A stretch of 62,875 nt of DNA, the filler included, from Stramenopiles sp. TOSAG23-6 (taxonomy: Eukaryota), in assembly GCA_900128565.1 (NCBI GenBank). It is 9 parts of 9 records of this genome, joined end to end, with 100 filler letters (N's around TTAATTAATTAA, not from the genome) between each part and the next. Parts side by side here need not be neighbours in the genome. Positions count along the whole stretch, not along the records: positions 1 to 11,327 come from LT636268.1; positions 11,428 to 22,740 come from LT636269.1; positions 22,841 to 34,143 come from LT636270.1; positions 34,244 to 45,545 come from LT636271.1; positions 45,646 to 56,929 come from LT636272.1; positions 57,030 to 58,417 come from LT639128.1; positions 58,518 to 59,904 come from LT639129.1; positions 60,005 to 61,390 come from LT639130.1; 1 more part is not named here. The stretch is one strand, 5' to 3'. This document shows positions 1-62,875 of this stretch, piece by piece. The first letter of the stretch is position 1. Each line of letters starts with the position of its first letter. A program made the translations under genes and the position numbers. The notes under the pieces were generated by a model that had not been told where the DNA came from, did no database searches, and saw nothing but the letters and a program-made list of their open reading frames with translations.

Positions 1-1228
1 CTGAAGCACCCACAAAATTTATTCCTTTTTTATTATTACTATTATATTCTTTTTTGTGATTGTTGCTTATACCATTTTCTCTAAATATTGTTTTACTTTG
101 AGCGACAGAAGATTTTTTCGTAGTATCAACATAATCACTTGCAAATCTTTGGTATTTATGATTATTAGGGTTAGGGTTATCAACATAATCACTTGCAAAT
201 CTTTGGTATTTATGATTATTTTTCATTGGCCCTTCCACACTCATCTTCCATCCTTTTTCGAAAAGCATCTGATTGACTCTTGAGTCTTCACACATGGAGC
301 TGTTATTAGCACTGTTGCATGAAGTTTGCTGAAACGAATCAGTTTTCTCATTTTCAGAACACTTTGAATTTTTGACACTTTTTCTATAATTACTATCAAT
401 CGGAGGAATGTCGTTTTCTTCGCACAAATTTATAGGCTGATTTGAACTAATTCTGTGAACTACTGTTGTTGGTACTGAATGTACTGCAACTTCATCATCT
501 AAAATAACCGTGTTTCGTGTTTCGTTCTTCATGCTGGATATTTTTTCCACATTTATTTTCTCGGAAGTTTCCTTTGTGATTTTACCTTTTTTCGACCCGG
601 ATAAAATAGGATTTAAAAATGTAAATGGATTTTCACTGCTTATACTATCATTACATACACTATCATTACTATCGGTAGTTGTATTTTTTTCCACGTCAGG
701 GACACTATTGTCGGCAACAATGACGGGAGAATTGATAGGATCTGAAAATCTATCAAGAGTTTCCATAAACGAGCAAGCTTCAATTGGCTGAATACTATCT
801 GGAACAGCAACTACACATACACCTGCTTTACCATTTACTGTAGTATTATCTTTAAATCGAACGACGCAATTCACAACACTAGTAGGGGTCAAAGCAACAG
901 GTGCTGATGGAGGCTTCTCACGCAGAACTTCTACTTTTCTAGGTATATGGATATCTACCATCTGGTTCCGTGGAAGAGTCGTAGAACAAACAACTGGACT
1001 AGTAATGACTTCAGAAGTAACATCATTCTTTGCAGAATCATATATAGTTTCAAAATGATCATTTTTCGTTTGAACAAAAGGAGTTGTTGGGTTTGTTCTC
1101 ATCGGCTGAGGAGTCGACTCTAGGGAATGTCTATTCACTCCTATTGGTGAAATACTATAACTTCGTCCAGAATCAGTTCGCTCAAACGAGAAACCCTCAT
1201 CAGCCGTAACATTTACATAAGATTCCAT
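1..1228 (-). CDS. Hypothetical low-complexity protein, 3'-partial (runs off window start)
   Basis: ATG at 1228 (MESYVNVTADEG...); frame appears open to the window edge; not in ORF track because no stop is reached. Confidence 0.7.
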   Translation of the reverse strand, partial: MESYVNVTADEGFSFERTDSGRSYSISPIGVNRHSLESTPQPMRTNPTTPFVQTKNDHFETIYDSAKNDVTSEVITSPVVCSTTLPRNQMVDIHIPRKVEVLREKPPSAPVALTPTSVVNCVVRFKDNTTVNGKAGVCVVAVPDSIQPIEACSFMETLDRFSDPINSPVIVADNSVPDVEKNTTTDSNDSVCNDSISSENPFTFLNPILSGSKKGKITKETSEKINVEKISSMKNETRNTVILDDEVAVHSVPTTVVHRISSNQPINLCEENDIPPIDSNYRKSVKNSKCSENEKTDSFQQTSCNSANNSSMCEDSRVNQMLFEKGWKMSVEGPMKNNHKYQRFASDYVDNPNPNNHKYQRFASDYVDTTKKSSVAQSKTIFRENGISNNHKKEYNSNNKKGINFVGAS

Positions 1229-1668
1229 TGCAATATACTCACCTTAACATTTAAAAGATGGATATCAAAATTCAAGAACAAGCAAAAACGATATACGTCT
1301 GATGGTGATCCCTGTTGTTTCTCCCTATCACTCTCTCTACCGGTCACTCATGTGAAGCCACACTGAATCTACTGTTTTTGTACCAAATTTTGTACCAAAA
1401 TTTAATCTAGAATTTTTTGCAAGCATCATCATCTGATGGCTGGGTTCTGGGTACCACATATTTTCAATACCAGGTAGACCTCTCACTTACCACACAAACA
1501 TTCCTCCTACGTTGACTAAAAGTTCATATGAAAAAGGACCTCGCGCGGATTAACTCTGTATTATTCAATAGACTATATTTTTCCAGTATCTGTAGACACT
1601 ACTACACAACAGGCTGAAAATTTCAGATTGCATCATTATTCGGTTTAATATCGTGTGTTGTTTGAGTA

Positions 1669-4600
1669 ATGGTTCCTAATTGGATAAAAAAGGGAATACG
1701 AAAACGTCCTTACTCTGAAGTTGCTGGAGTTGTGAATGGAACTCTTCCTCAGGAAAGTGGACCTCCCATAACGCCCGATCATATGTCCATCAAAGAACTA
1801 TCCACGAAATCGTCAAGTGCGATACAAATAAATGATGAAAATGTAAATTCTCGAAATATTCAGGTGGTTCAATCTAAGAATGTGTCTAAAAAAAAAGGAA
1901 AAAAGCGTAAAAAACAGACAGTCGAAGAAAAGAAAAATTTCGCCGAACGCATGGCAAAAGGCAGAGCAGAAAAACGACGCAAGCAAGCAGCGCAGACAGC
2001 AATTGATGAATTAAACAAAGACGTCTCTGAAATTGTAGATGAGAGTGAAGTAAATGAAGAAGAGGAATGCGTCGGTAATCGTAGAAGTTCGCGTTCTCGA
2101 GTATCCAGGTATATGCAAATTGACGGACAAACTGTTTTGAAAGCAAATAATTATACAATGGAACAAGGGGAACTTTCAGTGTATTCGCGTGAAGCTCGAG
2201 GTACGTTTGATGCATCCTCAAATGATATTAAGAGACCTGTTCGAAATGCATATATGCTATTTATGTCAGAATTTGAAGCCCCAACAGAAGACAATAGACC
2301 TTATATACAGCAAGCTTCGGAAACATGGCAAGGTCTTTCAGATGCTAAGAGAATGGAATTTAAACGCCGTCACCAACAAATGGAAGAAAAATGGTTAGAA
2401 ACGGTTGAAAATAATAAAAGAAAAGCTCAAGAAAAAATAGCTGCAGAAAAATTAGCCGATCAAAATAGGCAAATTTTAGCAAATAAACAACGCGACGAAG
2501 AATGGCAAAAACTAAATGAAAAACGCAAAATGAGTAAAGCTGCAAAAATGAAGGCACAAGGTAAAGATCGTGTGTTTGATCTGAGTACTATAGAAGGTCG
2601 TCGCCTTAAGCATAATAAATCAATGAAAGCTGAACGAGAGTCAGTTATTGCTCTACGGAATACAGTTTTTGCATATTATCGAAATAATCTCAAAGGATTT
2701 ACTGAAAATATCCCTCATGCCCTTTCAACATCTGAGTATGATGTAATGACGGCAGGGCTCGTGGATACTGAAGGCGCCCCATGTGTATCTCAACCAAGTA
2801 TTATTGTTAATGGTACTATGAGAAATTATCAATTGAAAAGTTTGGAATGGCTACTTTGGATGTATGTACGTTTTCATCAGAAATTTCAATTTTATTTATT
2901 TTCATACGAAATTTCGTACCTAACAAATTTTATAAAAAAAATATTTTTTCACAATATATGATCATGGTATGAATCCAATTCTCGCTGATGAAATGGGATT
3001 AGGTAAAACGTTGCAGACAATTGCATATTTAGCTGCATTAAAAGAGAGGGGCGTGTGTGGTCCACATGTACGTTTTCATTATGAATTTCTAATGTATTTT
3101 TGTTTCATATGAAATTTTGTAATTAATGATTTTTTTGATTTTTTTGTTTTTCACAATACATCTTGTTGTTGTGCCATTGAGCGTAATGAGTTCATGGATG
3201 AGTGAGTTTCGTCGTTGGTGTCCATCGCTACGTGTAGTTCGCTTGCATTCACAAGACAAACATGAAAGAATGCGTTTGCGTACATTTTCAAAATTGAAAT
3301 TCGTTTTTTTTTTTATCATATAAAATTTTGTATCTAACCAAAAAAATCAAATATTTGAAATATTTTCCTACAATATATGTACCCATGTAATTGCCGATGT
3401 CAAGAATTATGACGTCATTGTAACTACATATGATTATGTTAAAGTGAAGGAAATGAGACACACTTTGAGTTCTCGCATAGCTTGGAGATGTCTTGTACTT
3501 GACGAGGGTCACAAACTGAAAAATGATGAAGCTGAAATTAGCCTGGCAATGCGACGTGTTAATTGTCAATCAATACTATTATTAACTGGAACTCCTTTGC
3601 AAAATAATTTACATGAGTTATGGTCTCTATTGAATTTTTTATACCCTAAAATATTTCCCGAATCGATTGCATTTGATGACGCATTTAGTTTAAATGGTTC
3701 CCAGATGCAAATTAAACGAGACGTATTGTCAAGAGCACATCATCTTATGGTTCCTCTAATGTTACGCCGTGTGAAACATGAAGTCGAAACTATGCTTCCT
3801 CCAAGAGTTGAAACAATTATCAAATGTCCATTGAGTGAAATGCAGAATTTTTGGTATAAACGTTTGTTGTTGAAGAATTCTGCCATGTTACAAGGATTGG
3901 AAGAAAGACAAATTTTAAAAGAGAAGGGGGAAAATGTCGGACAAAACTCTGGTGGTGAATGGAAAAAATTGAAAAGTTTAATGATGCAACTTAGGAAATG
4001 TTGTAATCATCCATTTCTATTTCCTAATGTTGAAAATACACTTGCAGATGCTGATGAATTGATCAACGAAGATGGTGCTGCAAATGAATCAATCGTAAAA
4101 GCATCTGGAAAAATGGAGAACTTGGATCGTTTGCTTACTGGGTTGTTTGCAAATGGTCATCGTGTAGTCATATTTTCACAATTTACAAGATTTTTAGATA
4201 TTGTAGATGATTATCTTCAACTTCGTGGCTATCAATTCGCAAGACTAGATGGAGGAACAAATCGCGTACAACGTATGGTCGACATACAAGAGTTCAATAA
4301 ACCTAATTCTCCATTAGTTGCATTCATTATGAGCACAAAAGCAGGTGGTTTGGGTGTAAATCTTCAGACTGCTGATACAGTTATTCTTCTAGATAGTGAT
4401 TGGAATCCACAAAATGATTTGCAAGCGATGGCTAGAGTTCATCGTATTGGTCAGACTAAGTTGTGTCATGTATATCGTATGGTAAGTTCCGGTACGATGG
4501 AAGAACGAATTGTACAACGTGCTCAAAAGAAATTATTTCTAGATACAATGGTCAATCGTGGTTCCACCTCTAATGCTAAAGCGGTAGAAAAATTAGGTAG

Positions 4601-7600
4601 CAAAGAACTTCTTGAAGCTTTGTCCTTTGGTGTAGAGCGATTGTTTGACAAGAAAAATGATAATGATTCATTGGAGAAAGATAGATATTTGAGTGAAAGT
4701 GAGGTAGCTTCTATAATTGACCGTTCAAAAACAAAAGAATCTGTGAAAATCTCAGTTAATAATGAAGATGATAATACTAATGATGTATCTGAAAGTTCAT
4801 CTACAGCAACTACGATGAAATCTTCGTCAGTGAGTCTACAAAGTGGTCAGCGCCAAACTCTTGCATCATATGATGAAGTCGCACCAATGACAAAATTAAC
4901 ATTTTTTCAAGGACAAGATTTCCGTGCTGGGGGTGTTGCTACATATAAAGATATGGCAGATGCTTGGGTCGAAGAACTTAAATCTAAGCGGAAAGCGCGT
5001 GAAAGAAAGTCTAGATATATGCAAATTGATGGACAAACTGTTTTGAAAGCAAATAACTATACGATGAATCAAGGGGAACCTTCTGTGTTTCATCAAGAAA
5101 ATAGAAAAAATAAAGACGAACAAGTAGCTATCGTTGCTCAAACTGGTCCACAACGTGCTGGTCGTGATTATGAGCATGAATCACAGTGTTTGTATTGTTG
5201 GGACGGTGGTGATTTAGTGTGTTGTGATGGGTGTCCTGCTTCTTTTCACTTAGAATGTTTAGGATTATCAAAAGCTTCTTTAGATAATATGAAATTTCAA
5301 TGGTACGTTTTCATATTGAATTTCAAATTTTGTTTTTATACCAAATTCTGTACCTAACGATTTTCGGATTTTACATTTTTTTTCACATTACATGTATTGT
5401 CCTCATCACTCATGTATAGAATGTGGTCGCAAGGCTGCTGCGGTAGGTGGTCTTATTTTCCGATGTGAGGTTTGTCCTACTAGTTATTGCGAGGATCATT
5501 TACCTGATATTGCACGAAATAACATTACAAACAAATGTAAAAGATTTCAAAATCTCGGCCAAAATCATCCGAAACAAGCTTGTTTTGTGCTTTGTTCTGA
5601 AAAATGTCAAATCTTCCACAAGGCAACAAATGGTGGTTCTAATTTAAGTATTTTTAATACTTTGGAAAATAAGGAGAAAGCAATGCGGAACGCAGAACGA
5701 GATTTAAAGAAAGAGAAACAGAAAAAAACTCGTGATGCGTTGGCATGGCATAAAACAAAATCAGACGAACGCAAACAATGGTATGGCAACAGCACATCTG
5801 ATAAATTTGACAGTACAAATAGTAAAAATAAATCGTCTGAGTCTTCATTGATAAAAACAGAAGAAAATACAGAATGTTATAAAAAAACTCGTTCAAAATC
5901 ATTATTAAATGAAAATCGGTGGTTCAAAGGTATGCGATTAAAAGTTGATTATATGGGTAGACAATATTCCGCTAAAGTAGTTCGAACATCTAAAACTGCT
6001 TTGTATGTAAAGTATAGTGATGGATCACAAGAGGATATCTTATGGGAAGATGTCGAGGAGCGGGTTATTAAAGTCCCTGTAAAAAAGAAATCTGAAAATG
6101 TCATTTTGCCTCCACAAGACGAAATTAAAAATGAAGACAATCAAATAAATTTCATTTTGCCTCCACAAGACGAAATTAAAAATGAAGACAATCAAATAAG
6201 TATACATGATAAGTTGGAAGAAAAAAACGATGTAAACCAGAATGAAGAAAAAAAAGATAGTTACCAGAAAGAAGACGACGTAATACAAAATAAAGTTGTT
6301 GAGAAAAAAGTAGCTTCAAATTGGGAAAAACTCTCCCTTAACACTTCTTTGATACCTGGGTTTGTTCAAGGTCGCTTTGCTGTTGTAATTTCAGCTGGTT
6401 TGTCTAGCCTTCCATTATATGCATTATCTGGGTTTAGTAAACGTTTAGAAAATTTGCGGCTCGATGATATGAAATATTTATATGAACTTATCTACTTAAA
6501 AACAATTCCTCGAGATGAGGAGCAAGCTAAATTTGAAATTAAAAGTTGGGTTGGTGTAGGCATTAAATTAGATTTAAAAGCAGAGTCACATTCAGAAGTA
6601 GTTAGTTTATTAAATCAATCTGATTTAATGAATAATGTTTCTATTCTATACCTTCGAATTGTGAGATCGCTTCAGCGACCGGTTCGCGAAGGAGGGCTAT
6701 CAAAGTCACAAGTTTCGAATTTTGTAAAACTTTTTGATTTAAAAGGTGAAAAGGGACAAAAATTGGATAACTTTTCGGTTCCTTCTATTGCTGAATTGAT
6801 TGCGTTTTTCCTCGTATTTCCTAGTGCTATACACCAGAGAATTAGAGTGAATGAAGCATTCAAACATACAATAAAAGATTTCGATGTGAAGGGTCGTATT
6901 ATTATGAGAAAAAAAAATGGTAGAGATATAAGATTGTATGAATGTCTAGAAAATGAAACAATTAAAAGGATTGCTAAAACGTTTGGATGTGAAGTTCAAA
7001 CTATTCTAAACATTAATAGCAAAAAAATTAAAGGACTTAACGCGAGTAATTTACTTATCGGGGGTACAGAAATTGCATTACCTGTTGCTGTTTGTAGAGA
7101 ATTATGTAGGAATCAAAATTATTTTGGAAAACATGTTCACTCTATCTTTGATTCCGATCATTTTGGTCCCTTTTCAACACTACGTGATGAAATTAAAGAC
7201 GAATATACTGTTCAACCAATTAGAAGTTTTTTTGATAATAATGTGAAATTGATTGAAGAATTCGAATGGGAATGTAATTTTGATGGTTTCACATTGGGAC
7301 CATCGAACTGTTTTGCATCAAAAAAACGAGGAAAATCTGGCATGGACAAAATTGTTAATGAAATTCAATTGTATCGTAGGCAATTATCTCAACTCGTGGT
7401 TAAATTTGCAAAGGAAGAGCGCGATAGGTTGGGTAAAGAAAAATTAATTAAGCTATTTACCCGAGAAATCTTTGATCAAAATGAGAAAAAAAGATTGATA
7501 GAATTTGATACAATGGTTTCTTCATTATGGAATTTACATACTCATGGTATTTTTATGAAGCAAATTGAATTTCTTCGTGGGAATTTTGCTGGTGTAAAGG

Positions 7601-8820
7601 AAATAAGGTATGTCATTTTTCCAGACGAAACGAAAATGAATATTGGTATTGCAATGGAATCCGAATTTGGTAGAGTAAGTGCTGAACCAAAACATGGGAA
7701 TGACGCTTTGAAGCGACCTGACACAAATGATGCTATACTCTCTGCTCTTGATATGCAAGATTTTGATTGGCGAAAAATAGTGTCCCACAAGGAAACTTTA
7801 CTTCGTGGTTTTCCATCTAATGGGTCAAATATTAATACACAACAACAAACGTATACAGAAGAATGTCTAGAAGATGCGAAAGAGAAATCCATTCTTGTTG
7901 TTTCAAAAGTACTTGAATTGTGTCCAACGTTTTTTTCTATGACACTTCACAATCAATTTGCTTATTTCAAATTGGAATGTTTTTCATATTCTGATGACTC
8001 TTCCTATTACATTAACCATTTACTACCAATGATTTCTAACTTGATAGATAGTGCACAGAATTCAAGTGTATCTCAAGGCAAAGTTACTAGTGCAGACGTT
8101 GAGACAGAATCTGAAACAGAATCAGTGTATGATGGTAATGATTCAAACGTTGAGGCAGAATCTGAAACAGAATCAGTGTATGACCCTAACCCTAACCCTA
8201 ATAAATCAGCACCGGATCCAATAGCCGAATATCCCATCATACAGATTACAGTACCTCCAGATGTTGAATGCGGCAAGCCTTATGAATTTAATTATTGTGG
8301 GCTCGTGATCAATATAATTTGTCCTCATTTTCCACCTGATACCCCACGTGATGTGCGTGTAAGTGTACCAATTACAAAGCCTGATTTGAATGTTATCCCA
8401 GAAAAAGGTCTTGAAACAAACGGTGAGTTTCTCAATGAGCTCAATGTTGCAGAAAATACAAAGGAACAATTACCACAACAACAACACTCGCTAGCTCAAG
8501 GTGCTACTGTTGGTAATGGAGCTGACCAGACAACAGGAAAATCAAAAGAGCTCCTCGCTGAACAGAAGAAAGATACCCAAGTAACAGAAACTGAAAATTC
8601 AGTACCTAATGACGAAGGAGAAGCTTCTATTGAAACAAACCTTCATCAATCTTTTGTTTTGGAAGATATGATAAAGAAATCATGTTTACAAAATGATGTT
8701 TCTGGTGTAGCAGTCTCTGTTACTGCGGCAGACTGGGCTGCTGTGGGTATTTTGCAATCTACAGAGACTGAATTATCAATATCGGAAGAAAAACAACAAC
8801 AAGAGGAAAAAAGAATATAA
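1669..8820 (+). CDS. SNF2/ISWI-like chromatin-remodelling ATPase with HMG-box, PHD fingers, Tudor-like and LysM-like domains; join(1669..2865,2960..3067,3162..3279,3379..5302,5394..8820)
   Basis: After removing 4 introns: [134 protein letters not shown]. Confidence 0.92.
2866..2959 (+). other. Non-canonical intron (GT-AT), family member
   Basis: GTACGTTTT...GTACCTAAC...CACAATATAT; restores [16 protein letters not shown]. Confidence 0.9.
3068..3161 (+). other. Non-canonical intron (GT-AT)
   Basis: GTACGTTTT...CACAATACAT; restores [10 protein letters not shown]; contains no AG. Confidence 0.9.
3280..3378 (+). other. Non-canonical intron (GT-AT)
   Basis: GTACATTTT...GTATCTAAC...CAATATAT; restores frame into DVIVTTYD. 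Confidence 0.85.
5303..5393 (+). other. Non-canonical intron (GT-AT)
   Basis: TG|GTACGT...CATTACAT|G restores PHD W-Y-C-P-H-H. Confidence 0.9.
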
Positions 8821-8848
8821 TAGTAATAATAAAAAAGGAATAAATTTT

Positions 8849-9760
8849 GTGGGTGCTTCAGCGAGAACAAAAAGTCAAAAACGAAAGTTAAATAGTGGGA
8901 CTTCTGCAAATGATGCAATATGTTTATCTGACGATGATGTCATTGCGTATTCAAAGTCTTTTCTTGGAACTCAAGGATATGTAAGAAAGCCAAATACCAA
9001 AATAGGTACATGCAAGCGTATAAAAACAAATATTAAAATATCAAGTCCAGCCGCTACTATGGGAATGTTTGCAGGTTATAGTGAAAACAAAACATATACC
9101 AAAAGAAATTTTGCAAAGAAACCTAAATGTGTACCAGTCATGAGACGACGTCCACACGAAAGAGATGTACAATATATTCCTAACCCTGCTAAACGTGAAC
9201 CACCAAAACCAAAACCAAATATATTTCCCCAACTTGCTTCCCGTATTGCGAAATCATTTTTCCAAGGCCGTTGTGTAACTGCTAATCATAATCCCAGTGC
9301 TATCACTTCGGATCAAGACATACTTCAATGGCAGTGTAATTTAACTCACAATTTCAAAGCATCCATTGCTAAAATGGTGAGAACTCGTTCTTGTCCAGTG
9401 TGTCGTAATGCCACAAATGCATATGACAGAGAAGCTCAGTGGAGAAATACTGCTCGAAATACTCAAGCAGAATTATTCGAAGAAGCAAAACGAAAGATGA
9501 AAAGCCAATGGAATACGTATCATCAGTCAGAACAAAATAAACAGAAGGGTAACTCAAATCAAAGATATACTTCAAAACAGGACAAAAAACGCCTTGATGC
9601 GTTAAAAGTTTTAGGATTGAGAAATTTTCGCGCAACACAACAAGAAATCAAAGCTAGATATAAACTCCTTGCAAAACAGTTTCATCCAGATAAGAATAAA
9701 TCGCCTGGAGCTGAAGAGACTTTTAAACGGATATCAACTGCTTATGCATATTTTAAATAA
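8849..9760 (+). CDS. Zinc-ribbon (DUF4379-like) plus C-terminal DnaJ-domain ORF; start uncertain
   Basis: WQCNLTHNFKASI...SCPVC; J-domain LKVLGL...IKARYKLLAKQFHPDKNK...FKRISTAY; first in-frame ATG only at 9059. Confidence 0.75.
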   Translation: MGASARTKSQKRKLNSGTSANDAICLSDDDVIAYSKSFLGTQGYVRKPNTKIGTCKRIKTNIKISSPAATMGMFAGYSENKTYTKRNFAKKPKCVPVMRRRPHERDVQYIPNPAKREPPKPKPNIFPQLASRIAKSFFQGRCVTANHNPSAITSDQDILQWQCNLTHNFKASIAKMVRTRSCPVCRNATNAYDREAQWRNTARNTQAELFEEAKRKMKSQWNTYHQSEQNKQKGNSNQRYTSKQDKKRLDALKVLGLRNFRATQQEIKARYKLLAKQFHPDKNKSPGAEETFKRISTAYAYFK

Positions 9761-9875
9761 ATACTACTTGAAAGATTTGATGTATTCAACAAATTTTAAT
9801 TGAATTTTAATATTTATTTTTCGAATGGTACCAAAATGTAAAATATCAGACATAGTTATTGTTTTTGTTATCCAT

Positions 9876-11327
9876 TTATCTATACATTGTGACAAATTTA
9901 CCTTTCTCTTCTGCATTTTTGAGTAATTTCGCATTTTTTTCTAATTTATTTTTCATTTTTCTTGCCTCACGAAGTCTTATTTGTTTTAATTTTTGTTTCA
10001 TTTTCATTCCTGCTGCAATGGAGGTAAGGCCTTTTATTTTAGCATTGCTGAATTTCTTTACTTCGTTAACTCGGGTCCATGCAAATTCAAGCATTGCAAT
10101 AAATTTACCACTATCTTCCAAATCAATACTTTTCAAACCAGCTGAGCAGATACTATTGAACCCTCCAACCTTTACTGAATAAGTACCAGAAATAATCGGT
10201 ACTTCAGCACTATCGTCAACAATCCCTAAAACTAGCTCTGTATTGCGAATTTTTTTTCCAAAATGAAATATGTATTCCTTTCGAATCCTGAATGAGTCTG
10301 ATTCCCTAAGCTTTTTGACAGGGATCTTTATATACTGGAGATTATCTGTTGATTTACTACTGCATTTGGTAGATAAATGCTGCCGAATAATATGGCGAAT
10401 GCGATCATGATTTGATTCCTTGTTGGAATTCATCAAGTGATCAGAGAGAATCATGTAAATACTTATATTTTCGCTTTGTCGAAATGCATCCTCGCTAAAG
10501 TTCAAGAGATTTTCCAAAATCACAAGTAAATATTGGCCTCTTTCATGTGGTCCGCCCAAATCTTCATTCCCCTCACACCAATACCCTAACATGCCAAGGC
10601 CCATTCGATATGCTTCTCTTTTCCTCTTGAATAAATCTGCAGACTCATCTTCCGCGGATTTGCGTATTAAATGCCCTCTCTGTATACTCTGTAGCTTTGT
10701 GACAGCTTCATGAACAGTTTTGTATACTCTCGAAACTTTTCTTTTGAGATCAATAAAGTCATGCGCTTGGGCTGTTCTAAAAGCGTTCAAACTAATTGCA
10801 CCAGTACCATCAACGTCAAAATCTTTGAAATCTTTTTCTGTGCCAAATTTATGAGTAGTAAAATCTAACAACGATACTAATTTATCACCTTTTTCATTGA
10901 TTTTCGGAAGATTTTGGTTCTTCCGAGAAAATTGTGTTAAAATATTTTCAACAGTTTTCTTTGGAGTTAAATCAAAACTTTTCTCCTTTGCTGTGTTTCG
11001 TTTTTTATCTTTTGCTTCATTTACTCTTTTTCGTTTTTCTTCTAATTGCTGTATCACTTGTTGTTTTCTGAGAAGCAATTCCTTCATTCTTTTATTGACT
11101 ATTGACTCTTTTTTTGTAACTATCGGAGAAATCTCATTTGTTTTATTTCGTTTTTCTTTTAACTGTTGTACAAGTTGTTGTTTTCTGAGATTCATTTCTT
11201 TTTGGTGTTGCTCGAACTTCACTTTCAGTACTTTTTCTTTTTTGAGACGCATTTCTTCCATTTTTTTACTCATTTCCTTCATTTTTCGTTTTTGGGTTTC
11301 AATTTGTTCTTTTGTTTTATTCTGAGA
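9876..11327 (-). CDS. Coiled-coil protein with EF-hand-like and IQ motifs, 5'-partial
   Basis: 468-aa ORF open to the linker; FKDFDVDGTGAISLNAF, KLQSIQRGHLIRK. Confidence 0.65.
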   Translation of the reverse strand, partial: SQNKTKEQIETQKRKMKEMSKKMEEMRLKKEKVLKVKFEQHQKEMNLRKQQLVQQLKEKRNKTNEISPIVTKKESIVNKRMKELLLRKQQVIQQLEEKRKRVNEAKDKKRNTAKEKSFDLTPKKTVENILTQFSRKNQNLPKINEKGDKLVSLLDFTTHKFGTEKDFKDFDVDGTGAISLNAFRTAQAHDFIDLKRKVSRVYKTVHEAVTKLQSIQRGHLIRKSAEDESADLFKRKREAYRMGLGMLGYWCEGNEDLGGPHERGQYLLVILENLLNFSEDAFRQSENISIYMILSDHLMNSNKESNHDRIRHIIRQHLSTKCSSKSTDNLQYIKIPVKKLRESDSFRIRKEYIFHFGKKIRNTELVLGIVDDSAEVPIISGTYSVKVGGFNSICSAGLKSIDLEDSGKFIAMLEFAWTRVNEVKKFSNAKIKGLTSIAAGMKMKQKLKQIRLREARKMKNKLEKNAKLLKNAEEKGKFVTMYR

Positions 11328-11427
11328 NNNNNNNNNNNNNNNNNNNNNNNNNNNNNNNNNNNNNNNNNNNNTTAATTAATTAANNNNNNNNNNNNNNNNN
11401 NNNNNNNNNNNNNNNNNNNNNNNNNNN
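11328..11427. other. Artificial contig linker (also 22741-22840, 34144-34243, 45546-45645, 56930-57029, 58418-58517, 59905-60004, 61391-61490)
   Basis: Identical 100-nt N44-TTAATTAATTAA-N44 (stops in six frames); contigs appear length-sorted (~11.3 kb, then ~1.39 kb). Confidence 0.97.
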
Positions 11428-13293
11428 GAGTATTTGATTCAAGTTTGTCATCCGGATTTAGTAGTGTCATATGAACAAGCAGCAGTAAAAGCAAATCAAC
11501 GCGGGGATCCTTGTTTTATATGGAATAAAATGGCAGAATCGTCACTGAGTATAAAAGGCCGAAAAGCAAAGGATTACAAGCAATTGTTTGATGATATTCG
11601 ACCAAATCAAAATGAAGGAGGTCGTAGTTTCGCGGTAGAAGTAAAAAAGGGTGCGGAAGAGTTAATGCGATCAAATGTAGAACGTCGGATCCAACTGTCA
11701 ATTAATCAGGTAGGAGCAAGCGAAAACGTAACAGAAAAGTCATGTCTAGTGAATAAATTGGAAAGTGTGATAATTACAGCATATAAAAGTGCAGCAATAA
11801 GTGGTATAAATACAGCGGCAGTCCCAGTACAACTAGGACTCAATTTAAAAGCAGACGAAGTAGAAAGAGATTTCAATTTTTTGTCGGCTGCAATTAAAGA
11901 AATAAACGGAAGGGAGGATGATAATGAAAGTGGAAGATATTTTAAAACAAAAGGTGGTACACCTTTCGTATCGAAAACTCCAAATAACAGTAAAAGTAAA
12001 GTAAATCGTTCGTTGAATGAAGTCATTGAAAAGGCAAAAGACGAATCATGGGAAAAAATAAAAGAGGGAGATGATGGAAAAGAAGATGATGGAAAAGACG
12101 ATAAAAATATTGATTTAAATAAGAAGNATAACCGCGAAGAGATAGCATATGGAACACTGAGTATGGGAAAGCAAAAGACACCAGGGCAGCACCGATTGAT
12201 CTATAAACTATATAAGCAACATCAGAACGAAATGTTTCAGATTTTGCTGAAACTGGANAAGGGAAAGATCAATGTTTTCTCAGAAAATCCGAGTGAAGAA
12301 GCTGCGGCTATTAAAGTTTTGCCGCTACTAATAAGATTTATGTGGATCGAAGCGAACGATTATGAGTTACGTTTGCTATTGCAATATATTCCATCGATGA
12401 GGGANGATCAGTNTAATTCGTATCAAGAGAAGCATAATATATTCGGAGCTCAGAATATAAGTGGAGCGGTCGGTTTTCGACTNCATCAAAGTGTGCANCT
12501 TCAAGCACAATATTATTTTAAAGCGTTAATGGTCATACCATACACAGAATGCTGTGACCAATTACACAAAGACCTTTCCTCGAGTGAAGGGCANGTNAAT
12601 CAGCANGTTAGATATTTCGCGAAAACAGTAACTGGTATACAATTATTTCATTTGACGNTGANTCAACTACATATTGCAAATCAATATGAAAAGTTCACTC
12701 CGAGAGTGACNAAACTGGCGAAATCAGGTTCTTTTGCACAGCATGCCGCGCACCTCGCGCAAATGTCTGTATGTCAAGGAGCCGAATACAAGTTTGAAGC
12801 AGCATTGGCAGGAGTGAAAAGTCATTTCAGACCAAATGATAATGGAAACAANAANAATGGTAAATATGAGAAAAATCGAAATTTAAGTACAACTAAAACG
12901 GGAATAAATCAGGATTCAATCTATGATTNGAGANGTAATATAAAATGGCAACGTGATTTATGGGAATCNGCGGTTCGAGAATTCAAAAGCGATGCTACAT
13001 CTCAGACAATCGCTAACATGTGTTACAAATGTGGGGNTGTGAAAAACGAGTGCCAAAGTGAAGGGAAATGTACAAAAGTTAAAGGTAAATGCGGTCATGT
13101 TATAGAAGCGGGGACACGGCAAGGGCAAGAATGTTCAGCNATGCACACGGAAAATATGCACAAAATATGGGCAAAATATAACGAGCTCAAGTGGAAACGN
13201 GTANATGAATTCAAACAGAAACGACGGGAAGGTAAAAATGTCANGTGTAATGCAGAGGTAAATCCTAGTGATGATTCTTCGGAGTCTCAGTAG
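11428..13293 (+). CDS. Gag-like protein, 5'-partial
   Basis: 619-aa ORF directly upstream of and in frame with pol; Cys/His-rich C-terminus (CYKCG...C...C...H...H). Confidence 0.75.
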   Translation, partial: EYLIQVCHPDLVVSYEQAAVKANQRGDPCFIWNKMAESSLSIKGRKAKDYKQLFDDIRPNQNEGGRSFAVEVKKGAEELMRSNVERRIQLSINQVGASENVTEKSCLVNKLESVIITAYKSAAISGINTAAVPVQLGLNLKADEVERDFNFLSAAIKEINGREDDNESGRYFKTKGGTPFVSKTPNNSKSKVNRSLNEVIEKAKDESWEKIKEGDDGKEDDGKDDKNIDLNKKXNREEIAYGTLSMGKQKTPGQHRLIYKLYKQHQNEMFQILLKLXKGKINVFSENPSEEAAAIKVLPLLIRFMWIEANDYELRLLLQYIPSMRXDQXNSYQEKHNIFGAQNISGAVGFRXHQSVXLQAQYYFKALMVIPYTECCDQLHKDLSSSEGXXNQXVRYFAKTVTGIQLFHLTXXQLHIANQYEKFTPRVXKLAKSGSFAQHAAHLAQMSVCQGAEYKFEAALAGVKSHFRPNDNGNXXNGKYEKNRNLSTTKTGINQDSIYDXRXNIKWQRDLWEXAVREFKSDATSQTIANMCYKCGXVKNECQSEGKCTKVKGKCGHVIEAGTRQGQECSXMHTENMHKIWAKYNELKWKXVXEFKQKRREGKNVXCNAEVNPSDDSSESQ

Positions 13294-16200
13294 GTCCTTG
13301 TGGCGATGGGGGTGACACCTCAGCGTCACATGGAGAACATATTGGACACCGGCTCCAATACACCGGCGACGTCTACAGCTGAGGGTTTGACAAGTGTTCA
13401 AGCAACTAACGCAGACGTGAGAGGGATCGGCAGTACAGCAAATTGCACATCAGAAGGGGTTCATAGTGGACTGGGATGTACTACATTAGTAATGCCATCG
13501 CTTAGAAGTAATGGAAAAGAAAAGGGAATTTTTCCACCATCGGCATTGATACCTAGTATTAATGTGAATGATAAAGGAAAGCAAGGGGTAGTGCCCTCAA
13601 TAACAATGATGAATGGTAAGATATACGAGCAGAATGCTCGCATTAAGGGAACAAAAGCAAACATNGAATTGCAATTAGAAAAGGATGAAATCGGTGAATG
13701 TAACAAGAATGGAATATGGGTTGTACATGATTTCAGAATGAAAGGACATAAACGTAGTCATATTATTTGTCATGCATCAACTGCAATGATAGTGGAAGAT
13801 CATGAAATGACGCAAATTGAACAAGAACAGGAACGGGAAAAAGGGAATAAGAATTACATACCAGCGATCATGCATGTAGATAAATCCAATTCAATTATGG
13901 ATCGAATCGGTATTGCTCATAGGAAATTGAATCATATGAGTGGATCAGGTATGGCAAAGTTAGCAAGAGTTGGAAAACTTCGAGATTTCGGCATTAGTNA
14001 AGAAGATGTGATACATCTGGACGAATTTGACTGTCTAGATTGTCGCGTTGCCAAGGCTAGACGGAGACCAATGAGAAGGAAAATGAATAAAAACAGTAAA
14101 GAAAAATTAATGAAAAAAGAGCAATATGTAGGTAGAAAAGTGTATTTCGATACAGCTGGACCTTTCCCTCTGAGCATCAGAGGAATGGTCTATAAAGGGG
14201 TAATGAAAGATTACGATACAGGATTGTCATTTGTAAAAGCTACAAAAAGTAAGGCTGAAGTCAGAAATTTCGTAGTGGAAACACAGAAAACTTTCGATGC
14301 TAAATTGAGAATCTTGACAGGATTGAATAAAACTTTTAAGATTATAGAACTTAAAAGCGACGCAGCAAAGGAGTTTATAGGGAAAAATGTGCGACGGGAA
14401 TTCAACATTGGAGGAGCCGTCAGTACAAATACAGGAGGCTATTCTCACTCAAATCATACGGCNGAAAACGCGGTCGGAATAAACATGAGGGACACCAACG
14501 TCGAACTGACAGCTGGTGGGGCACCAGGGAATTTCTGGTGTCTGTGTGCAGANTATGTCGATCTAAAAAGGCGATACATTCCAACTAAGGATAAATNGGG
14601 TAATGAGTACAGGACGGCGATTGAGAGATGCGGCGGCCCTACTACAGATAAGGAAACATGGGAAAAATTACATCCATTTTTTGCACCTACAATCGTTATA
14701 AAAAGGGGTAGTGATAAAAAGGATGTAGGATCAAAAGTCGGAGCAAATGCAGATGAAAGTGCCTTTTGTGGTTACGGCGAAAGTTTCGATGAAGTAATAG
14801 TATACAACTTCCGCAGCTTCATTCTTCAAAGGAGGAGTTGGCAGGATTGTCGAGTCATCAAAAATAAACAATTCCAGATNCAATGGAAAGCAAAAGTCCA
14901 ACATTTATATGCCGTTGGTATNTTAGGTGAAGCTCGAATTGTAAATGGATTACATCATGAAGGTGACGAATTATTTTCACCAGACGATGTAATAGAGAAA
15001 CGGGAAAATGAAAAAAGATTTGTGGAGGCAACAATCCTAAATAAAATGTATATGTTGCCACTACGAACCGAAGCAAAACCGAAAGCTATTAAAATAGAAC
15101 AAGCGAATTTTGACAACTTTTGGTATGAAATTAGGGTAGAGGATACATCTTTAAGTCCGTTNTTAGATGGTCATGTAAANGTAAAGTTCGATGATAAAAT
15201 CGAACGNACAATNAAGCTCCCGTCAGATTTTGACGAAGATTCTCGGACGTTCTTGTTCAAACCAAAAGAAAGTCAATGGTTTCGAACAGCAGAATTAATA
15301 GAAATATCTGAATTGGAGGAGAAATCTAAATCGGAGGAGCNAAGTAAAATAAATGGAAATGTTNTATCCGATTCTTCCTCATTGGAGGAGAAGGATTATA
15401 TGGAAAATGAAAAAGAATCGAAAATAGAATCGAAAATAGAAGATTCAAAAATAGAAGAATCAAAAGTAAAAGATAAAGGTAGTAGTCCGAAAGTATTGCG
15501 AAGAAGTCCAAGATTTCAAGTAATGATGGCTGAAGTAAGTACAGCCGGTAAAATGGAAACGAGATTACAAATGAATTATACTCANAATATAATCTATGAA
15601 TCAACGCCAGAAATTCATCTTAGAAAAAGCGATGTGTTAAAGCCACCAGGTGTATATGAACTCTTTACCAACTGCACAAATAATGTAACGTCAGTAGCTA
15701 AGAGCACTCGTACCAAAGTAGCAATTGCACTCCGAGCATCAAAAGATGAAATAAAANCAGCAACGAATCGTAGAGCAGCAATATATACTGCATTCAGGAC
15801 GCTGGAGAAAATAAATGTGAGTAANAATTCAATGAAAANTATAAAACAAATGATAGAAAGTGAGCTAGACGCTTCAATTGATCAAAATGACCATTTGGAC
15901 GCTAGTCACGCATTACAGATAAGCAACAGTTCAGTTATAATAAATCCAAAAGATGAGAAACAAGTAATGTTGGGTAGTCTTTTATTCGAAGGAGGAGCAA
16001 TAACTGCAATGTCAAATGAAGGTGTTTTTATACAAGACACCGAGATAATGGAAAATGATAGGAAATATAAAAACGAAATGTTAGAATCTTCATCAGATGA
16101 AGAAGAGGATCAAGATGCCGATGTAATAAACGGTATACATAGAGATTTAACGGTAAGAAGCAAAGTATTTGCAGAAACTCATCGAGCTAAATTAGGACCT

Positions 16201-18159
16201 GTGCGCGAAATGCCAGATCCACCGGAAAATAAAAAGCAATANAAGAGGTTAATACCTATATTTAGAAAAATGTTTGGTCTAGCGCAAGCAGACGAAATCT
16301 GTTCACTAATAAGAACAGGGGCAATNGAAATTGATCTATTAATGAANCTNATAGAGAGATACAAAGGGAACTACAAGAAAATGACAAGTAAAATTGTAAT
16401 GAAGATAAAATCGAATATAAACGGACAGTTAGATAAATGTAAGGCAAGATTGGTCGCGAGAGGATTCGCAATGATTAAAGGAATCGATTATACCTTTAGT
16501 TTTGCACCAGTAGCCAAAACTCTAACAATATTATTGCTATTGGCGAGGTTCGCACGAGAACGAGTCANAGCATTTGAAAAGNGTATAAAATGTATATGGA
16601 AAATGCGAACGGGAGACGTAAAAACAGCTTTCCTGAAAGGGAAACTGGAAAAGTTAATGGAAATCATCCTAACACTACCTCATGGGTTGGATTATGATGC
16701 ATTTAAAGCAACGCTAAAATTAGCAGGGTTATGGGAAAAAGAATGGGACGATGAATCAGCTGGGCCATTGGCGATCAGACTGAGAAAATCATTATACGGG
16801 TTAGCTAACGCAGCATATCGATGGAATCGAGCGTTTGGGAAAGCAATTGCTGTAGCAGGATGGGTACCCACGAAAGTGGATCCCGCCACATATGTTTTTG
16901 ACGAGTTACGCGAATGTAATACAAAAGATTGTAGGCGAATAAAAGATAAAGGAAATGGAAATGAAATTATGGATGAATTGGAAATGGAAACTGAAGTATG
17001 GTCATGCGGCTGTAAAAGATTAAGAGGGTTTATGCCTAGTCATGTCGACGATTTTAAAATATTGTATAACGACGACGAGGTAATGGAGAGACTCGAAAGA
17101 GTACTCGAGAACAAATGGAGCGCTAAGGAGATTACATGGACTGACTGTTCAGAGTCCTTTCTGTTTGTTGGTTTAGAGATAGTTATGCGAAAAGACGGTA
17201 CAATTTATATTGGAATGGAATCTAAAATGAAAGATATAGTATATGAATACGAAAATAAAGATTTGCACAAAATCGATTGGTTAAAAGGATGTTTTCTACC
17301 AGATGGAAAATTGAAGCCGCACGAGTTACCTTTACCGTCAGATTTTGATAATGGAAAGTTTGGGAAAGACGAAGAAGCTTTTGAAGCACCGTTTAATTAT
17401 AGAGCACTGATGGGAAAATTAATATTTCCGATCTGCATGTGTAGGCCGGATCTTGCGTATTCTGGAAATGCGATTGGTAGTAAAATGAATGATCCAGGTA
17501 AAAAGGATTATATAGCTTTGTTGCACGTAGCAGGGTATCTTAAGAAACACGGCGAAAAGGGATTAGTATATGGTAGAAAGTTTAATATAATTCAACGTTT
17601 AAACGTAGACGGAAGGATTGTAGAGAAATTATTGTTAGATCCAGATGCACCTTTACAGATTTTTGTAGATGCAGCTTTTTGTGGAGACGCGAAGGGAAGA
17701 TCAGTATCGGGAACAATAATTGCAAGTTATGGAAGCATAATACACTGGAAAAGTCAACGACAAGGTAGCGTTGCATTAAGTACAGGTCACAGTGAATTAA
17801 ATGCTATAATAACTGGCGCGCAAACAGGTATATGGTTGAGAAATCTTCATATCGATTTTGATTGGAATGGCGGGAAGCCGTTGCCACCGTCAGATCTATA
17901 TGAAGACAATANTTCATGCAAAGCACAATGCGAGCATGATACAAATTTCAANGCGACAAGACACGTNACAACTAAGGTTCATTGGATGCGNGAGCACGTG
18001 AACGATCATACTTTTGATATATGGAGTTGTAGTACAGGGTTGATGATCGCGGATATTGGGACAAAATATTTGGCAAGGNTAAAGTTTCATGGATTTGTCA
18101 AGTATATGATGGGAAATCGGAAAATCAGGGAAATTAGATTTGCGTTATCTGAGATGTAA
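13294..18159 (+). CDS. Copia Pol polyprotein (protease, integrase, RT, RNase H)
   Basis: ILDTGS; HRKLNH...CLDC; FDTAGP, LKSDAAKEF; KCKARLVARGF, DVKTAFL, LRKSLYGL, HVDD; FVDAAF, YEDN, MIADIGTK. Confidence 0.93.
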   Translation, partial: VLVAMGVTPQRHMENILDTGSNTPATSTAEGLTSVQATNADVRGIGSTANCTSEGVHSGLGCTTLVMPSLRSNGKEKGIFPPSALIPSINVNDKGKQGVVPSITMMNGKIYEQNARIKGTKANXELQLEKDEIGECNKNGIWVVHDFRMKGHKRSHIICHASTAMIVEDHEMTQIEQEQEREKGNKNYIPAIMHVDKSNSIMDRIGIAHRKLNHMSGSGMAKLARVGKLRDFGISXEDVIHLDEFDCLDCRVAKARRRPMRRKMNKNSKEKLMKKEQYVGRKVYFDTAGPFPLSIRGMVYKGVMKDYDTGLSFVKATKSKAEVRNFVVETQKTFDAKLRILTGLNKTFKIIELKSDAAKEFIGKNVRREFNIGGAVSTNTGGYSHSNHTXENAVGINMRDTNVELTAGGAPGNFWCLCAXYVDLKRRYIPTKDKXGNEYRTAIERCGGPTTDKETWEKLHPFFAPTIVIKRGSDKKDVGSKVGANADESAFCGYGESFDEVIVYNFRSFILQRRSWQDCRVIKNKQFQXQWKAKVQHLYAVGXLGEARIVNGLHHEGDELFSPDDVIEKRENEKRFVEATILNKMYMLPLRTEAKPKAIKIEQANFDNFWYEIRVEDTSLSPXLDGHVXVKFDDKIEXTXKLPSDFDEDSRTFLFKPKESQWFRTAELIEISELEEKSKSEEXSKINGNVXSDSSSLEEKDYMENEKESKIESKIEDSKIEESKVKDKGSSPKVLRRSPRFQVMMAEVSTAGKMETRLQMNYTXNIIYESTPEIHLRKSDVLKPPGVYELFTNCTNNVTSVAKSTRTKVAIALRASKDEIKXATNRRAAIYTAFRTLEKINVSXNSMKXIKQMIESELDASIDQNDHLDASHALQISNSSVIINPKDEKQVMLGSLLFEGGAITAMSNEGVFIQDTEIMENDRKYKNEMLESSSDEEEDQDADVINGIHRDLTVRSKVFAETHRAKLGPVREMPDPPENKKQXKRLIPIFRKMFGLAQADEICSLIRTGAXEIDLLMXXIERYKGNYKKMTSKIVMKIKSNINGQLDKCKARLVARGFAMIKGIDYTFSFAPVAKTLTILLLLARFARERVXAFEKXIKCIWKMRTGDVKTAFLKGKLEKLMEIILTLPHGLDYDAFKATLKLAGLWEKEWDDESAGPLAIRLRKSLYGLANAAYRWNRAFGKAIAVAGWVPTKVDPATYVFDELRECNTKDCRRIKDKGNGNEIMDELEMETEVWSCGCKRLRGFMPSHVDDFKILYNDDEVMERLERVLENKWSAKEITWTDCSESFLFVGLEIVMRKDGTIYIGMESKMKDIVYEYENKDLHKIDWLKGCFLPDGKLKPHELPLPSDFDNGKFGKDEEAFEAPFNYRALMGKLIFPICMCRPDLAYSGNAIGSKMNDPGKKDYIALLHVAGYLKKHGEKGLVYGRKFNIIQRLNVDGRIVEKLLLDPDAPLQIFVDAAFCGDAKGRSVSGTIIASYGSIIHWKSQRQGSVALSTGHSELNAIITGAQTGIWLRNLHIDFDWNGGKPLPPSDLYEDNXSCKAQCEHDTNFXATRHXTTKVHWMXEHVNDHTFDIWSCSTGLMIADIGTKYLARXKFHGFVKYMMGNRKIREIRFALSEM

Positions 18160-18545
18160 AGATATCTAAAGATAATGTTTGATACGCTTAGAGCGAGGTC
18201 AAAAACCCCGTGCCAATACAGTTACTTTTATGGGGACGGGTGTTTCCGGGTACCGGGTTTACCTATGGAATTCAGAATATTTTGGAAAGTATTTTGCAAT
18301 CAATAATAGTTTGGGAATTATACTGGAAATGGAGACGTTGGCACAATTGAAGACAATTGTTTAACGTGGAGGAGAGCTAGATTGAGTAACACGAAATCTG
18401 GACTTATGAACGAATGTTCGTGATGATTGATCGGCCGGTCATATTAAATGAATGGCAGATTGTTCACTCTCTTCGATACCGTTTGTGGTTATATAGTTAA
18501 GATAAGAGTAATAAGGTTATAAGTGTTTGGTTGTTGGCTTAGGGG

Positions 18546-18750
18546 TATTTAGAATATAATTCTAAATACATTATACAATCAAATAAAGTAGAATAGTTAA
18601 TTGGTAAACTGTTTGATTCAGGGTTAAAGTTATATTGATCAAATAGTTATATTACAAACATATCGTTGTGCACGAAATCCGTCACTGCAAATCAAGCTCC
18701 GAGAGAGCAGGTCTGTCTGTTCAGTTTGTTTGTGAACGTTTCATATTTCA
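18546..18750 (+). repeat. Candidate 3' LTR
   Basis: Follows short purine run AGGGG; perfect inverted repeat GTATTTAGAAT/ATTCTAAATAC at 18545-18569; ends ...TTTCA; no 5' LTR available to confirm. Confidence 0.3.
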
Positions 18751-18885
18751 GCACTAAATCTAAAGATTTTTTTTTATTTTTTAAACTTGGCCAACACTTA
18801 CACTTTCTTTTAGTTTAGAACAATTGTGCTAGATTGTTATTCCAAATATCCCATAAAATATATTTGGAATTATTAATTTACTGAA

Positions 18886-21239
18886 ATGATGAAAGGATCT
18901 AACTATAGATACGAAAGGCGTGCATGGTCAAGAAAAGAAGACGAGATAATTGTACGCCTAGTCAAACAATTTGGTGTAAAAAAATGGTCGAATGTCGCAC
19001 TGGAATTAGAAAATCTTATTAGAAATGGTATAAACCGTACAGGTAAACAATGTCGCACACGATGGTTGAACCATTTAGATCCTACAATTAAGCGTGAAGC
19101 TTGGAGTCCTGAGGAAGAAGCAATAATCTATGAGTGTCAAAAAGAAGTTGGAAATAAATGGGCGGAGATTGCGAAACGCTTACCTGGGCGAACAGACAAC
19201 GCAATAAAGAATCACTGGTACTCAACCATGAGACGTAACATGCGCCGCGTAGCGAAAGAAATGTCAAAAAAGATTAAACTGATTGGTGCTCAAAAGGGAA
19301 AGAAAGTTACAATGAAAGACTTAGATAAATCACTGCGAACCGTACATAATATGCCAACATCATTAAATCTTTCTTCACTTTTAGACAACGTCGGAGAGTC
19401 AGATTCAGCTTTATTTCATAGATGTTATAAACTCTTACAATCTACTATTTTAGCAAAAAACTCAACGAATAAAAAAAAGAAACATATTGACGGGAAGAGG
19501 CCTCAGACGATCCAGACTGATTTGTATGGAAACAAAAATTCGATTGTCGATGCACTTGCTGCGTCTCCCTTGGCACTACGTCAAAGTTTGTTGAAAGCAC
19601 TTATAGAGGGAGGCACTACACTAGATAAAATTAGTCCTAAGATGATGCAACAACTTGGTTATCCATCTCTATCTGGCGGCATATCGACAGGCACAACAAG
19701 TTCTATACAGGGAATGTCTACTGCAAAAACTCTAGAAATGTTAAAACTTGCCAAGAGTGGTAGTGGTGGTGGTGGTGCTTCAGGAAATGTAGAGGAAACT
19801 AAAATGAATAATATCGAAATTATGGATAAAGCTAAACTCCATACACAATTACTTGTATCGCTTTTGAATAGAGATGGAGCTGAAGCTTCGTCAGTAAGAC
19901 CCTTGTATGTTGTCCACTTTAATTTAAAATTTAATTTTTTATTATGAAAATTTTGTCCCTAACGAATTTTTGTACACCAAAAAAAATATTTTTCACATTA
20001 CTTTTCGCCATCAGCAAAACGAAGTCCTACCGGTAGACGCTTACGAAGGCCTCCTCCCCAACCTTCAGGTAATACCCCGACAAAGAAAGGCGAATCTTCA
20101 CACTCTAAAATGAAATTTGTTGATAGACTCAAAGTGGAGACAGATAACTTAAATAGTAATAGCAAAATGTTACTACCTTCGTCAGAAACGTGGTACAATT
20201 TAATTTCACCAAACTATGTACGTTTCCATTTTTTTTAATTTTGTTTTTTATTATGAAAGTTTCGTACCTAACAAAACCAATTTAACAATAATTTTTCACA
20301 ATACATTCTACCAAAAAAGGGCGGAAAGGTTTATCTGTAATGCCTGATGCACCACCCATGATAAATGCTCCAGCGGCTCCATTATCATTAGATGCGTTTG
20401 TTAAAGATTTGATGGTAGATAACAATGGTGGGGTTCCAAGTCTATATGGAGTTGACCCATCTGGGCAGAATCAAGGTATTGATGCCCAAATATCTGAATT
20501 ATTCAAGTTAGCATCTTCTCCTAATAGTCCTCTATTTGCCAAACGAAATGAAACAAATGAAACCATGAATATAAAAAATTCAAACAACTCAAATGTCAAT
20601 AAATTAACATCAATGACGAAAACCCCAAAGTCTCCAAGGGCTTTTACATTTGATAATATTGATTCTGTGAATCGTACTAGCACAACAAATCAACGGAATA
20701 TTAGTGTTGCAACAAGTAAAGGTTCAGATCTAATAAATAGTCAAACACCTCATGAACAACTAACACCTGCTACACTTCTAATGCTCGCTGGTCTTTCAAG
20801 TGGTCAATCAAACATTGGAAAATTTGTTTTCCCGTCTCCTCAAAATCTTGCCCTAAACCCTAACCCCAATCCCGCTCCGATACAAAATAGTCCAGAGTCT
20901 CCGCATAATGCTGCGGCATATTCTTTAATGGGCTTAGAGAATGTTTTAGGACCATCAAGTTCCGTATTCTCACCGACGGATTCAAATGCTATTAGAAATG
21001 TACTTGCACAACAAGCAACGACTGTTCAAAAAGATATGGTCCATGCCATGCAAGTCGGTGCAACATCTGCTTTAGCTGCGCATATAAGAAGCGCTGCTGC
21101 ATCAGTGGCAGTTGATAAAACATCCACAACTATCAAGGGAGAACACAACTCTGAATCAAAAGTGTCAAGACCTGTAACTAGGAAAAGACAAAATAATAGC
21201 AAAAACTTTAATGTCACAAAAAAAAATAGAAGTAAGTAA
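18886..21239 (+). CDS. R2R3-type MYB transcription factor; join(18886..19904,20004..20217,20307..21239)
   Basis: WSRKEDE...KWS...[16 protein letters not shown]...WSPEEE...[24 protein letters not shown]; two family introns join three frames. Confidence 0.9.
19905..20003 (+). other. Non-canonical intron (GT-TT)
   Basis: TT|GTATGT...GTCCCTAAC...CACATTACTT; nearby CAT (19998) and CAG (20014) ends are out of frame. Confidence 0.7.
20218..20306 (+). other. Non-canonical intron (GT-AT)
   Basis: AT|GTACGT...GTACCTAAC...CACAATACAT; in frame with 20340 ORF. Confidence 0.85.
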
Positions 21240-21390
21240 TTAATCATCTTTCAGAATATTTTTTACAATAGATGAGTTCAAATAATTCTGTAATATTTAC
21301 ATACTTTATTTCATTATAAATGATAAAATCATATATTAATCAAATTGTTACTATGGTGTAAGATTATATTTATAAGTTTTATAAGTTTTA

Positions 21391-22098
21391 TTAGTATGAA
21401 CGTAAGTATTTTTGAGATCTATGATTGGATTTATCTATGCCCGGCAATTTTTGTACACCCCCAGTTGTTAATTTTTGTATATTTTTCATATTTTCAATTG
21501 TCAATGATTGAAGCGCTAAGTTCATGTCACGAGCTAACTTTTCCTCTCTTTCCTCTCTTTCACGAGGATGCAGTAGTAGATTTTCTTTCATTTCATGCTC
21601 TAATTTCTCTTCCAATTCCTCAATCTCCCAGGAAATTTCTATTTCCAATAAGTCGACTACGTCTATTCCATCTTTGTTGATTGTTGATAGCCACTTATCT
21701 TGGTATTCTTTACGCTTCTGTTCATACTCTTGTTTGAAAGCAGTGAGTTCCTTTGTATTGTATTTTCCTTCTTCAAAAGCCATCAATATTTTCTGCTTCA
21801 AATAAGATAAATAAGCTTGATATCCTCTACGAGCTCGTGCTGCCCTTTTAGCTAACACTCCACGAATAAATGCTTGAATTTTAATTGCGTTTTTGGTTGC
21901 TTGTGCTGCCCTTTTAGCTAACACTCCTCGAATAAATGCTTGAATTTTAATTGCGTTTTCGGTTGCTTGTGCTGCCTTTTTTCGTATATCTTTTTCTACT
22001 GCTTGTACAACTTGTGGTTCATTCGCTAAATAGTACATTGCTTTTACATTTGAAACGATGCACATTGTGAATATACAAAAGAGACTTTTTGATTTCAT
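21391..22098 (-). CDS. Hypothetical protein with putative signal peptide and two duplicated IQ motifs
   Basis: AIKIQAFIRGVLAKR x2 from a 60-bp tandem duplication; hydrophobic N-terminus. Confidence 0.65.
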   Translation of the reverse strand: MKSKSLFCIFTMCIVSNVKAMYYLANEPQVVQAVEKDIRKKAAQATENAIKIQAFIRGVLAKRAAQATKNAIKIQAFIRGVLAKRAARARRGYQAYLSYLKQKILMAFEEGKYNTKELTAFKQEYEQKRKEYQDKWLSTINKDGIDVVDLLEIEISWEIEELEEKLEHEMKENLLLHPREREEREEKLARDMNLALQSLTIENMKNIQKLTTGGVQKLPGIDKSNHRSQKYLRSY

Positions 22099-22379
22099 TT
22101 TGAAGAATATAAAATACGCTGACTAATTAAATTTTGTTATAAAACACTAATAAAGAGGACAAGCCAGGGGTAAAATTCAACTCTTTGTATATGATGTACG
22201 GAGAAAAATTCCAATTGTCGTTCCGGTGATTTTCAATATTATAACCGACATCCGTTACCCTTTGGACATCCTTTCGTCTGTTTTTTCTTGCAACACCATA
22301 ATATATCATACAGTACTATACTTTATTATACAAAGTATATAAGCAGAAAACAAGACCAAAAAGACAAAAGTATTTTACA

Positions 22380-22740
22380 ATGAACATAACATATGTATTC
22401 TTTCTTTTCTTGGTTGTATTGTATAACACAGCGTTTATTGTACACGCCATGGATCCAGAAATGGAAGAGAAACCTTCGACAACTGACTTTCCAAAGTCGC
22501 TTTTGAACAGTATTTTTGAACTTCTACAACTAAATGATCAAATCATTCATTCCGGAACACAATTGGGCACCGAAGGTCATAATGCAAGGAGTGTATTACA
22601 GCAAATGAGGAAGAGTGTTGATAAAGCGAAATCTATTTTAGCAGGAGTACCATCACCAGCAAGAGCTGAAGTACCAACACCACCAGAAGAGGAAAAAGGA
22701 AGAGGATCAGAAGTACCAACACCACCAGTACCAACACCAC
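22380..22740 (+). CDS. Putative secreted hypothetical protein, 3'-partial
   Basis: Signal-peptide-like N-terminus; EVPTPP repeats up to contig end. Confidence 0.55.
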
Positions 22741-22840
22741 NNNNNNNNNNNNNNNNNNNNNNNNNNNNNNNNNNNNNNNNNNNNTTAATTAATTAANNNN
22801 NNNNNNNNNNNNNNNNNNNNNNNNNNNNNNNNNNNNNNNN

Positions 22841-23255
22841 AGCTTTTGCTGCTTGTTCTGCTGCTTTAGCTTTTGCTGCTTGTTCTGCTGCTTTAGCTTT
22901 TGCTGCTTGTTCTGCTGCTTTAGCTTTTGCTGCTTCTTCTGCTGCCAAAACTGTACCCGAACCTGTACCTGTACCTGTACCTGTACCTGAACCTGAACCA
23001 GAATCAGAATCTAATCCAGAACCAGAACCTGAATTTGAACCAGGTCGCCCGTTTTTGTAATTCTCCTTTTGGGGGGGTCCATCTGAAGTTCTGAAAGCAG
23101 AAGGGTATCCCGCGAGACGCTTTCCATCGCCGCGCAAGATCGAGGTTTCTTCATCATCGTTTCCAGCTTTTGGAAGTTGATAAAAAAAGAATCTTGAAAG
23201 TGAAACAACTGCACCAAAGACAGCCAATCCAAAAAATGATATTTTGACCACGCAT
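22841..23255 (-). CDS. Hypothetical membrane-anchored repeat protein, 3'-partial
   Basis: GS/GT and AAEQAAKAK repeats; ATG at 23255 joins the long frame only with a 1-nt indel in a T run. Confidence 0.45.
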
Positions 23256-23494
23256 ATTTTTATCAAATAAAGATCGAGGCACCTCCGTAAATCTGTGTGT
23301 ATAATTCTAGAAAACAATTGAATATTATGAAGGGTTTGACGGTACCAAGCGGCAAGGTTGTGTTTTGCTACCAGTCAGTCAGCTGGGTGACGTCTGATCG
23401 AGTCAAACTCTACTACTACCCAGCTAGCTTTCTCTCTTCTCATAGGAGTTCTATAAAATTGATTGTTCTAAGTGCTGGTGTCGGTCTCTCTTAG

Positions 23495-24697
23495 ATGAAT
23501 CGCCAGGTATTAGTAGCATTTGCAGTGGGTGCCACTACCGCTGCTGGGGGAACTCTGATCTATTTATATTTGAACGCTATGGGACAAAAGCGTAGAACGT
23601 TACAGAACTTGATGGCCACAAAAGCCCGAGCTTTTGAATTATCTGTTGGTGAGACTCCTCTCGTAAAGCTACAATGTCTTTCTGAACTTACAGGTTGTAC
23701 TATTCTTGCAAAGTGTGAATTTCTCAATCCGGGTGGTTCAACAAAAGATCGCGTTGCCCGGGAGATTATTCTTGATGCCGAAGCCCGTGGTGACCTCCCA
23801 GTTGGTGGTGGTGGTATTGTAACTGAAGGTACCTCTGGTAGTACAGGCATATCTCTTACGCTAATGGCTCGCTCCCATGGTCACGAGTGCCATATAATTC
23901 TACCCGATGATGTCGCAAAGGAAAAATCCGACTTATTGGAACGTTTTGGAGCTTCAGTACGTCGTGTTGCATCTGTTGCTATAGTAAATTCCCGGCATTA
24001 TGTCAATGTTGCTAAACAACTGGCCGTTGATCTAGCGCATAAAGGTGCTTATTTCGCAGATCAATTTGAGAATCCTTCAAATGTAAAGGCACATTATCGA
24101 ACGACAGGGCCAGAAATATGGCGTCAATGTGCGGGTAAAGTAGATGCTTTTGTCATGGGTGCTGGTACTGGTGGGACCATATCCGGGGTAGCTAAATATC
24201 TGAAAGAAAAAAAATCTGATGTTAGAATATTTCTTGCTGACCCTCCTGGCTCTGCTTTAGCTCGCAGAGTAAACTATGGAGTTTTATATACTCCAGAGCA
24301 ATGTGAGCGTACCTTAGAGAGACATCGATATGATACAATTGTTGAGGGTGTAGGGTTATCGAGGTTAACTGCAAACTTTCAATCAGGATTAACGTTATTT
24401 GAAGAGGCTTTTACAATTAAGGATGAGGAATCTGTGAAAATGTCACGTTTTTTGTTATCTCGTGAAGGTATTTTTGTAGGGAGTTCTTCTGGAATGAACT
24501 GTGTAGCAGCCGTAAAGGTTGCTCGGAAGTTAGGTCCTGGACATGTAATAGTTACATTATTATGCGATAGTGGGCAGCGTCATTTATCTAGATTTTGGAA
24601 TGAACAATATATCAGAAAACACGGGATTGATCCTACGATAAATACTATTTCTAATCCTAGTTGTAGTAATAGTGAATTATTAAGTTTTGTTGAGTAA
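23495..24697 (+). CDS. Cysteine synthase-like PLP enzyme with N-terminal hydrophobic anchor
   Basis: AKCEFLNPGGSTKDRVA, EGTSGSTG, DQFENP, GAGTGGT, EGIFVGSSSG, LCDSGQRHLS; intronless. Confidence 0.93.
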   Translation: MNRQVLVAFAVGATTAAGGTLIYLYLNAMGQKRRTLQNLMATKARAFELSVGETPLVKLQCLSELTGCTILAKCEFLNPGGSTKDRVAREIILDAEARGDLPVGGGGIVTEGTSGSTGISLTLMARSHGHECHIILPDDVAKEKSDLLERFGASVRRVASVAIVNSRHYVNVAKQLAVDLAHKGAYFADQFENPSNVKAHYRTTGPEIWRQCAGKVDAFVMGAGTGGTISGVAKYLKEKKSDVRIFLADPPGSALARRVNYGVLYTPEQCERTLERHRYDTIVEGVGLSRLTANFQSGLTLFEEAFTIKDEESVKMSRFLLSREGIFVGSSSGMNCVAAVKVARKLGPGHVIVTLLCDSGQRHLSRFWNEQYIRKHGIDPTINTISNPSCSNSELLSFVE

Positions 24698-24804
24698 ATA
24701 TATATCGTTTATAATCTTAGTTGAAGTAGTAATAAATCCTTATCTTTATTGGTTAAATATTGATAATCCCAAATTGAACGTATGACTATTATAGCCTATA
24801 CTAA

Positions 24805-25917
24805 TCAAATAAGAACATCGAAACGCACAAATGCAGTTTTACTTTTTATTCGCTGTCTATTTGTTTCATCAATTGGGTTAAATCGTAAGTCCAAAGTCTC
24901 TAAAATATTACACGAACTACTGCTCAAAAGATTAACGAGAGTAAATGCATCGTCGCCATTTATATTATTCCATCGTAAATCCAACAACTGTAGTGAGCGT
25001 AGTTTAAGCAAGCTTTGAAATATAATATTTTCACCTTCACTATCTACTTTCGTATAAATATCGTTACCATATAAACATAGAGCATTAAGAGAAGTAGACG
25101 CCTGTTTGACACAAAGTTTTAATATACTGGAAACACCATCTGTACCTACATTGCTTTGCCCATACAGATTGATCAATGATATACTATTCTTAGGAAAACT
25201 ATTTAACATTTGACAAGTTATTTCTGTCGCAGACTCGATGAAAAAGCCAGATAAATCGATTATATTGATTCCTTGAGTTGTCGGTGAACTGGAAATTTCA
25301 TCATCTTGCCATAATGATTCAATTGTAGATAACACTGAGTTGTTGGGAATATATGTTCTCCAATTTCTTCGACTACCCTTGACTTGACTAACCTGTATTG
25401 CTGTATTCTGCTGAAGTGACTTCATCTGGTCTTGAATATCACTACTAATATGTCGCGACGTTTCTTCAGAGAAAGTAGAGATGGTACCAGCACCAGCTTC
25501 TGCGCCATGGCCACACAATGAATTATCATTACTGATTCCTAAAATATTCATAATATCTCTCCCCTTTGCACCAGGTGATAGAAATGTCTGTGCTGTGAAG
25601 TCAGTCTTCGAACTCCCAGATCCAGATTGTTCACCACCGTGTACACCAGATTGTTCACCACCGTGTACACCAGTACCATAAGCAGCAGTTGCGCTATCAA
25701 AAAAACACGAGACAGAATTATTATTGGTATTGCGATTCGTGCGATATTGTTGATTGAAGCCAGCTGTGCCATCCGGACCATCAGCGGTGATAAACAACGG
25801 TCCTTTGTTTTGACCATTTTTGGAACCAAAAAGCATCATCATTGCATCTTCAGTTTCCAACTCGATATTACTTCCTGTTCCATGACCACTTTTATGAGTC
25901 GGGATTGCTTTTGTCAT
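24805..25917 (-). CDS. Leucine-rich repeat (RNI-like) protein
   Basis: LNALCLYGNDI, LQLLDLRWNNI, LETLDLRFNPI. Confidence 0.75.
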   Translation of the reverse strand: MTKAIPTHKSGHGTGSNIELETEDAMMMLFGSKNGQNKGPLFITADGPDGTAGFNQQYRTNRNTNNNSVSCFFDSATAAYGTGVHGGEQSGVHGGEQSGSGSSKTDFTAQTFLSPGAKGRDIMNILGISNDNSLCGHGAEAGAGTISTFSEETSRHISSDIQDQMKSLQQNTAIQVSQVKGSRRNWRTYIPNNSVLSTIESLWQDDEISSSPTTQGINIIDLSGFFIESATEITCQMLNSFPKNSISLINLYGQSNVGTDGVSSILKLCVKQASTSLNALCLYGNDIYTKVDSEGENIIFQSLLKLRSLQLLDLRWNNINGDDAFTLVNLLSSSSCNILETLDLRFNPIDETNRQRIKSKTAFVRFDVLI

Positions 25918-26471
25918 AATAAATTACTCTAGATTATCAACAAATTTTGAGAAATGAAAGACCATACAATGCTCCTCTCAATCAGAAAAACACAATTTTA
26001 ATTGTACTTTGTATACTAGCAAGGCAAGCAAGCAACAGACCGGATCGGCGGAGCGGAATTCCACGTAGACGTAGATCTGGCGCGCAAAGCCCTAACCCTA
26101 ACTAGCCTAGTAGCTTTTTTGCAGCTTTTTTTCAAATTTCTCTCTGTCCAAACTTTAACTATTTGTTATTTCTGCTTGGATTTATCAATTTATTAATGTA
26201 TTTACGGACTTGATTGATAAAAAACAGTTTCGAAAAATGATAATAAAAAACTGCCTCAAAATCGAAATGACTCAATGCGCTTTTGCCTTATTCCAAAATA
26301 AAAAAATATCTTTAGAATAATGTGTTGTTATATCAACATCTACTCGGTGGAGTAGTTGTGACATAAATGAACACTGCAGTAGTATGGTATTATACAAAAT
26401 CAAGATGTACTTTTGCAGAAATATAATTTATGATTTTGTTTTTCCATTCTCATTTATATTTTAAAAAATAA

Positions 26472-28952
26472 TTAGCGTAAGCCTTCTCGGCAGGTAAGAC
26501 CGCTTGAATTACAAATAGTCTCATCTGCGCCTTTTTTAATAAGATACGCTGCAAGGTCATAAAATTTAAATGCAAACGCATAGTGCAGTGGTGTTTGACC
26601 TCCTCGATTTCTTTGATTTATATCTGCACCAAGTCTAAGGCACATTTTTGATATATTTTTAAGATTATTCTGTACAGCAATACATAAAAGTGTATTTCCA
26701 TTATCATCAAACGTGGAAACTGGAAATCCCTCTAGTAATGCATTTAATACAAAATCAGATCGGCGATTTCGACATGCGCTGAATACTTCTTGCCAATCGT
26801 CTTCAGATTTTCTGCTTAATGTGATATTATTCCTACCATTAATGTTAACATCAGACATGTTTGGTGTTTCTATTTGGGATGTTGTTGGATATTCAGACAT
26901 GTTTGGTGTTTCTATTTGGGATGTTGTTGGATAGGCCTGTGTAAACAAAGTATCTGTAGTATTTTTGGTTTCATATGTCGTATTCTTAAGGAATTTGTTT
27001 TCTTCTTGAAAAGTTTCATTTTGCCAGGCATCCTTTTTTGTCGCATGGAAACTAGTATGTGTTTCTTGTAAACTGTGATGATAAGGCACTTCTGTTGATT
27101 CTTCGATATTATCCTTGTAATATTCTGAATAAACAGCATTTTGTTGTACAAAATCATATGTCCTTTCAGCTTGAGTCTCGTCGGTAACATTCGGTTGTAC
27201 ATTCTCGTTGGTAACATTCGGTTGTACATTCTCGTTGGTAACATTTGGTTGTATATAGCTTACTGATATATTATACGTATCTGGGTGTGGATACGAGGGT
27301 GGTGGGGGAATAGAAAAAGTAGAAGGGTTTGTGTGTTCTTCCACCAAATTTGCAACTTCTTGATTTTTATTCATATATTGTTCTGAGATTTGGACACTAT
27401 TTGTAGTTTTACGCCATGGTGGTGGATGTGACGGTGGAGAAGGTCGCCATACTCCTGATTCATCATTATTTGTATAATCAGGTCCGTTATAACCATATTC
27501 ATTGTATATGTTGGAAGCATCACCATTAGTGTAATCATGTCCATTATAACCATATTCATTATATATGTTGGAAGAATCATNATTAGTGTAATCATGTCCA
27601 TTATAATCGTATTCATTATATACATTTGAAGTGTAATCATCATCATAGCTATATTTCATTGGTGGTGGCGGTGGTGGGGGCGGTGGTATTAAATTATGTG
27701 TTTGATTTCTAGATAAAGTTGTTGGTGGGGGCGGTGGTATTAAATTATGTGTTTGATTTCTAGATAAAGTTGTTGCTGGTGGTGGTGGTGGAGTCTGAAT
27801 GACAGCAAATGCAATTGTGTGCGCACTACCACATGCTATTGCACCCACTCTAATATTTTCTAATTCGGGTACAAGTTGCGGAACAAGCTGATTAAACTTT
27901 CCATCAAATATATCAGCACTTTCACCATTCACTTTGCCTAGACCCAATCTTCCTCTATCACCGTAACCCCATGCATATACCTTACCTAGTACCGTCACTG
28001 CAACTGAATGCCATAAACCAGCGGCAACATGAGCAATCGGAATATTTGCAAGAACTGCTATTTTTTTAGGGTATCTCCAGTTATAAAGATTCCCATGACC
28101 ACATTGACCGTCCCCACCATAACCCCAGGAAAATACTTCTTTCGCTTCAGTCAATGCAATCATATGAAAACTACCAGCGGCAATATCAATTAATGANGTG
28201 GATTCAAAGAAATTGACATGCCTTGGAAACATTACAATTTCGTTTTCACTTGATGAAAGATAACCAAGACGGCCATACCGTGCAGCTCCCCAGGTATATA
28301 ACTGTCCTTCAGCTGTAAGCAAACTTGTATGCTGACGTCCAAATACTAATTTGAAAGGTCTAGAATGATCATATGAGTCTGGGCGTACTAAGCGAGGACT
28401 GGTGACATTATTATTTGTACCAGTTGCACACTGACTAAATCTATTAAAACCCCAACAAAATAATGAGCCTGATCTAGTAATACAACCTGAAGATGCACCT
28501 GCGGCCGCCACATGAACTAAAGGGTCTTCCGGGCGAACCATCAAGAGTTTCGGTTTTCGATATGATATTTCGTCGCCATGACCTAATCGTCCCCACAAAC
28601 CTAAGCCCCATGTATATGCTTCACCTTTATCTGTTGCAGCGATAGTGTGTTTCGAACCACAAGCTAGATGAACGACGCGCAACTGAGCTAATGACGATAC
28701 AAGAGTTGGAACACGGACAACATAATCATGCATTTGACCCCATTGATAGACTCGATTATCTGCCGTTATTATAGCGTTAAACTTGGCTCCACATTTAAGA
28801 ACAGCTAATTTTTCGTGCGATGTTAGACGCTGTGCCACTGCTACTGGAAACCAGGTTGCATGACGTCCAAAAGGAAACTCAACGCCACCTTCTTCCTCTG
28901 GACAGCCGAGCTGATAACTAAATGCGTCCCCCCAGCCGTACAGCCCTGTCAT
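26472..28952 (-). CDS. RCC1-repeat beta-propeller, Pro/Tyr-rich linker and C-terminal ankyrin repeats
   Basis: Repeated ACGxxHT...YTWG...GRLG; GNTLLCIAVQNN, GQTPLHYAF. Confidence 0.9.
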   Translation of the reverse strand: MTGLYGWGDAFSYQLGCPEEEGGVEFPFGRHATWFPVAVAQRLTSHEKLAVLKCGAKFNAIITADNRVYQWGQMHDYVVRVPTLVSSLAQLRVVHLACGSKHTIAATDKGEAYTWGLGLWGRLGHGDEISYRKPKLLMVRPEDPLVHVAAAGASSGCITRSGSLFCWGFNRFSQCATGTNNNVTSPRLVRPDSYDHSRPFKLVFGRQHTSLLTAEGQLYTWGAARYGRLGYLSSSENEIVMFPRHVNFFESXSLIDIAAGSFHMIALTEAKEVFSWGYGGDGQCGHGNLYNWRYPKKIAVLANIPIAHVAAGLWHSVAVTVLGKVYAWGYGDRGRLGLGKVNGESADIFDGKFNQLVPQLVPELENIRVGAIACGSAHTIAFAVIQTPPPPPATTLSRNQTHNLIPPPPPTTLSRNQTHNLIPPPPPPPPPMKYSYDDDYTSNVYNEYDYNGHDYTNXDSSNIYNEYGYNGHDYTNGDASNIYNEYGYNGPDYTNNDESGVWRPSPPSHPPPWRKTTNSVQISEQYMNKNQEVANLVEEHTNPSTFSIPPPPSYPHPDTYNISVSYIQPNVTNENVQPNVTNENVQPNVTDETQAERTYDFVQQNAVYSEYYKDNIEESTEVPYHHSLQETHTSFHATKKDAWQNETFQEENKFLKNTTYETKNTTDTLFTQAYPTTSQIETPNMSEYPTTSQIETPNMSDVNINGRNNITLSRKSEDDWQEVFSACRNRRSDFVLNALLEGFPVSTFDDNGNTLLCIAVQNNLKNISKMCLRLGADINQRNRGGQTPLHYAFAFKFYDLAAYLIKKGADETICNSSGLTCREGLR

Positions 28953-29445
28953 GTTTTCTATAGGTATAACGTCACGGCCAATACAAATGATACATATCTA
29001 AAGAGAACCAAATGTCTATTTATTTGAATTTGTTCCAAAAGATTTTTTAATGATCAGATCGAGGAATACATATTAATAGCTACTAGCATAACTCTACTTA
29101 AGCTCAAGGATTCTATATCCTTGGTAGTATATAAGCTAACTACCTCCTACCTCAACGTTAAAAATTTAACTGCCAGCGCAGAATCGATGTGATGACGTCT
29201 GTCATGACAAATCAAATTGACAACCAATGACATGCGGCCATCCATGCATTAATTCATGCCCATTGCCACAGGCAAAATTTAATTTTATCAATCCAATCAA
29301 TCAACACAAGGAGAGTACTTTTTACTTAGAGACTCATCTGCGAGTTCGTCTACTATCTACTACATAATATATTCATATAATTGGTTAACCAATTCATCCA
29401 GATTTGCAAACAATAAGCTATTATAAATACGGTCAACTTCACCAA

Positions 29446-30417
29446 ATGGTTCAGAAGAATAAATGGGTAGCTCCGCTGAACATTCCCGTTAGTCGCCGTC
29501 GACAAACTTTAGCAGTACTCATATGGTCTTTGATAATACCAATATGTTTAGCCTTATCCGTCCACTGCATGTTTTCTAAAAATAGTATTATTTTCTATAG
29601 TTTTCTCCTATATTTGTTGTACATTAACTTTTTCCAGGTTTTCCACGAAGATGGTGGTCGCCGAAGTATGTGGGTCCGTCGCCTTTTACTATGGAAGTGG
29701 ATGGCGAGGTATTTCCCAGTAACTTTGATAAAAACATCGGAGTTATCCATTTCTAGAAAGTATATATTTGGTTATCATCCTCACGGTATAATAAGTCTTG
29801 GTGCAATTACTGCCCTTGCGACAGAAGGTCCTAGTCCATCTTTTGAGGAGCATTTTCCAGGGATCAATATTCGAGTTTTAACACTGGCGGTAAACTTTTA
29901 TCTACCATTTCTAGGTCTACTTCTCACAAAGCTTGGTGTGTGCAGTTGTAGCAAAAGAAGTTGCAATTCGGTTCTTAATAAAGGAAATGGAAATGCTATT
30001 GCTTTAGTTCTCGGAGGTGCAAAAGAATCACTCGATTCACATGTACGTTTTCATCATTAATTTTAAATTTATTTTTTTGTACCAAAATTCGTACCTAACG
30101 AATTTCGAATTTGACATATTTGTTCACAATACATATAGGGACGGCGAGATTGACTTTGAAACATCGGAAAGGTTTCGTAAAGGTCGCTTTACGTCAAGGA
30201 GCTGATTTAGTACCTATATTTTGTTTTGGTGAAACGGATCTCTTTGATCAAGCTGAGAACCCACGTGGTAGTTTATTAAGGCGTATTCAAGCTTCGATGC
30301 AATCAGTTTTAGGTTTTGCGGTTCCAATATTTAAAGGGAGAGGTGTTTTCAACTATGTTTTTGGATTCCTTCCTCAACGTCGCCCTCTTTATGTTGTTGT
30401 TGGAACTCCAATAGTAT
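29446..30417 (+). CDS. DGAT2: Diacylglycerol acyltransferase 2 (DGAT2/MOGAT family); join(29446..30042,30135..30417), C-terminus missing
   Basis: YFP, GYHPHG, GGAKESL, RKGFVKVAL, LVPIFCFGETDLF, VVGTPI. Confidence 0.88.
30043..30134 (+). other. Non-canonical intron (GT-AT)
   Basis: Restores ESLDSH|IGTARLTLKHRKGF; adjacent TAG acceptor (30138) is out of frame. Confidence 0.9.
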
Positions 30418-30503
30418 GTATGTTTTATTTTTTTTGTATGATTTATTTTCATACGAAATTTTGTACCTAACGATTTTTTTTGAAATATTTTTCCAAAATA
30501 CAT
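30418..30503 (+). other. Family intron (GT-AT), possibly a chimeric junction
   Basis: GTATGTTTT...GTACCTAAC...CCAAAATACAT. Confidence 0.75.
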
Positions 30504-33416
30504 CATCTCATGAAGGTTTACTCTAGGTATCGTTCTGGCAAAGTTCACGTAACAATGAAAGATAATTCTGATGATAAAAAATATGTGTATGAGGGGGCTC
30601 TTTCTGAAGATACTTTTCGTTTTATTGAGGCTACAGATCTTCGAACTCCTGAAGCAATGTATCCTTTATTTTTTTTCAAATTCGATTTTTTTTCGTATAA
30701 AATTTTGTACCTAACGATTTTTTTTTTGAAATATTTTTTCATCATACATGTCATATTTCAGGGGAATGCAGCCAAATATTTGTGATCGTGCAATGAGATT
30801 ACGAGCAACACGTTGTCTAGAAAATATAGTGAATGGACTGTGTTTTGTAGATAAAGGCCAAGAACGGATAGTATCTGACAATTCTAGTGGACATATNNNN
30901 NNNNNNNNNNNNNNNNAAATGTGACACCGTATAATCAAACATCCAAGTTCTTACGTACTAATCAGATACAATCACTGAAACAGCAGAGCAATATACACTT
31001 AACTCTGGCAACTGGTTTAAATATCGATAATCTTGCGAGAAAGCGAGATAATCCCAATGTTCCAAAACAACAGCGCATATCAAAGATAAAATCACCTACA
31101 ATGATTTGTCTGAATAAATTTATGTTGAATCCAAGTAATACCCTGTGTACTATTCTTGGCCAATGCAACGGGAAAAGATTAATCTTCAATGTAACAAATA
31201 ATCAATCTGATGAAAAATATAAAATTGCATTAGATATCCAGCAAAAGAGCAATCATCCAAATTTGAAGCTAACTAAACGACAGCAAAGAAATCTACTCAA
31301 AAGTGTTGCTTTGCGTCTTAGACTTGCACATTCATCAACATCAGATTTAGGAGAAACAGCCGAGCAAATAGATCATAGTGAAAATATACTCAAGAAACAT
31401 TATAAACTTTATATAGTTAATGACAGTGGTGATTCAATAATAAAGAAGGAAGCGAAAAAAAAGAAAAACGAAAAACGGATTTGTAAACCAAAACAGAATA
31501 TAGTAGAAAAAAAAGAGAAACAAATGAAAATAAATAGAAATGTTGAACAAAATCTACTAACAGGAAGTGAATTGAATCACACAAAAAAAACAAATCATTA
31601 TAAGTCACCAGATGACAAATCTCTAAACATTTCAAAAACAAAACATAGTAAGTCAACAAGAAAAACAAAATCACAGAAAAACAGTAAATTTAGAATTGAA
31701 GGGGTGTCTACATCTACAATAAATAGAGTACCGAATATTGCCAAGTATCCGAAAGCAGCGAAGCAAGTGAAAAAGAAAGAAAAGACTACCGAGAAAGAAA
31801 TAGTGATCAAAACGACCCGAAAAAAAGTAGCACGTTCTCCAAAATCCTGTCGCTCAATAAAATCTTCAATAAAACCTTCTGCAAATACTCATAAAAATAG
31901 CCCAACAAAGAAGAACGAAGCTAAAGAAAATAACTCTTCAGTGTTATTTAAAACCATGAAAAAACGCCGAGTACATAAACAAATCACATTCAAAGAAAAG
32001 TATGCATCTAGACAAAAGAAATATTTTAAGTCTGCAACAACTATTCAATGTTTATTTCGTATTGTGAGAGCTACTAAATGTATTCAATCTCGTCGACGGC
32101 AAGTGGCTGCTTGTACTATTCAAAACAAATATCGCCAATATATTGCCATTGTCAAGACTCAACAAAAACGAAAACAAAAGCAAAAGTCAGCACAAATAAT
32201 ACAAAGAATCTTCCGTGGTCATCAAATGCGTACTCTATTGCAAAAACAACGAGTAAGTAGTATTTTAATTCAATCAATATTCCGAAGAATCATTTGTTGT
32301 AGAAAACTCCTTAATATTAGAAAACGACAACGACGACTTGCTGCAGCTATTAAGTTGCAGCAAAGATATCGCAGTCATATGATTATAGCGATACCAGCAG
32401 CGATTTATTTACAAAAGGTAATTAGAGGATGGCATACTCGTAATATAAAAATTCCACAACAAAATAGAGAATTAAAGGCATCTTTGAATATACAAAGAGT
32501 ATGGCAAGGATTTCAAGGAAGAGTACGGTGGTGCATGAGACGCAGAAAAGTGAGAGCATCAATCGTCATTCAGGCATTTGCACGTCGACATCTAGCTAAT
32601 AAAAAGCTCCGTTCGATGCGTCGATGTAAAAATGCAGCCTACACATTACAAAGAAGTATTTCGCTATATATATTCATTATTAATCGATGTAAAGCGGCCA
32701 AGGAAATACAAGAATTTACTCGAAGGATTTCGCATATGGTTGAAGCAAAGAAAACAGTGAAACTATTGCGCGAGAACAAATATGCTTGTGTCATTCAACG
32801 TATTGAACGAGGCCGACAAAGCCGCCAAACAGTAATATTGATGAAAACCCAACTTGCGGCGCGTTTAATTCAAAATTGCTGGAGACAGAAGATATCATTT
32901 GATGTTGTCAACTATCGGCGTAAATCTCGAGCATCTACACGAATCTCCAAAATAGTTCGCAGTCGATTGTCAAGAAAGCGTGCACTTCATTTATTGAAAG
33001 TTAAATATGCATCTCTAGTTCAAAGATTATACCGAGGATATCATACACGGAAGATAGTCCGATATTTGCATAAGTCACTGTGGTCTCAACGTGGACATGC
33101 TAGAGGAAAATTAGCATTTGAATTCGAAGAACCTCTCTCTATTGGTGATATGATCATTCTGGCAGATACGGAGGACATTATGCGATTGCCATTGACGCGC
33201 TGGATGAAAATATTTGGACAAAATGAAGAGTTTGCAAAACATACCAGATGCATGTATTCCTCTTGGGGTGGAGCAGCCGCATTAGTAGATTCAACAATTG
33301 ATTCTCACGATGGATCCATTAAACTTTCTGGATTTTTTGATCTCAATACAGGACTTCCAACAATAATGGCCGGTGGTGCTTGGTGGCCACATGAATTATT
33401 ATATTTTGCAAGATAA
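30504..33416 (+). CDS. Multi-IQ-motif (calmodulin-binding) protein, 5' end uncertain, spans gap 30897-30916
   Basis: 831-aa ORF with many IQxxxRGxxxR-type motifs; upstream exons 30504-30658 and 30750-30896 open. Confidence 0.75.
30659..30749 (+). other. Non-canonical intron (GT-AT) with GTATCCTTT donor
   Basis: AT|GTATCCTTT...GTACCTAAC...CATCATACAT|G; restores open frame to gap. Confidence 0.8.
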
Positions 33417-33466
33417 AACAATTTAATTTATACAATTCCATTCAATTTATTTCTATTTTGTTATTT

Positions 33467-34143
33467 CTAAGATGTTTCCTCGGTTAATTTATCTGTGTCT
33501 AAATCGTCACCATCTGGTGGTTCGCGTTCATCGTCATTTGAACTATCAAAAAGATAGGGTGTGTTATCATCACGATCTGAGCACGATGATGAAAGCATGA
33601 CAGAAGCACGATCATCGTCACTATCATCTTCACCACTATCCTCGCCATCTTCGCCTGATTCAAAACCATCTACTGGATCTTCCTTTGGTCCATACTTTTC
33701 TTTCCACTTTTCAAATATTTCCCCGTCGTTACCATCCCATGGTCGTCGCCAATTATTTTGCATCGCCAAATATCGATTATCCCTTATATATCTTTTTTTG
33801 CTTCTTCTTTCTTCCTTTTTCACAAGTGAATCTTGCATCATCTTCACCCATTCTGCGTGCATTCGATCTTTTGCTCCCGTAGCTAGTTTAATCTCATTCA
33901 TTAAACTGGCTAAATCCTTTTCTGATTGTACATACATGTTGGTCACTGTATTAACGGAGATTTCAGCTTCAAATTCCGAAGAGAATTGATGGTTAATGAA
34001 TGGATCGCCTTGGTCAAATGCCATTTTTCTTCTAACCATTCCAGAGAGAGCTTTTTTGCTTTCTACCATACGTGCTTTTGCTTCTTTTATTTTTTCTTTA
34101 CCGTCCTTTATAAGCTCAATGGCCTTTGCGCGCCGATATCGCT
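33467..34143 (-). CDS. Hypothetical protein with acidic tail, 5'-partial
   Basis: 200-aa ORF open to linker. Confidence 0.55.
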
Positions 34144-34243
34144 NNNNNNNNNNNNNNNNNNNNNNNNNNNNNNNNNNNNNNNNNNNNTTAATTAATTAAN
34201 NNNNNNNNNNNNNNNNNNNNNNNNNNNNNNNNNNNNNNNNNNN

Positions 34244-34298
34244 AGGTACAAAATTTCGTATGAAAAAAAAATCGAATTTGAAAAAAAATAAAACATAC
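34244..34298 (-). other. Family intron, truncated by contig end
   Basis: AT|GTATGTTTT...GTACCT. Confidence 0.8.
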
Positions 34299-36926
34299 AT
34301 GAATCAAACGATCTGATCGACCTTCCATTACACCATGTAACAATGCAACAATAAGTCCTAATAAATCAGCCCATGATTGTGTAAATCTATATGATTTCAT
34401 TACCTTTATAGCGTAATGAATGATTCGATTACAACAATCTAAAACTGGTGATGAACAAGCTATGTACATTTGATTCATACTACATGAACCTTGAACACAT
34501 TCTACCATTAAATCAAAACATGAAGTAATTATTGGTAGTAATTTACTATCTAAAAATGGACTTTTTCCTAATTGACGTACTGCACTATTCAAATATTTTC
34601 CAATGTGTAAAAATATGTTGATATTTACTTGGTTATTATTTTGTTGTATCATTAATTCCTGATTAGGACGGTAGTGACCTTCACACAATAAACGAATATA
34701 CTCTAATAATCCACAAATTGTTTCAACATTATCATCTTGTTCTTCTATTATTTTTTCATTTTTTACATCACAAATTGATACATCAACAAGAGGGGTAGTA
34801 CTTTGTACATTAGAAATTATTTCGGTACTTAATTTTGTATCTAAAGAATTTCTAATTGCTTGAGTACTATTACCCTCCTCTTTAGTATTGTTTTTAACCT
34901 CCTCTTTAACATTTTGTAAACCACCTGGTGATTCCTCTTTAGCATTGTTTTTAACCTCCTCTTCAACATATTGTAAACCACCTGGTGATTCATGCAACAA
35001 AATTTCAAACCCTTTAAAAAATGATTCTGTATTTCCATTTGTTATTATCTTATATACTTCCAGTTGAGCTTCAGAATTCCCCCCACCAACAAAACGATCT
35101 GTTAAAATACAAATTCCAACTTTTGTAGTTATTTGTAGTACATCATGAGATATTCCAGGAGCAATTAATTTCATAATAAGATTCATTACTCCTGCAGCAA
35201 TAGCCTGGTCAATAATTACATCTCTATCTGCATTAGCTTCAGTCCCACAACAATCTAGAAAAGATTGTAAAAGATTCAAAACTCCTAAAATAATAATTTT
35301 ACTATTATTATTCTCTATACTTTTACTATACTCAATTGTACCATCGTTATCGTCATTTATTAAATAGCATGCATGTTTGATCATTTTATGTAAAATATTA
35401 CCAATGTTAATATCAGAAGAAGAATCATCAAAAGTACGTAAAATATTGACAAGATCCACAAATTCATTCTTTATATCCTCTTTTGTACCATTTTTTTGTA
35501 CTTGAATCATTTTTTGAAAAGCTTGTCGTGTTGGTATCATTTTCACGCTTTTATATGCTTGTTCTTGTAATAATTTTTCTTTAGCTACACTTTTTTCTAT
35601 TTCAGCTTCTTCTTTTATATATTGATTTTGTTCATGAATGATTTTTTGTTGCTCTTTCATTCTTGAATAAGGAGTTTCAAATTTTGATTTTTCATCAATA
35701 TTATTATTAGTAGTAATATCAACATTATTACTATTAGTAGTAGTATTACTATCATCAACAGTAGTATCATTATTTGTTGTATCAAATCCATTAATTTTAC
35801 TTATCGCAAATTTACACATTCTAACTTTATTGTGGAAGGATAAGACAATTGGATGAATCGAATCTTTTTGAGTAGAGACAAGTAATAATTGAGAAACACT
35901 TTGAGCAATAGATAGTTTTGTTTTAGAATTAAGTTCATCATTTTCAAAATGTTGTCCATATCGTTGAAATATTCCTGTAATACATGGTAATACCTGATGA
36001 TACACTAACCATATTAATTTTTCATCATTGATTTCATTTACTTTTTCAATACGATCAAGATGACTCAGGCGAATAGATTTTTGTATATTATTGTGCCCAG
36101 TGTCAATTAAAATGGAACAAATTTTTTCGTGAAACCCCAACGTACAAAGTTGTGTCAAAACAGACGCTAATAGTTGTATCATTGTTATGGTACCCGGTAA
36201 AGTCGCAAGTTCCATACACGGTGTTGTTGCTTCTATATAAACTTGGTATAGAAAATATAGTAAAGATTCCTTCACATTCCAAATTGTTCTTTCATCATTA
36301 ATATGATAAAGTAAATTTGAAATTGGAAAACATGATTTACATTTTGCTTCTGTAATTTTAAAATTACCCTGACAACAATTTGATAGTAAGAGTAATAACT
36401 TTGTATGATATTGTAAAATTGGATGATCTCTCATACAATTTACATTCTTTGTCATTAATTGTCTAGTTATTTTATACGGATTTAATTTTGTATCTACAAA
36501 TAATTTCATTGTTTTATCAATCCATTTTGATTTTGTTAATACATTCAAAATTTGAATATTTTGAGTTGTACTATTTTGTAAAGCTATTTCATTGAGAAAT
36601 TGTAAATATTCTGTATTTGGAGCATCATCATCATCATCTGTATCTATAATATTTTCTATCATACAATGTATAGTCTTGGAACTAACCTGTTCACATAAAT
36701 CTACATTATTTTTCACTATTTCACATAAAAGATCATTTGTATACGGAATTGTATCTATACGCTGACACATTTCATCAATAAAATTATCAAAATGAAATAA
36801 TGCTTTCTGCCCTTGAGGGAAATTTGTACACCAAACTCTCAAAAAATCATGAATTGATCCTAACATTTCAAATAATACAGAATCTTTTGCATCAATAGAT
36901 GATTGACTATTCATTTGTTTATTATT

Positions 36927-36977
<51 letters not shown>

Positions 36978-39900
36978 TCCAGGTAAATGTATTGTGACAG
37001 AATATGTAAACATAAAATTTGTTAAGTACAGAATTTTCATAGTAAAAAAAGAATAAATAAATTTGAAATGAATGTTAGGCTTAGGGTTAACAAACATCTA
37101 TATTAAACATTTCAGGAATAATTGTTAATACGTCTAAATTATAAATAAGCAATTGCATTTCATAATTTGGTTCAATTGTATCATTATCAATAATAGTACA
37201 ATAATTCTTCATTTCATTCATCCAATTTTGCAATTCTTTTAATTTATTCACAACAATTGTTAAATCATGTATCGTGAAAAAAAAATTGAAAAAAAAAATC
37301 AGTTAGGTACAAAATGTTCTACCAAAAAAAAAAATTAAACTTCAGGATAGGGTTAGGGTTAACCTACATCACCGATGCCCCACACTTCATAACATTCAAT
37401 TGAACATAGAAAATATCCTAAAATTGACTGTATATGAAAATATGCTTCATGATGTTTTGAATCCAATAGTAAATGAATTGAAGAGCATATATTCAATAAA
37501 TTATAACGTTTTTGATTTTGATGTAATAATAAAAGTAATGATTCTGTAGTCAAATTATCATTTTCATACATTAATAAAGTAGTTAATATTGTAGAAAAAT
37601 TACTATTTCCAGATGATGACGTCATTTTTGATAAGCTTAAAATTTGTGTATTTTTTGAATGTTTTTCTGAAAATAGATGTTTACACATATTCACAGTTTT
37701 ATCTATTATTGTAGAATTCCCTGAAAATAATTGATGGAGATATAGATTATGAAAAAATATTTCAAAAAAATCCAAAAACATTTGTTAGGTACAAAATTTC
37801 GTATGAAAAAAAATGTAGACAAAAAAATTGAAATGAAAACGTACATTCCACTGGACTTTTCATTGTACCAAGAATACTTTGAAAATCAACTAATACGTGA
37901 GATATTTGATACTCAATTTCAATATCAGCCAAAATACGTAAAAGTTGTATTTGTACACATTTACATTCCATATGTATTGTGAAAAAAAAAAGAAAAAAAA
38001 AAAGTACAAAAATTTGTTAGGTATAAAATTTCGTATACACAAATAATAAATTTTGAAATTTGAAATTTGAAATGATGAAAACAAACATCATCAATTGTTT
38101 CTTCACTCTGATGATATCTCTTGTCACGAACCTGTTTCGGTATAATGACTTTTATTTTACTTTTTTCTTGGCGTAATAATTGCTTTGCTAATCGAGCAGC
38201 ACGAAATAAACGTAATAATCGTACTGTATTGTGAAAAATATTTAAAAAAAAAAGTTAAATTTGTTAGGTACAAAATTTCGTACGAAAAAACACGATTTGT
38301 TTTGAAAAAAATGAAATTGAAAACGTACATAATCGTAACATCCTAAATGTTTTAAATAATGAGCCTAATGATTTGATTGAAGAGACAGCAACACCAAGCC
38401 AATCTACAAATGTAACAATAAAGTCAGTTACACATAGCCAATCAAGGAAATATCGATTGCATCCAATAGCCCAAAGACGTCCAATGACATGTTTTTTTTG
38501 AAAATATTTTTTTTTTTTTGAGTAAAATTTCTGTGTTAGGTATAAAATTTTGTATAAAAAATGAAAAATTAATAAATTCATGATGTGAAAATGTACATCC
38601 AACGTAAACAGAGCAAGAAAGAAATAATCTAATAAGTCTAATGTTGAATTATTTGATTCTTGTAAACCAATTAAACCTGTAATAACAGAAATAAAAGTAG
38701 CTCCAATAATAAATATCATGTACTTTGGAAATATATTTCAGAAAAAAAAACCTTAAATTTGTTAGGTACAAAATTTACTATAAAAAAAACAATTCGAATT
38801 TGAAAAAAAGTAAAACATACATATATATTTTACCATCCATAATATTTTCAACATATTCAGCAAGAGATCGTTCAACAGGTTTGTCTGTATCAACTAAAAG
38901 CTTTCTATATTCACGAACATCATCTTGAGTAAAGTCTGTATCATGAATGATTTGCTTTGAAAAACACGAAAAACATGAAAAAATATTTTTGTTGTTTTGT
39001 TTTTGGGTCGTTTCTTCTTTTTCTATTTTTGAATTGAAATGTCCAATACTTTGAATTAATGGAATTGCAACATTTTGTACTTGTTCAACAGATGAATAAT
39101 AACCATACTGTAATAAATGATGTAAACATTTCGCATATGCAGCTGTTAATAAATGATTATCGTTTCCCGGTTCACTATATTCACGTGTACTCTCTAACCA
39201 CATTTCTATTGATCCTTGTAATATTGCAAATTTATTTGAATGTGTAGTATTTGGTACACCAATCGTATTGGCTTGAATAGGTACATACGTTTCTACATTG
39301 TCTGTATTTTTTTTATTTTCTGTATTTTTTTTATTTTCTGTATTTTTTTTATTTTCTATATTTTCTATATTTGTAACAAATGGCCTACTAATATTTGGTA
39401 TAGGAATTGTCTTTTGTGGATCAACATCAAGCCATAATGAATCAATTAATGAAGCAAATGCGGCTCGTAATTCAATCGTTATTCCAGTGTCAGATGCAGC
39501 TAGTATACATAATTCATATGAATATTCATCTCGTAAATTGTAAATTCCTAAATAATTCCTATTTAAACATAATGTTGAAAATAATGTAATTTGTGCAAGA
39601 TAAAAATCATAAATTTTCTTTTTTTTCTCATATATACTCTTTGCTTCTTGTGCCAATTTTATTTCTTTTGCTTTAAAACCTAATTTTGAATGTTTTGAAT
39701 CTTTTAAAGTATTTTTGGCCTCATCACCATCATCATTATCATCATTAAAATCTTCATGTACACATTCACATATTTCGTGTATTTTTACCCATGTTTTTTT
39801 AAATAAAGCATTTGGTGTGGAAGTCATGTATTATGAAAAATATTTTTTTTTTTAATTTAAAAAAAAATGTTAGGTACAAAATTTCGTATGAAAAAAACAA

Positions 39901-42800
39901 TTTGAAAATTAATGATAAAAACGTACATATCTTTAGTGTACCAAGAAACACACAAACCTGGTACACTCATTCCACCTGAACCAATTGCTGATTCACCCAT
40001 TACATCACCACCATTATCTTCTACATATCTTTGTGTACTTTTAGAATTAAATTGAACACTTTGATTTCTATCACCCATCATTCTTGTCTTTATTAATAAT
40101 TCTTGATTTCGTGTTTTAAAAAGTTCTAAATTGACTTTATCTTGATTATCATCTACAGCTTCATTTTGGCACATACATAATACACACAAAAACTTTATAT
40201 AATCTGGATGTTGTCCAAATTTATGTAATAATTTAACAAATAATTTAATATGTTTTGTTGTAATACAAGTATTTAATAAAACTTCATTACCTTCTACTAA
40301 TTCAGTTAAACAAAATGTTGAACCGATTTGTAATGGAATTTGAACAATCAAAGAATCAATATATTTTGTTGCATACATGAAATGTAGAAAAATATGTTTG
40401 AAAGTTTGAAATTTGTTAGGTACAAAATTTCGTATGAAATCATTGAAATCATAAGGAATATCTACAGGAAAAAAAATTGTTCAATAGATAATTTTGAAAA
40501 AAATAAATTTAAAATTAAAATTAAAATAATGAAAACGTACATTTGATTAGGACGATGATCATCAATTACCATTACTATCATATAATATAAACATTCGCAA
40601 GTATCACATAACATATGCCAAAGTGTAGTATCATTATTCAAGACTTTAATACCTCGTACTAAAGTTTGTACCAAATTCATTGAATATTCTAAAACTTGAC
40701 ATTCTTTTAATAATGTATTTTGGAAAAATATTTCAAAAAAAAATCGTTAGGTACAAAATTTACTATAAAAAATAAATTCGAAATTGAAAAAAAATAAAAC
40801 ATACATTGTTGACGGTCTGTTACAATAAAATCATTCGATATTTTTTTCAATTCTTTGACTTTTTTTTTAAATGGCCAATCTGTTAACATATGGTAATATT
40901 TTTGATTAATTTGTTTAGGATCTATGCAAAATATTCTCAAATATAAACAAATTTCAATAATTTTTACTAATTTGTTTTGATCCATTTTTTCATATAAAAT
41001 TCTAATATTTTTTCTCTTTTTTTCTGATTTCGTTTTTAAAATATTTTCTTCTTCATTTTGTGTTTGAATTATTGTATTATTAGTATTTTCTTCATCTCTT
41101 TTTGTTTCAAATATTGTATTTGAATTATTATAGTGTTGATCATTGTTGAAGTAATCACTAAGGATACAACCAATTTTCTTCAACATTGTAACTAATGATA
41201 TACCTTCATACATTGTAAAAAAATATTTAAAGAATAAAATCGTTAGGTACAAAACTTTCAAAAAAAAAAAAAAAAGAATTTTAAATGCATGATAAAAGCG
41301 TACATATATTGTGATTAATACATCATTTGTATAAGGAATAGAAATGATCATTGCATTATCTTCTTCCCATGATGAAAAGTTTACAACTGAAGCATTTTCA
41401 CCACCATATTCTTCTGCATCTGCACCATCATTCAGCCATATAATACGTTCTGATGATGCATTTTTTACATTATTTTTTGTATCATTTTTTGTTTCATTTT
41501 TTGTTTCATTTTTTACATCATTTTTTATATCATCTGCAATATGAATAAAAATACCAGAATTATTCTTGATACAAACACTTGCAGCACTCTTTACCGATGG
41601 AATTAAATTGAATAATGTCTTTGGATTATTTCGTGTATTTGTTACAATCATACAATCATCAGGATTTTCATTATCATCTTCCAATAAATTAGCTACAATG
41701 GCGCCAGGTGAACCTCGACATAAATATAAATTTGAAATCAAATGACGAAATCGGAATGTATGCTTATATTTTGCTAGACCACCACAAGAAACGTCACTTG
41801 CTTCAATAATCCATAAAAAGTTTGAATTTTCTTTCATATCTATTTCACCCGATTCATCGATTTCACGCGCAGAAAATAATACTGCTAATTCTGTTTCATT
41901 TTCAGATTTTGTTTCATTTTCAGATTTTGTTTCATTTTCAGATTTTGTTTCAACATTTTGACTAATTGTATCAATATCAGATACAGATCCTACATTCTTC
42001 ACAGATAGAAAACAATTACTCTGTGGGTGCTTTAAACGAACAACTGAACCTATAGGTATAAAAGATCGTTTAGGAACACTTTTTCGTAACCCTAACCCTA
42101 AATCTCGACTTGAAGCAAATTTTGAAAATGTCCAACATGTACGAGAATAATTCGTAACTACAGCTGCATTAATTTCACGTAAAGGACCACTCAAATGAAT
42201 ATGTTCCGATTTTCTTTCTAGACCATACAAAATGACAAGATCGTTATATTCAACAACGTCACCCAAAGTTCGTGTTTTTGATTTGGGGTTGACTGTAAAG
42301 CAAGCCATGCCTGTTGGTAGCGATGTAACTTCAATGCAAAAACATTCTGATTGAACTTCAGCGACTTTATTGGGACAAATTGTGACATATTTTTGTGAAA
42401 GAATATTCTGAAGTTGTATAGCATCTCCGTATTTTACTGAACGACCCAACCGTGATTGAATTAAACGTTCATTGGATATTTTTTCTTTTCGCGCAGCGTC
42501 TTTATAGTGTTTTATTGTACGTTCTGAAGAAGTCTTGGAAAGAAGAGCACGATCATACTCGATAGTAGATGTATATTGAAGTTGAGGTACAACACGAAAT
42601 AAGCATTCACGAAATTTTATGGGAAGACTACCATCCGGCTGAAGAACAGCCAAGTGACAAGTTGTATTAGCAAAACCTTCAACACATAAAACTCCCTCCA
42701 CATTGTGGGTTTGGTTAAACGTCTCTTTAGTATAAAGATACACAGTATCGCCAAAAGAAAGCACATCTGGTGGTTTCGATGCATCTGTGGTAGACACCAT
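34244..42800 (-). CDS. Inositol 1,4,5-trisphosphate receptor-like Ca2+ channel with inserted voltage-sensor domain, 3'-partial, 12 family introns
   Basis: LSFGDTVYL, FRECLFRVVP, VKYGDAIQLQN (Ins145_P3_rec); FRFRHLISNLYL (MIR); RQQLLKECQVL, NQMYAT, LCMCQNEAVDDNQ (RIH); IRLLCEGHYRPNQ, LMVECVQGSCSMNQ (RIH-associated). Confidence 0.88.
36927..36977. repeat. (GAT)n microsatellite encoding poly-Asp
   Basis: Long tcatcatca run on + strand. Confidence 0.9.
36987..37095 (-). other. Non-canonical intron (GT-AT) containing telomere-like repeat
   Basis: GTTTGTTAACCCTAAGCCTAAC...GTACTTAAC...CACAATACAT. Confidence 0.8.
37267..37367 (-). other. Non-canonical intron (GT-AT) containing telomeric repeat
   Basis: GTAGGTTAACCCTAACCCTA...GTACCTAAC...CACGATACAT. 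Confidence 0.8.
37742..37844 (-). other. Non-canonical intron (GT-AT)
   Basis: GTACGT...CATAATCTAT; frame restored. Confidence 0.78.
37972..38086 (-). other. Non-canonical intron (GT-AT)
   Basis: GTTTGTTTTC...ATACCTAAC...CACAATACAT. Confidence 0.82.
38224..38328 (-). other. Family intron with canonical end (GT-AG)
   Basis: ...CACAATACAG; restores S4 periodicity RMLRLLRLLRLFR. Confidence 0.88.
38489..38596 (-). other. Non-canonical intron (GT-AT), in-frame
   Basis: Restores S2 helix FTLD|VIGRLWAIG. Confidence 0.85.
38718..38820 (-). other. Non-canonical intron (GT-AT)
   Basis: GTATGT...CCAAAGTACAT; joins KIYM-IFIIGATF. Confidence 0.85.
39826..39926 (-). other. Non-canonical intron (GT-AT)
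   Basis: GTACGT...GTACCTAAC...CATAATACAT; joins two ORFs in frame. Confidence 0.85.
40377..40540 (-). other. Non-canonical intron (GT-AT), long variant
   Basis: Restores NQ-M-YATKYI. Confidence 0.82.
40713..40804 (-). other. Non-canonical intron (GT-AT)
   Basis: Restores RQQ-LLKECQVLE (IP3R RQKLxRE-like motif). Confidence 0.88.
41208..41303 (-). other. Family intron (GT-AT), in-frame, no stop
   Basis: GTACGCTTT...GTACCTAAC...ACAATGTAT. Confidence 0.75.
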
Positions 42801-42960
42801 TATTAATTTGAACGATATTGAGTTGAAAATAACATTAGTTTTGGTTTTTACAAGCACTAATTGTAAAGGTAAAATCAAATTGTGTCTCTCTCTTTTTCGT
42901 TTCTCTTTTTTTTTTGTTTCTACAGTTTCATTTTCGGTATTTCGTGTAGTCAAAAATTTA

Positions 42961-43232
42961 CTATATTTCGTGTACCATAGCTGAAAATCTTAATTCACCG
43001 TCAAAATTTCTAAATATATTTCGTGTACCAGCGTAATTCACCGTCAAAATTTCCAAGTGTATTTCGTGTATATCGTAATTCACCGTCAAAATTTCTAAGT
43101 ATATATATCGTAATTCACCGTCAAAATTTTTAAGTATATATTTCGTGTATGTAGCGTAATTCACCGTCAAATTCATAAGTATATTTCGTAAATTTCGTGT
43201 AGAAGGATATAAATCTGAATTCACCGTCAAAT
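42961..43232. repeat. Degenerate tandem repeat with core AATTCACCGTCAAA (6 copies)
   Basis: Cores near 42992, 43035, 43077, 43112, 43158, 43218, interspersed with TTTCGTGTA. Confidence 0.85.
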
Positions 43233-43740
43233 CAAATCAACTTTGTCAAAATCTCAATCAAGGAAATATAAGGAGAGCACGTAGAACCCTAACCCTAGAA
43301 ACAACTTCCTTGTTTCAAATCTCGTTTTGGTACCAAAAAAATTGAGATGTAATTTCACAAGTATCGTGTACAAATGAAGGTTATAAGAAGATTATATGTT
43401 ATAATTGGATCATTTTGAGCTATTTATTTTGAAAAAATATTAATATCAGTGTAATTAAATTTTCACTTGTGTTTGTTTGTAGAAAACGCCAAAATACTAC
43501 GATTTAGGGTTAGGGTTTTCGCGGTACATCAAACAATTTGACAAATCTAATCGGACATCATCAATCTAAAAAAATTAATATCAATATGATATCAATAAGA
43601 TTCAATACAATTGAATACTCAAAGAACTGTGTTAACAAACACATTGAATGTATTTTAGTCATAGAAACGAGATTATAAGATTCAAATAAGACGTATACAT
43701 AGGGAATCATTTATTAGAGAGACGTTTTTGAAATACGATA

Positions 43741-45545
43741 ATGGTCTCGACGTCACCAACTTTGTATAGTAATAGTACTTCAGCAAATAGTTCTACAGGT
43801 ACTTTTGCAACTTTAGATCATATCCGTCGTTTTTCTAAACTCAAGGGTCGATTAAACACGCATGCGTTTGTTTCATTGACAAAATCTAAACGACATATTC
43901 CTACACATCCCAATAAACAACATACATCAAGTGTATTGAACATTCGGCCTCGTAAGTATCAGCCTCTAGGTGCTCGTAGAAAACGAACTGATTCCTCTCC
44001 CCGTTTTCAGCAACAAAACAAATATTCTAATAAAGAATATCATATTCCCCCAAGTTATTTACCTTTTGAGAAGTCGAATCAGTTTCGTAATATACATGAA
44101 TTAAATCTTACTTCTGGTTTTGTGTACTCAAATAAAAGACAAAAGACAACTGGCAAAATTTTCTTACCTACAAAGGATTTTCGAAATTCTACAAGTCAAC
44201 GAAATAAGCGACAATATAATTCAAATGTATTACCTCTATCAAATAGTATGAATGTTACTTCTAAAAGAAATAGTGGTGGACTGAAATCTGCGTTAAGTAC
44301 AAAAATGTATATGAAAAGAAAAGAAGTCACAAAAAATGTTCGATTTGCACGAATGTTTGTTTTCTTTTTTTTAATTTCGAATTTTTTTTTCGTACGAAAT
44401 TTTGTACCTAACGAATTTTTTTTGAAATATTTTTTCAAAGTAAATCAACTGTTATGATTCAAGTTCAAGGTGTGTCTACGACAACGTTACAAAACGCATC
44501 AAGAATTACAAAGTCAATCAATGGTGCTCCTCGTTTAGTTACACGACCAAAACTCAATATGTCAATATCATCACCAAAGAAACACACGAAATATATCAGA
44601 CCAAAAGCTTGGGAAAAACATAATACAGGTATTGAAATAGTAACACGTGGCAATAATGATGATGATGATTTTAAAACATCTGCTGAAGCAAGGTATACAT
44701 TTTCTGCGTCCAAGCAAGCGCAACAATATAGTCATCGAAGCCAATACAATTCTTTTATAAATGACATGCGGAATTCGAGAATCGCAGCAGAAAGTGAAAA
44801 AGAACGAAAACGTAAAGGCTTGAAAAAATGTGAAGTCACGGTAGAAAATATGGGAACTGATTTAGGAATGACTCGACTTTCAGGTTTACCTTCCCCTCGA
44901 CTAAATCTCCCTACGACAGTCGATGAATTATGGCTTGAACGTCCATTGGATAATTCTGGACATCCAAAACGTGGCGGCCGCGGATCAATGAAGAGAGAAC
45001 ATGTACGTTTTTTTTTAAATTTTTTTTTAAATTTTTTTTTAAAATTTTTTTTTATAGAGAATTTTGTACCTAACGAATTTTTTTTTATTTTTTTTACAAA
45101 AAAAAAAAAAAAATATTTTTCACAATAAATGACCCAGATCGTTTGATTAAACGCAAATTAAAAGTACGACCAACAACTCAAGCTGAAATGCGTGATTGTT
45201 CAGCAGCTCTTGAACCAGAAGATATAAAAGCGATTTCGTGCGGACCTAAACTAATTAATTTTGAACGTGTTTGCATTCGAAGTGAAAATGTTAAATGTTT
45301 TTCAGTATATAATGACTCTTCGGCAAATATACTCGTTGCCTTAAAATTAGATGATTGTCCAGAATTACGTTTAACTACGCCAATGAGTCAAGTTATTCCT
45401 TCTGGAGGTACTGCCGGTTTTGACATTACCTTAATGTATGTTTTATTTTTTTTTTTAACAAAAACATCGATTTTTTTTTCATACGAAATTTTGTACCTAA
45501 CAAATTTAAGTTTTTTTTTTTCAAATATTTTTCCAAAATACATGT
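43741..45545 (+). CDS. CFAP47-like (ASH/Ig-fold ciliary protein) gene fragment, 3'-partial; introns ~44355-44440, 45003-45130, 45436-45543
   Basis: PTTQAEMRDCSAAL...ISCGPKLINFERVCIRS...ELRLTTPMSQVIP resembles CFAP47 from memory; first exon shows no such similarity. Confidence 0.55.
44355..44440 (+). other. Family intron, probably GT-AG (acceptor uncertain)
   Basis: AG at 44440 gives the in-frame join; AT end at 44445 does not. Confidence 0.6.
45003..45130 (+). other. Non-canonical intron (GT-AT)
   Basis: ...CACAATAAAT|GAC CCA GAT in frame. Confidence 0.8.
45436..45543 (+). other. Family intron (GT-AT) at contig end
   Basis: GTATGTTTT...CCAAAATACAT. Confidence 0.75.
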
Positions 45546-45701
45546 NNNNNNNNNNNNNNNNNNNNNNNNNNNNNNNNNNNNNNNNNNNNTTAATTAATTA
45601 ANNNNNNNNNNNNNNNNNNNNNNNNNNNNNNNNNNNNNNNNNNNNATTTTGTACCTAACAAATTTTAGTTTTTTTTTTTGAAATATTTTTCCAAAATACA
45701 C

Positions 45702-46180
45702 GGATGTCTTTTGTATGTTGGCTAGTGCTATATTTTCAAAATTTGTAGTATCTCCTCTAATTGATGGTGATTGTACGTTTTTTTATTTTAATTTGAAATT
45801 AAGTTTTGTTTTTCGTAAAAATTGTTTTGTACATATAGTAGTGGATAGCTAATATATATATATATATAGTGTTTTTTTATACGTATAACTATTAATAATG
45901 CTTTTTAAATGTATTGTTGTTTTTGGTGTACCTCCAATACTCAACTCTGATGGGTTCTATGATTTGAATTATTCTAAATAATGATTTAGATGATAAATAC
46001 CTAACAAAAAAAACGAATTTCTATTTTCTTCACATATTTTATGGGGTTGGTCTATCGTCTTTATCATTTGTAGTGGCTGTACATTTATCGGTGCATTTTC
46101 TACTGCATGTGTCCAATACGAATGTTTTCGGATTTCTGATAATAAATCAAAACCTCCTACATATTTTTGGAATGTACTAA
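45702..46180 (+). CDS. 3' end of a hydrophobic membrane protein; exons ~45702..45772 and 46041..46180 (intron 45773-46040, GT-TT)
   Basis: Preceded by 3' half of a family intron (45646-45701); frame restored by TT|GTACGT...TACCTAAC...CACATATTTT. Confidence 0.4.
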
Positions 46181-46583
46181 AAAATTACAAAAATAATGAT
46201 GGATAAAAATAGTACAAAAATAATAAATAAAAACGTGAATAAGTAACATTTTATTTTGTGTTTACAAGATTCGAAAAAACAAATGTATAAAAAAAATGGT
46301 AGAGAATGTCAAGCTCATTTCTTCTGAAATCTTGTTTATTTCTTGTTGTATGCATTACATGCTGGGTTAAATGGATCATTCGTAGCTAGATCTAGATCGA
46401 GCACGAAAATCTGGGTCTTGATGAAACCAGTACCGGGATCACTCAGTCTCGCTCTTGAGATCAATCGAGATGATCTGAAATATTTGCGAAATATTTGTCT
46501 CATCTCTCGAAATCGGAAAAAATTATTGTCTCAAAACAATACAATAGAGAGGTAGTAGGTATATTAATAATAACTAGACAACA

Positions 46584-47090
46584 ATGGCGGCTCGTGCAGT
46601 TAGCGCAGCTATAATTTTAGATTCTGAAGGTGGTCGTATTTGTTCTAAATATTATTCTCATGAATTGAAAAACAGTGAAGCGAAGCAGAGAGATTTTGAG
46701 AAGAAGCTGTACGCTAAAACCATGAACTCGAACGCCCTCATGGACGCGGATGTGGTAATGTTAGGTGATAACGTGGTCGTTTTTCGTAGTACAATAGACT
46801 GTTTCATATATATTGTAGGACCAGCTTCGGCAAATGAGCTAGTATTGTGTAGTGTTTTGGATGGCCTTTATGACGCAGTATCTATTTTACTCAAAGGTCA
46901 AGTAGAAAAACGTGTTATATTTGACCATCTATCGTGGATAATTCTTGCCATGGACGAACTTGTTGACGCTGGTATTATTCTAGAGGTTGATCCTCAGTGC
47001 ATCGCTAATCGTGTGCAAATGAAATCATGTGATAACGAAATTTATCACCATGGTATGGAGAGAAATAACAGTTGGGCAGGAGGAAATTAG
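46584..47090 (+). CDS. COPZ: Coatomer subunit zeta
   Basis: AIILDSEGGRICSKYY, FEKKLYAKT, NELVLCSVL, MDELVDAGIILEVDP; intronless. Confidence 0.92.
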   Translation: MAARAVSAAIILDSEGGRICSKYYSHELKNSEAKQRDFEKKLYAKTMNSNALMDADVVMLGDNVVVFRSTIDCFIYIVGPASANELVLCSVLDGLYDAVSILLKGQVEKRVIFDHLSWIILAMDELVDAGIILEVDPQCIANRVQMKSCDNEIYHHGMERNNSWAGGN

Positions 47091-47221
47091 AAATTGAAAA
47101 GTACACCAAAATACCAAGTGAAAGACTGGACGGTGCAGTTTCTTCCATAAAAAATACAATAATAACATGAATTCATTCAAAGCATTTTCTTAATACTCTC
47201 ATATTTATATATATATATATA

Positions 47222-48938
47222 TCAACGCTTAGTGGTACCGCGATTTGATAATTCCACAAATGCGTTGTTTTTGGTTTTCTCCAATTTTTCTGCATTTCTA
47301 GCAGTATTAAAAGAAAATAATCCAATTTTTGCACTTTCATCACGCTCCAAAGTAGCATATGTCCCTGATGTTTTTTTCTGCTCATCATGTGTATTCGAAT
47401 CATTACCAACCACTGATATTCTTGCGTTGTATGGAATATTATCCAATTCTTGTTGTGTGCATGGAAAATCAAGCTCTACATGAGTACCCTCATTGGATTC
47501 AAGAGATAAATAAGTAAACTGCCAAGGAGTTGAACTATTGAGATTTTTGTTTTCTTCATGACGAACAGCATGTACAGTTACTTTGGCTCGTTTTCCACCT
47601 AAACAATCTTTAGCTTCTTTAGGGTTAGGGTTAGGGCCCAGACATTCAAATCTAAAATTAGCAAACGTGTTTTCAATTTTTCCGCCTAAAAATCGACCAC
47701 CACTAATTTCTCCTCCTAAAGCATTTTGCGCAGTCTTATTGCGTTGAATAGTTCTAAGTGCCAAATCCCTTATGTCGATGGACTTACGTACATGTATTGT
47801 CAAAAATATTTCATATATTGAAAATTCGTTAGATATATTACAAAATGTTCCATGAAAAAAAAAATTAAATTCATTATGAAAATATATACATCTCAAAAAA
47901 AATTCTTAGGTACAAATTTTCGTACGGAAAAAAAAAGGTAAAAAAAATATGATAAAAACGTACTCTATATCGTCGATGACCAAAAATACCAAGACTAAAA
48001 AGACCCAAAGTAATTGAAATTATCAATAAATTATCACTTTGGGGTAAATATTCATAAACTGTACTAAAATAATTCTTTTTCTTTGACGAAAATTCGTCAA
48101 GTCCGGAATTTTGTATACAAATCGACTGCAAAGAGATTTTCAAACCTTTACTAGTTTCAGGTACCAGTTGAACTATTCTAGGGTTAGGGTTACTAGACTG
48201 AAATGTATCTGAGGTTTGCGATAATTGAGTATTTTCCCCAATAGTTTTATCGCTTTTTTTGCTTGAATTTTTTAATGCAATTGGTGTCACGTTTAATTTC
48301 TGTATCAGACAATGAGTAGGGTGTACAACTAACGTAGCCTTTTTTTTGTACGTACCAAATTCCGTACCTGATGTCAACAATTCACGTTTTTCAGACATAT
48401 TGTTTTGAGTTTTTTGAGTTTTTTGAGTTTTTTGAGTTTCTAGACAATTTTCATGGACACTACTATCAATATTTGATTTATCTGTAGCATTTATTTCCGA
48501 GTCTTTACTACCTTCATTTTTACTTTCATCTAAAAGAAGCGAAAGTAACTCTACTTTAGCTGTACCACGATTTCCTGTTATGAAAAACGTTGCATCAAGA
48601 AACGCATCCTCCAATCCAACTTTACAAATATTTTGTGTCCCTGAAACGCGACTCGATATACACATATCTGAACCAACTAATTCTTTGACTTCATCAGAAG
48701 ACGATAACACATGAAATGCGGGGGAAAAGGCTTGATTCTTTTGTAAAGACTTGTCCAACAAGTACTTCGATGTCTGATATGTCAAAAAGCTCATGGTCGT
48801 GACACCTCCGATTAGGCCAAGCAGTCCGTAGTTGACACGTCGTGGTACGCTTGACTCTGTTGTCGAGACGTTTGTAATCTGGCGTATGTAGTATGGTATA
48901 TGTATCATAGAACTACGACTTCTATACAATACATGCAT
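47222..48938 (-). CDS. Putative mitochondrial Coa1/Tim21-like protein with two TM+domain units; join(47964..48938,47222..47791)
   Basis: Presequence-like N-terminus; TM helix followed by AFHVLSSSDEVKELVG...FFITGNRGTAKVEL and LALRTIQRNKTAQNALGGEI. Confidence 0.5.
47792..47963 (-). other. Non-canonical intron (GT-AT), two units in tandem
   Basis: Two donor-like and two branch-like motifs; ends GACAATACAT. Confidence 0.75.
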
Positions 48939-49298
48939 CTTGGAATACTAGGGCTCCGGATTTAGTAATTTACACTGTACTTTTCTAAAAGTTCGTTCAT
49001 CTCTTCTGGAGTCTGAGTGAGTGAGTCACTTGTCACAACACCAAAAACAACACGTGTCATCAAGAGTAATTTTTAGCGCCTAAAAATCAAAATTTTCGCG
49101 GTTGTTTTTCTTTTTTTCATTTTTTTTTGAAAGACGAAAAAAAACTTTAAACATCTAAAACATCATTAGTACAGCTGTTGTATCATCATTATCTTTGGAT
49201 TAAAAAAAGAATTACTTTGTTTCTCCAGGGTTTACTTTCAACTGGTTTATAATCACTGTGTTTGACACATTTTAGCAGCACTTTTGCTGTAAAACTCA

Positions 49299-52200
49299 AT
49301 GTCTGATCCAGAGGGATATCAAATACCTCCAGCTGTCTCTGTCAGCAATGACGTTAGTCAATCAACTCCTCGTACATCTCTATCTGTCGTCACAAAAACA
49401 CATACAAAAAAAGAATCAGGTATACCAAATGATTTATATGAAGGTGGGACGCAAATCGAGTCTGTAATATCTCCTATATCAAATGCTTCATCGGAATGCG
49501 CTTCTTTACGTCAACAAGTAGTTCAATTATCTAAATGTGCGGAAGAAAACTCTATAGAGAATTTCTTACCTGATGAAACTCCGTTTGCTGAGTCTCTCCC
49601 ACCTCGGCCAATAGCGCGCGAAAATCAGCATCGTATAGAATTATTGAAGCGAGCTCGCCGAATGGAACACGATAATGAACGACGCGAGCGTGAAAAGATA
49701 AAAGCAAATAACAAGCTACGTCAAAAAACTTTGGAGAAAATAAACGAAAGTCAAGAAAAAAAATTAGGGTTAGAGTTTCCACAAAGTCTTCGAGATAAAG
49801 AGCAATTTGATGAATTAATGAATTTAAAAACGGATGAAATTTTATCTCGATCAAATAAGCAAACAAAATTTAGATTAGATGAAAATGAAATTTTAGTTGG
49901 AAAAAATAGTTATATATCTACTACTACGGGTAAAACATCCGAAAAATGTATAAACCCTAACCCTAGTAACCCGAGTGAAGGTCAAATCACAAACAATGAC
50001 ACTCAGAACATTCAAAATTCGTTACGTTCGAAAACCATAGGAGGATTAGCAACAGATGTTCATTCAAATGTTCATTCAAATGTTCATTCAAATGTTCATT
50101 CAAAATCAAATAATAGACCTAACCTTGGGAAGGATTACTCCTTAGATAACAATACACAGTATTCAATGCGTGAACGAAAAAACACGAAATCTATACAAAA
50201 CAAAATCGAACATAGCACAACAAAAAGTAACGATAATTGTACTGTCCAGAAAACTTCAAAAACTCCAAAAGTGAATAATGTAGAAATCATTCGGGCACAA
50301 AAAGCAGCATTGGAGCTAGCTAAGTATAGTATGGCGCAAAATCAATTAAAAATTAGAAAATTGGCGATGGAAAGAAAACAAAAAAGTCGTATGTTTTTTT
50401 TTCAATTTCGAATTTATTTTTCATACAAAATTTTGTACCTAACCATATTTTTTTTTTTCGAAAATTCTTTACCTAACAATTTTTCTTTTTTGATTTTTTT
50501 CAAAAATATATGTGATCTGGCAATAAGACTTAGGGAACAAACATTACAGCCAAGACTACCAAAAAGAAAACGAAAATCTAAAGAAATTAATAAAAATATA
50601 AAATCAACATTATCAAAAAGTAGTTCAAAAAATAGAAATTTCGCAGCTTCTTTTCCAAAATCTAAAAATACAAAAACATCAAAATCAAAGCCAACAGTGT
50701 TAAAAATAAAAAATAGTACAAAACATCATGAAATAAATCATCCAAAAAATACAAAACATCAAAACAATCAAAATCATAACCCTAATCCAAAAAATACAAA
50801 ACATCAAGACAATCTTATTTTGAAACAATCAAATTCTGCGACTGAAAAAAAAGTGAAAAAGAAATCGACCAAATCGACCAAACCAAAAAAGAAGATTGCG
50901 TATAAAGAATTAAAAAGGAGACGACAAAATGTCAATTCTTTAGGTAAGAAATTTCCTACGAATTTAATTTCGAATGATAAAAATTTGGATGATTCTCATA
51001 CGAGTAAAAAAATAGAGCAAGCCATAAATAGAACATGTACGTTTGCACCATGAATTTCAATTTTTTTTTTTTTTGATACGGAATTTTGTACCTAAATGTT
51101 TTTTTTTTTTGAGTTTTTGAGTTTTTTATTCAATACGTTTTCACTATAAAATGTCAAATTTTTTTTTTAGAAAATTTTGAACCCCAAACACATTTTATTT
51201 TTACTAAAAAAGAAAAAGAAAAAAAATATATTTTTTCACAATACATGGTTGGATGGTTTAGAAACTTCTATAATGAACAAAATATTACCTTTACAAATTC
51301 AAAAAGAGAATAACAAAAATAACAAAAATAATACATCTAAAAAAGAAAAAAATACTAATTTTCACACTCGTAAAAATACAATTGAAAAAAGTTTAGAAAT
51401 ATCATCTGGAAAGCCAAAGAATACAAAATCAGAGTCAGAAAAAATAGAAAAACGTAAAAAATTAGTTGCATATATGGCGCGAAAAAAGAAAGAAATGAAA
51501 TTAAAAATTAAAGCAGAAAAACAAAAGTTTGAAAATGAGAAAAAGTCAAAAGAAGAGAGACTTCTTGGAGTACGGGAAAATGCTTTAAAAGCATATCAAA
51601 CTATGAAAGTGAAAAAGATGTATGTTTTATTTTTTTTTTCAATTTTGAATTATTTTTTTTCAAAAAAAATTTGTACCTAACAAAATTTTTTAGTTTTTTT
51701 TTTGAAATATTTTTCCAAAATACATGCCACTGCTAAAGAAAAGAGAAACGAATCGCAAATCCCGCAAAGCATTGAGTATTACTAAAAATGGATCGAAAAT
51801 GAGATACAATTCGCATTCAAGTAATTTTGGTACAACAAAAAATGTTCAAAAACAAAAAATGTTCAAAAATGAAAAAATAAAAAGTACGATAAATTTTCAA
51901 ATGGACAAGAATTTAAATTCGACCGATGCATCGAATATAGTAAAGCATACTAAAACTTCTAGTACATCAATACATCAAAATCAGTCGTCAAGTAGTATTC
52001 AAATGCTCAAAATCAAAGAAAAAAAGAGTAATAAAAAAAAGAATAATATAGTCAAAAAAAGTTCCACTTGTATTAAAACATCTAAAATACCTAAAAAAAC
52101 TCATAAAAATAAATCTACTTTTGAAAATGGAACCCAACAAATTCGAAATTTATCAGGTGTTGTGAAAAAAACTCAAATATCTCAAGATTCAAGTTCAAAT

Positions 52201-55200
52201 TTGCAAATGAAAACTAAACTAACTTTGTTAAATACTAAGAATACTAGGAATAATAAAAAAGTAAATTCTACAGTAGAGGAAAGTAGCAGTGAAACTCAAG
52301 ACTCTCAAGAATGTATGTTTTTTTTTTTTTTTTAATCGATTTTTTTTTCGTACGAAATTTTGTACCTAACAAATTTAATTTTTTTTTTGAAATATTTTTC
52401 CAAAATACATGCAGTAGTGAAACTCAGGAAAAAGAAAAAGCAAATGAAGTATTACATCAAGTTTTTGAATTAGGTGATTCGATCATCGAATGCGCAGATC
52501 GATTGAGTTCGTTTTTTGATCATAAAAGTAAAAAATCGATCGCTTCACTATCAAAAAAACAATTTAGACGTTCAAAATCAAAATTGAAACAGAAAAAGAA
52601 GAAGAAAACACGAAAAAAACTAAATGCTGTACATAATGATGGGAAGAAACAACGAAATCAACTGAATTCTGATAGTAATGATCAGAATTGTTTACATACG
52701 AAAAAAAATCCTCAAAGTAGAGGAAAAAAGGATGACCCTTACAAAAAACATAAGAAAAATATGCGGGAAAGATGGCAAATAAGAGAGCGCAACTTTTTAG
52801 AATTATCTGTTGGTAGAGGCGAATGTACGTTTGATTTTTTTTTTCAACAAAAAAATCGGATTTATTTTTTTCAAAAGATTTTGTATCTAACAAATTTTTT
52901 TAGATTTTTTTTTGAAATATTTTTCCAAAATACATGGGATAATATTCAAGAAAATAGTGAATCTTTATTTGATAATATTGAGAATCTTGGTTTAGTAGAA
53001 GAAAAGAAAAAAGAAGTTTCATCTTCTCTTGCATATACAAAATTTCTACAAAATATAAAAGGCCAAAAAAATAATTATATTCCTGATTTTGAATCAAATG
53101 CAATTAATAGCCAATTACAAAATGTTGTACAGCGAGGTTCAAATCTTCCAAAATTAATCGCGAATCAACTTGCTGCTGGTGGTTTGAGTGATGAATGTAT
53201 AAATGATTTCGAAGATTCTGCTGAAGAAAAAAACGGATTTGGTATATTTGATGTCCATGCACGAAATCTACTACAATGTGAACTGAGTGGATGGCGTCGA
53301 CAACAAATCGATGAAAACCTACGCAAAACTCATCATTCTGACATTGAAAACGTAAAACAAACAAAAGACAATGTTTTCGATAAAGATGATGATATTGACT
53401 ACGATATTCCTGTGGGTGGAATTGTATCAGCGTATCTACAAAAACAAGGTAGTACAACAAATATTAATGATTCAAAAGTTAATGATGAGCCTAGCCCTAA
53501 CCCTAATCTACAAAAACAAGGTATTACAACAAATATTGATGATTCAAAAGTTAATGATGAGAAAATATTCGAAGATTCACAGCAAAATATTCATGATATA
53601 TCTTCATGTTATGCTAATGAAGCATTTGAAAGAGAAAATGTAAATAAATCAAGAATTTCGTGTGATATGGATAATACAAATGAATTAGGGTTAGAGCTAA
53701 ATAAATCAAGAATTTTATCTATGGAAAATAGTAATCCTAACCCTAATACTGATCCAAACAACTCATTTGATAAGATTTTATCGACTAGTGCCGAAAATAA
53801 TTCGAATACTGATAAAAAAAATGATAAAAATAACCCTAAAAATAATAGTAGTATTTACTGGGATTCTTTATTATCTGTTCCTGATGGAGATCATCGACCT
53901 CTATTAGATGTCTTGCCTGATACACGTAACCCTAACCCTAATCGACCTCTATTAGATGTGTTGCCTGATACACGTGTAGAAGTGACTGATGGATGTATTG
54001 AGGGTGATACAACAACACCTCTATTAGGTAGAGCAAAGGAAATAAAAACGTCAAAATCCTCAGATTTTTTGAAAACATTTGAAAAATCAAAAACAAATAA
54101 TTTATCCGCTGTTGAAATGGGTCGTTTGCTTCAATCAGAAGTTGAATATATGCATTCATTAACTGAAAAAGAAAAACGAATTGATCAAATGAAAGATATT
54201 CAAGCCATTCAAATCGCACAAGCTGAAACTGCTGATATTCGAGCTCGATGGGAAGATGTACGTTTTCGTTTCAATTTTTAATTGATTTATTTTTTCATAC
54301 GAAAATTTGTACCTAACGAATTTTTTTTTTAGACGTTTTCATTTCAATTTTTTGTCTAAATTTTTTGTTTTGAAAAAATTTGTACCTAACGATTTTACAT
54401 TTTGAAATATTTTTCATAATCCAGGCACATGGCGTTGCTAAGTTTGCAGCACAGCAAACATTAATCCAAAAAGAATATGAAAAAAATGTGATGCAAGCTG
54501 CTGAGCAATTGCGTCTCGATTTGGAAAATGTACACAAAAATCGTGTCCATCAACTAGAATCAGAAAATACCGCACTGAGACAAAAAGAAGTGTTTGTTCA
54601 AACCGAAACCCTACCCCTACATAAAATTGAAAAAAATGAAAAAAAAGACACAAATCAGCATGTAATAAAAGACACAACTGATACGAATGAGCGTTCAAAT
54701 TTCGTAAAAAAAGCTTCAAATATTTTACTCAAATCGAAAGCTGAGATAGTTACGAGATTTGTATCTGAAATAAATGTTCTCAAAATACAGGAAGAAAAAT
54801 TGATCGAATTATTCAAGAGACAATTGAAAGAAATCAAAGACAATTCTGGCACAATAGAAAAAATAGAAGAATTAAAACAAAAACACATGAAATCTATAAA
54901 GGTACTTCAACAGGATAAAGATGAAATTACATTTGAACATCATCAGAAAATACAGAAATTAAATCAACGAATTCGAGATCTAAATGAAATTTCTTTTTCA
55001 GAAGAATTATCTCAAGAATCTCTAGATGTTGATACAAGTGTAGATTCGTCTTCTACGACAAGTTTCGTTTCTACAGCTGATTTGAAAGATGATAAAATCA
55101 GTACAGTTGATGAGTCAATGACAAATACTTATGAATTAGATGATTTTGAAAGCACAAGTTTGAAACAATCCATTGAAGACATAAAGGAAATGAATATACC

Positions 55201-56929
55201 TGATTTTTCAGATCTACAAAAAATAGAAGATGATATACCAGATAATAATAATCATTCAAATCTACACAAAATAGAAGAAAATATAGAATCCGTATCTGAA
55301 GTGTCCGATACCTATGAATCAGATTTTGAAAAACTACAAAACGAAACTGAAAGGAAAGAAATTTCAACATCATCTCCCAGTGTCGATGTATGTTTTATTT
55401 TTTTTTTTTTTACAAAAAAATCGATTTTTTTTTTTCAAAAAATTTAGTACCTAACAATTTTTTTTAGATTTTTTTTGAAATATTTTTCCAAAATGCATGT
55501 CACAACTTCCGATGAGTTTGTGATGGAAATGCGTGGGCAAACAGAACATCTGAAGACAAAATTGAATGAAGATAAACTCCGAAAAAAAGAAAAAGTTGTT
55601 CAAAAGAAACGTGAAGCAGCGGTACAGTTATTGAGACAAAAAGAAAAAGTAATTGAAATGAAAACAAGAGAAATTGCGCTTCTGCGCGATGAAGCTGAAG
55701 TAGAAGAATTAGTAAAAAAGGCACTCTTAATTGATGTAAATGTAGAAATTAAAAAAGCTCAAAAATTATTACAAAATCGCACAAAAAATGTTGAAAAAAA
55801 TGACGAAAAAAATGTAGATAAAACGTCGGATATAGCAGAACCTCTCTCAACAATTACATCGAAATTTAAATTAGCAAATTTACCAACAAGAAACGGTCGA
55901 CAAAAGAATGGTGAAATGATCCAATCTGGTGCATCCTATAGTAGTTATGATGGTGCTAGTGAAATTGCTGATGATATTTTAGATCGAGGAATGACTACAT
56001 TGTTAAAACTAGCGACGGATCACTCTACTAGTAATGTATCAATATGTGAAGATATAAATACTAATATACCAGAAAGTAGTTTTGTTGACCCTACTATACA
56101 TCAAGATAGTGTTATTCTTGAAGAAAGTGGTGCCTTCATTGAATCTTCATCAATAGTTGCTTCAGAAGTTGGTGAATCTTTAAGCAAATCGAGTAGTATT
56201 AACTCATATGGAGATGAAAGTTTTATCTTCTCCGGAGATGAAGCAACAAAAATGACAAATGAATTGAATAATACATATGAAAAAGATGAATTTGAAGATG
56301 ATGATGTCAACGAATTGAAGGAAAAAGATGAATTTGAAAATGATGATGTCAACGAATTGAAGGAAAAAGATGAATTTGAAAATGATGTCAACGAATTGAA
56401 TGACAATGTGCAATTGAGTTTCGCTTCTTCTACGATAGAAAATAAAGTAGACAATGAAAATCTGAAAAATAACACTAAATATGATGATGAAATTTTAGAT
56501 TTTGAAAAAGAATCAAATGCTACAAAATTTCGTGTCGAATCTCTAGAAAATGTATGTTTTATTTTTTTCAATTTCGAGTTTTTTTTCTTACGAAATTTTG
56601 TACCTAACGTTTTTTTTTTTTTGAAATATTTTTCCAAAATACATGAACTGGAAATGAAAAGAGCCGACGCTGCAAAACTCGCACGATTAAAGAGTGTTAA
56701 AACAGCGTCACTTAGAGAAAAACTTAGAGAAGAAACACTTTTAGCAGAAATTGCATTATTGGATAAACAATGTGACACGATAAAAAATACAACACCTGAG
56801 ACTGTATCAGATGTACGTCAAAAATATGATGTAGGTTTCATTTTTTTGAAAATTTGAATTTTTTTTTTTATAGTAAATTTTGTACCTAACAAAAAATTTT
56901 AGATTTTTTTTTTGAAATATTTTTCCAAA
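49299..56929 (+). CDS. Very large Lys/Asn-rich coiled-coil protein (possibly CEP350-like), 3'-partial; introns 50389-50511, 51037-51246, 51620-51725, 52313-52410, 52825-52935, 54258-54424, 55388-55498, 56552-56644, 56831-end
   Basis: Six ORFs join into one frame when family introns are removed; LLQSEVEYMHSL...IQIAQAET weakly recalls CEP350. Confidence 0.7.
50389..50511 (+). other. Family intron (GT-AT), in-frame, two branch motifs
   Basis: GTATGTTTT...TACCTAAC x2...AAAATATAT. Confidence 0.75.
51037..51246 (+). other. Non-canonical intron (GT-AT), long
   Basis: GTACGTTT...CACAATACAT; frame restored. Confidence 0.8.
51620..51725 (+). other. Non-canonical intron (GT-AT)
   Basis: GTATGTTTT...CCAAAATACAT; frame restored. 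Confidence 0.85.
52313..52410 (+). other. Non-canonical intron (GT-AT)
   Basis: Consensus ends; frame restored. Confidence 0.85.
52825..52935 (+). other. Family intron (GT-AT), in-frame
   Basis: Consensus ends. Confidence 0.8.
54258..54424 (+). other. Family intron (GT-AG), two units in tandem
   Basis: Two GTACCTAAC; ends CATAATCCAG at the consensus position. Confidence 0.8.
55388..55498 (+). other. Non-canonical intron (GT-AT)
   Basis: ...CCAAAATGCAT; removes in-frame stop. Confidence 0.85.
56552..56644 (+). other. Family intron (GT-AT), in-frame
   Basis: Consensus ends. Confidence 0.8.
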
Positions 56930-57030
56930 NNNNNNNNNNNNNNNNNNNNNNNNNNNNNNNNNNNNNNNNNNNNTTAATTAATTAANNNNNNNNNNNNNNN
57001 NNNNNNNNNNNNNNNNNNNNNNNNNNNNNT

Positions 57031-57105
57031 GTACTCCCAGGAGAGCTCGCTAAACACGCTGTCTCTGAAGGTACCAAAGCTGTTACCAAATTTTCTTCCA
57101 ACTAA
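57031..57105 (+). CDS. H2B: Histone H2B, C-terminal fragment
   Basis: VLPGELAKHAVSEGTKAVTKFSSN*. Confidence 0.95.
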   Translation, partial: VLPGELAKHAVSEGTKAVTKFSSN

Positions 57106-57571
57106 ATTTGAGAAGTTACAATTCATATGTATGTGATGGAGTCGGCTTATGCCGTCACCGCCTGTATGAAAACCAAACAAGGTATTTTAAATACCATCCT
57201 CAAAAAGAAATCAATTTAACAAGAAACAATGTTTTTAGTTTAATTAACATTATATATTATTATAATAAACTTCGTTGTGTATGAACAATAACTTTTTAAA
57301 AGTATACGTGTGTAGTTGAGAATGCGCATCTAGTCCCGTTGAGCGCACATCCTTGGTCCAGTTTAATACTTGATATTATACTATTATACGTACAATGTAT
57401 TAGTGAGCGCGTTCTTTATTGTATTCTTTAATGAAGAGCAAAGAAGAAAGTTGTATACAGAAAGTAGTCTCTTTTTGTTTTATTATGATTTATTATAATA
57501 ATTGTAGAATGTTTTAGAATGTCATCAAGACTTCACCTCCATCATTGTCTCTTCCTAACCTTTCAATGAAA

Positions 57572-58296
57572 TCAAAGTTCTCGAAGTCCCATTGCACCTT
57601 GCACAAGGCATATGTATTGCTTTTCATCTAGATCAGCAATTTCTCGTACCCGATCTGAAATATTTGTATTTGGCGTTTTACGGAATTTTTGAACCATAGA
57701 AGCTCTACGTAAGAAATATTTCGCCACAATTTCTAAAACTGATAAACCGGATACTCTACCGGATTCATACATCAATAACAACTCTTCTGCAACAGCCGCT
57801 GCCATATTATTTCCAGTTTGTAACTTCGGCATCTTCAGCTGTAACCAAAAACGCATTTTCACGAAAGCAACAACCATTCTCATGATCTCTTTCCGTAACT
57901 TAAAGTATAAATCTTCAATATATTTGTTATCCGGGACAGTGATTAAACCATCACTCCCTGGAGGCTTACATGAAACACTTTTCTTTANNNNNNNNNNNNN
58001 NNNNNNNNNNNNNNNNNNNNNNNNNNNNNNNNNNNNNNNNNNNNNNNNNNNNNNNNNNNNNNNNNNNNNNNNNNNNNNNCTTTAATAGCATCCATTTTTT
58101 CCATATTTTCTTTCATACGTTGCTCCTTTTCAACACCTTTTAATTTCATACATGAGATTCTATCTTCTACTCTATAAGTCGTTGCACTGTGTTTTCTCTT
58201 TACGCCAGTACTTCGGGGTGGAGACACATGAGTTTTCGTCTCCCCATTACTCGCACCAATATTTGACGAAGAAGATTTTTTCTTTGCTGGACTCAT
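57572..58296 (-). CDS. Hypothetical protein spanning gap 57988-58079
   Basis: Two same-strand ORF pieces either side of an N gap. Confidence 0.45.
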
Positions 58297-58517
58297 TGAA
58301 ATTAATAAAGAAGTTTTTGCGTGTCTTATCAGTTAATATACAATACTGAGAAATGCTTCGAAAGTTTTCGGAAAACACAGAGTTTGTTTTATATTCGTGT
58401 CTTCTTCTTTCTTTTTCNNNNNNNNNNNNNNNNNNNNNNNNNNNNNNNNNNNNNNNNNNNNTTAATTAATTAANNNNNNNNNNNNNNNNNNNNNNNNNNN
58501 NNNNNNNNNNNNNNNNN

Positions 58518-59904
58518 TAGGTACAAAATTTCGTACGAAAAATAAATTCGATTTTTTTGTTTAAAAAAAAAATAAAACATACATGTAAATTAAATTCTTC
58601 ACGAAGAGATTTTGATAGAAACTTAATATAATGTTCTGGTATATCACTTCTATTTCCAAAAATACAAAATGTAGGTGGTCTAGCAGTAACTTGAGACATA
58701 TATCGGAATTTCACAGGTTTCTTTGATTCTGATAATGTATTTCGGAAAAATATTTGAAAAAAAAATCGTTAGGTACAAAATTTCGTACGAAACAAATAAA
58801 AAAAAAATCGAATTTGAAAAAAAATAAAACATACATGGTGGTGGTGTAAGAAATGTAATTCGTTCTAACCATCTATTTAAATGTGAAGTGGATGCACGAA
58901 GTCTCCATTGATCAAAAAGAGCAATAGCAGTCGGCATAACTTGTCGAACTCCACCTCCAGTACCTGTATTTTGAAAAAATATTTTTTTTTGTAATAATGT
59001 TTTGTTAGGTACAAAATTTCGTATGAAACAAAAATGAAGTAAACAATTCATGATGAAAACGTACGTGCTGAAAGCGCAATGACTGGGACATCACCACCTT
59101 GACGTAATTGTGACCTCAATGTTTCTGTTACACCTTTAAGAGCCGCATATCTACATGGAACATCATCAACTTTATTAACAATACCCATGTATTGTGAAAA
59201 AATATCATTGTAGAAAAAAAATCGTTAGGTACAGAATTTCGTACGAAAAAAAAATAAATTTGAAATTCATATCATGAAATCGTACATGACTGCGCGTCCT
59301 TGAGATATAGCTTCTGATGCTAATCTTAAATCTTGGGCGGGTACAATGCCATCCGTAGCATCAACTACTATAGCAACAATATGTGCATGCTCTATCGATT
59401 TTTGAGAATCAGAAGCCGAAAGATTTTCTAAAGGAGTTGATCTATCTCGTTTCCCATGTATTGTAAATTTTTTTTTTTTGAATTTTTTTGTTAGGTACGA
59501 AATTTCGTATGGAAAAAAAAAATAATTTTGGAAATGAATGATAAAAACGTACATGTCTTCGAACGCCTGCCGTATCAACTAAACGAACATCTCGTCCTTC
59601 ATATTCACATTCTACAGTAACAGAATCACGAGTAATACCAGCCATAGAACCAGTAATTAATCTTTCCTGTCCGACAAGTTTATTGACTAATGTTGATTTA
59701 CCAACATTAGGCCGACCTATAATTGCTAATTGAAGTGGTTCAACATCAGTTTGACCTCCATCTATAGGTAAATTAGTAGGTAACACTTTCCCTCCACGAC
59801 CTGCACTTTTATGATGATACTTATAGGTATTGTGTTTATTTTGAGATTCAAATTCCTCAAAATTGGCATTGTTTTTATTTTGAGATTCAAATTCCTCAAA
59901 ATTG
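58518..59904 (-). CDS. der: GTPase Der/EngA (organellar), partial: second GTPase domain and KH-like domain; introns 59456-59552, 59187-59285, 58964-59064, 58735-58834, 58518-58582
   Basis: [28 protein letters not shown], spliced [30 protein letters not shown]. Confidence 0.9.
58735..58834 (-). other. Non-canonical intron (GT-AT)
   Basis: Restores [15 protein letters not shown]. Confidence 0.88.
58964..59064 (-). other. Family intron (GT-AG)
   Basis: ...CAAAATACAG; restores LSARTG (G5 motif). Confidence 0.88.
59187..59285 (-). other. Non-canonical intron (GT-AT)
   Basis: Restores [12 protein letters not shown] (G4 motif). Confidence 0.9.
59456..59552 (-). other. Non-canonical intron (GT-AT)
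   Basis: Restores [12 protein letters not shown]. Confidence 0.9.
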
Positions 59905-60211
59905 NNNNNNNNNNNNNNNNNNNNNNNNNNNNNNNNNNNNNNNNNNNNTTAATTAATTAANNNNNNNNNNNNNNNNNNNNNNNNNNNNNNNNNNNNNNNN
60001 NNNNATTTTTCTTTGCATGTGTGGATCTTGAGACTTTCTCTCTGATTCAGCAACTTCACTTAATATATGGCCGACATCTTTGCTAATGTCATCATTATTT
60101 TGCGTCATTTCATTCTTCATTTTAGACAAAGTAGTCCCGCCATAACCATGCATCTCTTTCAAATCAACCACAAAATCACGCTCTAGTTCTCGCAACTCTT
60201 CTCGAAGTCTT

Positions 60212-60820
60212 TTATAAATCATCTTCTCGAAGAAAATGTTTATGATCTTCCAACCAAGCCCGAATTTTACCAGCATACTCAAAAAAATGTTTTAATGATT
60301 GGCAATAAAATTTTTCACAAAATTTATCAAAGTCCTCACCCATACCCATTTTAGGATCTTGTTTTTGAACTCCCAGGGAACGCTCTAGGTCATCGATGAC
60401 GGGCTCTAACCCAGACACGTTTTCTTCATTGTTGAAGATATCTTTCACGTCTGTTACAAGTTGATCAAACATATCAATGTATTGACTGGAATTATTGTTT
60501 GTTTCAATTATACGTGCGATTTCTTTTGGTTTGATTTTAAGCTGTTTTGCTAATACAGCACATTTTTCATCTAACCTTTTCTGTACTTTTTGTTGTATTG
60601 GATTTAACTTGCCACCAGAAGAAGAAGAAGAAGAAGAAGAAAGCTCAGTTGTAGAGGACACATGAGGACTTTTATCAAGGTCTAGTCCAAATTCTAAACA
60701 AATGACATCTTTGATCCTATCAATACAATCTACTTCATCTGGAAAACCTAACTCGTCTAAGCTTTTAAGGACATCCTCAAGTTGCTCGATGGTGTGCTTA
60801 ACTTTTTCAGCTTTGTCCAT
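60212..60820 (-). CDS. Hypothetical protein
   Basis: 202-aa ATG-initiated ORF; an overlapping frame continues to the linker (possible frameshift). Confidence 0.5.
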   Translation of the reverse strand: MDKAEKVKHTIEQLEDVLKSLDELGFPDEVDCIDRIKDVICLEFGLDLDKSPHVSSTTELSSSSSSSSGGKLNPIQQKVQKRLDEKCAVLAKQLKIKPKEIARIIETNNNSSQYIDMFDQLVTDVKDIFNNEENVSGLEPVIDDLERSLGVQKQDPKMGMGEDFDKFCEKFYCQSLKHFFEYAGKIRAWLEDHKHFLREDDL

Positions 60821-61490
60821 GGCAACTAATAGTGACGGTTTGATAACTACCTGGTAGTATAATGTATACCAATTGGTTTTCTATAAGATAATGGTATAAC
60901 AATATATAGGTTCAAAGAATACCAAATGTGTATTAATGCAAGATTTATTACACACACAAAAATCGTATCTTAGAAAAAGTTGATATCACTGGATCGAGAG
61001 AATACTGGTACTACGTAATGTCGTGAAATTATAACCGACGAACGAAATCATTTTTTGAGAGATTTTTGAGATTTTTGAGATTCATTGTTCTAGTAAAATT
61101 TAAAAAATCTGACAATTTCAAAAACAATAAATAATGTTGTACCATTTTTTCATACTTGCAAAACATCTCGAGACAAAATGGTACTGAGTCGTAGTATAAT
61201 AATAGAATATGACACCCAACAATACTAATAAGCTTTATATTACTGTTCTGTTATTAGGCAATTTTTTTTAAAAAATTTTCCAGTATTTTAAATTGATGTT
61301 TAATCTTTTTAATTAGAGAGTAAATTTATGTAGATAATTGTTATTATTAGTTTTATATTATATACTATGAAACTGGATTTGTATAACATTNNNNNNNNNN
61401 NNNNNNNNNNNNNNNNNNNNNNNNNNNNNNNNNNTTAATTAATTAANNNNNNNNNNNNNNNNNNNNNNNNNNNNNNNNNNNNNNNNNNNN

Positions 61491-62055
61491 ATTTTGGAAA
61501 AATTTTTAAAAAAAAAACTAAAATTTTTTAGGTACAAAATTTCGTACGAAAAAAAAAAAAAAAAAAAAAAAATGTCTAATGAAAACAAACATGCATACGA
61601 GGGACCCACTGATCCTCCGTTATTGGTGGATTCAGAAAATTTGGAGCCCAATCTTGATGTAAAATGGCATCTGCGTTCTCACGTAGAACAATGTTCATTG
61701 CACCTTTAGCACCATACCTTGCAAATAATTGACTGGGTGATCCAGGGGTGTAACTGTCACCTGCTAACCAATTTTTCCTGACTTTTTCCTTCTGTTTCTC
61801 CATTTTCCGAATTCTTTCAGCACGAATCGCTGCCTTTGATGCTGCTCTTATCGAACCAGGACGTTTATTAAGCATAGGTGCTTCCCAGCTATATAAACTA
61901 GGTAATTCGCACCATAACTCAGCACGATTCTTGACAAGTTTGGACGTTGGATTCACGTTATAGAGATTTCCTATACGTGAAGATGACTTTTGAAACTTTG
62001 TCAATTCGGGAGTTCCTCGAAAGGTTTGCTTTTTCTTTCTTATAGATTTTCTCAT
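61491..62055 (-). CDS. Hypothetical protein, 3'-partial; family intron starts at 61590
   Basis: ORF ends in CAT|GTTTGTTTTC...GTACCTAA. Confidence 0.5.
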
Positions 62056-62474
62056 CAACAAAATCAATGTGTACAGATAATTTTAGAGTTTTACACTACA
62101 CAAAAACTGCGGTAGTAAAGAATGAAAGTATCGTCGAAACGTTTTGTGTCAAATGTTTTGGTAGTACTACCTTTTCATTATTATTATTATTATTATTCTA
62201 GGGTATAATATATATGTAACTGTTTTTGAAACCGTAGAGCTCCTAAAAATAGTTATACGTAGTAGCTATATATAGTACTAGTCATTTTTTTGTATATCAC
62301 AATTATACCTGGCTGCTCTACAAAAATACAAAAATACAAAACTACAAAATAGTGATTATATAAATAGGCTAGTAGCAATGTCATTGTGAATAATAGATAC
62401 TGATATTTTGATATTCTTGGTCTATTCTTTATAAATTATATTTCTACTTCAAGGTAAACCTTTTCACAAATTCA

Positions 62475-62843
62475 ATGAACGGGCTCAACCTAGATGATGA
62501 TACGTGGTACTACAAAGATAACGAAAATATCACACAGGGTCCTTTTACACCCATAAAAATGCAGGAATACTTTGAAAGGAAACAACTTCCGCCAGATCTG
62601 ATAATATCTAATTCTCCTATTGGTCCTTGGGTAAAATTAAAGACTAAAGGTTCAGACCCATTTAGGGTTAATGAGGAGAAAATTTCAAAAGAAGCTCTGG
62701 AAGCTGAAGTTGAAAGAATTGAGAAGATGCGCCAAGATAGAGAGGCTGGGAATGCTGGTACACTTGAAGAAAGATTTCCCATTGGAATCCCCTTGTCAAA
62801 AGTTGTTAAATTAGAATGTAGCAAATTATACTCGAGAGGAGGC
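62475..62843 (+). CDS. GYF-domain protein, first exon; family intron starts at 62844
   Basis: WYYKDNENITQGPFTPIKMQEYFERKQLPPDLII. Confidence 0.75.
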
Positions 62844-62875
62844 GTATGTTTTTTTTTTTTTTCATAANTTTTTTT

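Follow-up and report, generated by a model that had tools for sequence, protein, structure and literature searches.

A family of apparently recently multiplied introns ending in AT in genes of Stramenopiles sp. TOSAG23-6

Our analysis of a 62.9-kb window from Stramenopiles sp. TOSAG23-6, a marine single-celled eukaryote whose source name points to MAST-3 (the whole stretch of DNA analysed, nine unlinked contigs joined end to end), revealed one intron family in 37 complete and 5 cut copies. They are apparently introners that have multiplied recently, and most have AT at the 3' end in place of the near-universal AG. These copies are probably U2-type spliceosomal introns and make up one introner family, short, non-coding and divided into two main subfamilies, which multiplied by copying in this lineage.

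The family introns are 89-270 nt long (median 101) and share one layout, running from a yeast-like GTAYGT donor through the branch motif TACCTAAC and a T-run to a 3' block ending in ..AATACAT, conserved as ...ATATTTTTC(A/C)(C/A)AATACAT. GT starts all 37 complete copies, as GTAYGT or with one mismatch to it in most; the last two bases are AT in 33, AG in 3 and TT in 1, and ACAT terminates 23/37. The motif TACCTAAC, a branch-type sequence of the CTAAC kind, lies ~35 nt upstream of the intron end; a YTAAN motif is found 18-57 nt from the end in 37/37 copies, and the distance from branch motif to 3' end is 32-47 nt in 32/37. Donor and branch motif are thus those of U2-type introns, with the U2-type 3' AG in only 3/37. 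Both ends of the element are strongly enriched: GTAYGTTTTC (at most one mismatch) has 50 matches in the window against 12.6 +/- 3.2 in 100 shuffles, and CACAATAYAT has 42 against 16.5 +/- 4.3, with no shuffle as high in either case. A profile built from 20 copies gave 44 matches in the window at E<1e-3, 20 of which were the seeds themselves. U12-type introns carry an RTATCCTT donor and a branch site ~10-26 nt from the 3' end; a U12-type identity is not supported here, as only 1/37 copies starts with GTATCCTTT and the motif-to-end distance is at least 32 nt in 33/37. Rfam returned 0 families on the window, hence no snRNA, and ARAGORN returned 0 tRNAs.

A first group of complete copies includes those of the SNF2, Myb, DGAT2 and Der/EngA-type genes (here and below, a slash marks the exon/intron border or, in peptides, the junction):

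2866..2959, plus strand: family intron, GT..ATAT, TAT before the donor; a protein motif opens the next exon
3068..3161, plus strand: SNF2-gene intron, subfamily A, the copy flagged initially; GT..ACAT, ACAT before the donor
3280..3378, plus strand: family intron, GT..ATAT, GC before and GTAC after
5303..5393, plus strand: family intron, GT..ACAT, TG before and GTAT after; splits the PHD Trp codon
19905..20003, plus strand: Myb-gene intron, ends ACTT, CTT before the donor
20218..20306, plus strand: family intron, AT/GT..ACAT
30043..30134, plus strand: DGAT2 intron, ACAT/GT..ACAT
30414..30503, plus strand: DGAT2 intron, subfamily B; donor GT 4 nt ahead of family position 30418, no border repeat
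30659..30749, plus strand: family intron, subfamily B, 5' end GTATCCTTT; in-frame TTTCAG 12 nt downstream, 3' end uncertain
59456..59552, minus strand: intron of a Der/EngA-type GTPase gene, ACAT/GT..ACAT
59187..59285, minus strand: family intron, CAT/GT..ACAT
58964..59064, minus strand: family intron ending ACAG (GT-AG), AC before and GTAC after
58735..58834, minus strand: family intron, subfamily B; flanking exons match a KH_dom-like profile at 1-21 and 24-71 (Der/EngA KH domain)

The stretch 3066-3161 singled out in the initial annotation resolves into an exonic AT followed by a 94-nt intron (3068-3161) in a SNF2-family gene. The exons flanking it match the SNF2-rel_dom profile up to position 44 and then from 55 on, and profile positions continue in this way across exon ends (..44, 55..91, 102..).

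Excision from GT through the last base of the family puts the flanking exons back in frame in 37/37 complete copies. The ORF is open on both sides of all 37 for at least 18 codons, and for at least 30 codons in 36, and retention would cause a stop or frameshift in 31/37. The most informative gene encodes an IP3 receptor (IP3R) and holds eleven family introns:

41208..41303, minus strand: IP3R intron 1 of 11, TAT/GT..GTAT
40713..40804, minus strand: IP3R intron, subfamily B; junction RQQ/LLKE, identical in the homologue
40377..40540, minus strand: IP3R intron, 164 nt, dimer-like, AT/GT..TCAT/GTA; junction PNQ/M
39826..39926, minus strand: IP3R intron; the searched range offers no canonical alternative in frame
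38718..38820, minus strand: IP3R intron, subfamily B; junction KIY/MIFII
38489..38596, minus strand: IP3R intron; junction D/V
38224..38328, minus strand: IP3R intron ending ACAG; no border repeat
37972..38086, minus strand: IP3R intron with a GTTTGT donor; junction D/MECK
37742..37844, minus strand: IP3R intron ending CTAT; in-frame TTTCAG 21 nt downstream, 3' end less certain
37267..37367, minus strand: IP3R intron; telomere-like TTAACCCTAACCCTA after the donor
36987..37095, minus strand: IP3R intron; TTAACCCTAAGCCTAAC after the donor, junction NID/LP

Without these introns, the IP3R gene is a 2,534-codon ORF with no stop. Aligned with the homologue P0121 (2,848 aa), the product shows no gap at 11/11 junctions; the junction residues are identical on both sides at 7/11, on one side at 3/11 and on neither at 1/11. 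The representative protein search that gave P0121 yielded no near-identical entry, and an IP3R exon used as a protein query found no match in the near length range. Taken together, frames and homology suggest that the family introns are removed from mRNA exactly.

That the boundaries are instead ordinary GT-AG sites nearby, the AT ends being an artefact of delimitation, is scarcely credible. In-frame GT/GC-AG alternatives within -30..+60 nt do exist for 35/36 copies tested (all but 45436, at a contig end), including the TTTCAG sites 12 and 21 nt downstream of two copies, and the public DGAT2 model P0001 uses one such pair at intron 30043, a GT lying 4 nt inside the family intron and an AG 4 nt beyond its end, with nearly the same homology score (sum over seven references 5296 vs 5319 for the GT-AT version). 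However, nearly all of these alternatives delete or add conserved residues, whereas the GT-AT junctions of the IP3R gene are gapless throughout. At the next DGAT2 intron (30414), model P0001 reads into the intron and stops there, while the junction PI/HLMKV obtained by splicing at 30414 matches PI/HLPKV of P0009. Internal TAGs used as 3' ends would shift the frame in 3/3 copies tested. Counts of register, inverted ends and flanks took this DGAT2 copy at its family position, 30418; counts of border repeat, phase and branch distance took it at its spliced position, 30414.

The repeated bases at the intron borders leave the exact register ambiguous in many copies, and a second alternative makes use of this ambiguity: most copies would be AT-AC introns, cut before ATGTAYGT and after ..ATAC, with GT-AT confined to the minority that have no upstream AT. 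A...C is an established compatible terminal pair and G...U is not, and from yeast genetics the pair G(+1)...U(-1) is not known to be efficient in model spliceosomes. The AT-AC register is open to 21/37 copies with unchanged mRNA, there is a loose likeness between TACCTAAC and the branch consensus of the minor spliceosome, and one copy starts with GTATCCTTT. Yet the AT-AC register is impossible for 16/37 copies at the family position, it would displace the conserved GTAYGT by two bases from its universal register, and it would leave the branch motif too far from the 3' end for minor-type introns in the 32/37 copies with 32-47 nt. The register from GT to the last base (k=0) is open to 37/37. In copy 38224-38328, which lacks a border repeat, AG stands exactly at the family's last position, so the register of this copy is unique and fixes the family end position as the 3' splice site. 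At 5303-5393 (TG/GT), which had been put forward as evidence against AT-AC, that register is ruled out. These observations support GT-AT as the only register that fits all copies and make the AT-AC reading improbable. A model with a 3-bp ATG duplication was also rejected: at intron 5303 it implies a loss of 92 nt, which disrupts the frame, whereas a loss of 91 nt keeps it.

The remaining complete copies, and the five cut by contig ends, are distributed as follows:

44355..44445, plus strand: family intron, AAT/GTTTGT..AAAT
45003..45130, plus strand: family intron, AT/GT..AAAT
45436..45543, plus strand: family intron, subfamily B, at a contig end
45646..45701, plus strand: cut copy, 3' part, at a contig start, ends ..ATACAC
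45773..46042, plus strand: family intron with a ~170-nt internal insert; TT before the donor, end 46042 (AT) favoured over 46040 (TT)
50389..50511, plus strand: family intron with two branch motifs, TC/GT..ATAT/GT
51037..51246, plus strand: dimer-like family intron, 210 nt, ACAT/GT..ACAT
51620..51725, plus strand: family intron, subfamily B; use of an internal TAG, 13 nt past the branch A, would change the frame
52313..52410, plus strand: family intron, GTATGT 5' end and CCAAAATACAT 3' end
52825..52935, plus strand: family intron with a subfamily-B 3' end; internal TAG, unused
54258..54424, plus strand: dimer-like family intron, ends CCAG (GT-AG)
55388..55498, plus strand: family intron, subfamily B, ends GCAT; internal TAG, unused
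56552..56644, plus strand: family intron, subfamily B
56813..56929, plus strand: cut copy, lacking only its last bases at the contig end, ends ..TTTTTCCAAA; AT before the donor
47792..47963, minus strand: dimer-like family intron, GA/GT..ACAT followed by GTACGT, a 6-nt repeat of the intron start
34244..34298, minus strand: cut copy, subfamily B, 5' part, at a contig end; AT before the donor
58518..58582, minus strand: cut copy, 5' part, at a contig end; AT before the donor
61491..61590, minus strand: cut copy, lacking only its last bases at the contig end, ends ..TTCCAAAAT; AT before the donor

The 37 complete and 5 cut copies are similar over their whole length and occupy unrelated gene positions, as introners do. 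Mean pairwise identity is 0.67, and still 0.66 once the first and last 6 nt are removed, against 0.38-0.40 for shuffled and realigned interiors; within subfamily B it reaches 0.82 (32/37 complete copies, leaving aside the dimer-like 51037, 54258, 47792 and 40377 and the 270-nt 45773). The 5' variant is linked to the 3' variant ~90 nt away (9/10 vs 1/27, Fisher p = 7.8e-7). This identity and this linkage indicate a copied family and support the introner reading, as first proposed. Old, non-mobile introns of an intron-poor lineage, alike through constrained splice signals, would be a very improbable source of such a pattern. Intron-poor eukaryotes such as yeasts and Trichomonas do have long, rigid splice signals, and each of the conserved elements here, from donor and branch motif to T-run and 3' block, could plausibly be one; such constraint would account neither for the similarity of the interiors nor for the linked variants. 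Moreover, one gene alone has 11 introns and the density is ~0.8 per kb of ORF, which is not intron-poor; the phases are near-even (16/11/10), and five contig ends fall inside copies, as is expected of repeats.

Searches beyond the window gave no further member among the matches listed: none of the 116 metagenome pattern loci listed fits the family profile (best E 0.027), six metagenome loci with GTAYGT upstream were unrelated on inspection, and a stricter family pattern had 0 matches in viral contigs and 0 in genome contigs. A 42-aa read-through of a subfamily-B copy had no match among longer proteins (seven candidates, none scored). Of ten sequencing runs listed, one contains 0.85 of the words sampled and is probably the source; the others, three RNA runs at 0.05-0.08 among them, contain at most 0.12.

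The initial annotation described these introns as derived from a MITE that inserts at AT with a 2-bp duplication and leaves the coding sequence intact. The last part stands, given the frame restored in 37/37 copies, while the MITE nature and the AT target-site duplication are only partly supported. The proposed inverted ends, ATGTAT(G)TTTT and AAAATACAT, are weaker than first stated: their match needs a gap and is confined to one subfamily (9/32 monomer copies aligned). With the element taken as GT...AC, perfect inverted ends span 0-4 nt in 37/37 copies, or 5-6 nt once the flanking AT is counted, short of the terminal inverted repeats of MITEs, which usually reach at least 10 bp. Folding did not exceed that of shuffles in 10/10 copies tested (z -0.85 to +1.07), and end pairing or a hairpin of the kind found in Amoebophrya or euglenids was rejected on the same values. 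Antisense or non-genic copies numbered 0/42 in the 62.9-kb window, where ORFs of at least 100 aa cover 84%. Among 43 long ORFs of the window no transposase domain was detected, only a copia-type RT; a solo-LTR origin from this copia-like element was also rejected, the family profile having no match at E<1 around it.

A border repeat of at least 2 nt is present in 34/37 copies vs 18% at random exon sites, and AT precedes the donor in 30/37, where the AT dinucleotide frequency in exons is 0.11; the earlier tally of 34/42 AT-preceded donors becomes 34/41 on recount (30/37 complete and 4/4 readable cut copies). Comparison of the dinucleotide before GT with the one that ends the intron gives AT/AT in 28/37 and TT/TT in 1/37; the two differ in the other 8/37, or in 7/37 by a second count. 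Most of this border repeat is explained by the consensus alone, so that AT/G could be an exon-side splice preference, like AG/G elsewhere: swapping elements among sites gave a mean repeat of 2.92 nt vs the 3.14 nt observed (p = 0.05). Repeats of at least 3 nt were in excess, in 27/37 copies vs 23.4 expected under such swapping (p = 0.016). The bases before the donor of the three AG-ending copies are AT, AC and AT, none of them AG, and copy by copy the flank correlates weakly with the intron end. GT follows the intron in 5/7 copies that are not AT-preceded vs 5/30 others (Fisher p = 0.009, post hoc), the downstream repeat in those 5/7 being GT(AC).

Two copies had been described as TT-ending and TT-preceded, in keeping with a duplication. 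The first (19905-20003) stands; the second (45773) was probably misregistered, as the frames of both its ends are open and a codon-usage score trained on nine exons of the window gave +9.1 for the end at 46042 (AT) vs -4.4 for 46040 (TT). The CTT-preceded, ..ACTT-ending copy 19905-20003, the excess of repeats of at least 3 nt and the either-or pattern of upstream AT and downstream GT are all small-sample effects.

These border data bear on how new copies arise. Under an RNA route, the excised intron would be reverse-spliced at AT/G proto-splice sites, copied to DNA and recombined with nothing duplicated; AT before the donor would mark the sites that the spliceosome prefers, while the terminal AT would belong to the intron. 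Such a route would be consistent with 42/42 copies being genic and sense, which leaves the ~16% of the window outside long ORFs free of copies, and with the complete splice signals of all copies, the frame restored by removal of one unit in 37/37, ends that have no transposon-like structure and a border repeat that mostly follows the consensus. However, it does not predict the CTT/..CTT copy, the excess of longer repeats or the AT-upstream/GT-downstream pattern, and the introner mechanisms described as worked out act at the DNA level (PMC12130899); we regard the RNA route as unlikely.

In the copied-introner explanation that we prefer, the spliceosome of this stramenopile would accept U as the last intron base, and the 3' cut would be placed by the conserved 3' block and not by the first AG, given that splicing apparently skips a UAG 13 nt past the branch motif. 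Less firmly, new copies may enter genes as DNA where a few bases match the joined ends ...ACAT^GTAC...; most insertion sites would then be AT^G, a border repeat of 2-6 nt would be left, and removal of exactly one unit would restore the gene. Two variants would produce this outcome: a transposase-type insertion duplicating a 2-bp AT target, as first proposed, or integration directed by a few bases of homology with the joined ends of a circular or tandem copy. We lean slightly towards the former, on nearly even terms, although junction homology would also account for the copies with a downstream GT(AC) repeat. The junction-homology variant has no demonstrated precedent in spliceosomal introns, and the CTT/CTT copy is unexplained by homology alone. 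A bolder version, which we consider rather doubtful, would have a MAST-3-type lineage splice most of its introns as GU...AU by means of a conserved ~20-nt block, past a UAG at a distance from the branch point that is normally usable, with the element, in circular or tandem form, integrating by homology to its own end junction and not by transposase duplication.

Bursts of intron gain are at present best explained by introners, and both their insertion and the tolerance of the spliceosome are at stake here. A textbook donor and branch motif combined with U as the last base would make 3' splice-site recognition directly testable, and the family would add a stramenopile lineage in which the AT-upstream/GT-downstream footprint could separate target-site duplication from junction homology. 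End-junction integration, if true, would link intron circles to intron gain. There are also consequences for annotation, since ordinary gene finders miss AT-ending introns, as in the DGAT2 model P0001, which takes a wrong canonical pair and then reads through to a stop. Two MAST-3 single-cell assemblies of 18.9 and 21.1 Mb are reported with 3,289 and 2,694 predicted genes, and MAST-4 assemblies of 28-33 Mb with 4,652-8,537; unusual introns go unmentioned in the available portion of the paper describing them (PMC5778133). Unrecognised GT-AT introns could depress MAST-3 gene counts and could mimic pseudogenes.

Introners of Micromonas and Aureococcus were reportedly described by Huff et al. in 2016, and we know of no report of GT-AT from the introner-like elements of dinoflagellates, a different lineage. 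In tunicate introns of the Fritillaria type, the donor is non-canonical too (AG-AC, AG-AT). The present family, with its textbook GTAYGT donor, deviates only in the last base. It also differs from AT-AC introns, whether U12-type or the rare U2-type, in having no ATATCC donor and too distant a branch motif. Tunicates of the Fritillaria type are described with non-canonical introns (PMC13326754). The family resembles the introners described from Micromonas, Aureococcus and other aquatic eukaryotes in its many near-identical, short, non-coding sense introns at unrelated positions, and in short border repeats, one of which is lost along with the element so that the gene is intact again (PMC9860276, PMC12130899). 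Those introners are described with canonical or familiar splice sites and many clear TIRs and TSDs (PMC9860276, PMC12130899), whereas here the 3' end is AT, the inverted ends span at most 4 nt and the side of the border repeat is variable. In the survey that describes TIR DNA transposons as about 82% of confidently classified introner families, the 3' ends given as accepted in curation are AG and AC (PMC12130899). The introner elements of Amoebophrya offer another parallel, being repeated non-canonical introns of a marine protist with no transposase inside, and their 3-5-nt direct repeats across exon/intron borders blur the boundary as they do here (PMC7789003). The Amoebophrya elements are, however, described with hairpin-forming inverted repeats of 8-20 nt and no consistent terminal dinucleotides (PMC7789003), while our family has no hairpin, a strict GTAYGT and branch motif, and one dominant pair, GT-AT. 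Dinoflagellate introner-like elements are similarly described as transposon-like, with large-scale intron creation and flexible splice-site use (10.1101/2020.10.14.339549). Full-length intron circles made by the yeast intron-lariat spliceosome have been proposed as a route of intron transposition (PMC10996645); although this is a hypothesis from yeast RNA, such circles would be a joined-ends intermediate of the kind hinted at by the AT-upstream/GT-downstream pattern. No feature of the window shows intron circles. The dominance of GT-AT and inverted ends of at most 4 nt set this family apart from the published introner families as these have been described.

The family of near-identical introns is real and well beyond chance. 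Its two end motifs occurred 50 and 42 times in the window, against 12.6 ± 3.2 and 16.5 ± 4.3 in shuffled sequence, and none of 100 shuffles reached the observed count for either motif. A profile built from 20 copies recovered 44 stretches at E < 1e-3, these 20 seeds included, and curation yielded 37 complete copies and five cut where contigs end inside them, all 42 in sense orientation within genes. The intron that had drawn attention to the family has very similar inserts on either side, one lying 109 nt upstream of it and the other 119 nt downstream:
3068-3161: flagged intron, 94 nt, preceded by exonic AT, in an SNF2 gene

From 5' to 3', the anatomy across all copies is GTAYGTTTT, a T-rich stretch, (C/T)(A/G)TACGAAATTTTGTACCTAAC, a T-run and a terminal ...ATATTTTTC(A/C)(C/A)AATACAT, with a mean GC of 0.19. 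Lengths were 89-128 nt (n = 32), 164-210 nt in dimer-like copies (n = 4) and 270 nt in one copy with an insert. The dimer-like introns consist of a first unit without its last ~20 nt, followed by a second with a damaged inner donor (GACG, GTATAT, ATACG); each has a single 3' block and therefore does not look like a simple nested insertion:
51037-51246: dimer-like intron
54258-54424: dimer-like intron
47792-47963: dimer-like intron
40377-40540: dimer-like intron

The only profile match in a spacer (1370-1399) contained no element on inspection. At 48337-48403 (+), inside an exon of a gene on the minus strand and antisense to it, a weak partial match to the family middle (E 1.8e-4) may have arisen by chance or be what is left of an old antisense copy. 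In the IP3-receptor gene (minus strand), two neighbouring introns, 37267-37367 and 36987-37095, may represent a third subfamily: directly after their donors, GTAGGT.. and GTTTGT.., they have a telomere-like TTAACCCTAA(C/G)CCTA.

The window comprises nine contigs and eight joins (each 44 N, TTAATTAATTAA and 44 N) and is not one locus; adjoining contigs need not be genomic neighbours. It also contains unlinked N runs at 30897-30916 and 57988-58079 and 53 single Ns.
11328-11427, 22741-22840, 34144-34243, 45546-45645, 56930-57029, 58418-58517, 59905-60004 and 61391-61490: contig joins
11380-18159: copia-type retrotransposon polyprotein (RVT_2), spread over two long ORFs that contain numerous single Ns

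The sequence is AT-rich (GC 0.25-0.40) and gene-dense, with 84% of non-N bases within ORFs of at least 100 aa. Pfam calls included SNF2/PHD, Myb, DGAT2, IP3 receptor, a Der/EngA-type GTPase, RCC1/ankyrin, a PALP enzyme, sigma-adaptin and a copia-type RT. The DGAT2 exon matches a public gene-model protein (P0001; EukProt 'GSMAST32.ASY1.ANO1.1182.1 assembled CDS') at 100% identity, and the name of this entry suggests a marine stramenopile of MAST-3 type. Sequencing runs that contain parts of the stretch carry marine or seawater labels, a correspondence that does not count as evidence. An SNF2/PHD ORF (5320-8820) and a DnaJ-ending ORF (8711-9760) overlap by ~110 nt (8711-8820) in different frames, which a frameshift, a missed intron or a pair of closely spaced genes could explain. 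In the IP3-receptor gene, a long (GAT)n run at 36900-36985 (minus strand) encodes poly-Asp, and the homologue P0121 is likewise acidic there; simple repeats of this kind may explain the small fractions of words found in metagenome runs.

Removal from the donor G to the last family base joined open frames on both sides in all 37 complete copies (at least 18 codons, and at least 30 in 36), and retention would cause a stop or frameshift in 31 of them. The IP3-receptor gene (minus strand) offers the strongest test of the borders. Without its 11 family copies it reads through 2,534 codons with no stop, and its product aligns to P0121 (2,848 aa; 39% identity over the query exon) gaplessly at 11/11 junctions, for example RQQ/LLKE, DDHRPNQ/M, KIY/MIFII and NID/LP. 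The adjacent residues are identical on both sides at seven junctions, on one side at three and on neither at one. Exon-by-exon Pfam scans agreed: SNF2-rel_dom profile positions run on over the flagged intron and its neighbours (..44, 55..91, 102..), as do KH_dom-like positions across a Der/EngA intron (..21, 24..). The DGAT2 junction PI/HLMKV matches PI/HLPKV of the homologue P0009; by this match, the donor sits 4 nt before the family position.

Of 36 copies tested, 35 have a canonical in-frame GT/GC-AG pair nearby; nearly all of these alternatives gain or lose conserved residues. The 3' end is ambiguous in two copies, 30659 and 37742, because an in-frame TTTCAG follows 12 or 21 nt further on. 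For intron 30043, the P0001 model (29389-30503) uses a GT that lies 4 nt into the intron and an AG located 4 nt beyond its end; the model then reads on into intron 30414 and terminates there (..GTPI VCMFYFFCMIYFHTKFCT). Evidently, standard annotation does not recognise these introns.

At many copies the borders are repeated, and the cut can slide with the mRNA unchanged. The proposal that an AT-AC register gives the same mRNA at most sites holds for 21 of 37 copies, whereas all 37 permit a cut that begins with the first G of GTAYGT and ends after the final family base. The borders of copy 38224-38328 are not repeated at all; it is GT...AG exactly at the family positions, and P0121 aligns across it without a gap. 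An upstream shift is impossible in eight more copies. Because the donor is the universal GTAYGT, we read the splice types as GT-AT (33), GT-AG (3) and GT-TT (1). The introns end 18-57 nt (median 36) after their last YTAAN motif. Some subfamily-B copies contain an internal TTTTAG, its TAG 13 nt past the branch-motif A:
51677-51693: TTTTAG, complete subfamily-B copy
52887-52903: TTTTAG, complete subfamily-B copy
55451-55467: TTTTAG, complete subfamily-B copy

The same arrangement occurs in cut copies near 45670, 56905 and 61515. Use of this TAG would keep 31-32 nt and shift the frame in all three complete copies tested; apparently it is unused, and the 3' cut therefore does not seem to follow the first-AG rule. 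One subfamily-B copy starts (30659-30667) with GTATCCTTT, which is the minor-spliceosome donor consensus and differs by two substitutions from the family form GTATGTTTT; the match is probably due to chance.

Mean pairwise identity among the 32 monomer copies was 0.67 (0.66 once six bases are trimmed from each end) and 0.82 inside subfamily B, against 0.38-0.40 for realigned composition-matched shuffles. The 5' variant GTATGTTTTA is linked to the 3' variant CCAAAAT.. (9/10 vs 1/27; Fisher p = 7.8e-7), and such linkage across ~90 nt argues for copying from different masters rather than independent splice signals. Intron phases are 16/11/10. The label introner fits this family, in which the donor and the branch motif are textbook forms but the introns end in AT.

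The initial annotation had proposed MITE-derived introners with inverted ends and a 2-bp AT duplication. Copying is borne out, but the proposed vehicle is one of three candidates rather than a demonstrated mechanism. Perfect inverted ends span a trivial 0-4 nt in the family copies, contrary to that proposal; RNA folds were no better than shuffles in 10/10 copies tested, and the Pfam domains found in the window include no transposase. The sole mobile-element protein seen there, the copia-type polyprotein, belongs to an element (11380-18159) with no similarity to the family. The reported excess of AT before donors persists (30/37 complete and 4/4 cut copies with a readable donor, thus 34/41, against an exon frequency of 0.11), although most of it is consensus; G directly follows 25 of 37 introns. 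Border repeats, counted on both sides, reached at least 2 nt in 34/37 copies (mean 3.14), against 18% of random exon sites, and swapping elements among sites still gave a mean of 2.92 (p = 0.05). The repeat is thus mostly explained by consensus. A weak copy-specific signal exists, in repeats of at least 3 nt (27 vs 23.4 after swapping, p = 0.016) and upstream matches of at least 3 nt (10 vs 6.2, p = 0.027). Of two copies said to be flanked by TT, 19905-20003 holds up, with CTT preceding its donor and ..ACTT closing the intron, but for the other copy codon usage argues for 46042 as the end, which makes it AT. Before the three copies that end in AG stand AT, AC and AT; if the final two bases of these introns had arisen by duplication, a later T-to-G change would be needed.

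A further pattern lies outside the predictions of the AT-duplication model: GT follows the intron in 5/7 copies without a preceding AT (GTAC, GTAT, GTGA, GTAC, GTACGT) vs 5/30 others (Fisher p = 0.009, post hoc and on a small sample). This downstream GT(AC) repeats the intron's own first bases. Fixed element ends with a flanking duplication cannot yield both the AT-upstream and GT-downstream kinds; both could arise if the target shared a few bases with the joined ends of the element (...ACAT^GTAC...).

Searches of main texts on introners, MAST-3 and GT-AT introns turned up no account of this family or of an intron set dominated by GT-AT, and nothing was found that pairs 'GT-AT' with 'introner'. 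Among the papers listed for GT-AT introns, titles and abstract openings point to sporadic cases only. In the main text of the MAST single-cell assembly paper, 'intron' occurs twice, both times in a methods context, and the word is absent from the main texts of two later MAST papers. The nearest precedents are introners described in algae and in other aquatic eukaryotes (PMC9860276, PMC12130899) and the introner elements of Amoebophrya with their 3-5-nt border repeats (PMC7789003).

Follow-up and report, generated by a model that had tools for sequence, protein, structure and literature searches.

A family of putative introner-type GT-AT introns in protein-coding genes of a stramenopile

INTRODUCTION

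An AG at the 3′ end of introns is near-universal. Introners, described in Micromonas, Aureococcus, Chrysochromulina, dinoflagellates and others, are near-identical short introns that occur in unrelated genes in the sense orientation; one splice site is carried by the element and the other comes from the duplicated target site, and the mRNA length is unchanged after their removal (PMC11282704, PMC9860276). The text of the introner survey PMC9860276 gives only rare GC or GA donors as departures, and neither MAST nor stramenopile is named in its main text. AT-ending acceptors as the commonest 3′ end are already known from two Fritillaria species, F. borealis and F. pellucida, where they account for 34% and 44% of the introns, respectively (according to the text of PMC13326754).

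Here, we describe a family of short (~100-nt) inserts in a window of 62.9 kb, the whole stretch of DNA analysed, which consists of 9 contigs from one assembly of Stramenopiles sp. TOSAG23-6 with N spacers between them. Identical public gene models are labelled GSMAST32, which presumably denotes a MAST-3 marine stramenopile, an assignment made from the label and not from a tree. Our literature search returned neither a genome dominated by GT-AT introns nor such introns in MAST-3 stramenopiles.

RESULTS

A family of related inserts on seven of the nine contigs

With 15 seed copies as input, an nhmmer profile gave 44 matches in the window at a threshold of E<1e-3, and no match in 947,262 bases of control DNA from 80 unrelated loci. 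After curation, 36 copies were complete and another 5 were truncated at contig ends; together they are located on 7 of the 9 contigs. Because two of the complete copies are tandem doubles, the total number of element units is 43, the same as the number of inserts counted in the original prediction, and the insert family described there was confirmed. It had also been stated that all but two contigs carry inserts; the two without family copies are those at 57030-58417 and 60005-61390. All the 36 complete copies lie in the sense orientation of the host gene (p ~1.5e-11), as had been claimed. Their length ranges from 89 to 210 nt, and the identity between copies reaches 96%, even between different genes and contigs, with a median of 68% (32 copies). 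Six of the 18 contig ends fall inside family copies. The copies, considered as putative introns, are as follows (caret, exon junction in the protein; family intron, a copy of the present insert family).

SNF2, Myb-domain and DGAT2 regions
2866..2959, + strand, SNF2 family intron, GT..AT, 94 nt, AT upstream; junction gap-free against 13 homologues
3068..3161, + strand, SNF2 family intron, GT..AT, 94 nt, no AG inside; junction GPH^LVVVP
3280..3378, + strand, SNF2 family intron, GT..AT, 99 nt, GC upstream; junction MRL^R-THVIADV
5303..5393, + strand, SNF2 family intron in the PHD finger, GT..AT, 91 nt, TG upstream, AT-AC impossible; junction FQ^W-YCPHH
19905..20003, + strand, Myb-domain gene family intron, GT..TT, 99 nt, TT upstream, in frame
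20218..20306, + strand, second Myb-domain gene family intron, GT..AT, 89 nt, in frame
30043..30134, + strand, DGAT2 family intron 1, GT..AT, 92 nt; public model, GT30047..AG30138
30414..30503, + strand, DGAT2 family intron 2, GT..AT, 90 nt, boundary unambiguous, public model reads in; junction PI^HLMKV
30659..30749, + strand, DGAT2 region family intron 3, GTATCCTTT..AT, 91 nt, in frame

IP3R gene
34244..34299, − strand, 5′ part of a copy cut by the contig end (profile and curation)
36987..37095, − strand, family intron, GTTTGT..AT, 109 nt, CCCTAA-like repeats close to the 5′ end
37267..37367, − strand, family intron, GTAGGT..AT, 101 nt, CCCTAA-like repeats
37742..37844, − strand, family intron, GT..(CT)AT, 103 nt, in-frame AG also at 37721
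37972..38086, − strand, family intron, GTTTGT..AT, 115 nt
38224..38328, − strand, family intron, GT..AG, 105 nt, ACAG where others have ACAT
38489..38596, − strand, family intron, GT..AT, 108 nt
38718..38820, − strand, family intron, GT..AT, 103 nt
39826..39926, − strand, family intron, GT..AT, 101 nt
40377..40540, − strand, family intron, longer copy, GT..AT, 164 nt
40713..40804, − strand, family intron, GT..AT, 92 nt
41208..41303, − strand, family intron, GT..(GT)AT, 96 nt

Remaining contigs and Der GTPase gene
44355..44445, + strand, family intron, GTTTGT..AT, 91 nt; frame fits only with a short first exon from ATG 44336 ('out' in the longest-ORF test)
45003..45130, + strand, family intron, GT..(AA)AT, 128 nt
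45436..45543, + strand, family intron, GT..AT, 108 nt, 2 bases short of the contig end
45646..45701, + strand, 3′ part of a copy at the contig start, ends ..ATACAC
47792..47963, − strand, composite family intron, GT..AT, 172 nt, GA upstream
50389..50511, + strand, family intron, GT..AT, 123 nt, CCTAAC block duplicated, TC upstream
51037..51246, + strand, tandem pair of element units forming one intron, GT..AT, 210 nt
51620..51725, + strand, family intron, GT..AT, 106 nt
52313..52410, + strand, family intron, GT..AT, 98 nt, 96% identity to the 45436 copy on another contig
52825..52935, + strand, family intron, GT..AT, 111 nt
54258..54424, + strand, tandem pair of element units, GT..AG (CCAG), 167 nt
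55388..55498, + strand, family intron, GT..(GC)AT, 111 nt
56552..56644, + strand, family intron, GT..AT, 93 nt
56831..56929, + strand, copy without its last bases at the contig end (profile and curation)
58518..58582, − strand, Der GTPase gene, 5′ part of a copy cut by the contig end (profile and curation)
58735..58834, − strand, Der GTPase gene family intron, GT..AT, 100 nt; junction TPPP^LSESKK
58964..59064, − strand, Der GTPase gene family intron, GT..AG, 101 nt; junction ALSA^R-TGGG
59187..59285, − strand, Der GTPase gene family intron, GT..AT, 99 nt; junction homology-checked
59456..59552, − strand, Der GTPase gene family intron, GT..AT, 97 nt; junction homology-checked
61491..61590, − strand, copy without its last bases at the contig end (profile and curation)

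Intron-like signals and an AT 3′ end

We observed the following at the ends of the 36 complete copies. Every copy starts with GT, and the donor is GTAYGT in 27 of them. The last two bases are AT in 32 copies, AG in three (ends at 38224, 54424 and 58964) and TT in one (end at 20003). In the three AG copies, the final T is changed to G at the exact acceptor position. The AT majority of the original prediction was reproduced, but not its exact counts (31 AT, 4 AG and 2 TT of 37); the difference may be due to the copy 37844-37742, which is followed 21 nt later by an in-frame AG. The 3′ end is conserved as ..AATAC-AT, the final three bases being CAT or TAT in 30/36 copies. A T-rich tract is present within the copies, and a branch-like motif (CCTAAC) occurs in 35/36, its median distance to the 3′ end being 38 nt (range 27-58). 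With its GTAYGT donor, branch-like motif and T tract, the family is built as spliceosomal introns are.

The dinucleotide AG is absent throughout 15 of the 36 copies, among them 3068-3161, for which this had been noted earlier, and is absent from the last 40 nt in 26. When alternative sites were allowed from −15 to +15 around the donor and from −45 to +30 around the acceptor, 7 of the 31 copies evaluated had no in-frame GT/GC..AG alternative. The data support that several copies have no usable AG.

AT stands directly 5′ of the GT in 29/36 copies, whereas the frequency of this dinucleotide is 0.104 (p ~1e-22), and the donor is likewise preceded by NAT in 29/36. The TT-ending copy has TT upstream of its GT. 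Among the seven copies without a preceding AT, only one ends in the same two bases as precede it. Since AT is repeated on either side, 20/36 copies can formally be delimited in more than one way (as GT-AT, TG-CA or AT-AC). The original prediction mentioned neither an introner-like mobile nature nor the terminal AT repeat. The inverted ends are short (GTAT...ATAC, 4-6 nt), and no empty (uninserted) site was seen in the window. The mean folding z-score of the copies is −0.2, with end-to-end pairing in 8 of 32 minimum-energy folds.

Exon junctions compared with homologues and public gene models

Of the 35 copies in which the reading frame could be tested, 34 regain it on excision at the family ends (p ~1e-15 versus 1/3); any transposon taken out along with one of its two target-site copies would also leave the frame restored, so that frame and homology alone are no proof of splicing. 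All 10 junctions that were checked (SNF2, 4; DGAT2, 2; Der GTPase, 4) are gap-free with respect to homologues, of which 13 were used for SNF2 and 13 for Der. This bears out the earlier claim that GT...AT excision restores the SNF2, PHD, DGAT2 and Der motifs, and supports the view that exact GT...AT removal would be needed for intact, conserved proteins. The second DGAT2 junction, PI^HLMKV, corresponds to HLPKL/V in the homologues, and its intron (30414-30503) has no boundary ambiguity. At DGAT2 junction 1, the homologues separate two readings weakly (the G of 'IG' in 6/15, the R of 'VR' in 0/15), with profile scores of 435.0 and 434.6 bits. The AG at 30138 had been described as out of frame; this is correct for the donor at 30043, but GT 30047 brings it into frame, and that GT30047..AG30138 pair is the one chosen in the public DGAT2 model.

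Limited to canonical splice sites, the public models leave out the LVVVP motif and the ATPase motif of SNF2 together with a portion of the PHD finger. Segments of 22 and 12 residues are missing from models P0121/P0241 and P0001, or the model enters an intron. The putative GT-AT introns are missed by the public gene models of this organism. We found no other introns in the homology-checked stretches of SNF2, Der and DGAT2 (first 311 residues); the original statement that no ordinary intron exists outside the family holds for these three homology-checkable genes.

Introner-type introns as the preferred explanation

We propose, with a probability of roughly 0.8, that the inserts are short non-autonomous introner-type (transposon-derived) introns, spliced as GT..AT, which have spread through protein-coding genes. 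The element would supply GTAYGT as a strong donor and, ~38 nt before its 3′ end, GTACCTAAC as a branch-point-like motif. The final AT, which repeats the AT before the GT in most copies, would most simply be a 2-bp target-site duplication beside the short inverted ends, and the AT repeat is likely of transposon origin. The spliceosome would cut 5′ of the GT and 3′ of the final AT; because the cut follows this AT, the acceptor would be (C/T)AT and not YAG. With the element and one AT removed, the mRNA would have the exact pre-insertion sequence. Removal would take place at the RNA level, most likely by the U2-type major spliceosome. From 62.9 kb of one assembly, we infer that the family may be the main intron class genome-wide. 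The original reading, GT-AT introns and an AG-independent spliceosome, is partly supported.

Processing by the minor (U12-type) spliceosome is unlikely. This machinery tolerates non-AG 3′ ends, and a rare GT-AT class of U12-type introns has been described, which constitutes 17% of the 1,014 non-canonical U12-type introns of Physarum, for which the definition permits a branch distance of up to ~45 nt, the species motif being at 9-12 nt (text of bioRxiv 10.1101/2020.10.12.336362). The conserved CCTAAC of our family resembles the U12 branch motif TCCTTAAC less one T, and copy 30659 begins with GTATCCTTT. However, the [AG]TATCC 5′ core is present in only 1/36 copies, the median of 38 nt is far from the 10-15 nt that we take to be typical, and GTAYGT is the classical U2-type donor. 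The snRNA search of the 63-kb window gave no matches, including U11, U12, U4atac and U6atac, which says little for 63 kb. It is quite improbable that the true boundaries are AT...AC, a recognized non-canonical pair, 2 nt further upstream. This would yield the same mRNA in the 20/36 copies that have AT upstream and end in ACAT, but the other 16 are unreadable at the −2 shift (the three AG copies are among them, as are 5303-5393 and 30414-30503, both checked against homologues). For copy 3280-3378, an AT-AC reading works only at a +4 shift, and it is the GT that is invariant (36/36), not the preceding AT.

The inserts might never be removed, being recent transposon insertions that inactivate genes, in which case the in silico frame restoration would be trivial, as any transposon that duplicates its target site would give it; the assembly is also strongly fragmented at the family repeats. 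We consider this very improbable in view of the uniform sense orientation and of one gene with 13 copies (12 complete, 1 cut by a contig end) in which the exons between them stay open. Many copies are old, judging from the median identity, with flanking exons still conserved, and conserved essential genes (SNF2 ATPase, Der) would all be dead. Excision could alternatively take place in DNA, as for the internal eliminated sequences of ciliates, leaving an expressed genome without inserts. Inserts that are short and AT-rich and can be excised precisely, with a dinucleotide repeated at the two ends, do resemble TA-bounded eliminated sequences. Even so, this is the least probable alternative: strict sense orientation and the donor, branch and T-tract signals are unneeded for it, three copies have gained AG exactly at the acceptor position, and we know of no nuclear dimorphism in stramenopiles.

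DISCUSSION

The introner-type GT-AT introns proposed here share features with several described systems. Introners of Chrysochromulina carry their own 5′ site and co-opt the 3′ site, as the present family would; described introners are GY-AG, whereas the co-opted 3′ site here would be AT (texts of PMC11282704 and PMC9860276). The Physarum U12-type GT-AT introns, as described, have identical terminal dinucleotides but are a small minority of its introns, and the present family has neither the U12 donor nor the short branch-acceptor distance. Nonconventional introns of euglenids resemble our family in their non-canonical ends, target-site-duplication-like repeats and suspected MITE origin (text of PMC11282704). 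They differ in depending on a stable fold by which the two ends are brought together and in lacking a pyrimidine tract, whereas our copies have a T tract and a mean folding z-score of −0.2, only 8/32 being end-paired.

In Amoebophrya, a dinoflagellate parasite, >60% of the introns are non-canonical, multi-copy and associated with target-site duplications and inverted ends (according to the text of PMC11282704). Their boundaries are highly variable and U1 snRNA is apparently absent, whereas in the present family the donor follows the textbook GTAYGT and the departure is confined to the acceptor. The non-canonical, MITE-derived introns of Fritillaria have YAY as the last three bases, often also before the 5′ site, and keep a T-rich tract (text of PMC13326754); this is similar to the CAT/TAT ends (30/36) and the NAT before the donor (29/36) observed here. 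In contrast, the principal classes in Fritillaria have AG as their first two bases (AG/AC, AG/AT) and the termini there are very diverse, against GT in 36/36 copies of one family here, and the host is an animal (tunicate) rather than a protist. Of these systems, Fritillaria and Amoebophrya, with their non-canonical introns of transposon origin, offer the closest precedents.

A repeated insert family in the genes of the window

Copies of the family, the related ~100-nt inserts that interrupt genes, were curated by eye after a profile search, which yielded 36 complete copies and five cut by contig ends. For the conserved core, fuzzy searching gave 20 matches per strand in the window, and a profile built from 15 clear copies gave 44 matches at E<1e-3. 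The 41 curated copies lie on seven contigs, and two contigs carry none. As two of the complete copies are tandem doubles, the set comprises 43 element units, so that both the number and the 'all but two' contigs of the original prediction were recovered. On average, the window has a copy every ~1.5 kb. The family profile had no match in 947,262 bases from 80 unrelated metagenome loci, and the element core, used as an exact pattern, had none in metagenome_contigs, genome_contigs and viral_contigs. At the sequence level, the observation is confirmed, far beyond chance.

The following features are referred to below.

2866-2959, 3068-3161, 3280-3378 and 5303-5393: family copies in the SNF2 gene
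12127-18079: copia-type retrotransposon ORF (RVT_2; 13294-18156)
30043-30134, 30414-30503 and 30659-30749: family copies in the DGAT2 gene region
34244-41303 (-): family copies in the IP3R gene
48340-48401 (+): weak profile match, E = 4e-4
58518-59552 (-): family copies in the Der GTPase gene, which spans 58583-59903 (-)
62412-62864 (+): GYF-domain ORF

The weak match at 48340-48401, on the opposite strand of a 328-codon ORF without a Pfam match, is the sole profile match without a clear sense context, and is perhaps a chance hit or a decayed remnant. Six of the 18 contig ends (34244, 45545, 45646, 56929, 58518 and 61491) are located in or at family copies; the repeat, therefore, seems to break the assembly.

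The 62,875-base window consists of five contigs of ~11.3 kb and four of ~1.39 kb, is AT-rich (25-40% G+C) and contains long reading frames under the standard code. Pfam searches identified an SNF2 ATPase with a PHD finger, a copia-type reverse transcriptase, an RCC1-ankyrin protein, a PLP-dependent enzyme, an inositol-trisphosphate/ryanodine-type channel, a Myb protein, a clathrin-adaptor small-chain-like protein, a Der-type GTPase and a GYF-domain protein; these read as ordinary eukaryotic genes. The DGAT2 gene was recognised through the precomputed family of its protein-search matches, and a protein atlas placed the SNF2 product as a eukaryotic SNF2 protein and nothing beyond. The closest proteins of the Der/EngA GTPase are alphaproteobacterial; the gene carries five family introns and is therefore nuclear, and its product is probably mitochondrial. 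GYF-domain proteins include a U5 snRNP-associated factor. The copia-type ORF is dotted with dozens of single N positions, which resemble ambiguous calls in the consensus of a repeat element.

The first exon of DGAT2 is 100% identical to the public protein 'GSMAST32.ASY1.ANO1.1182.1 assembled CDS', and the SNF2 gene matches two further public models with the identical GSMAST32 prefix. By its naming, we take this label to point to a MAST-3 marine stramenopile assembly. Seven sequencing runs with seawater or marine metagenome labels (four of RNA and three apparently of DNA) share 0.05-0.11 of the window words; since family copies make up ~12% of the searched stretch, these shares could stem from the repeat alone and are no sign of expression or habitat. 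One DNA run contains 0.96 of the words and may be the source of the window rather than independent support.

Ends and internal signals of the inserts

Nearly all spliceosomal introns end in AG. Among the complete copies, 89-210 nt in length, the 5′ end was invariably GT, with the U2-type donor consensus GTAYGT in 27, and the AG of a U2-type acceptor was found in only three (see the table of terminal bases).

Terminal bases of the 36 complete copies
First six bases: GTACGT 16, GTATGT 11, other GTNNNN 9
Last two bases: AT 32, AG 3, TT 1
Last three bases: CAT 25, TAT 5, CAG 3, AAT 2, CTT 1

The GT-AT majority claimed in the original prediction thus holds for 32 of the 36. Some copies had also been said to lack AG; we found 15 without any AG and 26 without one in the final 40 nt. 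In the three AG-ending copies, the final T is replaced by G at the exact acceptor position, giving ACAG, and the copy ending in TT is preceded by TT. Of the 36 copies, 35 carry a CCTAAC-type branch-like motif, GTACCTAAC in the build of the family, whose median distance from the 3′ end is 38 nt; T runs follow it. By sequence, this is the U2-type arrangement of CTRAY 20-50 nt before the 3′ end plus a pyrimidine tract.

A few copies deviate from this build. The copy cut at a contig start, 45646-45701 (+), whose upstream exon lies outside the window, ends in ..AATACAC and, from these letters, may be an AC-ending variant. In two IP3R introns, 36987-37095 and 37267-37367 (-), telomere-like CCCTAA/TTAACCC repeats come right after the donor and replace the usual 5′ part of the element; the repeat itself includes the branch-like word CCTAAC.

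Removal from GT to the last base restores reading frames

All 36 complete copies run in the sense of the surrounding reading frames (p ~1.5e-11), in accordance with the gene-sense orientation described earlier. Removal from GT to the last base linked the longest frame upstream to the longest one downstream in 34 of them. One of the two failures is two bases from a contig end, too close to show a downstream frame; for the other, 44355-44445, the frame fits provided that the ATG at 44336 opens a short first exon.

Exons were joined by coordinates and the products aligned with homologues. All four SNF2 junctions were gap-free against 13 homologues, and the Der GTPase gave the same result at its four junctions, also against 13 homologues and with the AG-ending copy included; the conserved SNF2, PHD and Der motifs were restored by excision as had been predicted. 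The SNF2 homologues, of which the nearest is only ~50% identical, read straight through all four insert sites. The second DGAT2 junction reads PI|HLMKV, and five homologues have PI|HLPK(L/V). Past this junction (30504-30896), the frame stays open but bears no resemblance to the C-terminal part of the homologues; possible reasons are divergence of the tail, an exon overlooked beyond the N gap at 30897-30916, and fusion to the next ORF, which has an IQ motif. At the first DGAT2 junction, DSH|IG, the homologues have DAH|PG or PS. The proposed DSH|IGTARL join fits them as a GT..AT excision, but the junction is only weakly decided because the rival canonical reading scores almost alike (profile scores of 435.0 vs 434.6 bits).

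Seven of the 31 evaluated copies had no in-frame GT/GC..AG pair within -15 to +15 of the donor and -45 to +30 of the acceptor. Canonical alternatives, where present, would remove or add residues. No other interruption was found in the homologue-aligned stretches of SNF2, Der and DGAT2 (first 311 residues), so every intron in these stretches is a member of the family, and here the statement that there is no ordinary intron outside it stands. A related-loci search with an SNF2 exon returned 80 loci, all ≤44% identical and without family copies, and no close relative or empty site was among them. Protein searches found no transcript-derived protein of the organism spanning a junction; the matches of at least 90% were public genome-based models only.

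GT...AT is the only reading that fits the whole family

Owing to the AT repeat at the boundaries, an AT...AC reading with both ends moved two bases upstream suits 20 of the 36 copies just as well. The remaining 16 are not readable as AT..AC at this shift, including the homology-backed copies 5303-5393 and 30414-30503, the latter of which is free of any boundary ambiguity; 3280-3378 can be read as AT-AC only after a shift of +4. AT-AC as a general rule was rejected on account of these 16 copies. No 5′ dinucleotide other than GT is shared by every copy, so GT...AT is the sole reading that fits the whole family.

A simple scanning model for the acceptor was also rejected: in none of the 36 copies is the acceptor the first AT past the branch-like motif. 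Therefore, the wider ..AATACAT context must help to define it. Listing acceptors from ORFs gave no information, since the T-rich tails of the introns frequently lack in-frame stops.

The elements resemble DNA transposons

Near-identical copies occur in unrelated genes on different contigs (96% identity between those at 45436 and 52313). There are two subfamilies, GTACGTTTTCATCATGAATTTC... and GTATGTTTTATTTTTTTTCAAATTCGA..., and the inverted ends, read from the alignment as (AT)GTAT...ATAC(AT), are short (4-6 nt). Tandem or nested doubles were found at 51037-51246 and 54258-54424. Introners are described as short DNA transposons that bring one splice site, the other being taken from the duplicated target (PMC11282704, PMC9860276). 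By analogy, the transposon-like traits of the family fit this picture. With short inverted ends and no empty site among the loci searched, the mechanism of transposition is a putative one.

Four copies are composite, with either a head-to-tail pair of units or a CCTAAC block present twice; each is apparently removed as one intron.

51037-51246: composite copy, in which the end of the first unit, ..CAATAC, directly abuts GTTTTCAC of the second
54258-54424: composite copy
47792-47963: composite copy
50389-50511: composite copy

Spliced introns or mere insertions

In 29 of the 36 copies the GT is immediately preceded by AT, against a frequency of 0.104 for this dinucleotide in the window (p ~1e-22), and in 30 the insert ends in the same dinucleotide that precedes its donor (29 AT/AT and one TT/TT). 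A preference in donor context may be another source of this AT. If it is a target-site duplication, taking out the element with one AT restores the frame regardless of what the cell does. Frame restoration is then automatic, and both frame and homology mark the limits of the insert rather than splicing. The case for splicing is made instead by the strict sense orientation (36/36), by the occurrence of up to 13 copies (12 complete and one cut by a contig end) in one gene with open exons, by old, diverged copies (median pairwise identity of 68%) within conserved essential genes, by the intron-like build of GTAYGT, GTACCTAAC branch-like motif and T tract, and by the change of precisely the final T to G in three copies (ACAG). 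Ciliate-type internal eliminated sequences have no orientation constraint, unlike this family. The nonconventional introns of euglenids have a stable structure that joins their ends; upon folding 32 copies we found no fold clamping the ends together (mean z-score of -0.2, with four or more end-to-end pairs in only eight), and this sets the family apart from them.

As for an origin from the minor spliceosome, GT-AT is a known rare U12-type class (bioRxiv 10.1101/2020.10.12.336362). The copy 30659-30749 begins with GTATCCTTT, a perfect minor-spliceosome donor consensus; the other 35 copies do not, and the [AG]TATCC core of the U12 donor [AG]TATCCTT is present in only one of the 36. The U12 branch motif typically lies ~10-15 nt from the 3′ end. 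The definition in the same preprint allows up to ~45 nt. Here, in place of TCCTTRAC near the 3′ end, there is ACCTAAC, far from that end at a median of 38 nt. Rfam had no matches in the window, a 63-kb stretch. By its donors and its branch distance, the family is unlikely to have a U12-type origin. We put a probability of about 80% on the reading that the family consists of introner-type spliceosomal introns removed at GT...AT, a removal that, judging from these sequence features, would take place at the RNA level. We infer, on good grounds, that the spliceosome is changed and that GT-AT is the majority class genome-wide.

Public gene models fail at the family introns

Three public gene models, P0121, P0241 and P0001, cover 1951-8817 (+) and 29389-30503 (+). 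Where their exons coincide with the window they match it at 100% identity, and at every family intron they are wrong. As they use canonical sites only, conserved parts are lost or the intron is read into up to a stop; the losses include the SNF2 ATPase motif, the LVVVPLS strand and part of the PHD finger. Canonical-only gene prediction thus fails on the family-bearing genes, all three comparable models being wrong, and the gene sets of the organism probably need renewed prediction. For the lineage, this may affect the number of genes counted, estimates of completeness and assertions that genes were lost. The two MAST-3 assemblies of PMC5778133 fall far short of its MAST-4 assemblies in predicted genes per megabase (Table 1), a shortfall that unrecognised introns would produce and to which they may contribute.

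Comparison with known non-canonical introns

The large-scale breakers of the AG rule (Fritillaria, Amoebophrya and euglenids) have many mixed boundary types. In the present family only the last base of the intron departs, with AT for AG, while the donor is standard and the branch-like motif and T tract are present, so the choice of acceptor is isolated. We give roughly even odds to the wider proposal that in MAST-3 (by the label), an abundant uncultured group, near the whole intron complement has been replaced by one introner family, and that the major spliceosome routinely uses a (C/T)AU acceptor with GUAYGU donor and branch site kept. If so, nature would have provided a clean experiment, with a single variable, on the recognition of the 3′ AG in the second splicing step, and the present gene catalogues for the lineage would be largely wrong. 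It would also be another independent case of a burst of transposon-derived introns alongside relaxed splice-site rules, in a heterotrophic stramenopile.

A search of the literature on MAST-3, Nanomonadea, Incisomonas and Solenicola gave no pairing with 'introner' among the matches listed, and 'splice' at most once. Word searches of PMC5778133, PMC12614181 and PMC8163842, on MAST genomics, returned no splice-site statement; their supplements may hold tables. Non-canonical introns derived from transposons are known in large numbers from Fritillaria, Amoebophrya, Polarella, euglenids and Physarum (U12-type) (PMC11282704). Fritillaria is the nearest match. There, AT is the commonest 3′ end (44% in F. 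pellucida and 34% in F. borealis), and a YAY triplet closes the intron and often also precedes the donor (PMC13326754). Similarly, 30 of the 36 copies here end in YAY, as CAT or TAT. However, the main Fritillaria classes start with AG (AG/AC and AG/AT) and their boundaries are very mixed, whereas all 36 copies here start with a uniform classical GT. No report of a GT-AT-dominated genome was found in the literature on introners and on non-canonical and GT-AT introns, where supplementary tables may hold splice sites of the MAST assemblies or of introner families; non-canonical transposon-derived introns are already described elsewhere, and the family, in its GT-AT dominance, is a new form of this known kind of system.

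Follow-up and report, generated by a model that had tools for sequence, protein, structure and literature searches.

A gene of a marine protist in the window, the 62,875-nucleotide stretch of DNA analyzed here, is predicted to encode a protein of the IP3 receptor (IP3R) family that carries a voltage-sensor domain within its cytosolic region, an architecture it shares with long proteins from other protists. IP3R-family channels with an inserted voltage sensor are apparently undescribed; our literature searches returned no description of one. The window strings together contigs that are unrelated to each other, and the gene is located on the minus strand of one of these (34244–45545, 11.3 kb; the N spacer adjoining this contig begins at 34243). 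Starting from an ATG at 42800 and splicing out 11 short introns, all from a single repeat family, we obtain a predicted gene model of 2435 codons without a stop (42800–34299, minus strand), which speaks against a pseudogene. The gene is partial (34244–42800): its 12 exons and 11 complete introns lead into a 12th intron, inside which the contig ends, ∼580 residues short of the C terminus of the closest relative. Its 3′ end including the pore is thus missing, and the pore is seen in relatives only. From N to C terminus, the spliced model contains Ins145_P3_rec, MIR, RIH, an Ion_trans match to S1–S4 (residues ∼1176–1283), and RIH_assoc. The adjoining ORFs (42964–45544) have no Pfam match.

Domain architecture and the S1–S4 module

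An earlier note on this DNA had described an IP3R-like channel with an inserted S1–S4 domain and had named HMMER profiles by which it could be checked. The IP3R domains and Ion_trans are all found, in order, on one strand and one contig, and the exons flanking the sensor match Ins145_P3_rec (E = 3.4e-25), MIR (2.7e-7), RYDR_ITPR (5.9e-15), and RIH_assoc (8.5e-19). Exon 1 (41304–42800, minus strand like all features below) encodes two β-trefoil domains (Ins145_P3_rec at ∼42764–42111 and MIR at ∼41828–41580) as well as an acidic (ETKSEN)n repeat, and is matched by IP3R N-terminal domains in the PDB at E = 5e-15. An ARM1-like RIH domain, the site of the RYDR_ITPR match, is found in exon 4 (39927–40376); the window's exon ORFs contain one RIH match in Pfam, and the relatives P0020, P0022, and P0024 contain two stretches. 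The first part of exon 5 (38821–39825) is an IP3R-like helical region (CLNRNYLGI, LLQYGYYS), and the rest is a low-complexity tether leading to a family-conserved pre-S1 stretch that ends in GKIY. IP3R-like sequence (MECKCVQIQLLRILADIEIEYQISHVL) returns in exon 9 (37845–37971), where the family profile resumes at ITPR2 residue 960. Exon 12 (34299–36986) contributes an ARM-repeat region with RIH_assoc (34730–34422) and a Ca2+-site pattern (CEGH ... ECVQ). The sensor is therefore bracketed by IP3R-like segments, exon 5 upstream and exon 9 downstream, as the note had placed it.

Compared with the family profile, ITPR2 aligns in three stretches spanning residues 10–2678 (E = 4.3e-225) and the best RyR reaches 4.4e-73. 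SPRY and RyR-repeat families are absent from the Pfam tables of the window's exon ORFs and of the seven sensor-bearing relatives. Judged by these profile matches, the backbone is of the IP3R type rather than the RyR type. Profile positions 790–977 align to ITPR2 706–894, and an insertion of ∼238 profile positions, comprising the tether, S1–S4, and a linker, takes the place of ITPR2 residues ∼895–959.

All four transmembrane segments can be read on the minus strand after splicing of intron 5 (38820–38718, 103 nt), intron 6 (38596–38489, 108 nt), and intron 7 (38328–38224, 105 nt). S1 (YMIFIIGATFISVITGLIGL) is encoded at the junction of exons 5 and 6 and extends to 38663, and exon 6 (38597–38717; D1206, F1213, D1216) also contains the first half of S2 (38641–38597). 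Intron 6 splits S2, the end of which (R1220) is located in exon 7 (38329–38488) together with S3 (38452–38390; D1238, D1245) and the first half of S4 (38353–38329; K1262, R1265, R1268). S4 (KTFRMLRLLRLLRLFRAARLAK) is in turn split by intron 7, and exon 8 (38087–38223) provides its second half (38223–38183; R1271–K1283), a 21-residue linker, and a conserved RY motif. The eight basic S4 residues reported earlier, one at every third position, are all present in the window. F1213, D1216, R1220, D1238, and D1245 correspond to a charge-transfer center and counter-charges; we take an aromatic and an acidic residue in S2 and an Asp in S3 to be the charge-transfer pattern of voltage sensors.

No pore loop follows S4, in agreement with the first description. 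The Ion_trans matches cover the S1–S4 part of the profile and end at positions 108–129 of 241 in the window and its relatives, an S5–P-loop–S6 unit directly after S4 is absent, and a hydrophilic linker and helical cytosolic sequence come next. Apart from three weak amphipathic stretches, no hydrophobic span of transmembrane strength is found in the 1150 residues from S4 to the contig end; the cytosolic part of P0001 has one comparable weak amphipathic stretch. The module is thus predicted to be a sensor without its own pore, a canonical, fully charged S1–S4 in the cytosolic region of an IP3R-family protein. The earlier proposal of a Ca2+-release channel with a built-in sensor stands for an IP3R-family gene with S1–S4; the window itself encodes no pore, as the contig ends before it.

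Even without splicing, the ORF at 38267–38737 is recognized by Pfam Ion_trans (E = 8.1e-6; score 25.6 bits, with a cut-off of 25; profile positions 8–108 of 241). Intron 6 is in frame and stop-free, so that this ORF reads through it; the ORF retains the intron and misses half of S4, yet matches the profile. The raw ORF found no match among proteins of 276–2000 residues in a word-indexed search, and none in the PDB with phmmer. An AlphaFold model of the sensor-bearing fragment P0004 is of moderate confidence (mean pLDDT 68.3, pTM 0.49), with helices where expected and a core pLDDT of 75–90. A Foldseek search with this model returned nothing at E ≤ 0.001 (the best E is 4.0e-3), and all 46 of the rows listed are sensor-bearing proteins.

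Sensor-bearing relatives and continuity of the gene

The same domain order is found in seven long proteins (P0001, P0002, P0003, P0017, P0020, P0022, and P0024) and two fragments from four public collections (eukprot, jgi, lgn, and ena). A mid-protein Ion_trans match follows RIH in all seven (E = 1.4e-7 to 1.3e-15; profile positions ≤129) and precedes RIH_assoc in six; P0017 ends short of RIH_assoc. In a 15-row tree calculated without the sensor columns, the eight sensor-bearing rows form one group with an SH-aLRT value of 97, and their branches measure 0.5–1.5 changes per site. The nearest non-sensor rows in this tree, the protist IP3R-like proteins P0027, P0029, and P0039, share the backbone domains; they differ in that their sole Ion_trans match is C-terminal, extends to profile position 239–240, and has no mid-protein counterpart. 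The only named matches are animal RyR, Cav, and Nav proteins. Our comparisons indicate that the architecture is common to a deep clade of protist sequences and that the window gene is no singleton. The search for the same architecture suggested in the note has thus removed its singleton status, and found nothing in print against its novelty.

The window protein aligns with P0001 in a single blastp alignment (38.8% identity over 2374 residues) that reaches residue 2265 of 2848 in P0001, and one collinear alignment is likewise obtained with P0002. All 11 exon junctions are gap-free against P0001–P0003, and the intron 7 junction reads L, as in these three proteins. The C terminus of P0001 contains six hydrophobic spans, and both P0001 and P0002, which are full-length, show an IP3R-type 6-TM pore. 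The family consensus retains the IP3R-type S6 motif DTFxxLR and the zinc-finger pattern CxxC ... H ... HN; the selectivity-filter sequence of P0001 and P0002 is, by our reading, unlike the GGVGD motif of animal IP3Rs.

Seven to eight basic residues at every third position of S4 are found in 10/10 family sequences. In an alignment of six long proteins, the Phe and Arg of S2, two Asp of S3, and four Arg of S4 are among the columns that do not vary. An S2 acidic residue at Phe+3 is present in 9/9 sequences covering S2, and an outer S2 acidic residue in eight of these nine. The linker from S4 to the RY motif measures 21 residues in 6/10 sequences and 15–19 in the other four.

The introns are unusual. 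When counted from GT, 10 of the 11 end in AT and have an AT just before them, and only intron 7, which lies within S4 and has a 9-nt direct repeat on its flanks, can be read as GT-AG. The four segments quoted in the note do emerge once three introns are spliced out; the introns are not of the ordinary GT-AG kind. Intron 5 belongs to a family of repeat-like introns, as does the truncated intron 12 (34244–34298), which begins with GTATGTTTT after AT and is truncated where the contig stops. Introns of a comparable non-canonical, repeat-like kind are described in some diplonemids (PMC12621601) and reportedly occur in Amoebophrya (PMC7789003). Exons 6–8 total 418 nt, which is not a multiple of 3; skipping all three would break the frame, and we discard cassette-exon skipping of the sensor for this reason.

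Copies of one intron family flank every sensor exon, and the contig terminates inside such a copy; 25 nt or more of the contig end recur in the intron cores close to 37787 and 39872. One could therefore envisage a chimera, created in the assembly or the gene model by a join across these elements, and the best-matching sequencing run, which contains 0.95 of the sampled words, is probably the source itself and hence not an independent control. We nevertheless consider the chance of a chimera close to negligible. There is no same-strand exact repeat of at least 31 nt in the contig (the longest intron–intron match is 30 nt), and the reading frame requires the three sensor exons. The architecture is not an assembly artifact because it recurs in the seven long relatives and two fragments, and the collinear alignments and gap-free junctions also speak against a misjoin. 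The argument of the note against a chimera, that both sensor borders fall inside mixed exons, survives at the N-terminal border, where the pre-S1 stretch shares an exon with IP3R-like sequence, and fails at the C-terminal border, where the exon contains S4 and linker only and IP3R-like sequence starts with the next exon. Four metatranscriptome and three metagenome runs contain 5–12% of the sampled words, a measure of word content alone that we count as evidence of nothing.

Ligand sites and a putative voltage-biased release mechanism

We take the IP3-coordinating residues of IP3R1 to be R265, T266, T267, G268, R269, R504, K508, R511, Y567, R568, and K569. In the profile alignment, ITPR2 R503, K507, R510, Y567, R568, and K569 correspond to T, Q, K, H, R, and P in the window, and the acidic (ETKSEN)n repeat replaces the R265–R269 stretch in a weak β-trefoil alignment. 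Most canonical IP3-coordinating residues are thus probably lost; owing to the weakness of the β-trefoil alignment, loss of the site is probable and not proven. With these residues mostly changed, the term IP3 receptor applies by homology only. The Ca2+-activation residues by comparison are kept as far as the contig reaches. RyR2 E3848 and E3922 align with identical Glu residues in the window (LLCEGH and VECVQGSC; positions by our own count). The cited part of PMC8930994 places the Ca2+-activation site of hIP3R-3 in ARM3 (E1882, H1884, E1946, and Q1949), and the window has the same E-x-H and E-x-x-Q pattern. The RIH_assoc piece has no PDB match at 1e-5, and weak matches once E up to 1 is allowed. 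A third Ca2+ ligand, contributed by the juxtamembrane domain, falls past the contig end.

We propose that the gene encodes a Ca2+-release channel of the IP3R family whose opening is biased by the inserted Cav/Nav-type sensor, a reading to which we assign an even chance. The protein would be one subunit of a tetrameric Ca2+-release channel, with S1–S4 and the 6-TM pore domain in the same membrane and both ends of S1–S4 in the cytosol. A change in potential across this membrane would move S4, the cytosolic end of which could act through the short linker of conserved length on the helical region that immediately precedes ARM2. Priming of animal IP3Rs by IP3 involves a movement of ARM2, and retraction of ARM2 toward the CLD is a pre-activation step according to the cited portion of PMC13433952. 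Voltage might thereby bias the gate of a channel from which most IP3-coordinating residues are gone and in which the Ca2+-activation site is retained. We infer the placement in one membrane, the S4 movement, and the coupling to the gate, and conservation is what suggests control by voltage.

The potential across ER-type store membranes is generally thought to be small, and the sensor would therefore have no obvious signal there unless the channel resides in another membrane. This background, together with an upstream tether that is long, variable (82–162 residues), and of low complexity, would fit a role of S1–S4 as a membrane anchor or scaffold that holds the peripheral cytosolic domains at the membrane, or mediates clustering, and does not sense voltage. 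We regard such a role as unlikely, although worth serious consideration. An anchor does not need gating charges, yet seven to eight of them are kept in register across sequences that share only 18–41% identity with P0004 in a family alignment, as are the two Asp of S3 and, in S2, the Phe, the Arg, and the acidic residue; the length of the linker from S4 to the RY motif is conserved as well.

S1–S4 could also form a conduction path, either Hv1-like or as a gating-pore current, that supplies the counter-charge needed during Ca2+ release. Voltage sensors can conduct where S4 charges are missing, as stated in the cited part of PMC10651576. The S4 register of the family is, however, fully charged except for the last position in 5/10 sequences, and the S1 core is without an acidic residue in 9/9 covering sequences. 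Hv1 carries an Asp in S1, and the family sequences are unlike it there. Conduction through the sensor is thus quite improbable.

The earlier note had also considered anchoring of the sensor in a second membrane, by analogy with CaV1.1–RyR coupling; the sensor would then sit in, for example, the plasma membrane and the pore in the store membrane, with one polypeptide bridging the two much as CaV1.1–RyR1 does. This analogy and the long flexible tether are all that speak for it, and we consider it highly improbable. With four spans, an even number, S1–S4 begins and ends in the cytosol; the membrane-spanning segments of any one chain enter a single membrane during translation; and the S4-side linker to the conserved RY motif has just 15–21 residues. 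We know of no precedent for a single chain that spans two membranes.

Extending the voltage-biased channel from the window gene to its clade, we suggest more tentatively, and at somewhat less than an even chance, that these proteins are directly voltage-gated Ca2+-release channels in which the IP3 site has decayed, the sensor now provides the priming input, and Ca2+ activation is kept. If so, they would represent excitation–release coupling in one polypeptide and a new effector class for voltage sensors. Their age would then have sufficed for two deep subclades to diverge in marine protists. To our knowledge, the effectors of voltage sensors are few: pores of their own superfamily, a phosphatase, a proton path, and a Na+/H+ exchanger.

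Comparison with known voltage-sensor systems

Animal ITPR1–3 share with the window gene the order Ins145_P3_rec, MIR, RIH, and RIH_assoc and the Glu/His/Gln pattern of Ca2+ activation, and with its relatives also the 6-TM pore, the S6 DTFxxLR motif, and the zinc-finger pattern. They differ in having no inserted S1–S4, and most of their IP3-coordinating positions are altered in the window. The opening of IP3R and RyR channels is triggered by ligands or, in muscle, by a voltage sensor on another protein; this sensor for RyR is CaV1.1, located in a separate membrane. The window gene shares with this pair the channel superfamily and the concept of a voltage sensor that drives a release channel. 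It differs in that the sensor is part of one chain and that the RyR match is far weaker than the IP3R match. If our reading is correct, the clade would represent a protist solution to the coupling of voltage and Ca2+ release that is not seen in animals, and a release channel with its own voltage sensor would offer a compact system for transmission from S4 to a large cytosolic gating assembly.

Outside the family, the best sensor matches are four-domain Cav/Nav channels (15 of the 20 matches listed), and in the PDB the family profile matches Cav3.2, Cav1.3, and another L-type Cav at 5e-26 to 7e-23. The charge pattern of S2, S3, and S4 is the same in these channels; in contrast, the window gene has no S5–P–S6 after S4 and carries one sensor per chain, placed between cytosolic domains. 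Voltage sensors coupled to a non-pore effector occur in Ci-VSP and in the sperm Na+/H+ exchanger SLC9C1. The cited part of PMC12223298 adds the oomycete sensor-cyclase proteins. The window protein resembles all of these in its poreless sensor, in which S4 continues at its cytosolic end directly into the effector, and differs in that its sensor is internal and its putative effector is the regulatory assembly of another ion-channel class. The Ci-VSP sensor superimposes on the P0004 model with an r.m.s.d. of 2.7 Å over 128 columns, at a weak E of 1.2e-2.

An IP3-receptor-type backbone with an inserted S1–S4 module

The IP3-receptor-like gene lies on the minus strand of an 11,302-nt contig (34244–45545; G+C content 25–28% in the gene part). 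Removal of 11 introns, starting from an ATG at 42800, leaves 2435 stop-free codons down to 34299; from that point a 12th, similar intron starts and is cut off by the end of the contig. The gene copy stops at the equivalent of residue 2265 of 2848 in P0001, a long unnamed relative, and its 3′ end is missing. Pfam searches with raw exon ORFs matched all five domains that the earlier note had named for an HMMER search: Ins145_P3_rec (3.4e-25), MIR (2.7e-7), RYDR_ITPR (5.9e-15), RIH_assoc (8.5e-19), and Ion_trans (8.1e-6, profile positions 8–108 of 241), the latter in ORF 38267–38737, which is raw and includes one unspliced intron and half of S4 only. All four segments S1–S4 seen at first reading could be located, and S4 (KTFRMLRLLRLLRLFRAARLAK) indeed carries 8 basic residues in register. 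The coding sequence contains in-frame low-complexity repeats (36927–36977, 41888–41952, 41459–41533, 39297–39372, and 34876–34991): 17 consecutive Asp residues, (ETKSEN)n within the second β-trefoil, (KNxT/VKNE)n, (ENKKNT)n, and, in the ARM3-like part, a duplicated 57-nt segment.

Human ITPR2 matches a profile built from six family members at 4.3e-225, ITPR3 and ITPR1 score nearly as well, and no RyR does better than 4.4e-73. The ITPR2 match falls into three stretches (profile 14–736, 790–977, and 1216–2521 with ITPR2 10–705, 706–894, and 960–2678, respectively), so that ∼238 profile positions, comprising a low-complexity tether, S1–S4, and a linker, occupy the site of ITPR2 residues ∼895–959. 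The insertion probably falls within CLD segment 1 or where this segment adjoins ARM2. The family consensus retains both the S6 motif and the zinc-finger pattern, and six hydrophobic spans lie in the C-terminal part of P0001. These relatives are therefore complete channels, of 4 + 6 spans; the putative channel identity of the window's gene copy rests on these relatives. That S1–S4 is inserted in an IP3R-type backbone is, as an architecture, nearly certain.

We considered that the module could have entered the gene through an assembly chimera, a reading that is excluded for practical purposes. A full HMMER scan of the raw sensor ORF against 1.84 billion representatives returned five proteins with an E-value of at most 0.001: three of 2430–2899 residues that match in mid-protein, and two fragments. 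P0001, P0002, and P0003 have the Pfam order RIH, Ion_trans (profile positions 4–129 at most), RIH_assoc, which is shared by P0017, P0020, P0022, and P0024 from further searches (P0017 ends before the RIH_assoc position); the sequences are drawn from four source collections, under names that are not informative. The spliced model forms a single alignment with P0001 (38.8% identity over 2374 residues) and with P0002 (28% over 2553). All 11 exon junctions are gap-free against P0001–P0003, including the three within the sensor, and relatives have Leu at the intron 7 junction, consistent with a GT–AG reading. The sensor exons sum to 418 nt (121 + 160 + 137), and skipping them would thus shift the reading frame. 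The contig contains no same-strand exact repeat of at least 31 nt, the longest intron-intron match being 30 nt. Finally, P0004 (228 residues, from a 934-nt contig) joins the pre-S1 stretch, S1–S4, the linker, the downstream RY motif, and the next helix in one protein. The architecture that the earlier note proposed to look for elsewhere is present in seven long proteins and in two fragments.

A mid-protein sensor was found in seven of 11 long IP3R-like proteins scanned, a proportion that is not a frequency, as most were fetched with the sensor as bait; the other four (P0027, P0029, P0039, and P0047) show a C-terminal pore match only. In a quick maximum-likelihood tree (1992 columns, sensor columns excluded), the eight sensor-bearing rows cluster together (SH-aLRT 97) and split into two deep subgroups; the remaining rows are four protist IP3R-likes without sensor and three RyRs as outgroup. 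The 15 rows leave out two fragments and 16 of 19 RyR hits and contain no animal IP3R. P0047, a JGI metagenome protein of 3374 amino acids, is an unusual superfamily member of another sort: its N-terminus carries MCP-like PDC/Cache and GPR158-type extracellular domains, and a weak Ins145_P3_rec match, RIH_assoc, and the C-terminal pore come after them. Such a protein would pair the scaffold of a release channel with a ligand sensor of extracellular type.

Sensor features, ligand sites, and a candidate gating mechanism

S4 has 7–8 basic residues at every third position in 10 of 10 family sequences. Columns invariant among six long proteins include the S2 Phe, an S2 Arg, two S3 Asp, and four S4 Arg; an acidic residue follows the S2 Phe by three positions in all nine sequences covering S2, and an outer S2 acidic residue is found in eight of them. 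This is the residue pattern of working sensors. The reading of S1–S4 as an anchor only loses ground because every gating feature is conserved, and a conducting sensor is argued against by the complete set of S4 charges and by an S1 core lacking acidic residues. The closest sequences beyond the family are those of four-domain channels (15 of 20 hits of one search), those with names being T-type Ca2+ and Na+ channels; PDB matches to Cav3.2, Cav1.3, and another L-type channel range from 5e-26 to 7e-23 (whole-sequence values). An AlphaFold2 model of P0004 (9-row alignment) has a mean pLDDT of 68.3, with the four helices at 75–90. Foldseek against the PDB returned 46 rows for this model, all of sensor-bearing proteins (TPC1, NavAb, Nav1.7, CatSper, Cav, Ci-VSP), none of them reaching E 0.001 (best 4.0e-3).

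In the family profile-ITPR2 alignment, read against the spliced gene model, ITPR2 R503, K507, R510, Y567, R568, and K569 correspond to T, Q, K, H, R, and P, and the acidic (ETKSEN)n repeat occupies the R265–R269 stretch. IP3 binding is probably lost in the window's protein, on an alignment that is weak in the β-trefoil. By our count, RyR2 3848 and 3922 align with the Glu residues of LLCEGH and VECVQGSC. In human IP3R-3, the Ca2+-activation residues are E1882, H1884, E1946, and Q1949 (PMC8930994), and the same E-x-H and E-x-x-Q pattern occurs in this gene. Within the limits of the contig, the predicted Ca2+-activation site is retained.

Four spans in the usual orientation would leave both module ends in the cytosol, and the sensor should then share the bilayer of the pore. 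A single polypeptide bridging two membranes, as the earlier note had entertained in suggesting an anchor in a second membrane, finds no support. The tether is long and variable (82–162 residues, measured in six of eight proteins), and the distance from the last S4 charge to the conserved (R/K/E)Y motif is steadier (21 residues in six of 10 sequences, 15–19 in the rest), which suggests that the mechanically meaningful connection would be the cytosolic end of S4, as it is in channels and in Ci-VSP. This end would lead into the region adjoining ARM2, whose retraction toward the CLD is described as the pre-activation step normally driven by IP3 (PMC13433952). We thus propose, at somewhat less than an even chance, a Ca2+-activated release channel in which movement of S4 takes over from IP3, or adds to it, as the priming input.

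Full-text searches of the main articles in openly accessible journals turned up no description of an IP3R or RyR homologue into which a voltage sensor has been inserted. The words IP3, inositol, and ryanodine are absent from a 2023 review with the stated scope of all families of voltage-sensor proteins (PMC10651576). In the portion available, a 2024 survey of Ca2+ channels in diatoms and brown algae names IP3Rs without any voltage sensor (PMC11085791), and the partial text of a 2011 survey of parasite channels is silent on such a protein (PMC3194816). An oomycete paper describes a different fusion, of a sensor with a cyclase (PMC12223298).

The intron family and other contigs

With up to 3 mismatches allowed, a 19-nt core (AAATTTTGTACCTAACAAA, gene's strand) is found 40 times in the window, divided 17 to 23 between the two strands. 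The gene contains eleven of these copies, each marking one short intron of 92–164 nt with a GTAYGTTTT-like 5′ start. In this gene the family spans 41303–36987 and 34298–34244 (minus strand), the contig terminating within a copy. If GT is taken as the start, 10 of the 11 introns finish in AT and have another AT just before them, so that their boundaries could equally be AT…AC; these 10 could lack a canonical AG or be AT–AC introns. The GT…AG reading fits intron 7 alone, located within S4 and flanked by a 9-nt direct repeat. In appearance the family resembles 'introner' elements of transposon origin whose ends are non-canonical. In introns 10 and 11, but in none of the other nine, telomere-like CCCTAA-type units (GTTAACCCTAACCCTA, GTTAACCCTAAGCCTAAC; 37367–37340 and 37095–37070, minus strand) directly follow the 5′ end.

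Eight spacers of 44 N, TTAATTAATTAA, and 44 N (11328–11427, 22741–22840, 34144–34243, 45546–45645, 56930–57029, 58418–58517, 59905–60004, and 61391–61490) join separate contigs in the 62,875-nt window, which is not a single locus, and genes flanking a spacer are thus not genomic neighbors. Several contigs are near-equal in size (∼11.3 kb, then ∼1.39 kb), as if size-sorted. Dozens of single N letters scattered over 12127–18079 in one contig suggest ambiguous base calls in the assembly. On another contig, ORF 30917–33416 (plus strand) encodes 842 residues rich in repeated IQ-like motifs, which in a translation read by eye are reminiscent of ASPM-type or myosin-neck-like calmodulin-binding repeats.

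Follow-up and report, generated by a model that had tools for sequence, protein, structure and literature searches.

A repeated family of mostly GT-AT intron-like elements with a putative branch-site box in Stramenopiles sp. TOSAG23-6

The stretch of DNA analyzed here (the window; 62,875 nucleotides, filler included) consists of nine parts of the genome assembly of Stramenopiles sp. TOSAG23-6 joined end to end. It contains 41 elements of about 100 nt, of which 35 are complete and 6 are truncated at contig ends. They are spread over at least 8 genes and 8 contigs, so that many introns of similar sequence occupy unrelated genes. One copy had been flagged in a first-pass annotation, in which an extended branch-point-like motif was taken to predict a variant snRNA; positions 44391-44412 of the window, which hold this motif, read cGTACGAAATTTTGTACCTAAC. 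The features of the flagged copy are given below.

44355..44445, plus strand: flagged copy, 91 nt by the usual family ends (nhmmer E=6.3e-12), with a degenerate donor, GTTTGTTT, and a 3' end reading ...CAAAGTAAAT
44392..44407, plus strand: near-palindrome GTACGAAATTTTGTAC, exact in this copy
44404..44412, plus strand: box GTACCTAAC; the presumed branch adenosine is the second A of TAAC, at 44411
44424..44445, plus strand: 3' box, GAAATATTTTTTCAAAGTAAAT, mutated relative to the family end ...AATACAT
44439..44440, plus strand: AG that has arisen in the mutated 3' box, 5 nt upstream of the family end

The other copies on the plus strand are the following.

2866..2959, plus strand: SNF2-like gene intron, GT..AT
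3068..3161, plus strand: SNF2-like gene intron, GT..AT, box decayed to GTAATTAAT
3280..3378, plus strand: SNF2-like gene intron, GTACAT..AT, box GTATCTAAC
5303..5393, plus strand: SNF2-like gene intron; the 5' exon ends in TG, not AT, and GT..AT removal gives W-Y-C at the end of a PHD finger
19905..20003, plus strand: intron after a Myb-like ORF, box GTCCCTAAC, ends in TT
20218..20306, plus strand: family intron, GT..AT
30043..30134, plus strand: DGAT2-like gene intron 1, GT..AT
30414..30503, plus strand: DGAT2-like gene intron 2, donor GTATGTATG, GT..AT
30659..30749, plus strand: DGAT2-like gene intron 3, U12-like donor GTATCCTT, ends in AT
45003..45130, plus strand: family intron in the gene of the flagged copy, GT..AAAT
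45436..45543, plus strand: copy at a contig end, 3' exon cut
45646..45701, plus strand: 3' half-copy at a contig start, ends in ACAC
50389..50511, plus strand: double element with two boxes, GTACCTAAC and TTACCTAAC, GT..AT
51037..51246, plus strand: tandem double element of 210 nt, upstream box GTACCTAAA, TACTAAA 38 nt from the 3' end
51620..51725, plus strand: family intron, GT..AT
52313..52410, plus strand: family intron, GT..AT, exact palindrome
52825..52935, plus strand: family intron, box GTATCTAAC
54258..54424, plus strand: double element with two intact boxes, GT..AG
55388..55498, plus strand: family intron, GT..GCAT
56552..56644, plus strand: family intron, GT..AT
56831..56929, plus strand: copy cut by a contig end, donor GTAGGT

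The copies on the minus strand are as follows.

59456..59552, minus strand: GTPase-like gene intron, GT..AT
59187..59285, minus strand: GTPase-like gene intron
58964..59064, minus strand: GTPase-like gene intron, GT..AG
58735..58834, minus strand: GTPase-like gene intron
58518..58582, minus strand: copy truncated within the box by a contig end
61491..61590, minus strand: copy cut by a contig end, box GTACCTAAA
47792..47963, minus strand: tandem double element, boxes GTACCTAAG and ATATCTAAC
41208..41303, minus strand: IP3-receptor-like gene intron
40713..40804, minus strand: IP3-receptor-like gene intron
40377..40540, minus strand: IP3-receptor-like gene intron, long
39826..39926, minus strand: IP3-receptor-like gene intron
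38718..38820, minus strand: IP3-receptor-like gene intron; the AT end keeps the frame, an AG located 5 nt ahead of it does not
38489..38596, minus strand: IP3-receptor-like gene intron, box ATACCTAAC
38224..38328, minus strand: IP3-receptor-like gene intron, GT..AG
37972..38086, minus strand: IP3-receptor-like gene intron, box ATACCTAAC
37742..37844, minus strand: IP3-receptor-like gene intron
37267..37367, minus strand: IP3-receptor-like gene intron, telomere-like AACCCTAACCCTA after the donor
36987..37095, minus strand: IP3-receptor-like gene intron, box GTACTTAAC
34244..34298, minus strand: copy truncated within the box by a contig end

At E<1e-3, nhmmer returned 42 hits, which comprised 34 of the 35 complete copies, the second halves of two double elements and the six contig-end copies; the remaining complete copy scored E=0.014. 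All family hits ran in the same direction as the flanking ORFs. Not one of the 41 elements was antisense, and no antisense or intergenic copy was detected in this window at the same threshold. Of the 16 inner contig ends, 6 fall within family copies, suggesting that near-identical copies are numerous. No transposase was seen beside the elements, nor was an autonomous partner seen in this window; a scan of 22 ORFs revealed a single mobile-element domain, a copia-type reverse transcriptase (13294-18156). No look-alike stretches were found in the other genomes compared, and a 22-nt stretch of the 3' box had no match in metagenome contigs or in genome contigs. Seawater and marine DNA and RNA sequencing runs contain small shares of the window, which carries no weight as evidence here. 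Among the matches listed, the literature searched yielded no paper on a GT-AT introner family, and full-text matches to the box as a word were confined to primers and unrelated sequences.

All 35 complete copies begin with GT (GTACGT in 16, GTATGT in 10, GTTTGT in 3 and other donors in 6), and these donors are compatible with U1 and U6. The inverted ends are only 5-6 bp long (ATGTA...TACAT). The upstream exon ends in AT in 28/35 copies and the intron in 31/35; the terminal AT is thus a second copy of the dinucleotide that closes the upstream exon, and may reflect a 2-bp target-site duplication. The other introns end in AG (3/35) or TT (1/35), such that the terminal AG typical of U2-type introns was found in three copies only.

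Removal of the sequence from GT to the 3' end preserved the reading frame in 34 of the 35 copies with curated ends, the end pairs of seven (30414, 38596, 47963, 51037, 37367, 37095 and the added row 3068) having been set or added by hand after sequence inspection. When the ends were taken from a weight matrix alone, uncurated, 26 of 29 were in frame; the chance expectation is one in three. Over 28 junctions in five genes, read-through encountered no stops. Relatives of the DGAT2-like protein aligned gap-free over two junctions (H|IGTARLTL to HPG(S/T)xxLTL and PI|HLMK to PIHLPK). The flagged copy was the sole one whose GT..AT removal broke the frame. In it, the 86-nt removal from GT (44355) to AG (44440) was the only one starting with GT and ending in AG or AT near the family 3' end that joined both ORFs without a stop.

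Two other placements of the borders were considered. An in-frame GT/GC-AG pair, sought from -12 to +12 of the donor and from -20 to +30 of the end, was absent in 11/35 copies; some such pair occurred in 24/35 within this wide search box. Among the 32 copies without a terminal AG, only 6 have the first downstream AG in frame. For intron 1 of the DGAT2-like gene, a shifted GT-AG pair would replace a Gly that is conserved in the relatives. GT-AG introns with shifted borders were ruled out as a general reading on these grounds. An AT-AC reading, with borders 2 nt leftward, was likewise ruled out, given terminal AT in 31/35 copies versus ACAT in 22/35. The copy at 5303 also speaks against it: only GT..AT removal yields the Trp that precedes the final two Cys of the PHD finger.

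Protein searches for transcript-derived, junction-spanning proteins covered targets of 0.55 to 1.75 times the query length. The DGAT2 exon search returned only the public coding sequence P0001 and relatives whose identity did not exceed 55% along most of the query, with a few partial matches of up to 69%; within the same length limits, the IP3-receptor exon and the exon after the flagged copy had no protein hits. In P0001, the only identical public coding sequence, intron 1 had been moved to a GT-AG pair, with replacement of the conserved Gly, and intron 2 was read into until a stop.

The reading frames, the AT ends, the copies lacking an in-frame GT/GC-AG pair and the rarity with which the first AG fits all support the first-pass annotation in so far as it allowed for an acceptor signal other than AG; the 3' ends of the family introns appear not to be set by that dinucleotide. 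The conserved 3' box described at the same time is real as a region (the last 10 nt of the intron are 86% identical to the consensus), but its consensus was one base off for the main subfamily: GAAATATTTTTCMMAATAC had only 6 sites at two or fewer mismatches, and the commonest subfamily 3' end, ...TTTTTCCAAAATACAT, is one base longer.

Across the whole window, GTACCTAAC gave 30 exact matches and 44 with no more than one mismatch, versus a shuffle expectation of 5.95 (sd 2.41) for the latter; none of 100 shuffles reached 44. Every exact match belongs to the intron family, as do 10 of the 14 with one mismatch; the four one-mismatch matches outside it (8602, 24537, 44300 and 45997) are at chance level. 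All 30 exact copies are on the host-gene sense strand. Measured from its last base, the box is 32-46 nt away from the 3' end in 31/35 complete copies, bearing out the earlier figure of about 30-50 nt; the remaining four distances are 56, 68, 113 and 150 nt, three of which belong to tandem double elements. T-rich sequence follows the box.

The box was the best conserved block of the element, with 95% identity to the consensus versus 60-77% for five other blocks; these “neutral” blocks were aligned without gaps, and changes in T-run length therefore inflate their divergence. In the most diverged third of copies, the mismatch rate was about 0.10 or less in the box versus 0.40 elsewhere. Individual box positions were conserved in 32-35 of the 35 copies, the CTAAC core was kept in 31/35, and yTnAy in 33/35. 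Because all nine positions are conserved and not CTAAC alone, more than a yUnAy core is apparently being read. The 7 nt directly upstream, AAATTTT, are 92% conserved, so that the whole conserved block is 16 nt long; no U2 pairing is expected in this upstream part, and strong conservation by itself is thus no pointer to U2. The upstream AAATTTT has no explanation in a branch-box model and weighs against it.

The branch-point-like character ascribed to the box gains indirect support from its top-ranking conservation, the persistence of the yTnAy core, its fitting distance from the 3' end and its sense-only orientation. Judged from sequence, the elements probably form a repeated, introner-like family of spliceosomal-type introns, about 100 nt in length, with GTACCTAAC as their branch-site box.

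The pairing of this box with snRNA was then considered. U2 GUAGUA pairs with the branch sequence, for which the yeast box is UACUAAC and the human consensus merely yUnAy, as given in the cited passages (PMC2367711, PMC13019295). The box core CTAAC already satisfies the ordinary yUnAy rule. By nearest-neighbor calculation, UACCUAAC pairs with GUAGGUA at -5.9 kcal/mol and with GUAGUA at -0.6 kcal/mol (yeast box, -2.6 kcal/mol); the arithmetic behind the earlier claim of full pairing with GUAGGUA was therefore right. The poor pairing with the six canonical U2 bases counts against the branch-site reading as we state it. Under a variant-snRNA reading, this lineage would have a U2 snRNA, or an extra, dedicated U2 variant, that gained a G (GUAGGUA) and pairs fully with UACCUAAC; the box and the snRNA would have co-evolved, and an invading, AT-ending introner family would now supply nearly all introns. 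Both Cs of the box are retained (in 32/35 and 33/35 copies), and all five changes at these positions are C to T, which would still permit a G-U pair; C to T is also the expected mutational drift of AT-rich DNA. The conserved block reaches 7 nt past any such pairing. In addition, the element at 51037-51246 has lost the box proximal to its 3' end and carries, 38 nt from that end, TACTAAA, which fits canonical U2 (a single case, noted post hoc). We know of no change in the U2 branch-recognition sequence. Rfam models matched no snRNA in the window, whether at the gathering score or with E values as high as 1; public metagenome contigs contained no U2-like word bearing one inserted base, a collection without this element and hence without power on this point. 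In Fritillaria, Amoebophrya and Physarum, the spliceosome changed along with a massive influx of transposon-derived introns, according to the passages cited (PMC11282704), and U2 is described as highly conserved in sequence across eukaryotes (PMC13019295). On balance, a base gained by U2 is considered unlikely.

The CC of the box and the tolerance of non-AG ends are also reminiscent of a minor (U12-like) or hybrid spliceosome. The box matches six of the eight letters of the U12 branch consensus, TCCTTAAC, and one copy (30659) has the U12-type donor GTATCCTT. Donors in the other 34 of 35 copies are not U12-like and depart from (A/G)TATCCTT. The box is farther from the 3' end than U12 branch sites are, their distance being about 10-20 nt. 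U12-type splicing is reported to tolerate GT-AT and AT-AN ends (Sheth et al. 2006, PMC1557818); U12 introns are described as having no T-rich tract (PMC11282704), whereas that of the present family is long. Splicing of the family by such a machinery appears very improbable.

In the first-pass annotation, most copies were said to carry the box within a near-palindrome. This proved to be a minority feature: GTACGAAATTTTGTAC is exact in 4/35 complete copies and has one mismatch or fewer in 12/35, and the whole window contains 6 exact sites. Two copies (2866 and 59552) carry a palindrome that is perfect over 14 bp. Across the family the left arm varies, in contrast to the fixed right arm, which belongs to the box. 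Paired cells amounted to 70.6%, versus 70.5% in shuffles (285 of 500 shuffles were equal or better), and the closing G-C pair was present in 8 of 34 distinct rows. Whole-intron RNA folds of 10 copies were in no case better than those of shuffled sequences (z from -1.66 to +0.37). Given the absence of covariation and the shuffle-level folding, a functional RNA hairpin is not supported and was rejected; the palindrome was probably inherited with the element and not kept by selection for a hairpin.

The same sequences bear on the idea that the box is conserved without use as a branch site, either as a DNA-level site of the element (e.g. for binding in the dyad GTAC...GTAC) or because the copies are young. 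The 16-nt conserved block exceeds a branch site and overlaps the dyad, the two perfect palindromes are in line with such a site, and the contig breaks inside copies point to many near-identical copies. Against this, only the left arm of the dyad is free to decay, the right arm being fixed, and conservation along the element is very uneven, which youth alone does not explain. The strictly sense orientation and the persistence of the yTnAy core even in decayed copies also disagree with it, and we regard it as a quite unlikely account.

Removal by a non-spliceosomal route, i.e. DNA excision or an RNA pathway like that of euglenid nonconventional introns, would accommodate the non-AG ends, the 2-bp direct repeat and the short inverted ends, all of which resemble those of excised DNA elements; euglenid nonconventional introns are described as sharing such ends (PMC11282704). 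The GTAYGT donor, the yUnAy box with its T tract and the minority of AG ends are, by contrast, spliceosomal hallmarks. Since the RNA folded no better than shuffles in any of the ten copies, no end-pairing structure is indicated, and this route seems scarcely credible.

Each element consists of a yeast-like donor (GTAYGTTT), the conserved block AAATTTTGTACCTAAC about 50 nt downstream, a T-rich stretch and the conserved end ...CA(M)AATACAT. Under the preferred reading, that of an introner-like family with its own branch-site box, the U2 snRNP would read the box, most simply via CUAAC, a core in agreement with the general yUnAy rule, and the branch nucleophile would be the second A of TAAC. The 3' cut would be placed by the element's own end and not by a search for AG; removal would extend from GT to the last base of the copy, leaving AT as the final pair in most cases and AG in a few.

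If the frames hold, most introns of this marine protist are removed without the near-universal terminal AG, and splicing would depend on three features: the canonical donor, the strict branch box of 9 nt and the end that the element itself supplies. The family would then constitute a natural test of second-step site choice and of mobile-element control of splicing signals. Standard gene models fail on these introns, as exemplified by P0001; the branch box offers a search handle for them and a precise target for U2 compensation. Were the variant U2 true, a mobile element would have re-tuned a core RNA of the major spliceosome.

Several known systems resemble the family in part. As in the yeast pairing of UACUAAC with U2 GUAGUA (PMC2367711, PMC13019295, in the passages cited), there is a strict, near-invariant box, an intron-poor genome and a GUAYGU donor. 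Relative to the yeast sequence, the present box has one C inserted and keeps CUAAC; unlike in yeast, pairing with GUAGUA is interrupted by the extra C, conservation spans 16 nt and not 7, and the 3' end is AT and not YAG. Introners, MITE-like, intron-generating transposons of Micromonas, Aureococcus and others, are described as many near-identical short introns in unrelated genes, with a short direct border repeat, short inverted-repeat ends, and one splice site borne by the element while the other overlaps the repeat (PMC11282704, PMC12130899); similar short introns in unrelated genes recur here, and the AT at both borders and the 5-6-bp inverted ends would be counterparts of the other traits. 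In the introners so described the repeat supplies AG, whereas the putative repeat here supplies AT, resulting in an intron without AG. According to the relevant passage, families with unfamiliar splice sites were dropped from a 2025 introner survey unless RNA data backed them (PMC12130899).

Fritillaria borealis and Amoebophrya share with the present case mass transposon-like intron gain, non-GT-AG borders and a presumed adaptation of the spliceosome (PMC11282704, PMC7789003). Their borders vary, being AG-AC or AG-AT in Fritillaria and of many kinds in Amoebophrya, and a strict branch box is not among the features described in the cited passages of these sources. The family analyzed here, unlike either, combines a canonical donor with a strict branch box and departs only in the last base. 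An expansion of U12-type introns in Physarum polycephalum was reportedly described by Larue et al. in 2021. In the passage cited, the Physarum polycephalum case is a precedent for signals and machinery shifting together with mass intron gain, and it concerns the minor spliceosome, unlike the U2 proposal considered here (PMC11282704). Finally, animal GT-AT introns demonstrate that such introns can be spliced: U2-type examples are reported, among them one in DGCR2 that is conserved between human and mouse, and seven U12-type examples are given in Table 2 of the source (PMC1557818). Those introns are single rarities as presented there, whereas in this window GT-AT is the rule.

The sequence at 44391-44412, within the family copy at 44355..44445 (+), agreed with its description in the first-pass annotation. 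The branch-point-like box found there, GTACCTAAC, occurred 30 times exactly in the window and 44 times with at most one mismatch (5.95 expected; none of 100 shuffles gave 44 matches). Every exact copy had the same surroundings: the box was preceded, at 46-66 nt, by a donor GTAYGTTT and followed by a T-rich stretch and an end in ...AATACAT. A family profile was built on 15 copies, and matches were counted at E<1e-3. There were 42, namely 34 of the 35 complete elements, the second halves of two double elements, and six copies cut at contig ends; the remaining complete copy scored E=0.014. The flanking ORFs lay on the strand of the element in 41 of 41 cases, and the four one-mismatch matches outside elements were at chance level. 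All counts on the family were taken from the window alone, which has the GC content of an AT-rich eukaryote (0.25-0.40) and whose contigs are chained through N44-TTAATTAATTAA-N44 linkers. Seawater and marine sequencing runs contained small shares of one part of it, a match given no weight. Six of the 16 inner contig ends (34244, 45545, 45646, 56929, 58518 and 61491) fell in or at a family copy, two of them mid-box, as expected if the assembler faces many near-identical copies; the assembly breaks at the family repeat.

Copies of unusual form
47792-47963: tandem or nested double element, two box positions
50389-50511: tandem or nested double element, two box positions
51037-51246: tandem or nested double element, two box positions
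54258-54424: tandem or nested double element, two box positions, both boxes intact
37267-37367 and 36987-37095 (- strand): neighbouring introns of the IP3-receptor-like ORF with telomere-like repeats (AACCCTAACCCTA, AACCCTAAGCCTAAC) that abut the odd donors GTAGGT and GTTTGT; they look like a local subfamily
30659-30749: donor GTATCCTT, the U12-type consensus; box and AT end as usual
45646-45701: copy at a contig start without its 5' half, ending in ...AATACAC, i.e. AC instead of AT

Element ends were set by weight matrices that had been trained on clear copies and were blind to reading frame. With these uncurated ends, removal from the GT to the element end brought together the longest frames on either side in 26 of 29 introns, the rows kept being those with both ends well scored at a threshold picked afterwards. 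Seven rows were adjusted by hand before the final count: the donor at 30414 was moved 4 nt upstream, the acceptor at 38596 was moved 2 nt further on, two tandem double elements were each treated as a single intron, the unusual donors of two rows were accepted (GTAGGT, GTTTGT), and one box-less copy was included from the profile. The frame was kept in 34 of 35 after these changes. With these borders, five genes were free of stops over 28 junctions; one of them, the IP3-receptor-like ORF, read through 2498 codons with 11 junctions. A retained element would block read-through with a stop in 28 of the 35 copies.

The DGAT2-like gene aligned without gaps to its relatives over two junctions, DSH|IGTARLTL with DAHPG(S/T)xxLTL and GTPI|HLMK with G(K/E)PIHLPK. 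The only identical public protein (P0001, 310 aa; 29446-30467) uses for intron 1 a GT-AG pair displaced by 4 nt, which changes the conserved P-G position to V-R; its model then runs into intron 2 and stops there, so that the C-terminal part of the protein is lost. Other ORF products in the window were SNF2-, Myb-, RCC1/ankyrin-, IP3-receptor- and copia-RT-like.

Two regions of these ORFs
11428-18156: two long ORFs in the same frame with one stop between them and an RVT_2 (copia-type reverse transcriptase) domain; the single N letters scattered through them suggest that differing copies of a retrotransposon were merged in assembly
36900-36986 (- strand) and elsewhere in the IP3-receptor-like ORF: long low-complexity coding runs, including a poly-Asp stretch that directly follows an intron, and the units ETKSEN and NKKNTE in repeats

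The 35 introns ended in AT (31), AG (3) or TT (1). AT also formed the last two bases of the upstream exon in 28 copies, and the next exon began with G in 23. As judged from frames and homology, the 3' cut is apparently not set by AG, as the first-pass annotation had suspected, because a wide search found no in-frame GT/GC...AG alternative in 11 of 35 copies and, of the 32 copies without an AG end, only 6 kept the frame at the first AG after the box. At 38718-38820, the AT end was in frame and an AG 5 nt before it was not. The copy at 44355..44445 was the exception, with mutations in both the donor (GTTTGT) and the 3' box (CAAAGTAAAT). Removal of GT(44355)...AT(44445) left 18 stops; removal of the 86 nt from GT(44355) to AG(44440) left none. 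Either this copy has shifted to a new AG or there is an error in the draft sequence close by; a protein search found no relatives of similar length for its gene.

Each position of the box was conserved in 32-35 of the 35 copies, with the CTAAC core in 31 and yTnAy in 33. In 31 copies, its last base and the 3' end were 32-46 nt apart, in keeping with the ca. 30-50 nt first noted.

Identity to consensus by block of the element
Box: 0.95
AAATTTT immediately upstream of the box: 0.92
Donor 8-mer: 0.90
Last 10 nt of the element: 0.86
Five other blocks: 0.60-0.77

The box had a mismatch rate of 0.10, a value inflated by one row anchored one base off, in the third of the copies that was most divergent outside it (0.40); the 0.40 is itself raised by T-run indels (the block comparison was ungapped) and includes subfamily differences. 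Neutral decay of the motif in older copies, one of the outcomes that the first-pass annotation had set against its own prediction, was therefore not observed.

That prediction was a variant U2 snRNA whose branch-recognition sequence, GUAGGUA, would pair fully with the box. Its pairing arithmetic held.

Nearest-neighbour energies of pairing
Box with GUAGUA: -0.6 kcal/mol
Yeast box with GUAGUA: -2.6 kcal/mol
Box with GUAGGUA: -5.9 kcal/mol

In favour of the prediction, the two Cs of the box are retained, and all five changes at these positions were C to T, which preserves wobble pairing. Against it, such changes are also the expected drift of AT-rich DNA, and the conserved stretch reaches 7 nt upstream, beyond any U2 pairing. 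The double element at 51037-51246 has lost the family box near its end (the downstream box) and carries, 38 nt from that end, TACTAAA, which fits canonical U2; this is one case, noticed post hoc. U2 is described as highly conserved across eukaryotes, and many species as splicing with yUnAy alone (PMC13019295, PMC2367711). Such a variant is considered improbable. No Rfam family was detected in the window, even with E relaxed to 1. Public metagenome contigs contained no U2-like word carrying one inserted base, a result given no weight because the element is absent there too; the element likewise had no match in the genome contigs searched.

The near-palindrome reported before the box was only partly borne out: 4 of the 35 copies hold it exactly, and 12 do so when one mismatch is allowed. 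Its right arm is fixed because it belongs to the box, and the left arm drifts (ATAC, ATAG, TATG, TCAA). Among 37 aligned copies, 70.6% of cells paired versus 70.5% in shuffles; the pairing was equalled in 285 of 500 shuffles, and there was one double change overall. Ten whole introns folded no better than shuffles. A selected RNA hairpin was accordingly rejected. Since two copies still hold a perfect 14-bp palindrome, the ancestral element probably had one, and the palindrome looks inherited rather than selected as RNA.

A U12-type intron was also rejected: a U12-like donor occurred in 1 of 35 copies, and the box is too distant from the 3' end. GT-AT borders are known just as rarities (PMC1557818), and no GT-AT introner family was described among the literature matches listed. 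A 2025 introner survey states that it dropped families with unfamiliar splice sites lacking RNA support (PMC12130899). Non-canonical, transposon-derived introns were gained en masse in Fritillaria and Amoebophrya; their borders vary, and the excerpts of these reports do not mention a strict branch box (PMC11282704; PMC7789003). The present family resembles introners as outlined in PMC11282704: it is multi-copy, occurs in the window only within genes, and has short, putative inverted ends and a probable 2-bp direct repeat that would overlap one splice site; in the introners described there, however, the repeat gives AG, whereas in this family it would give AT.
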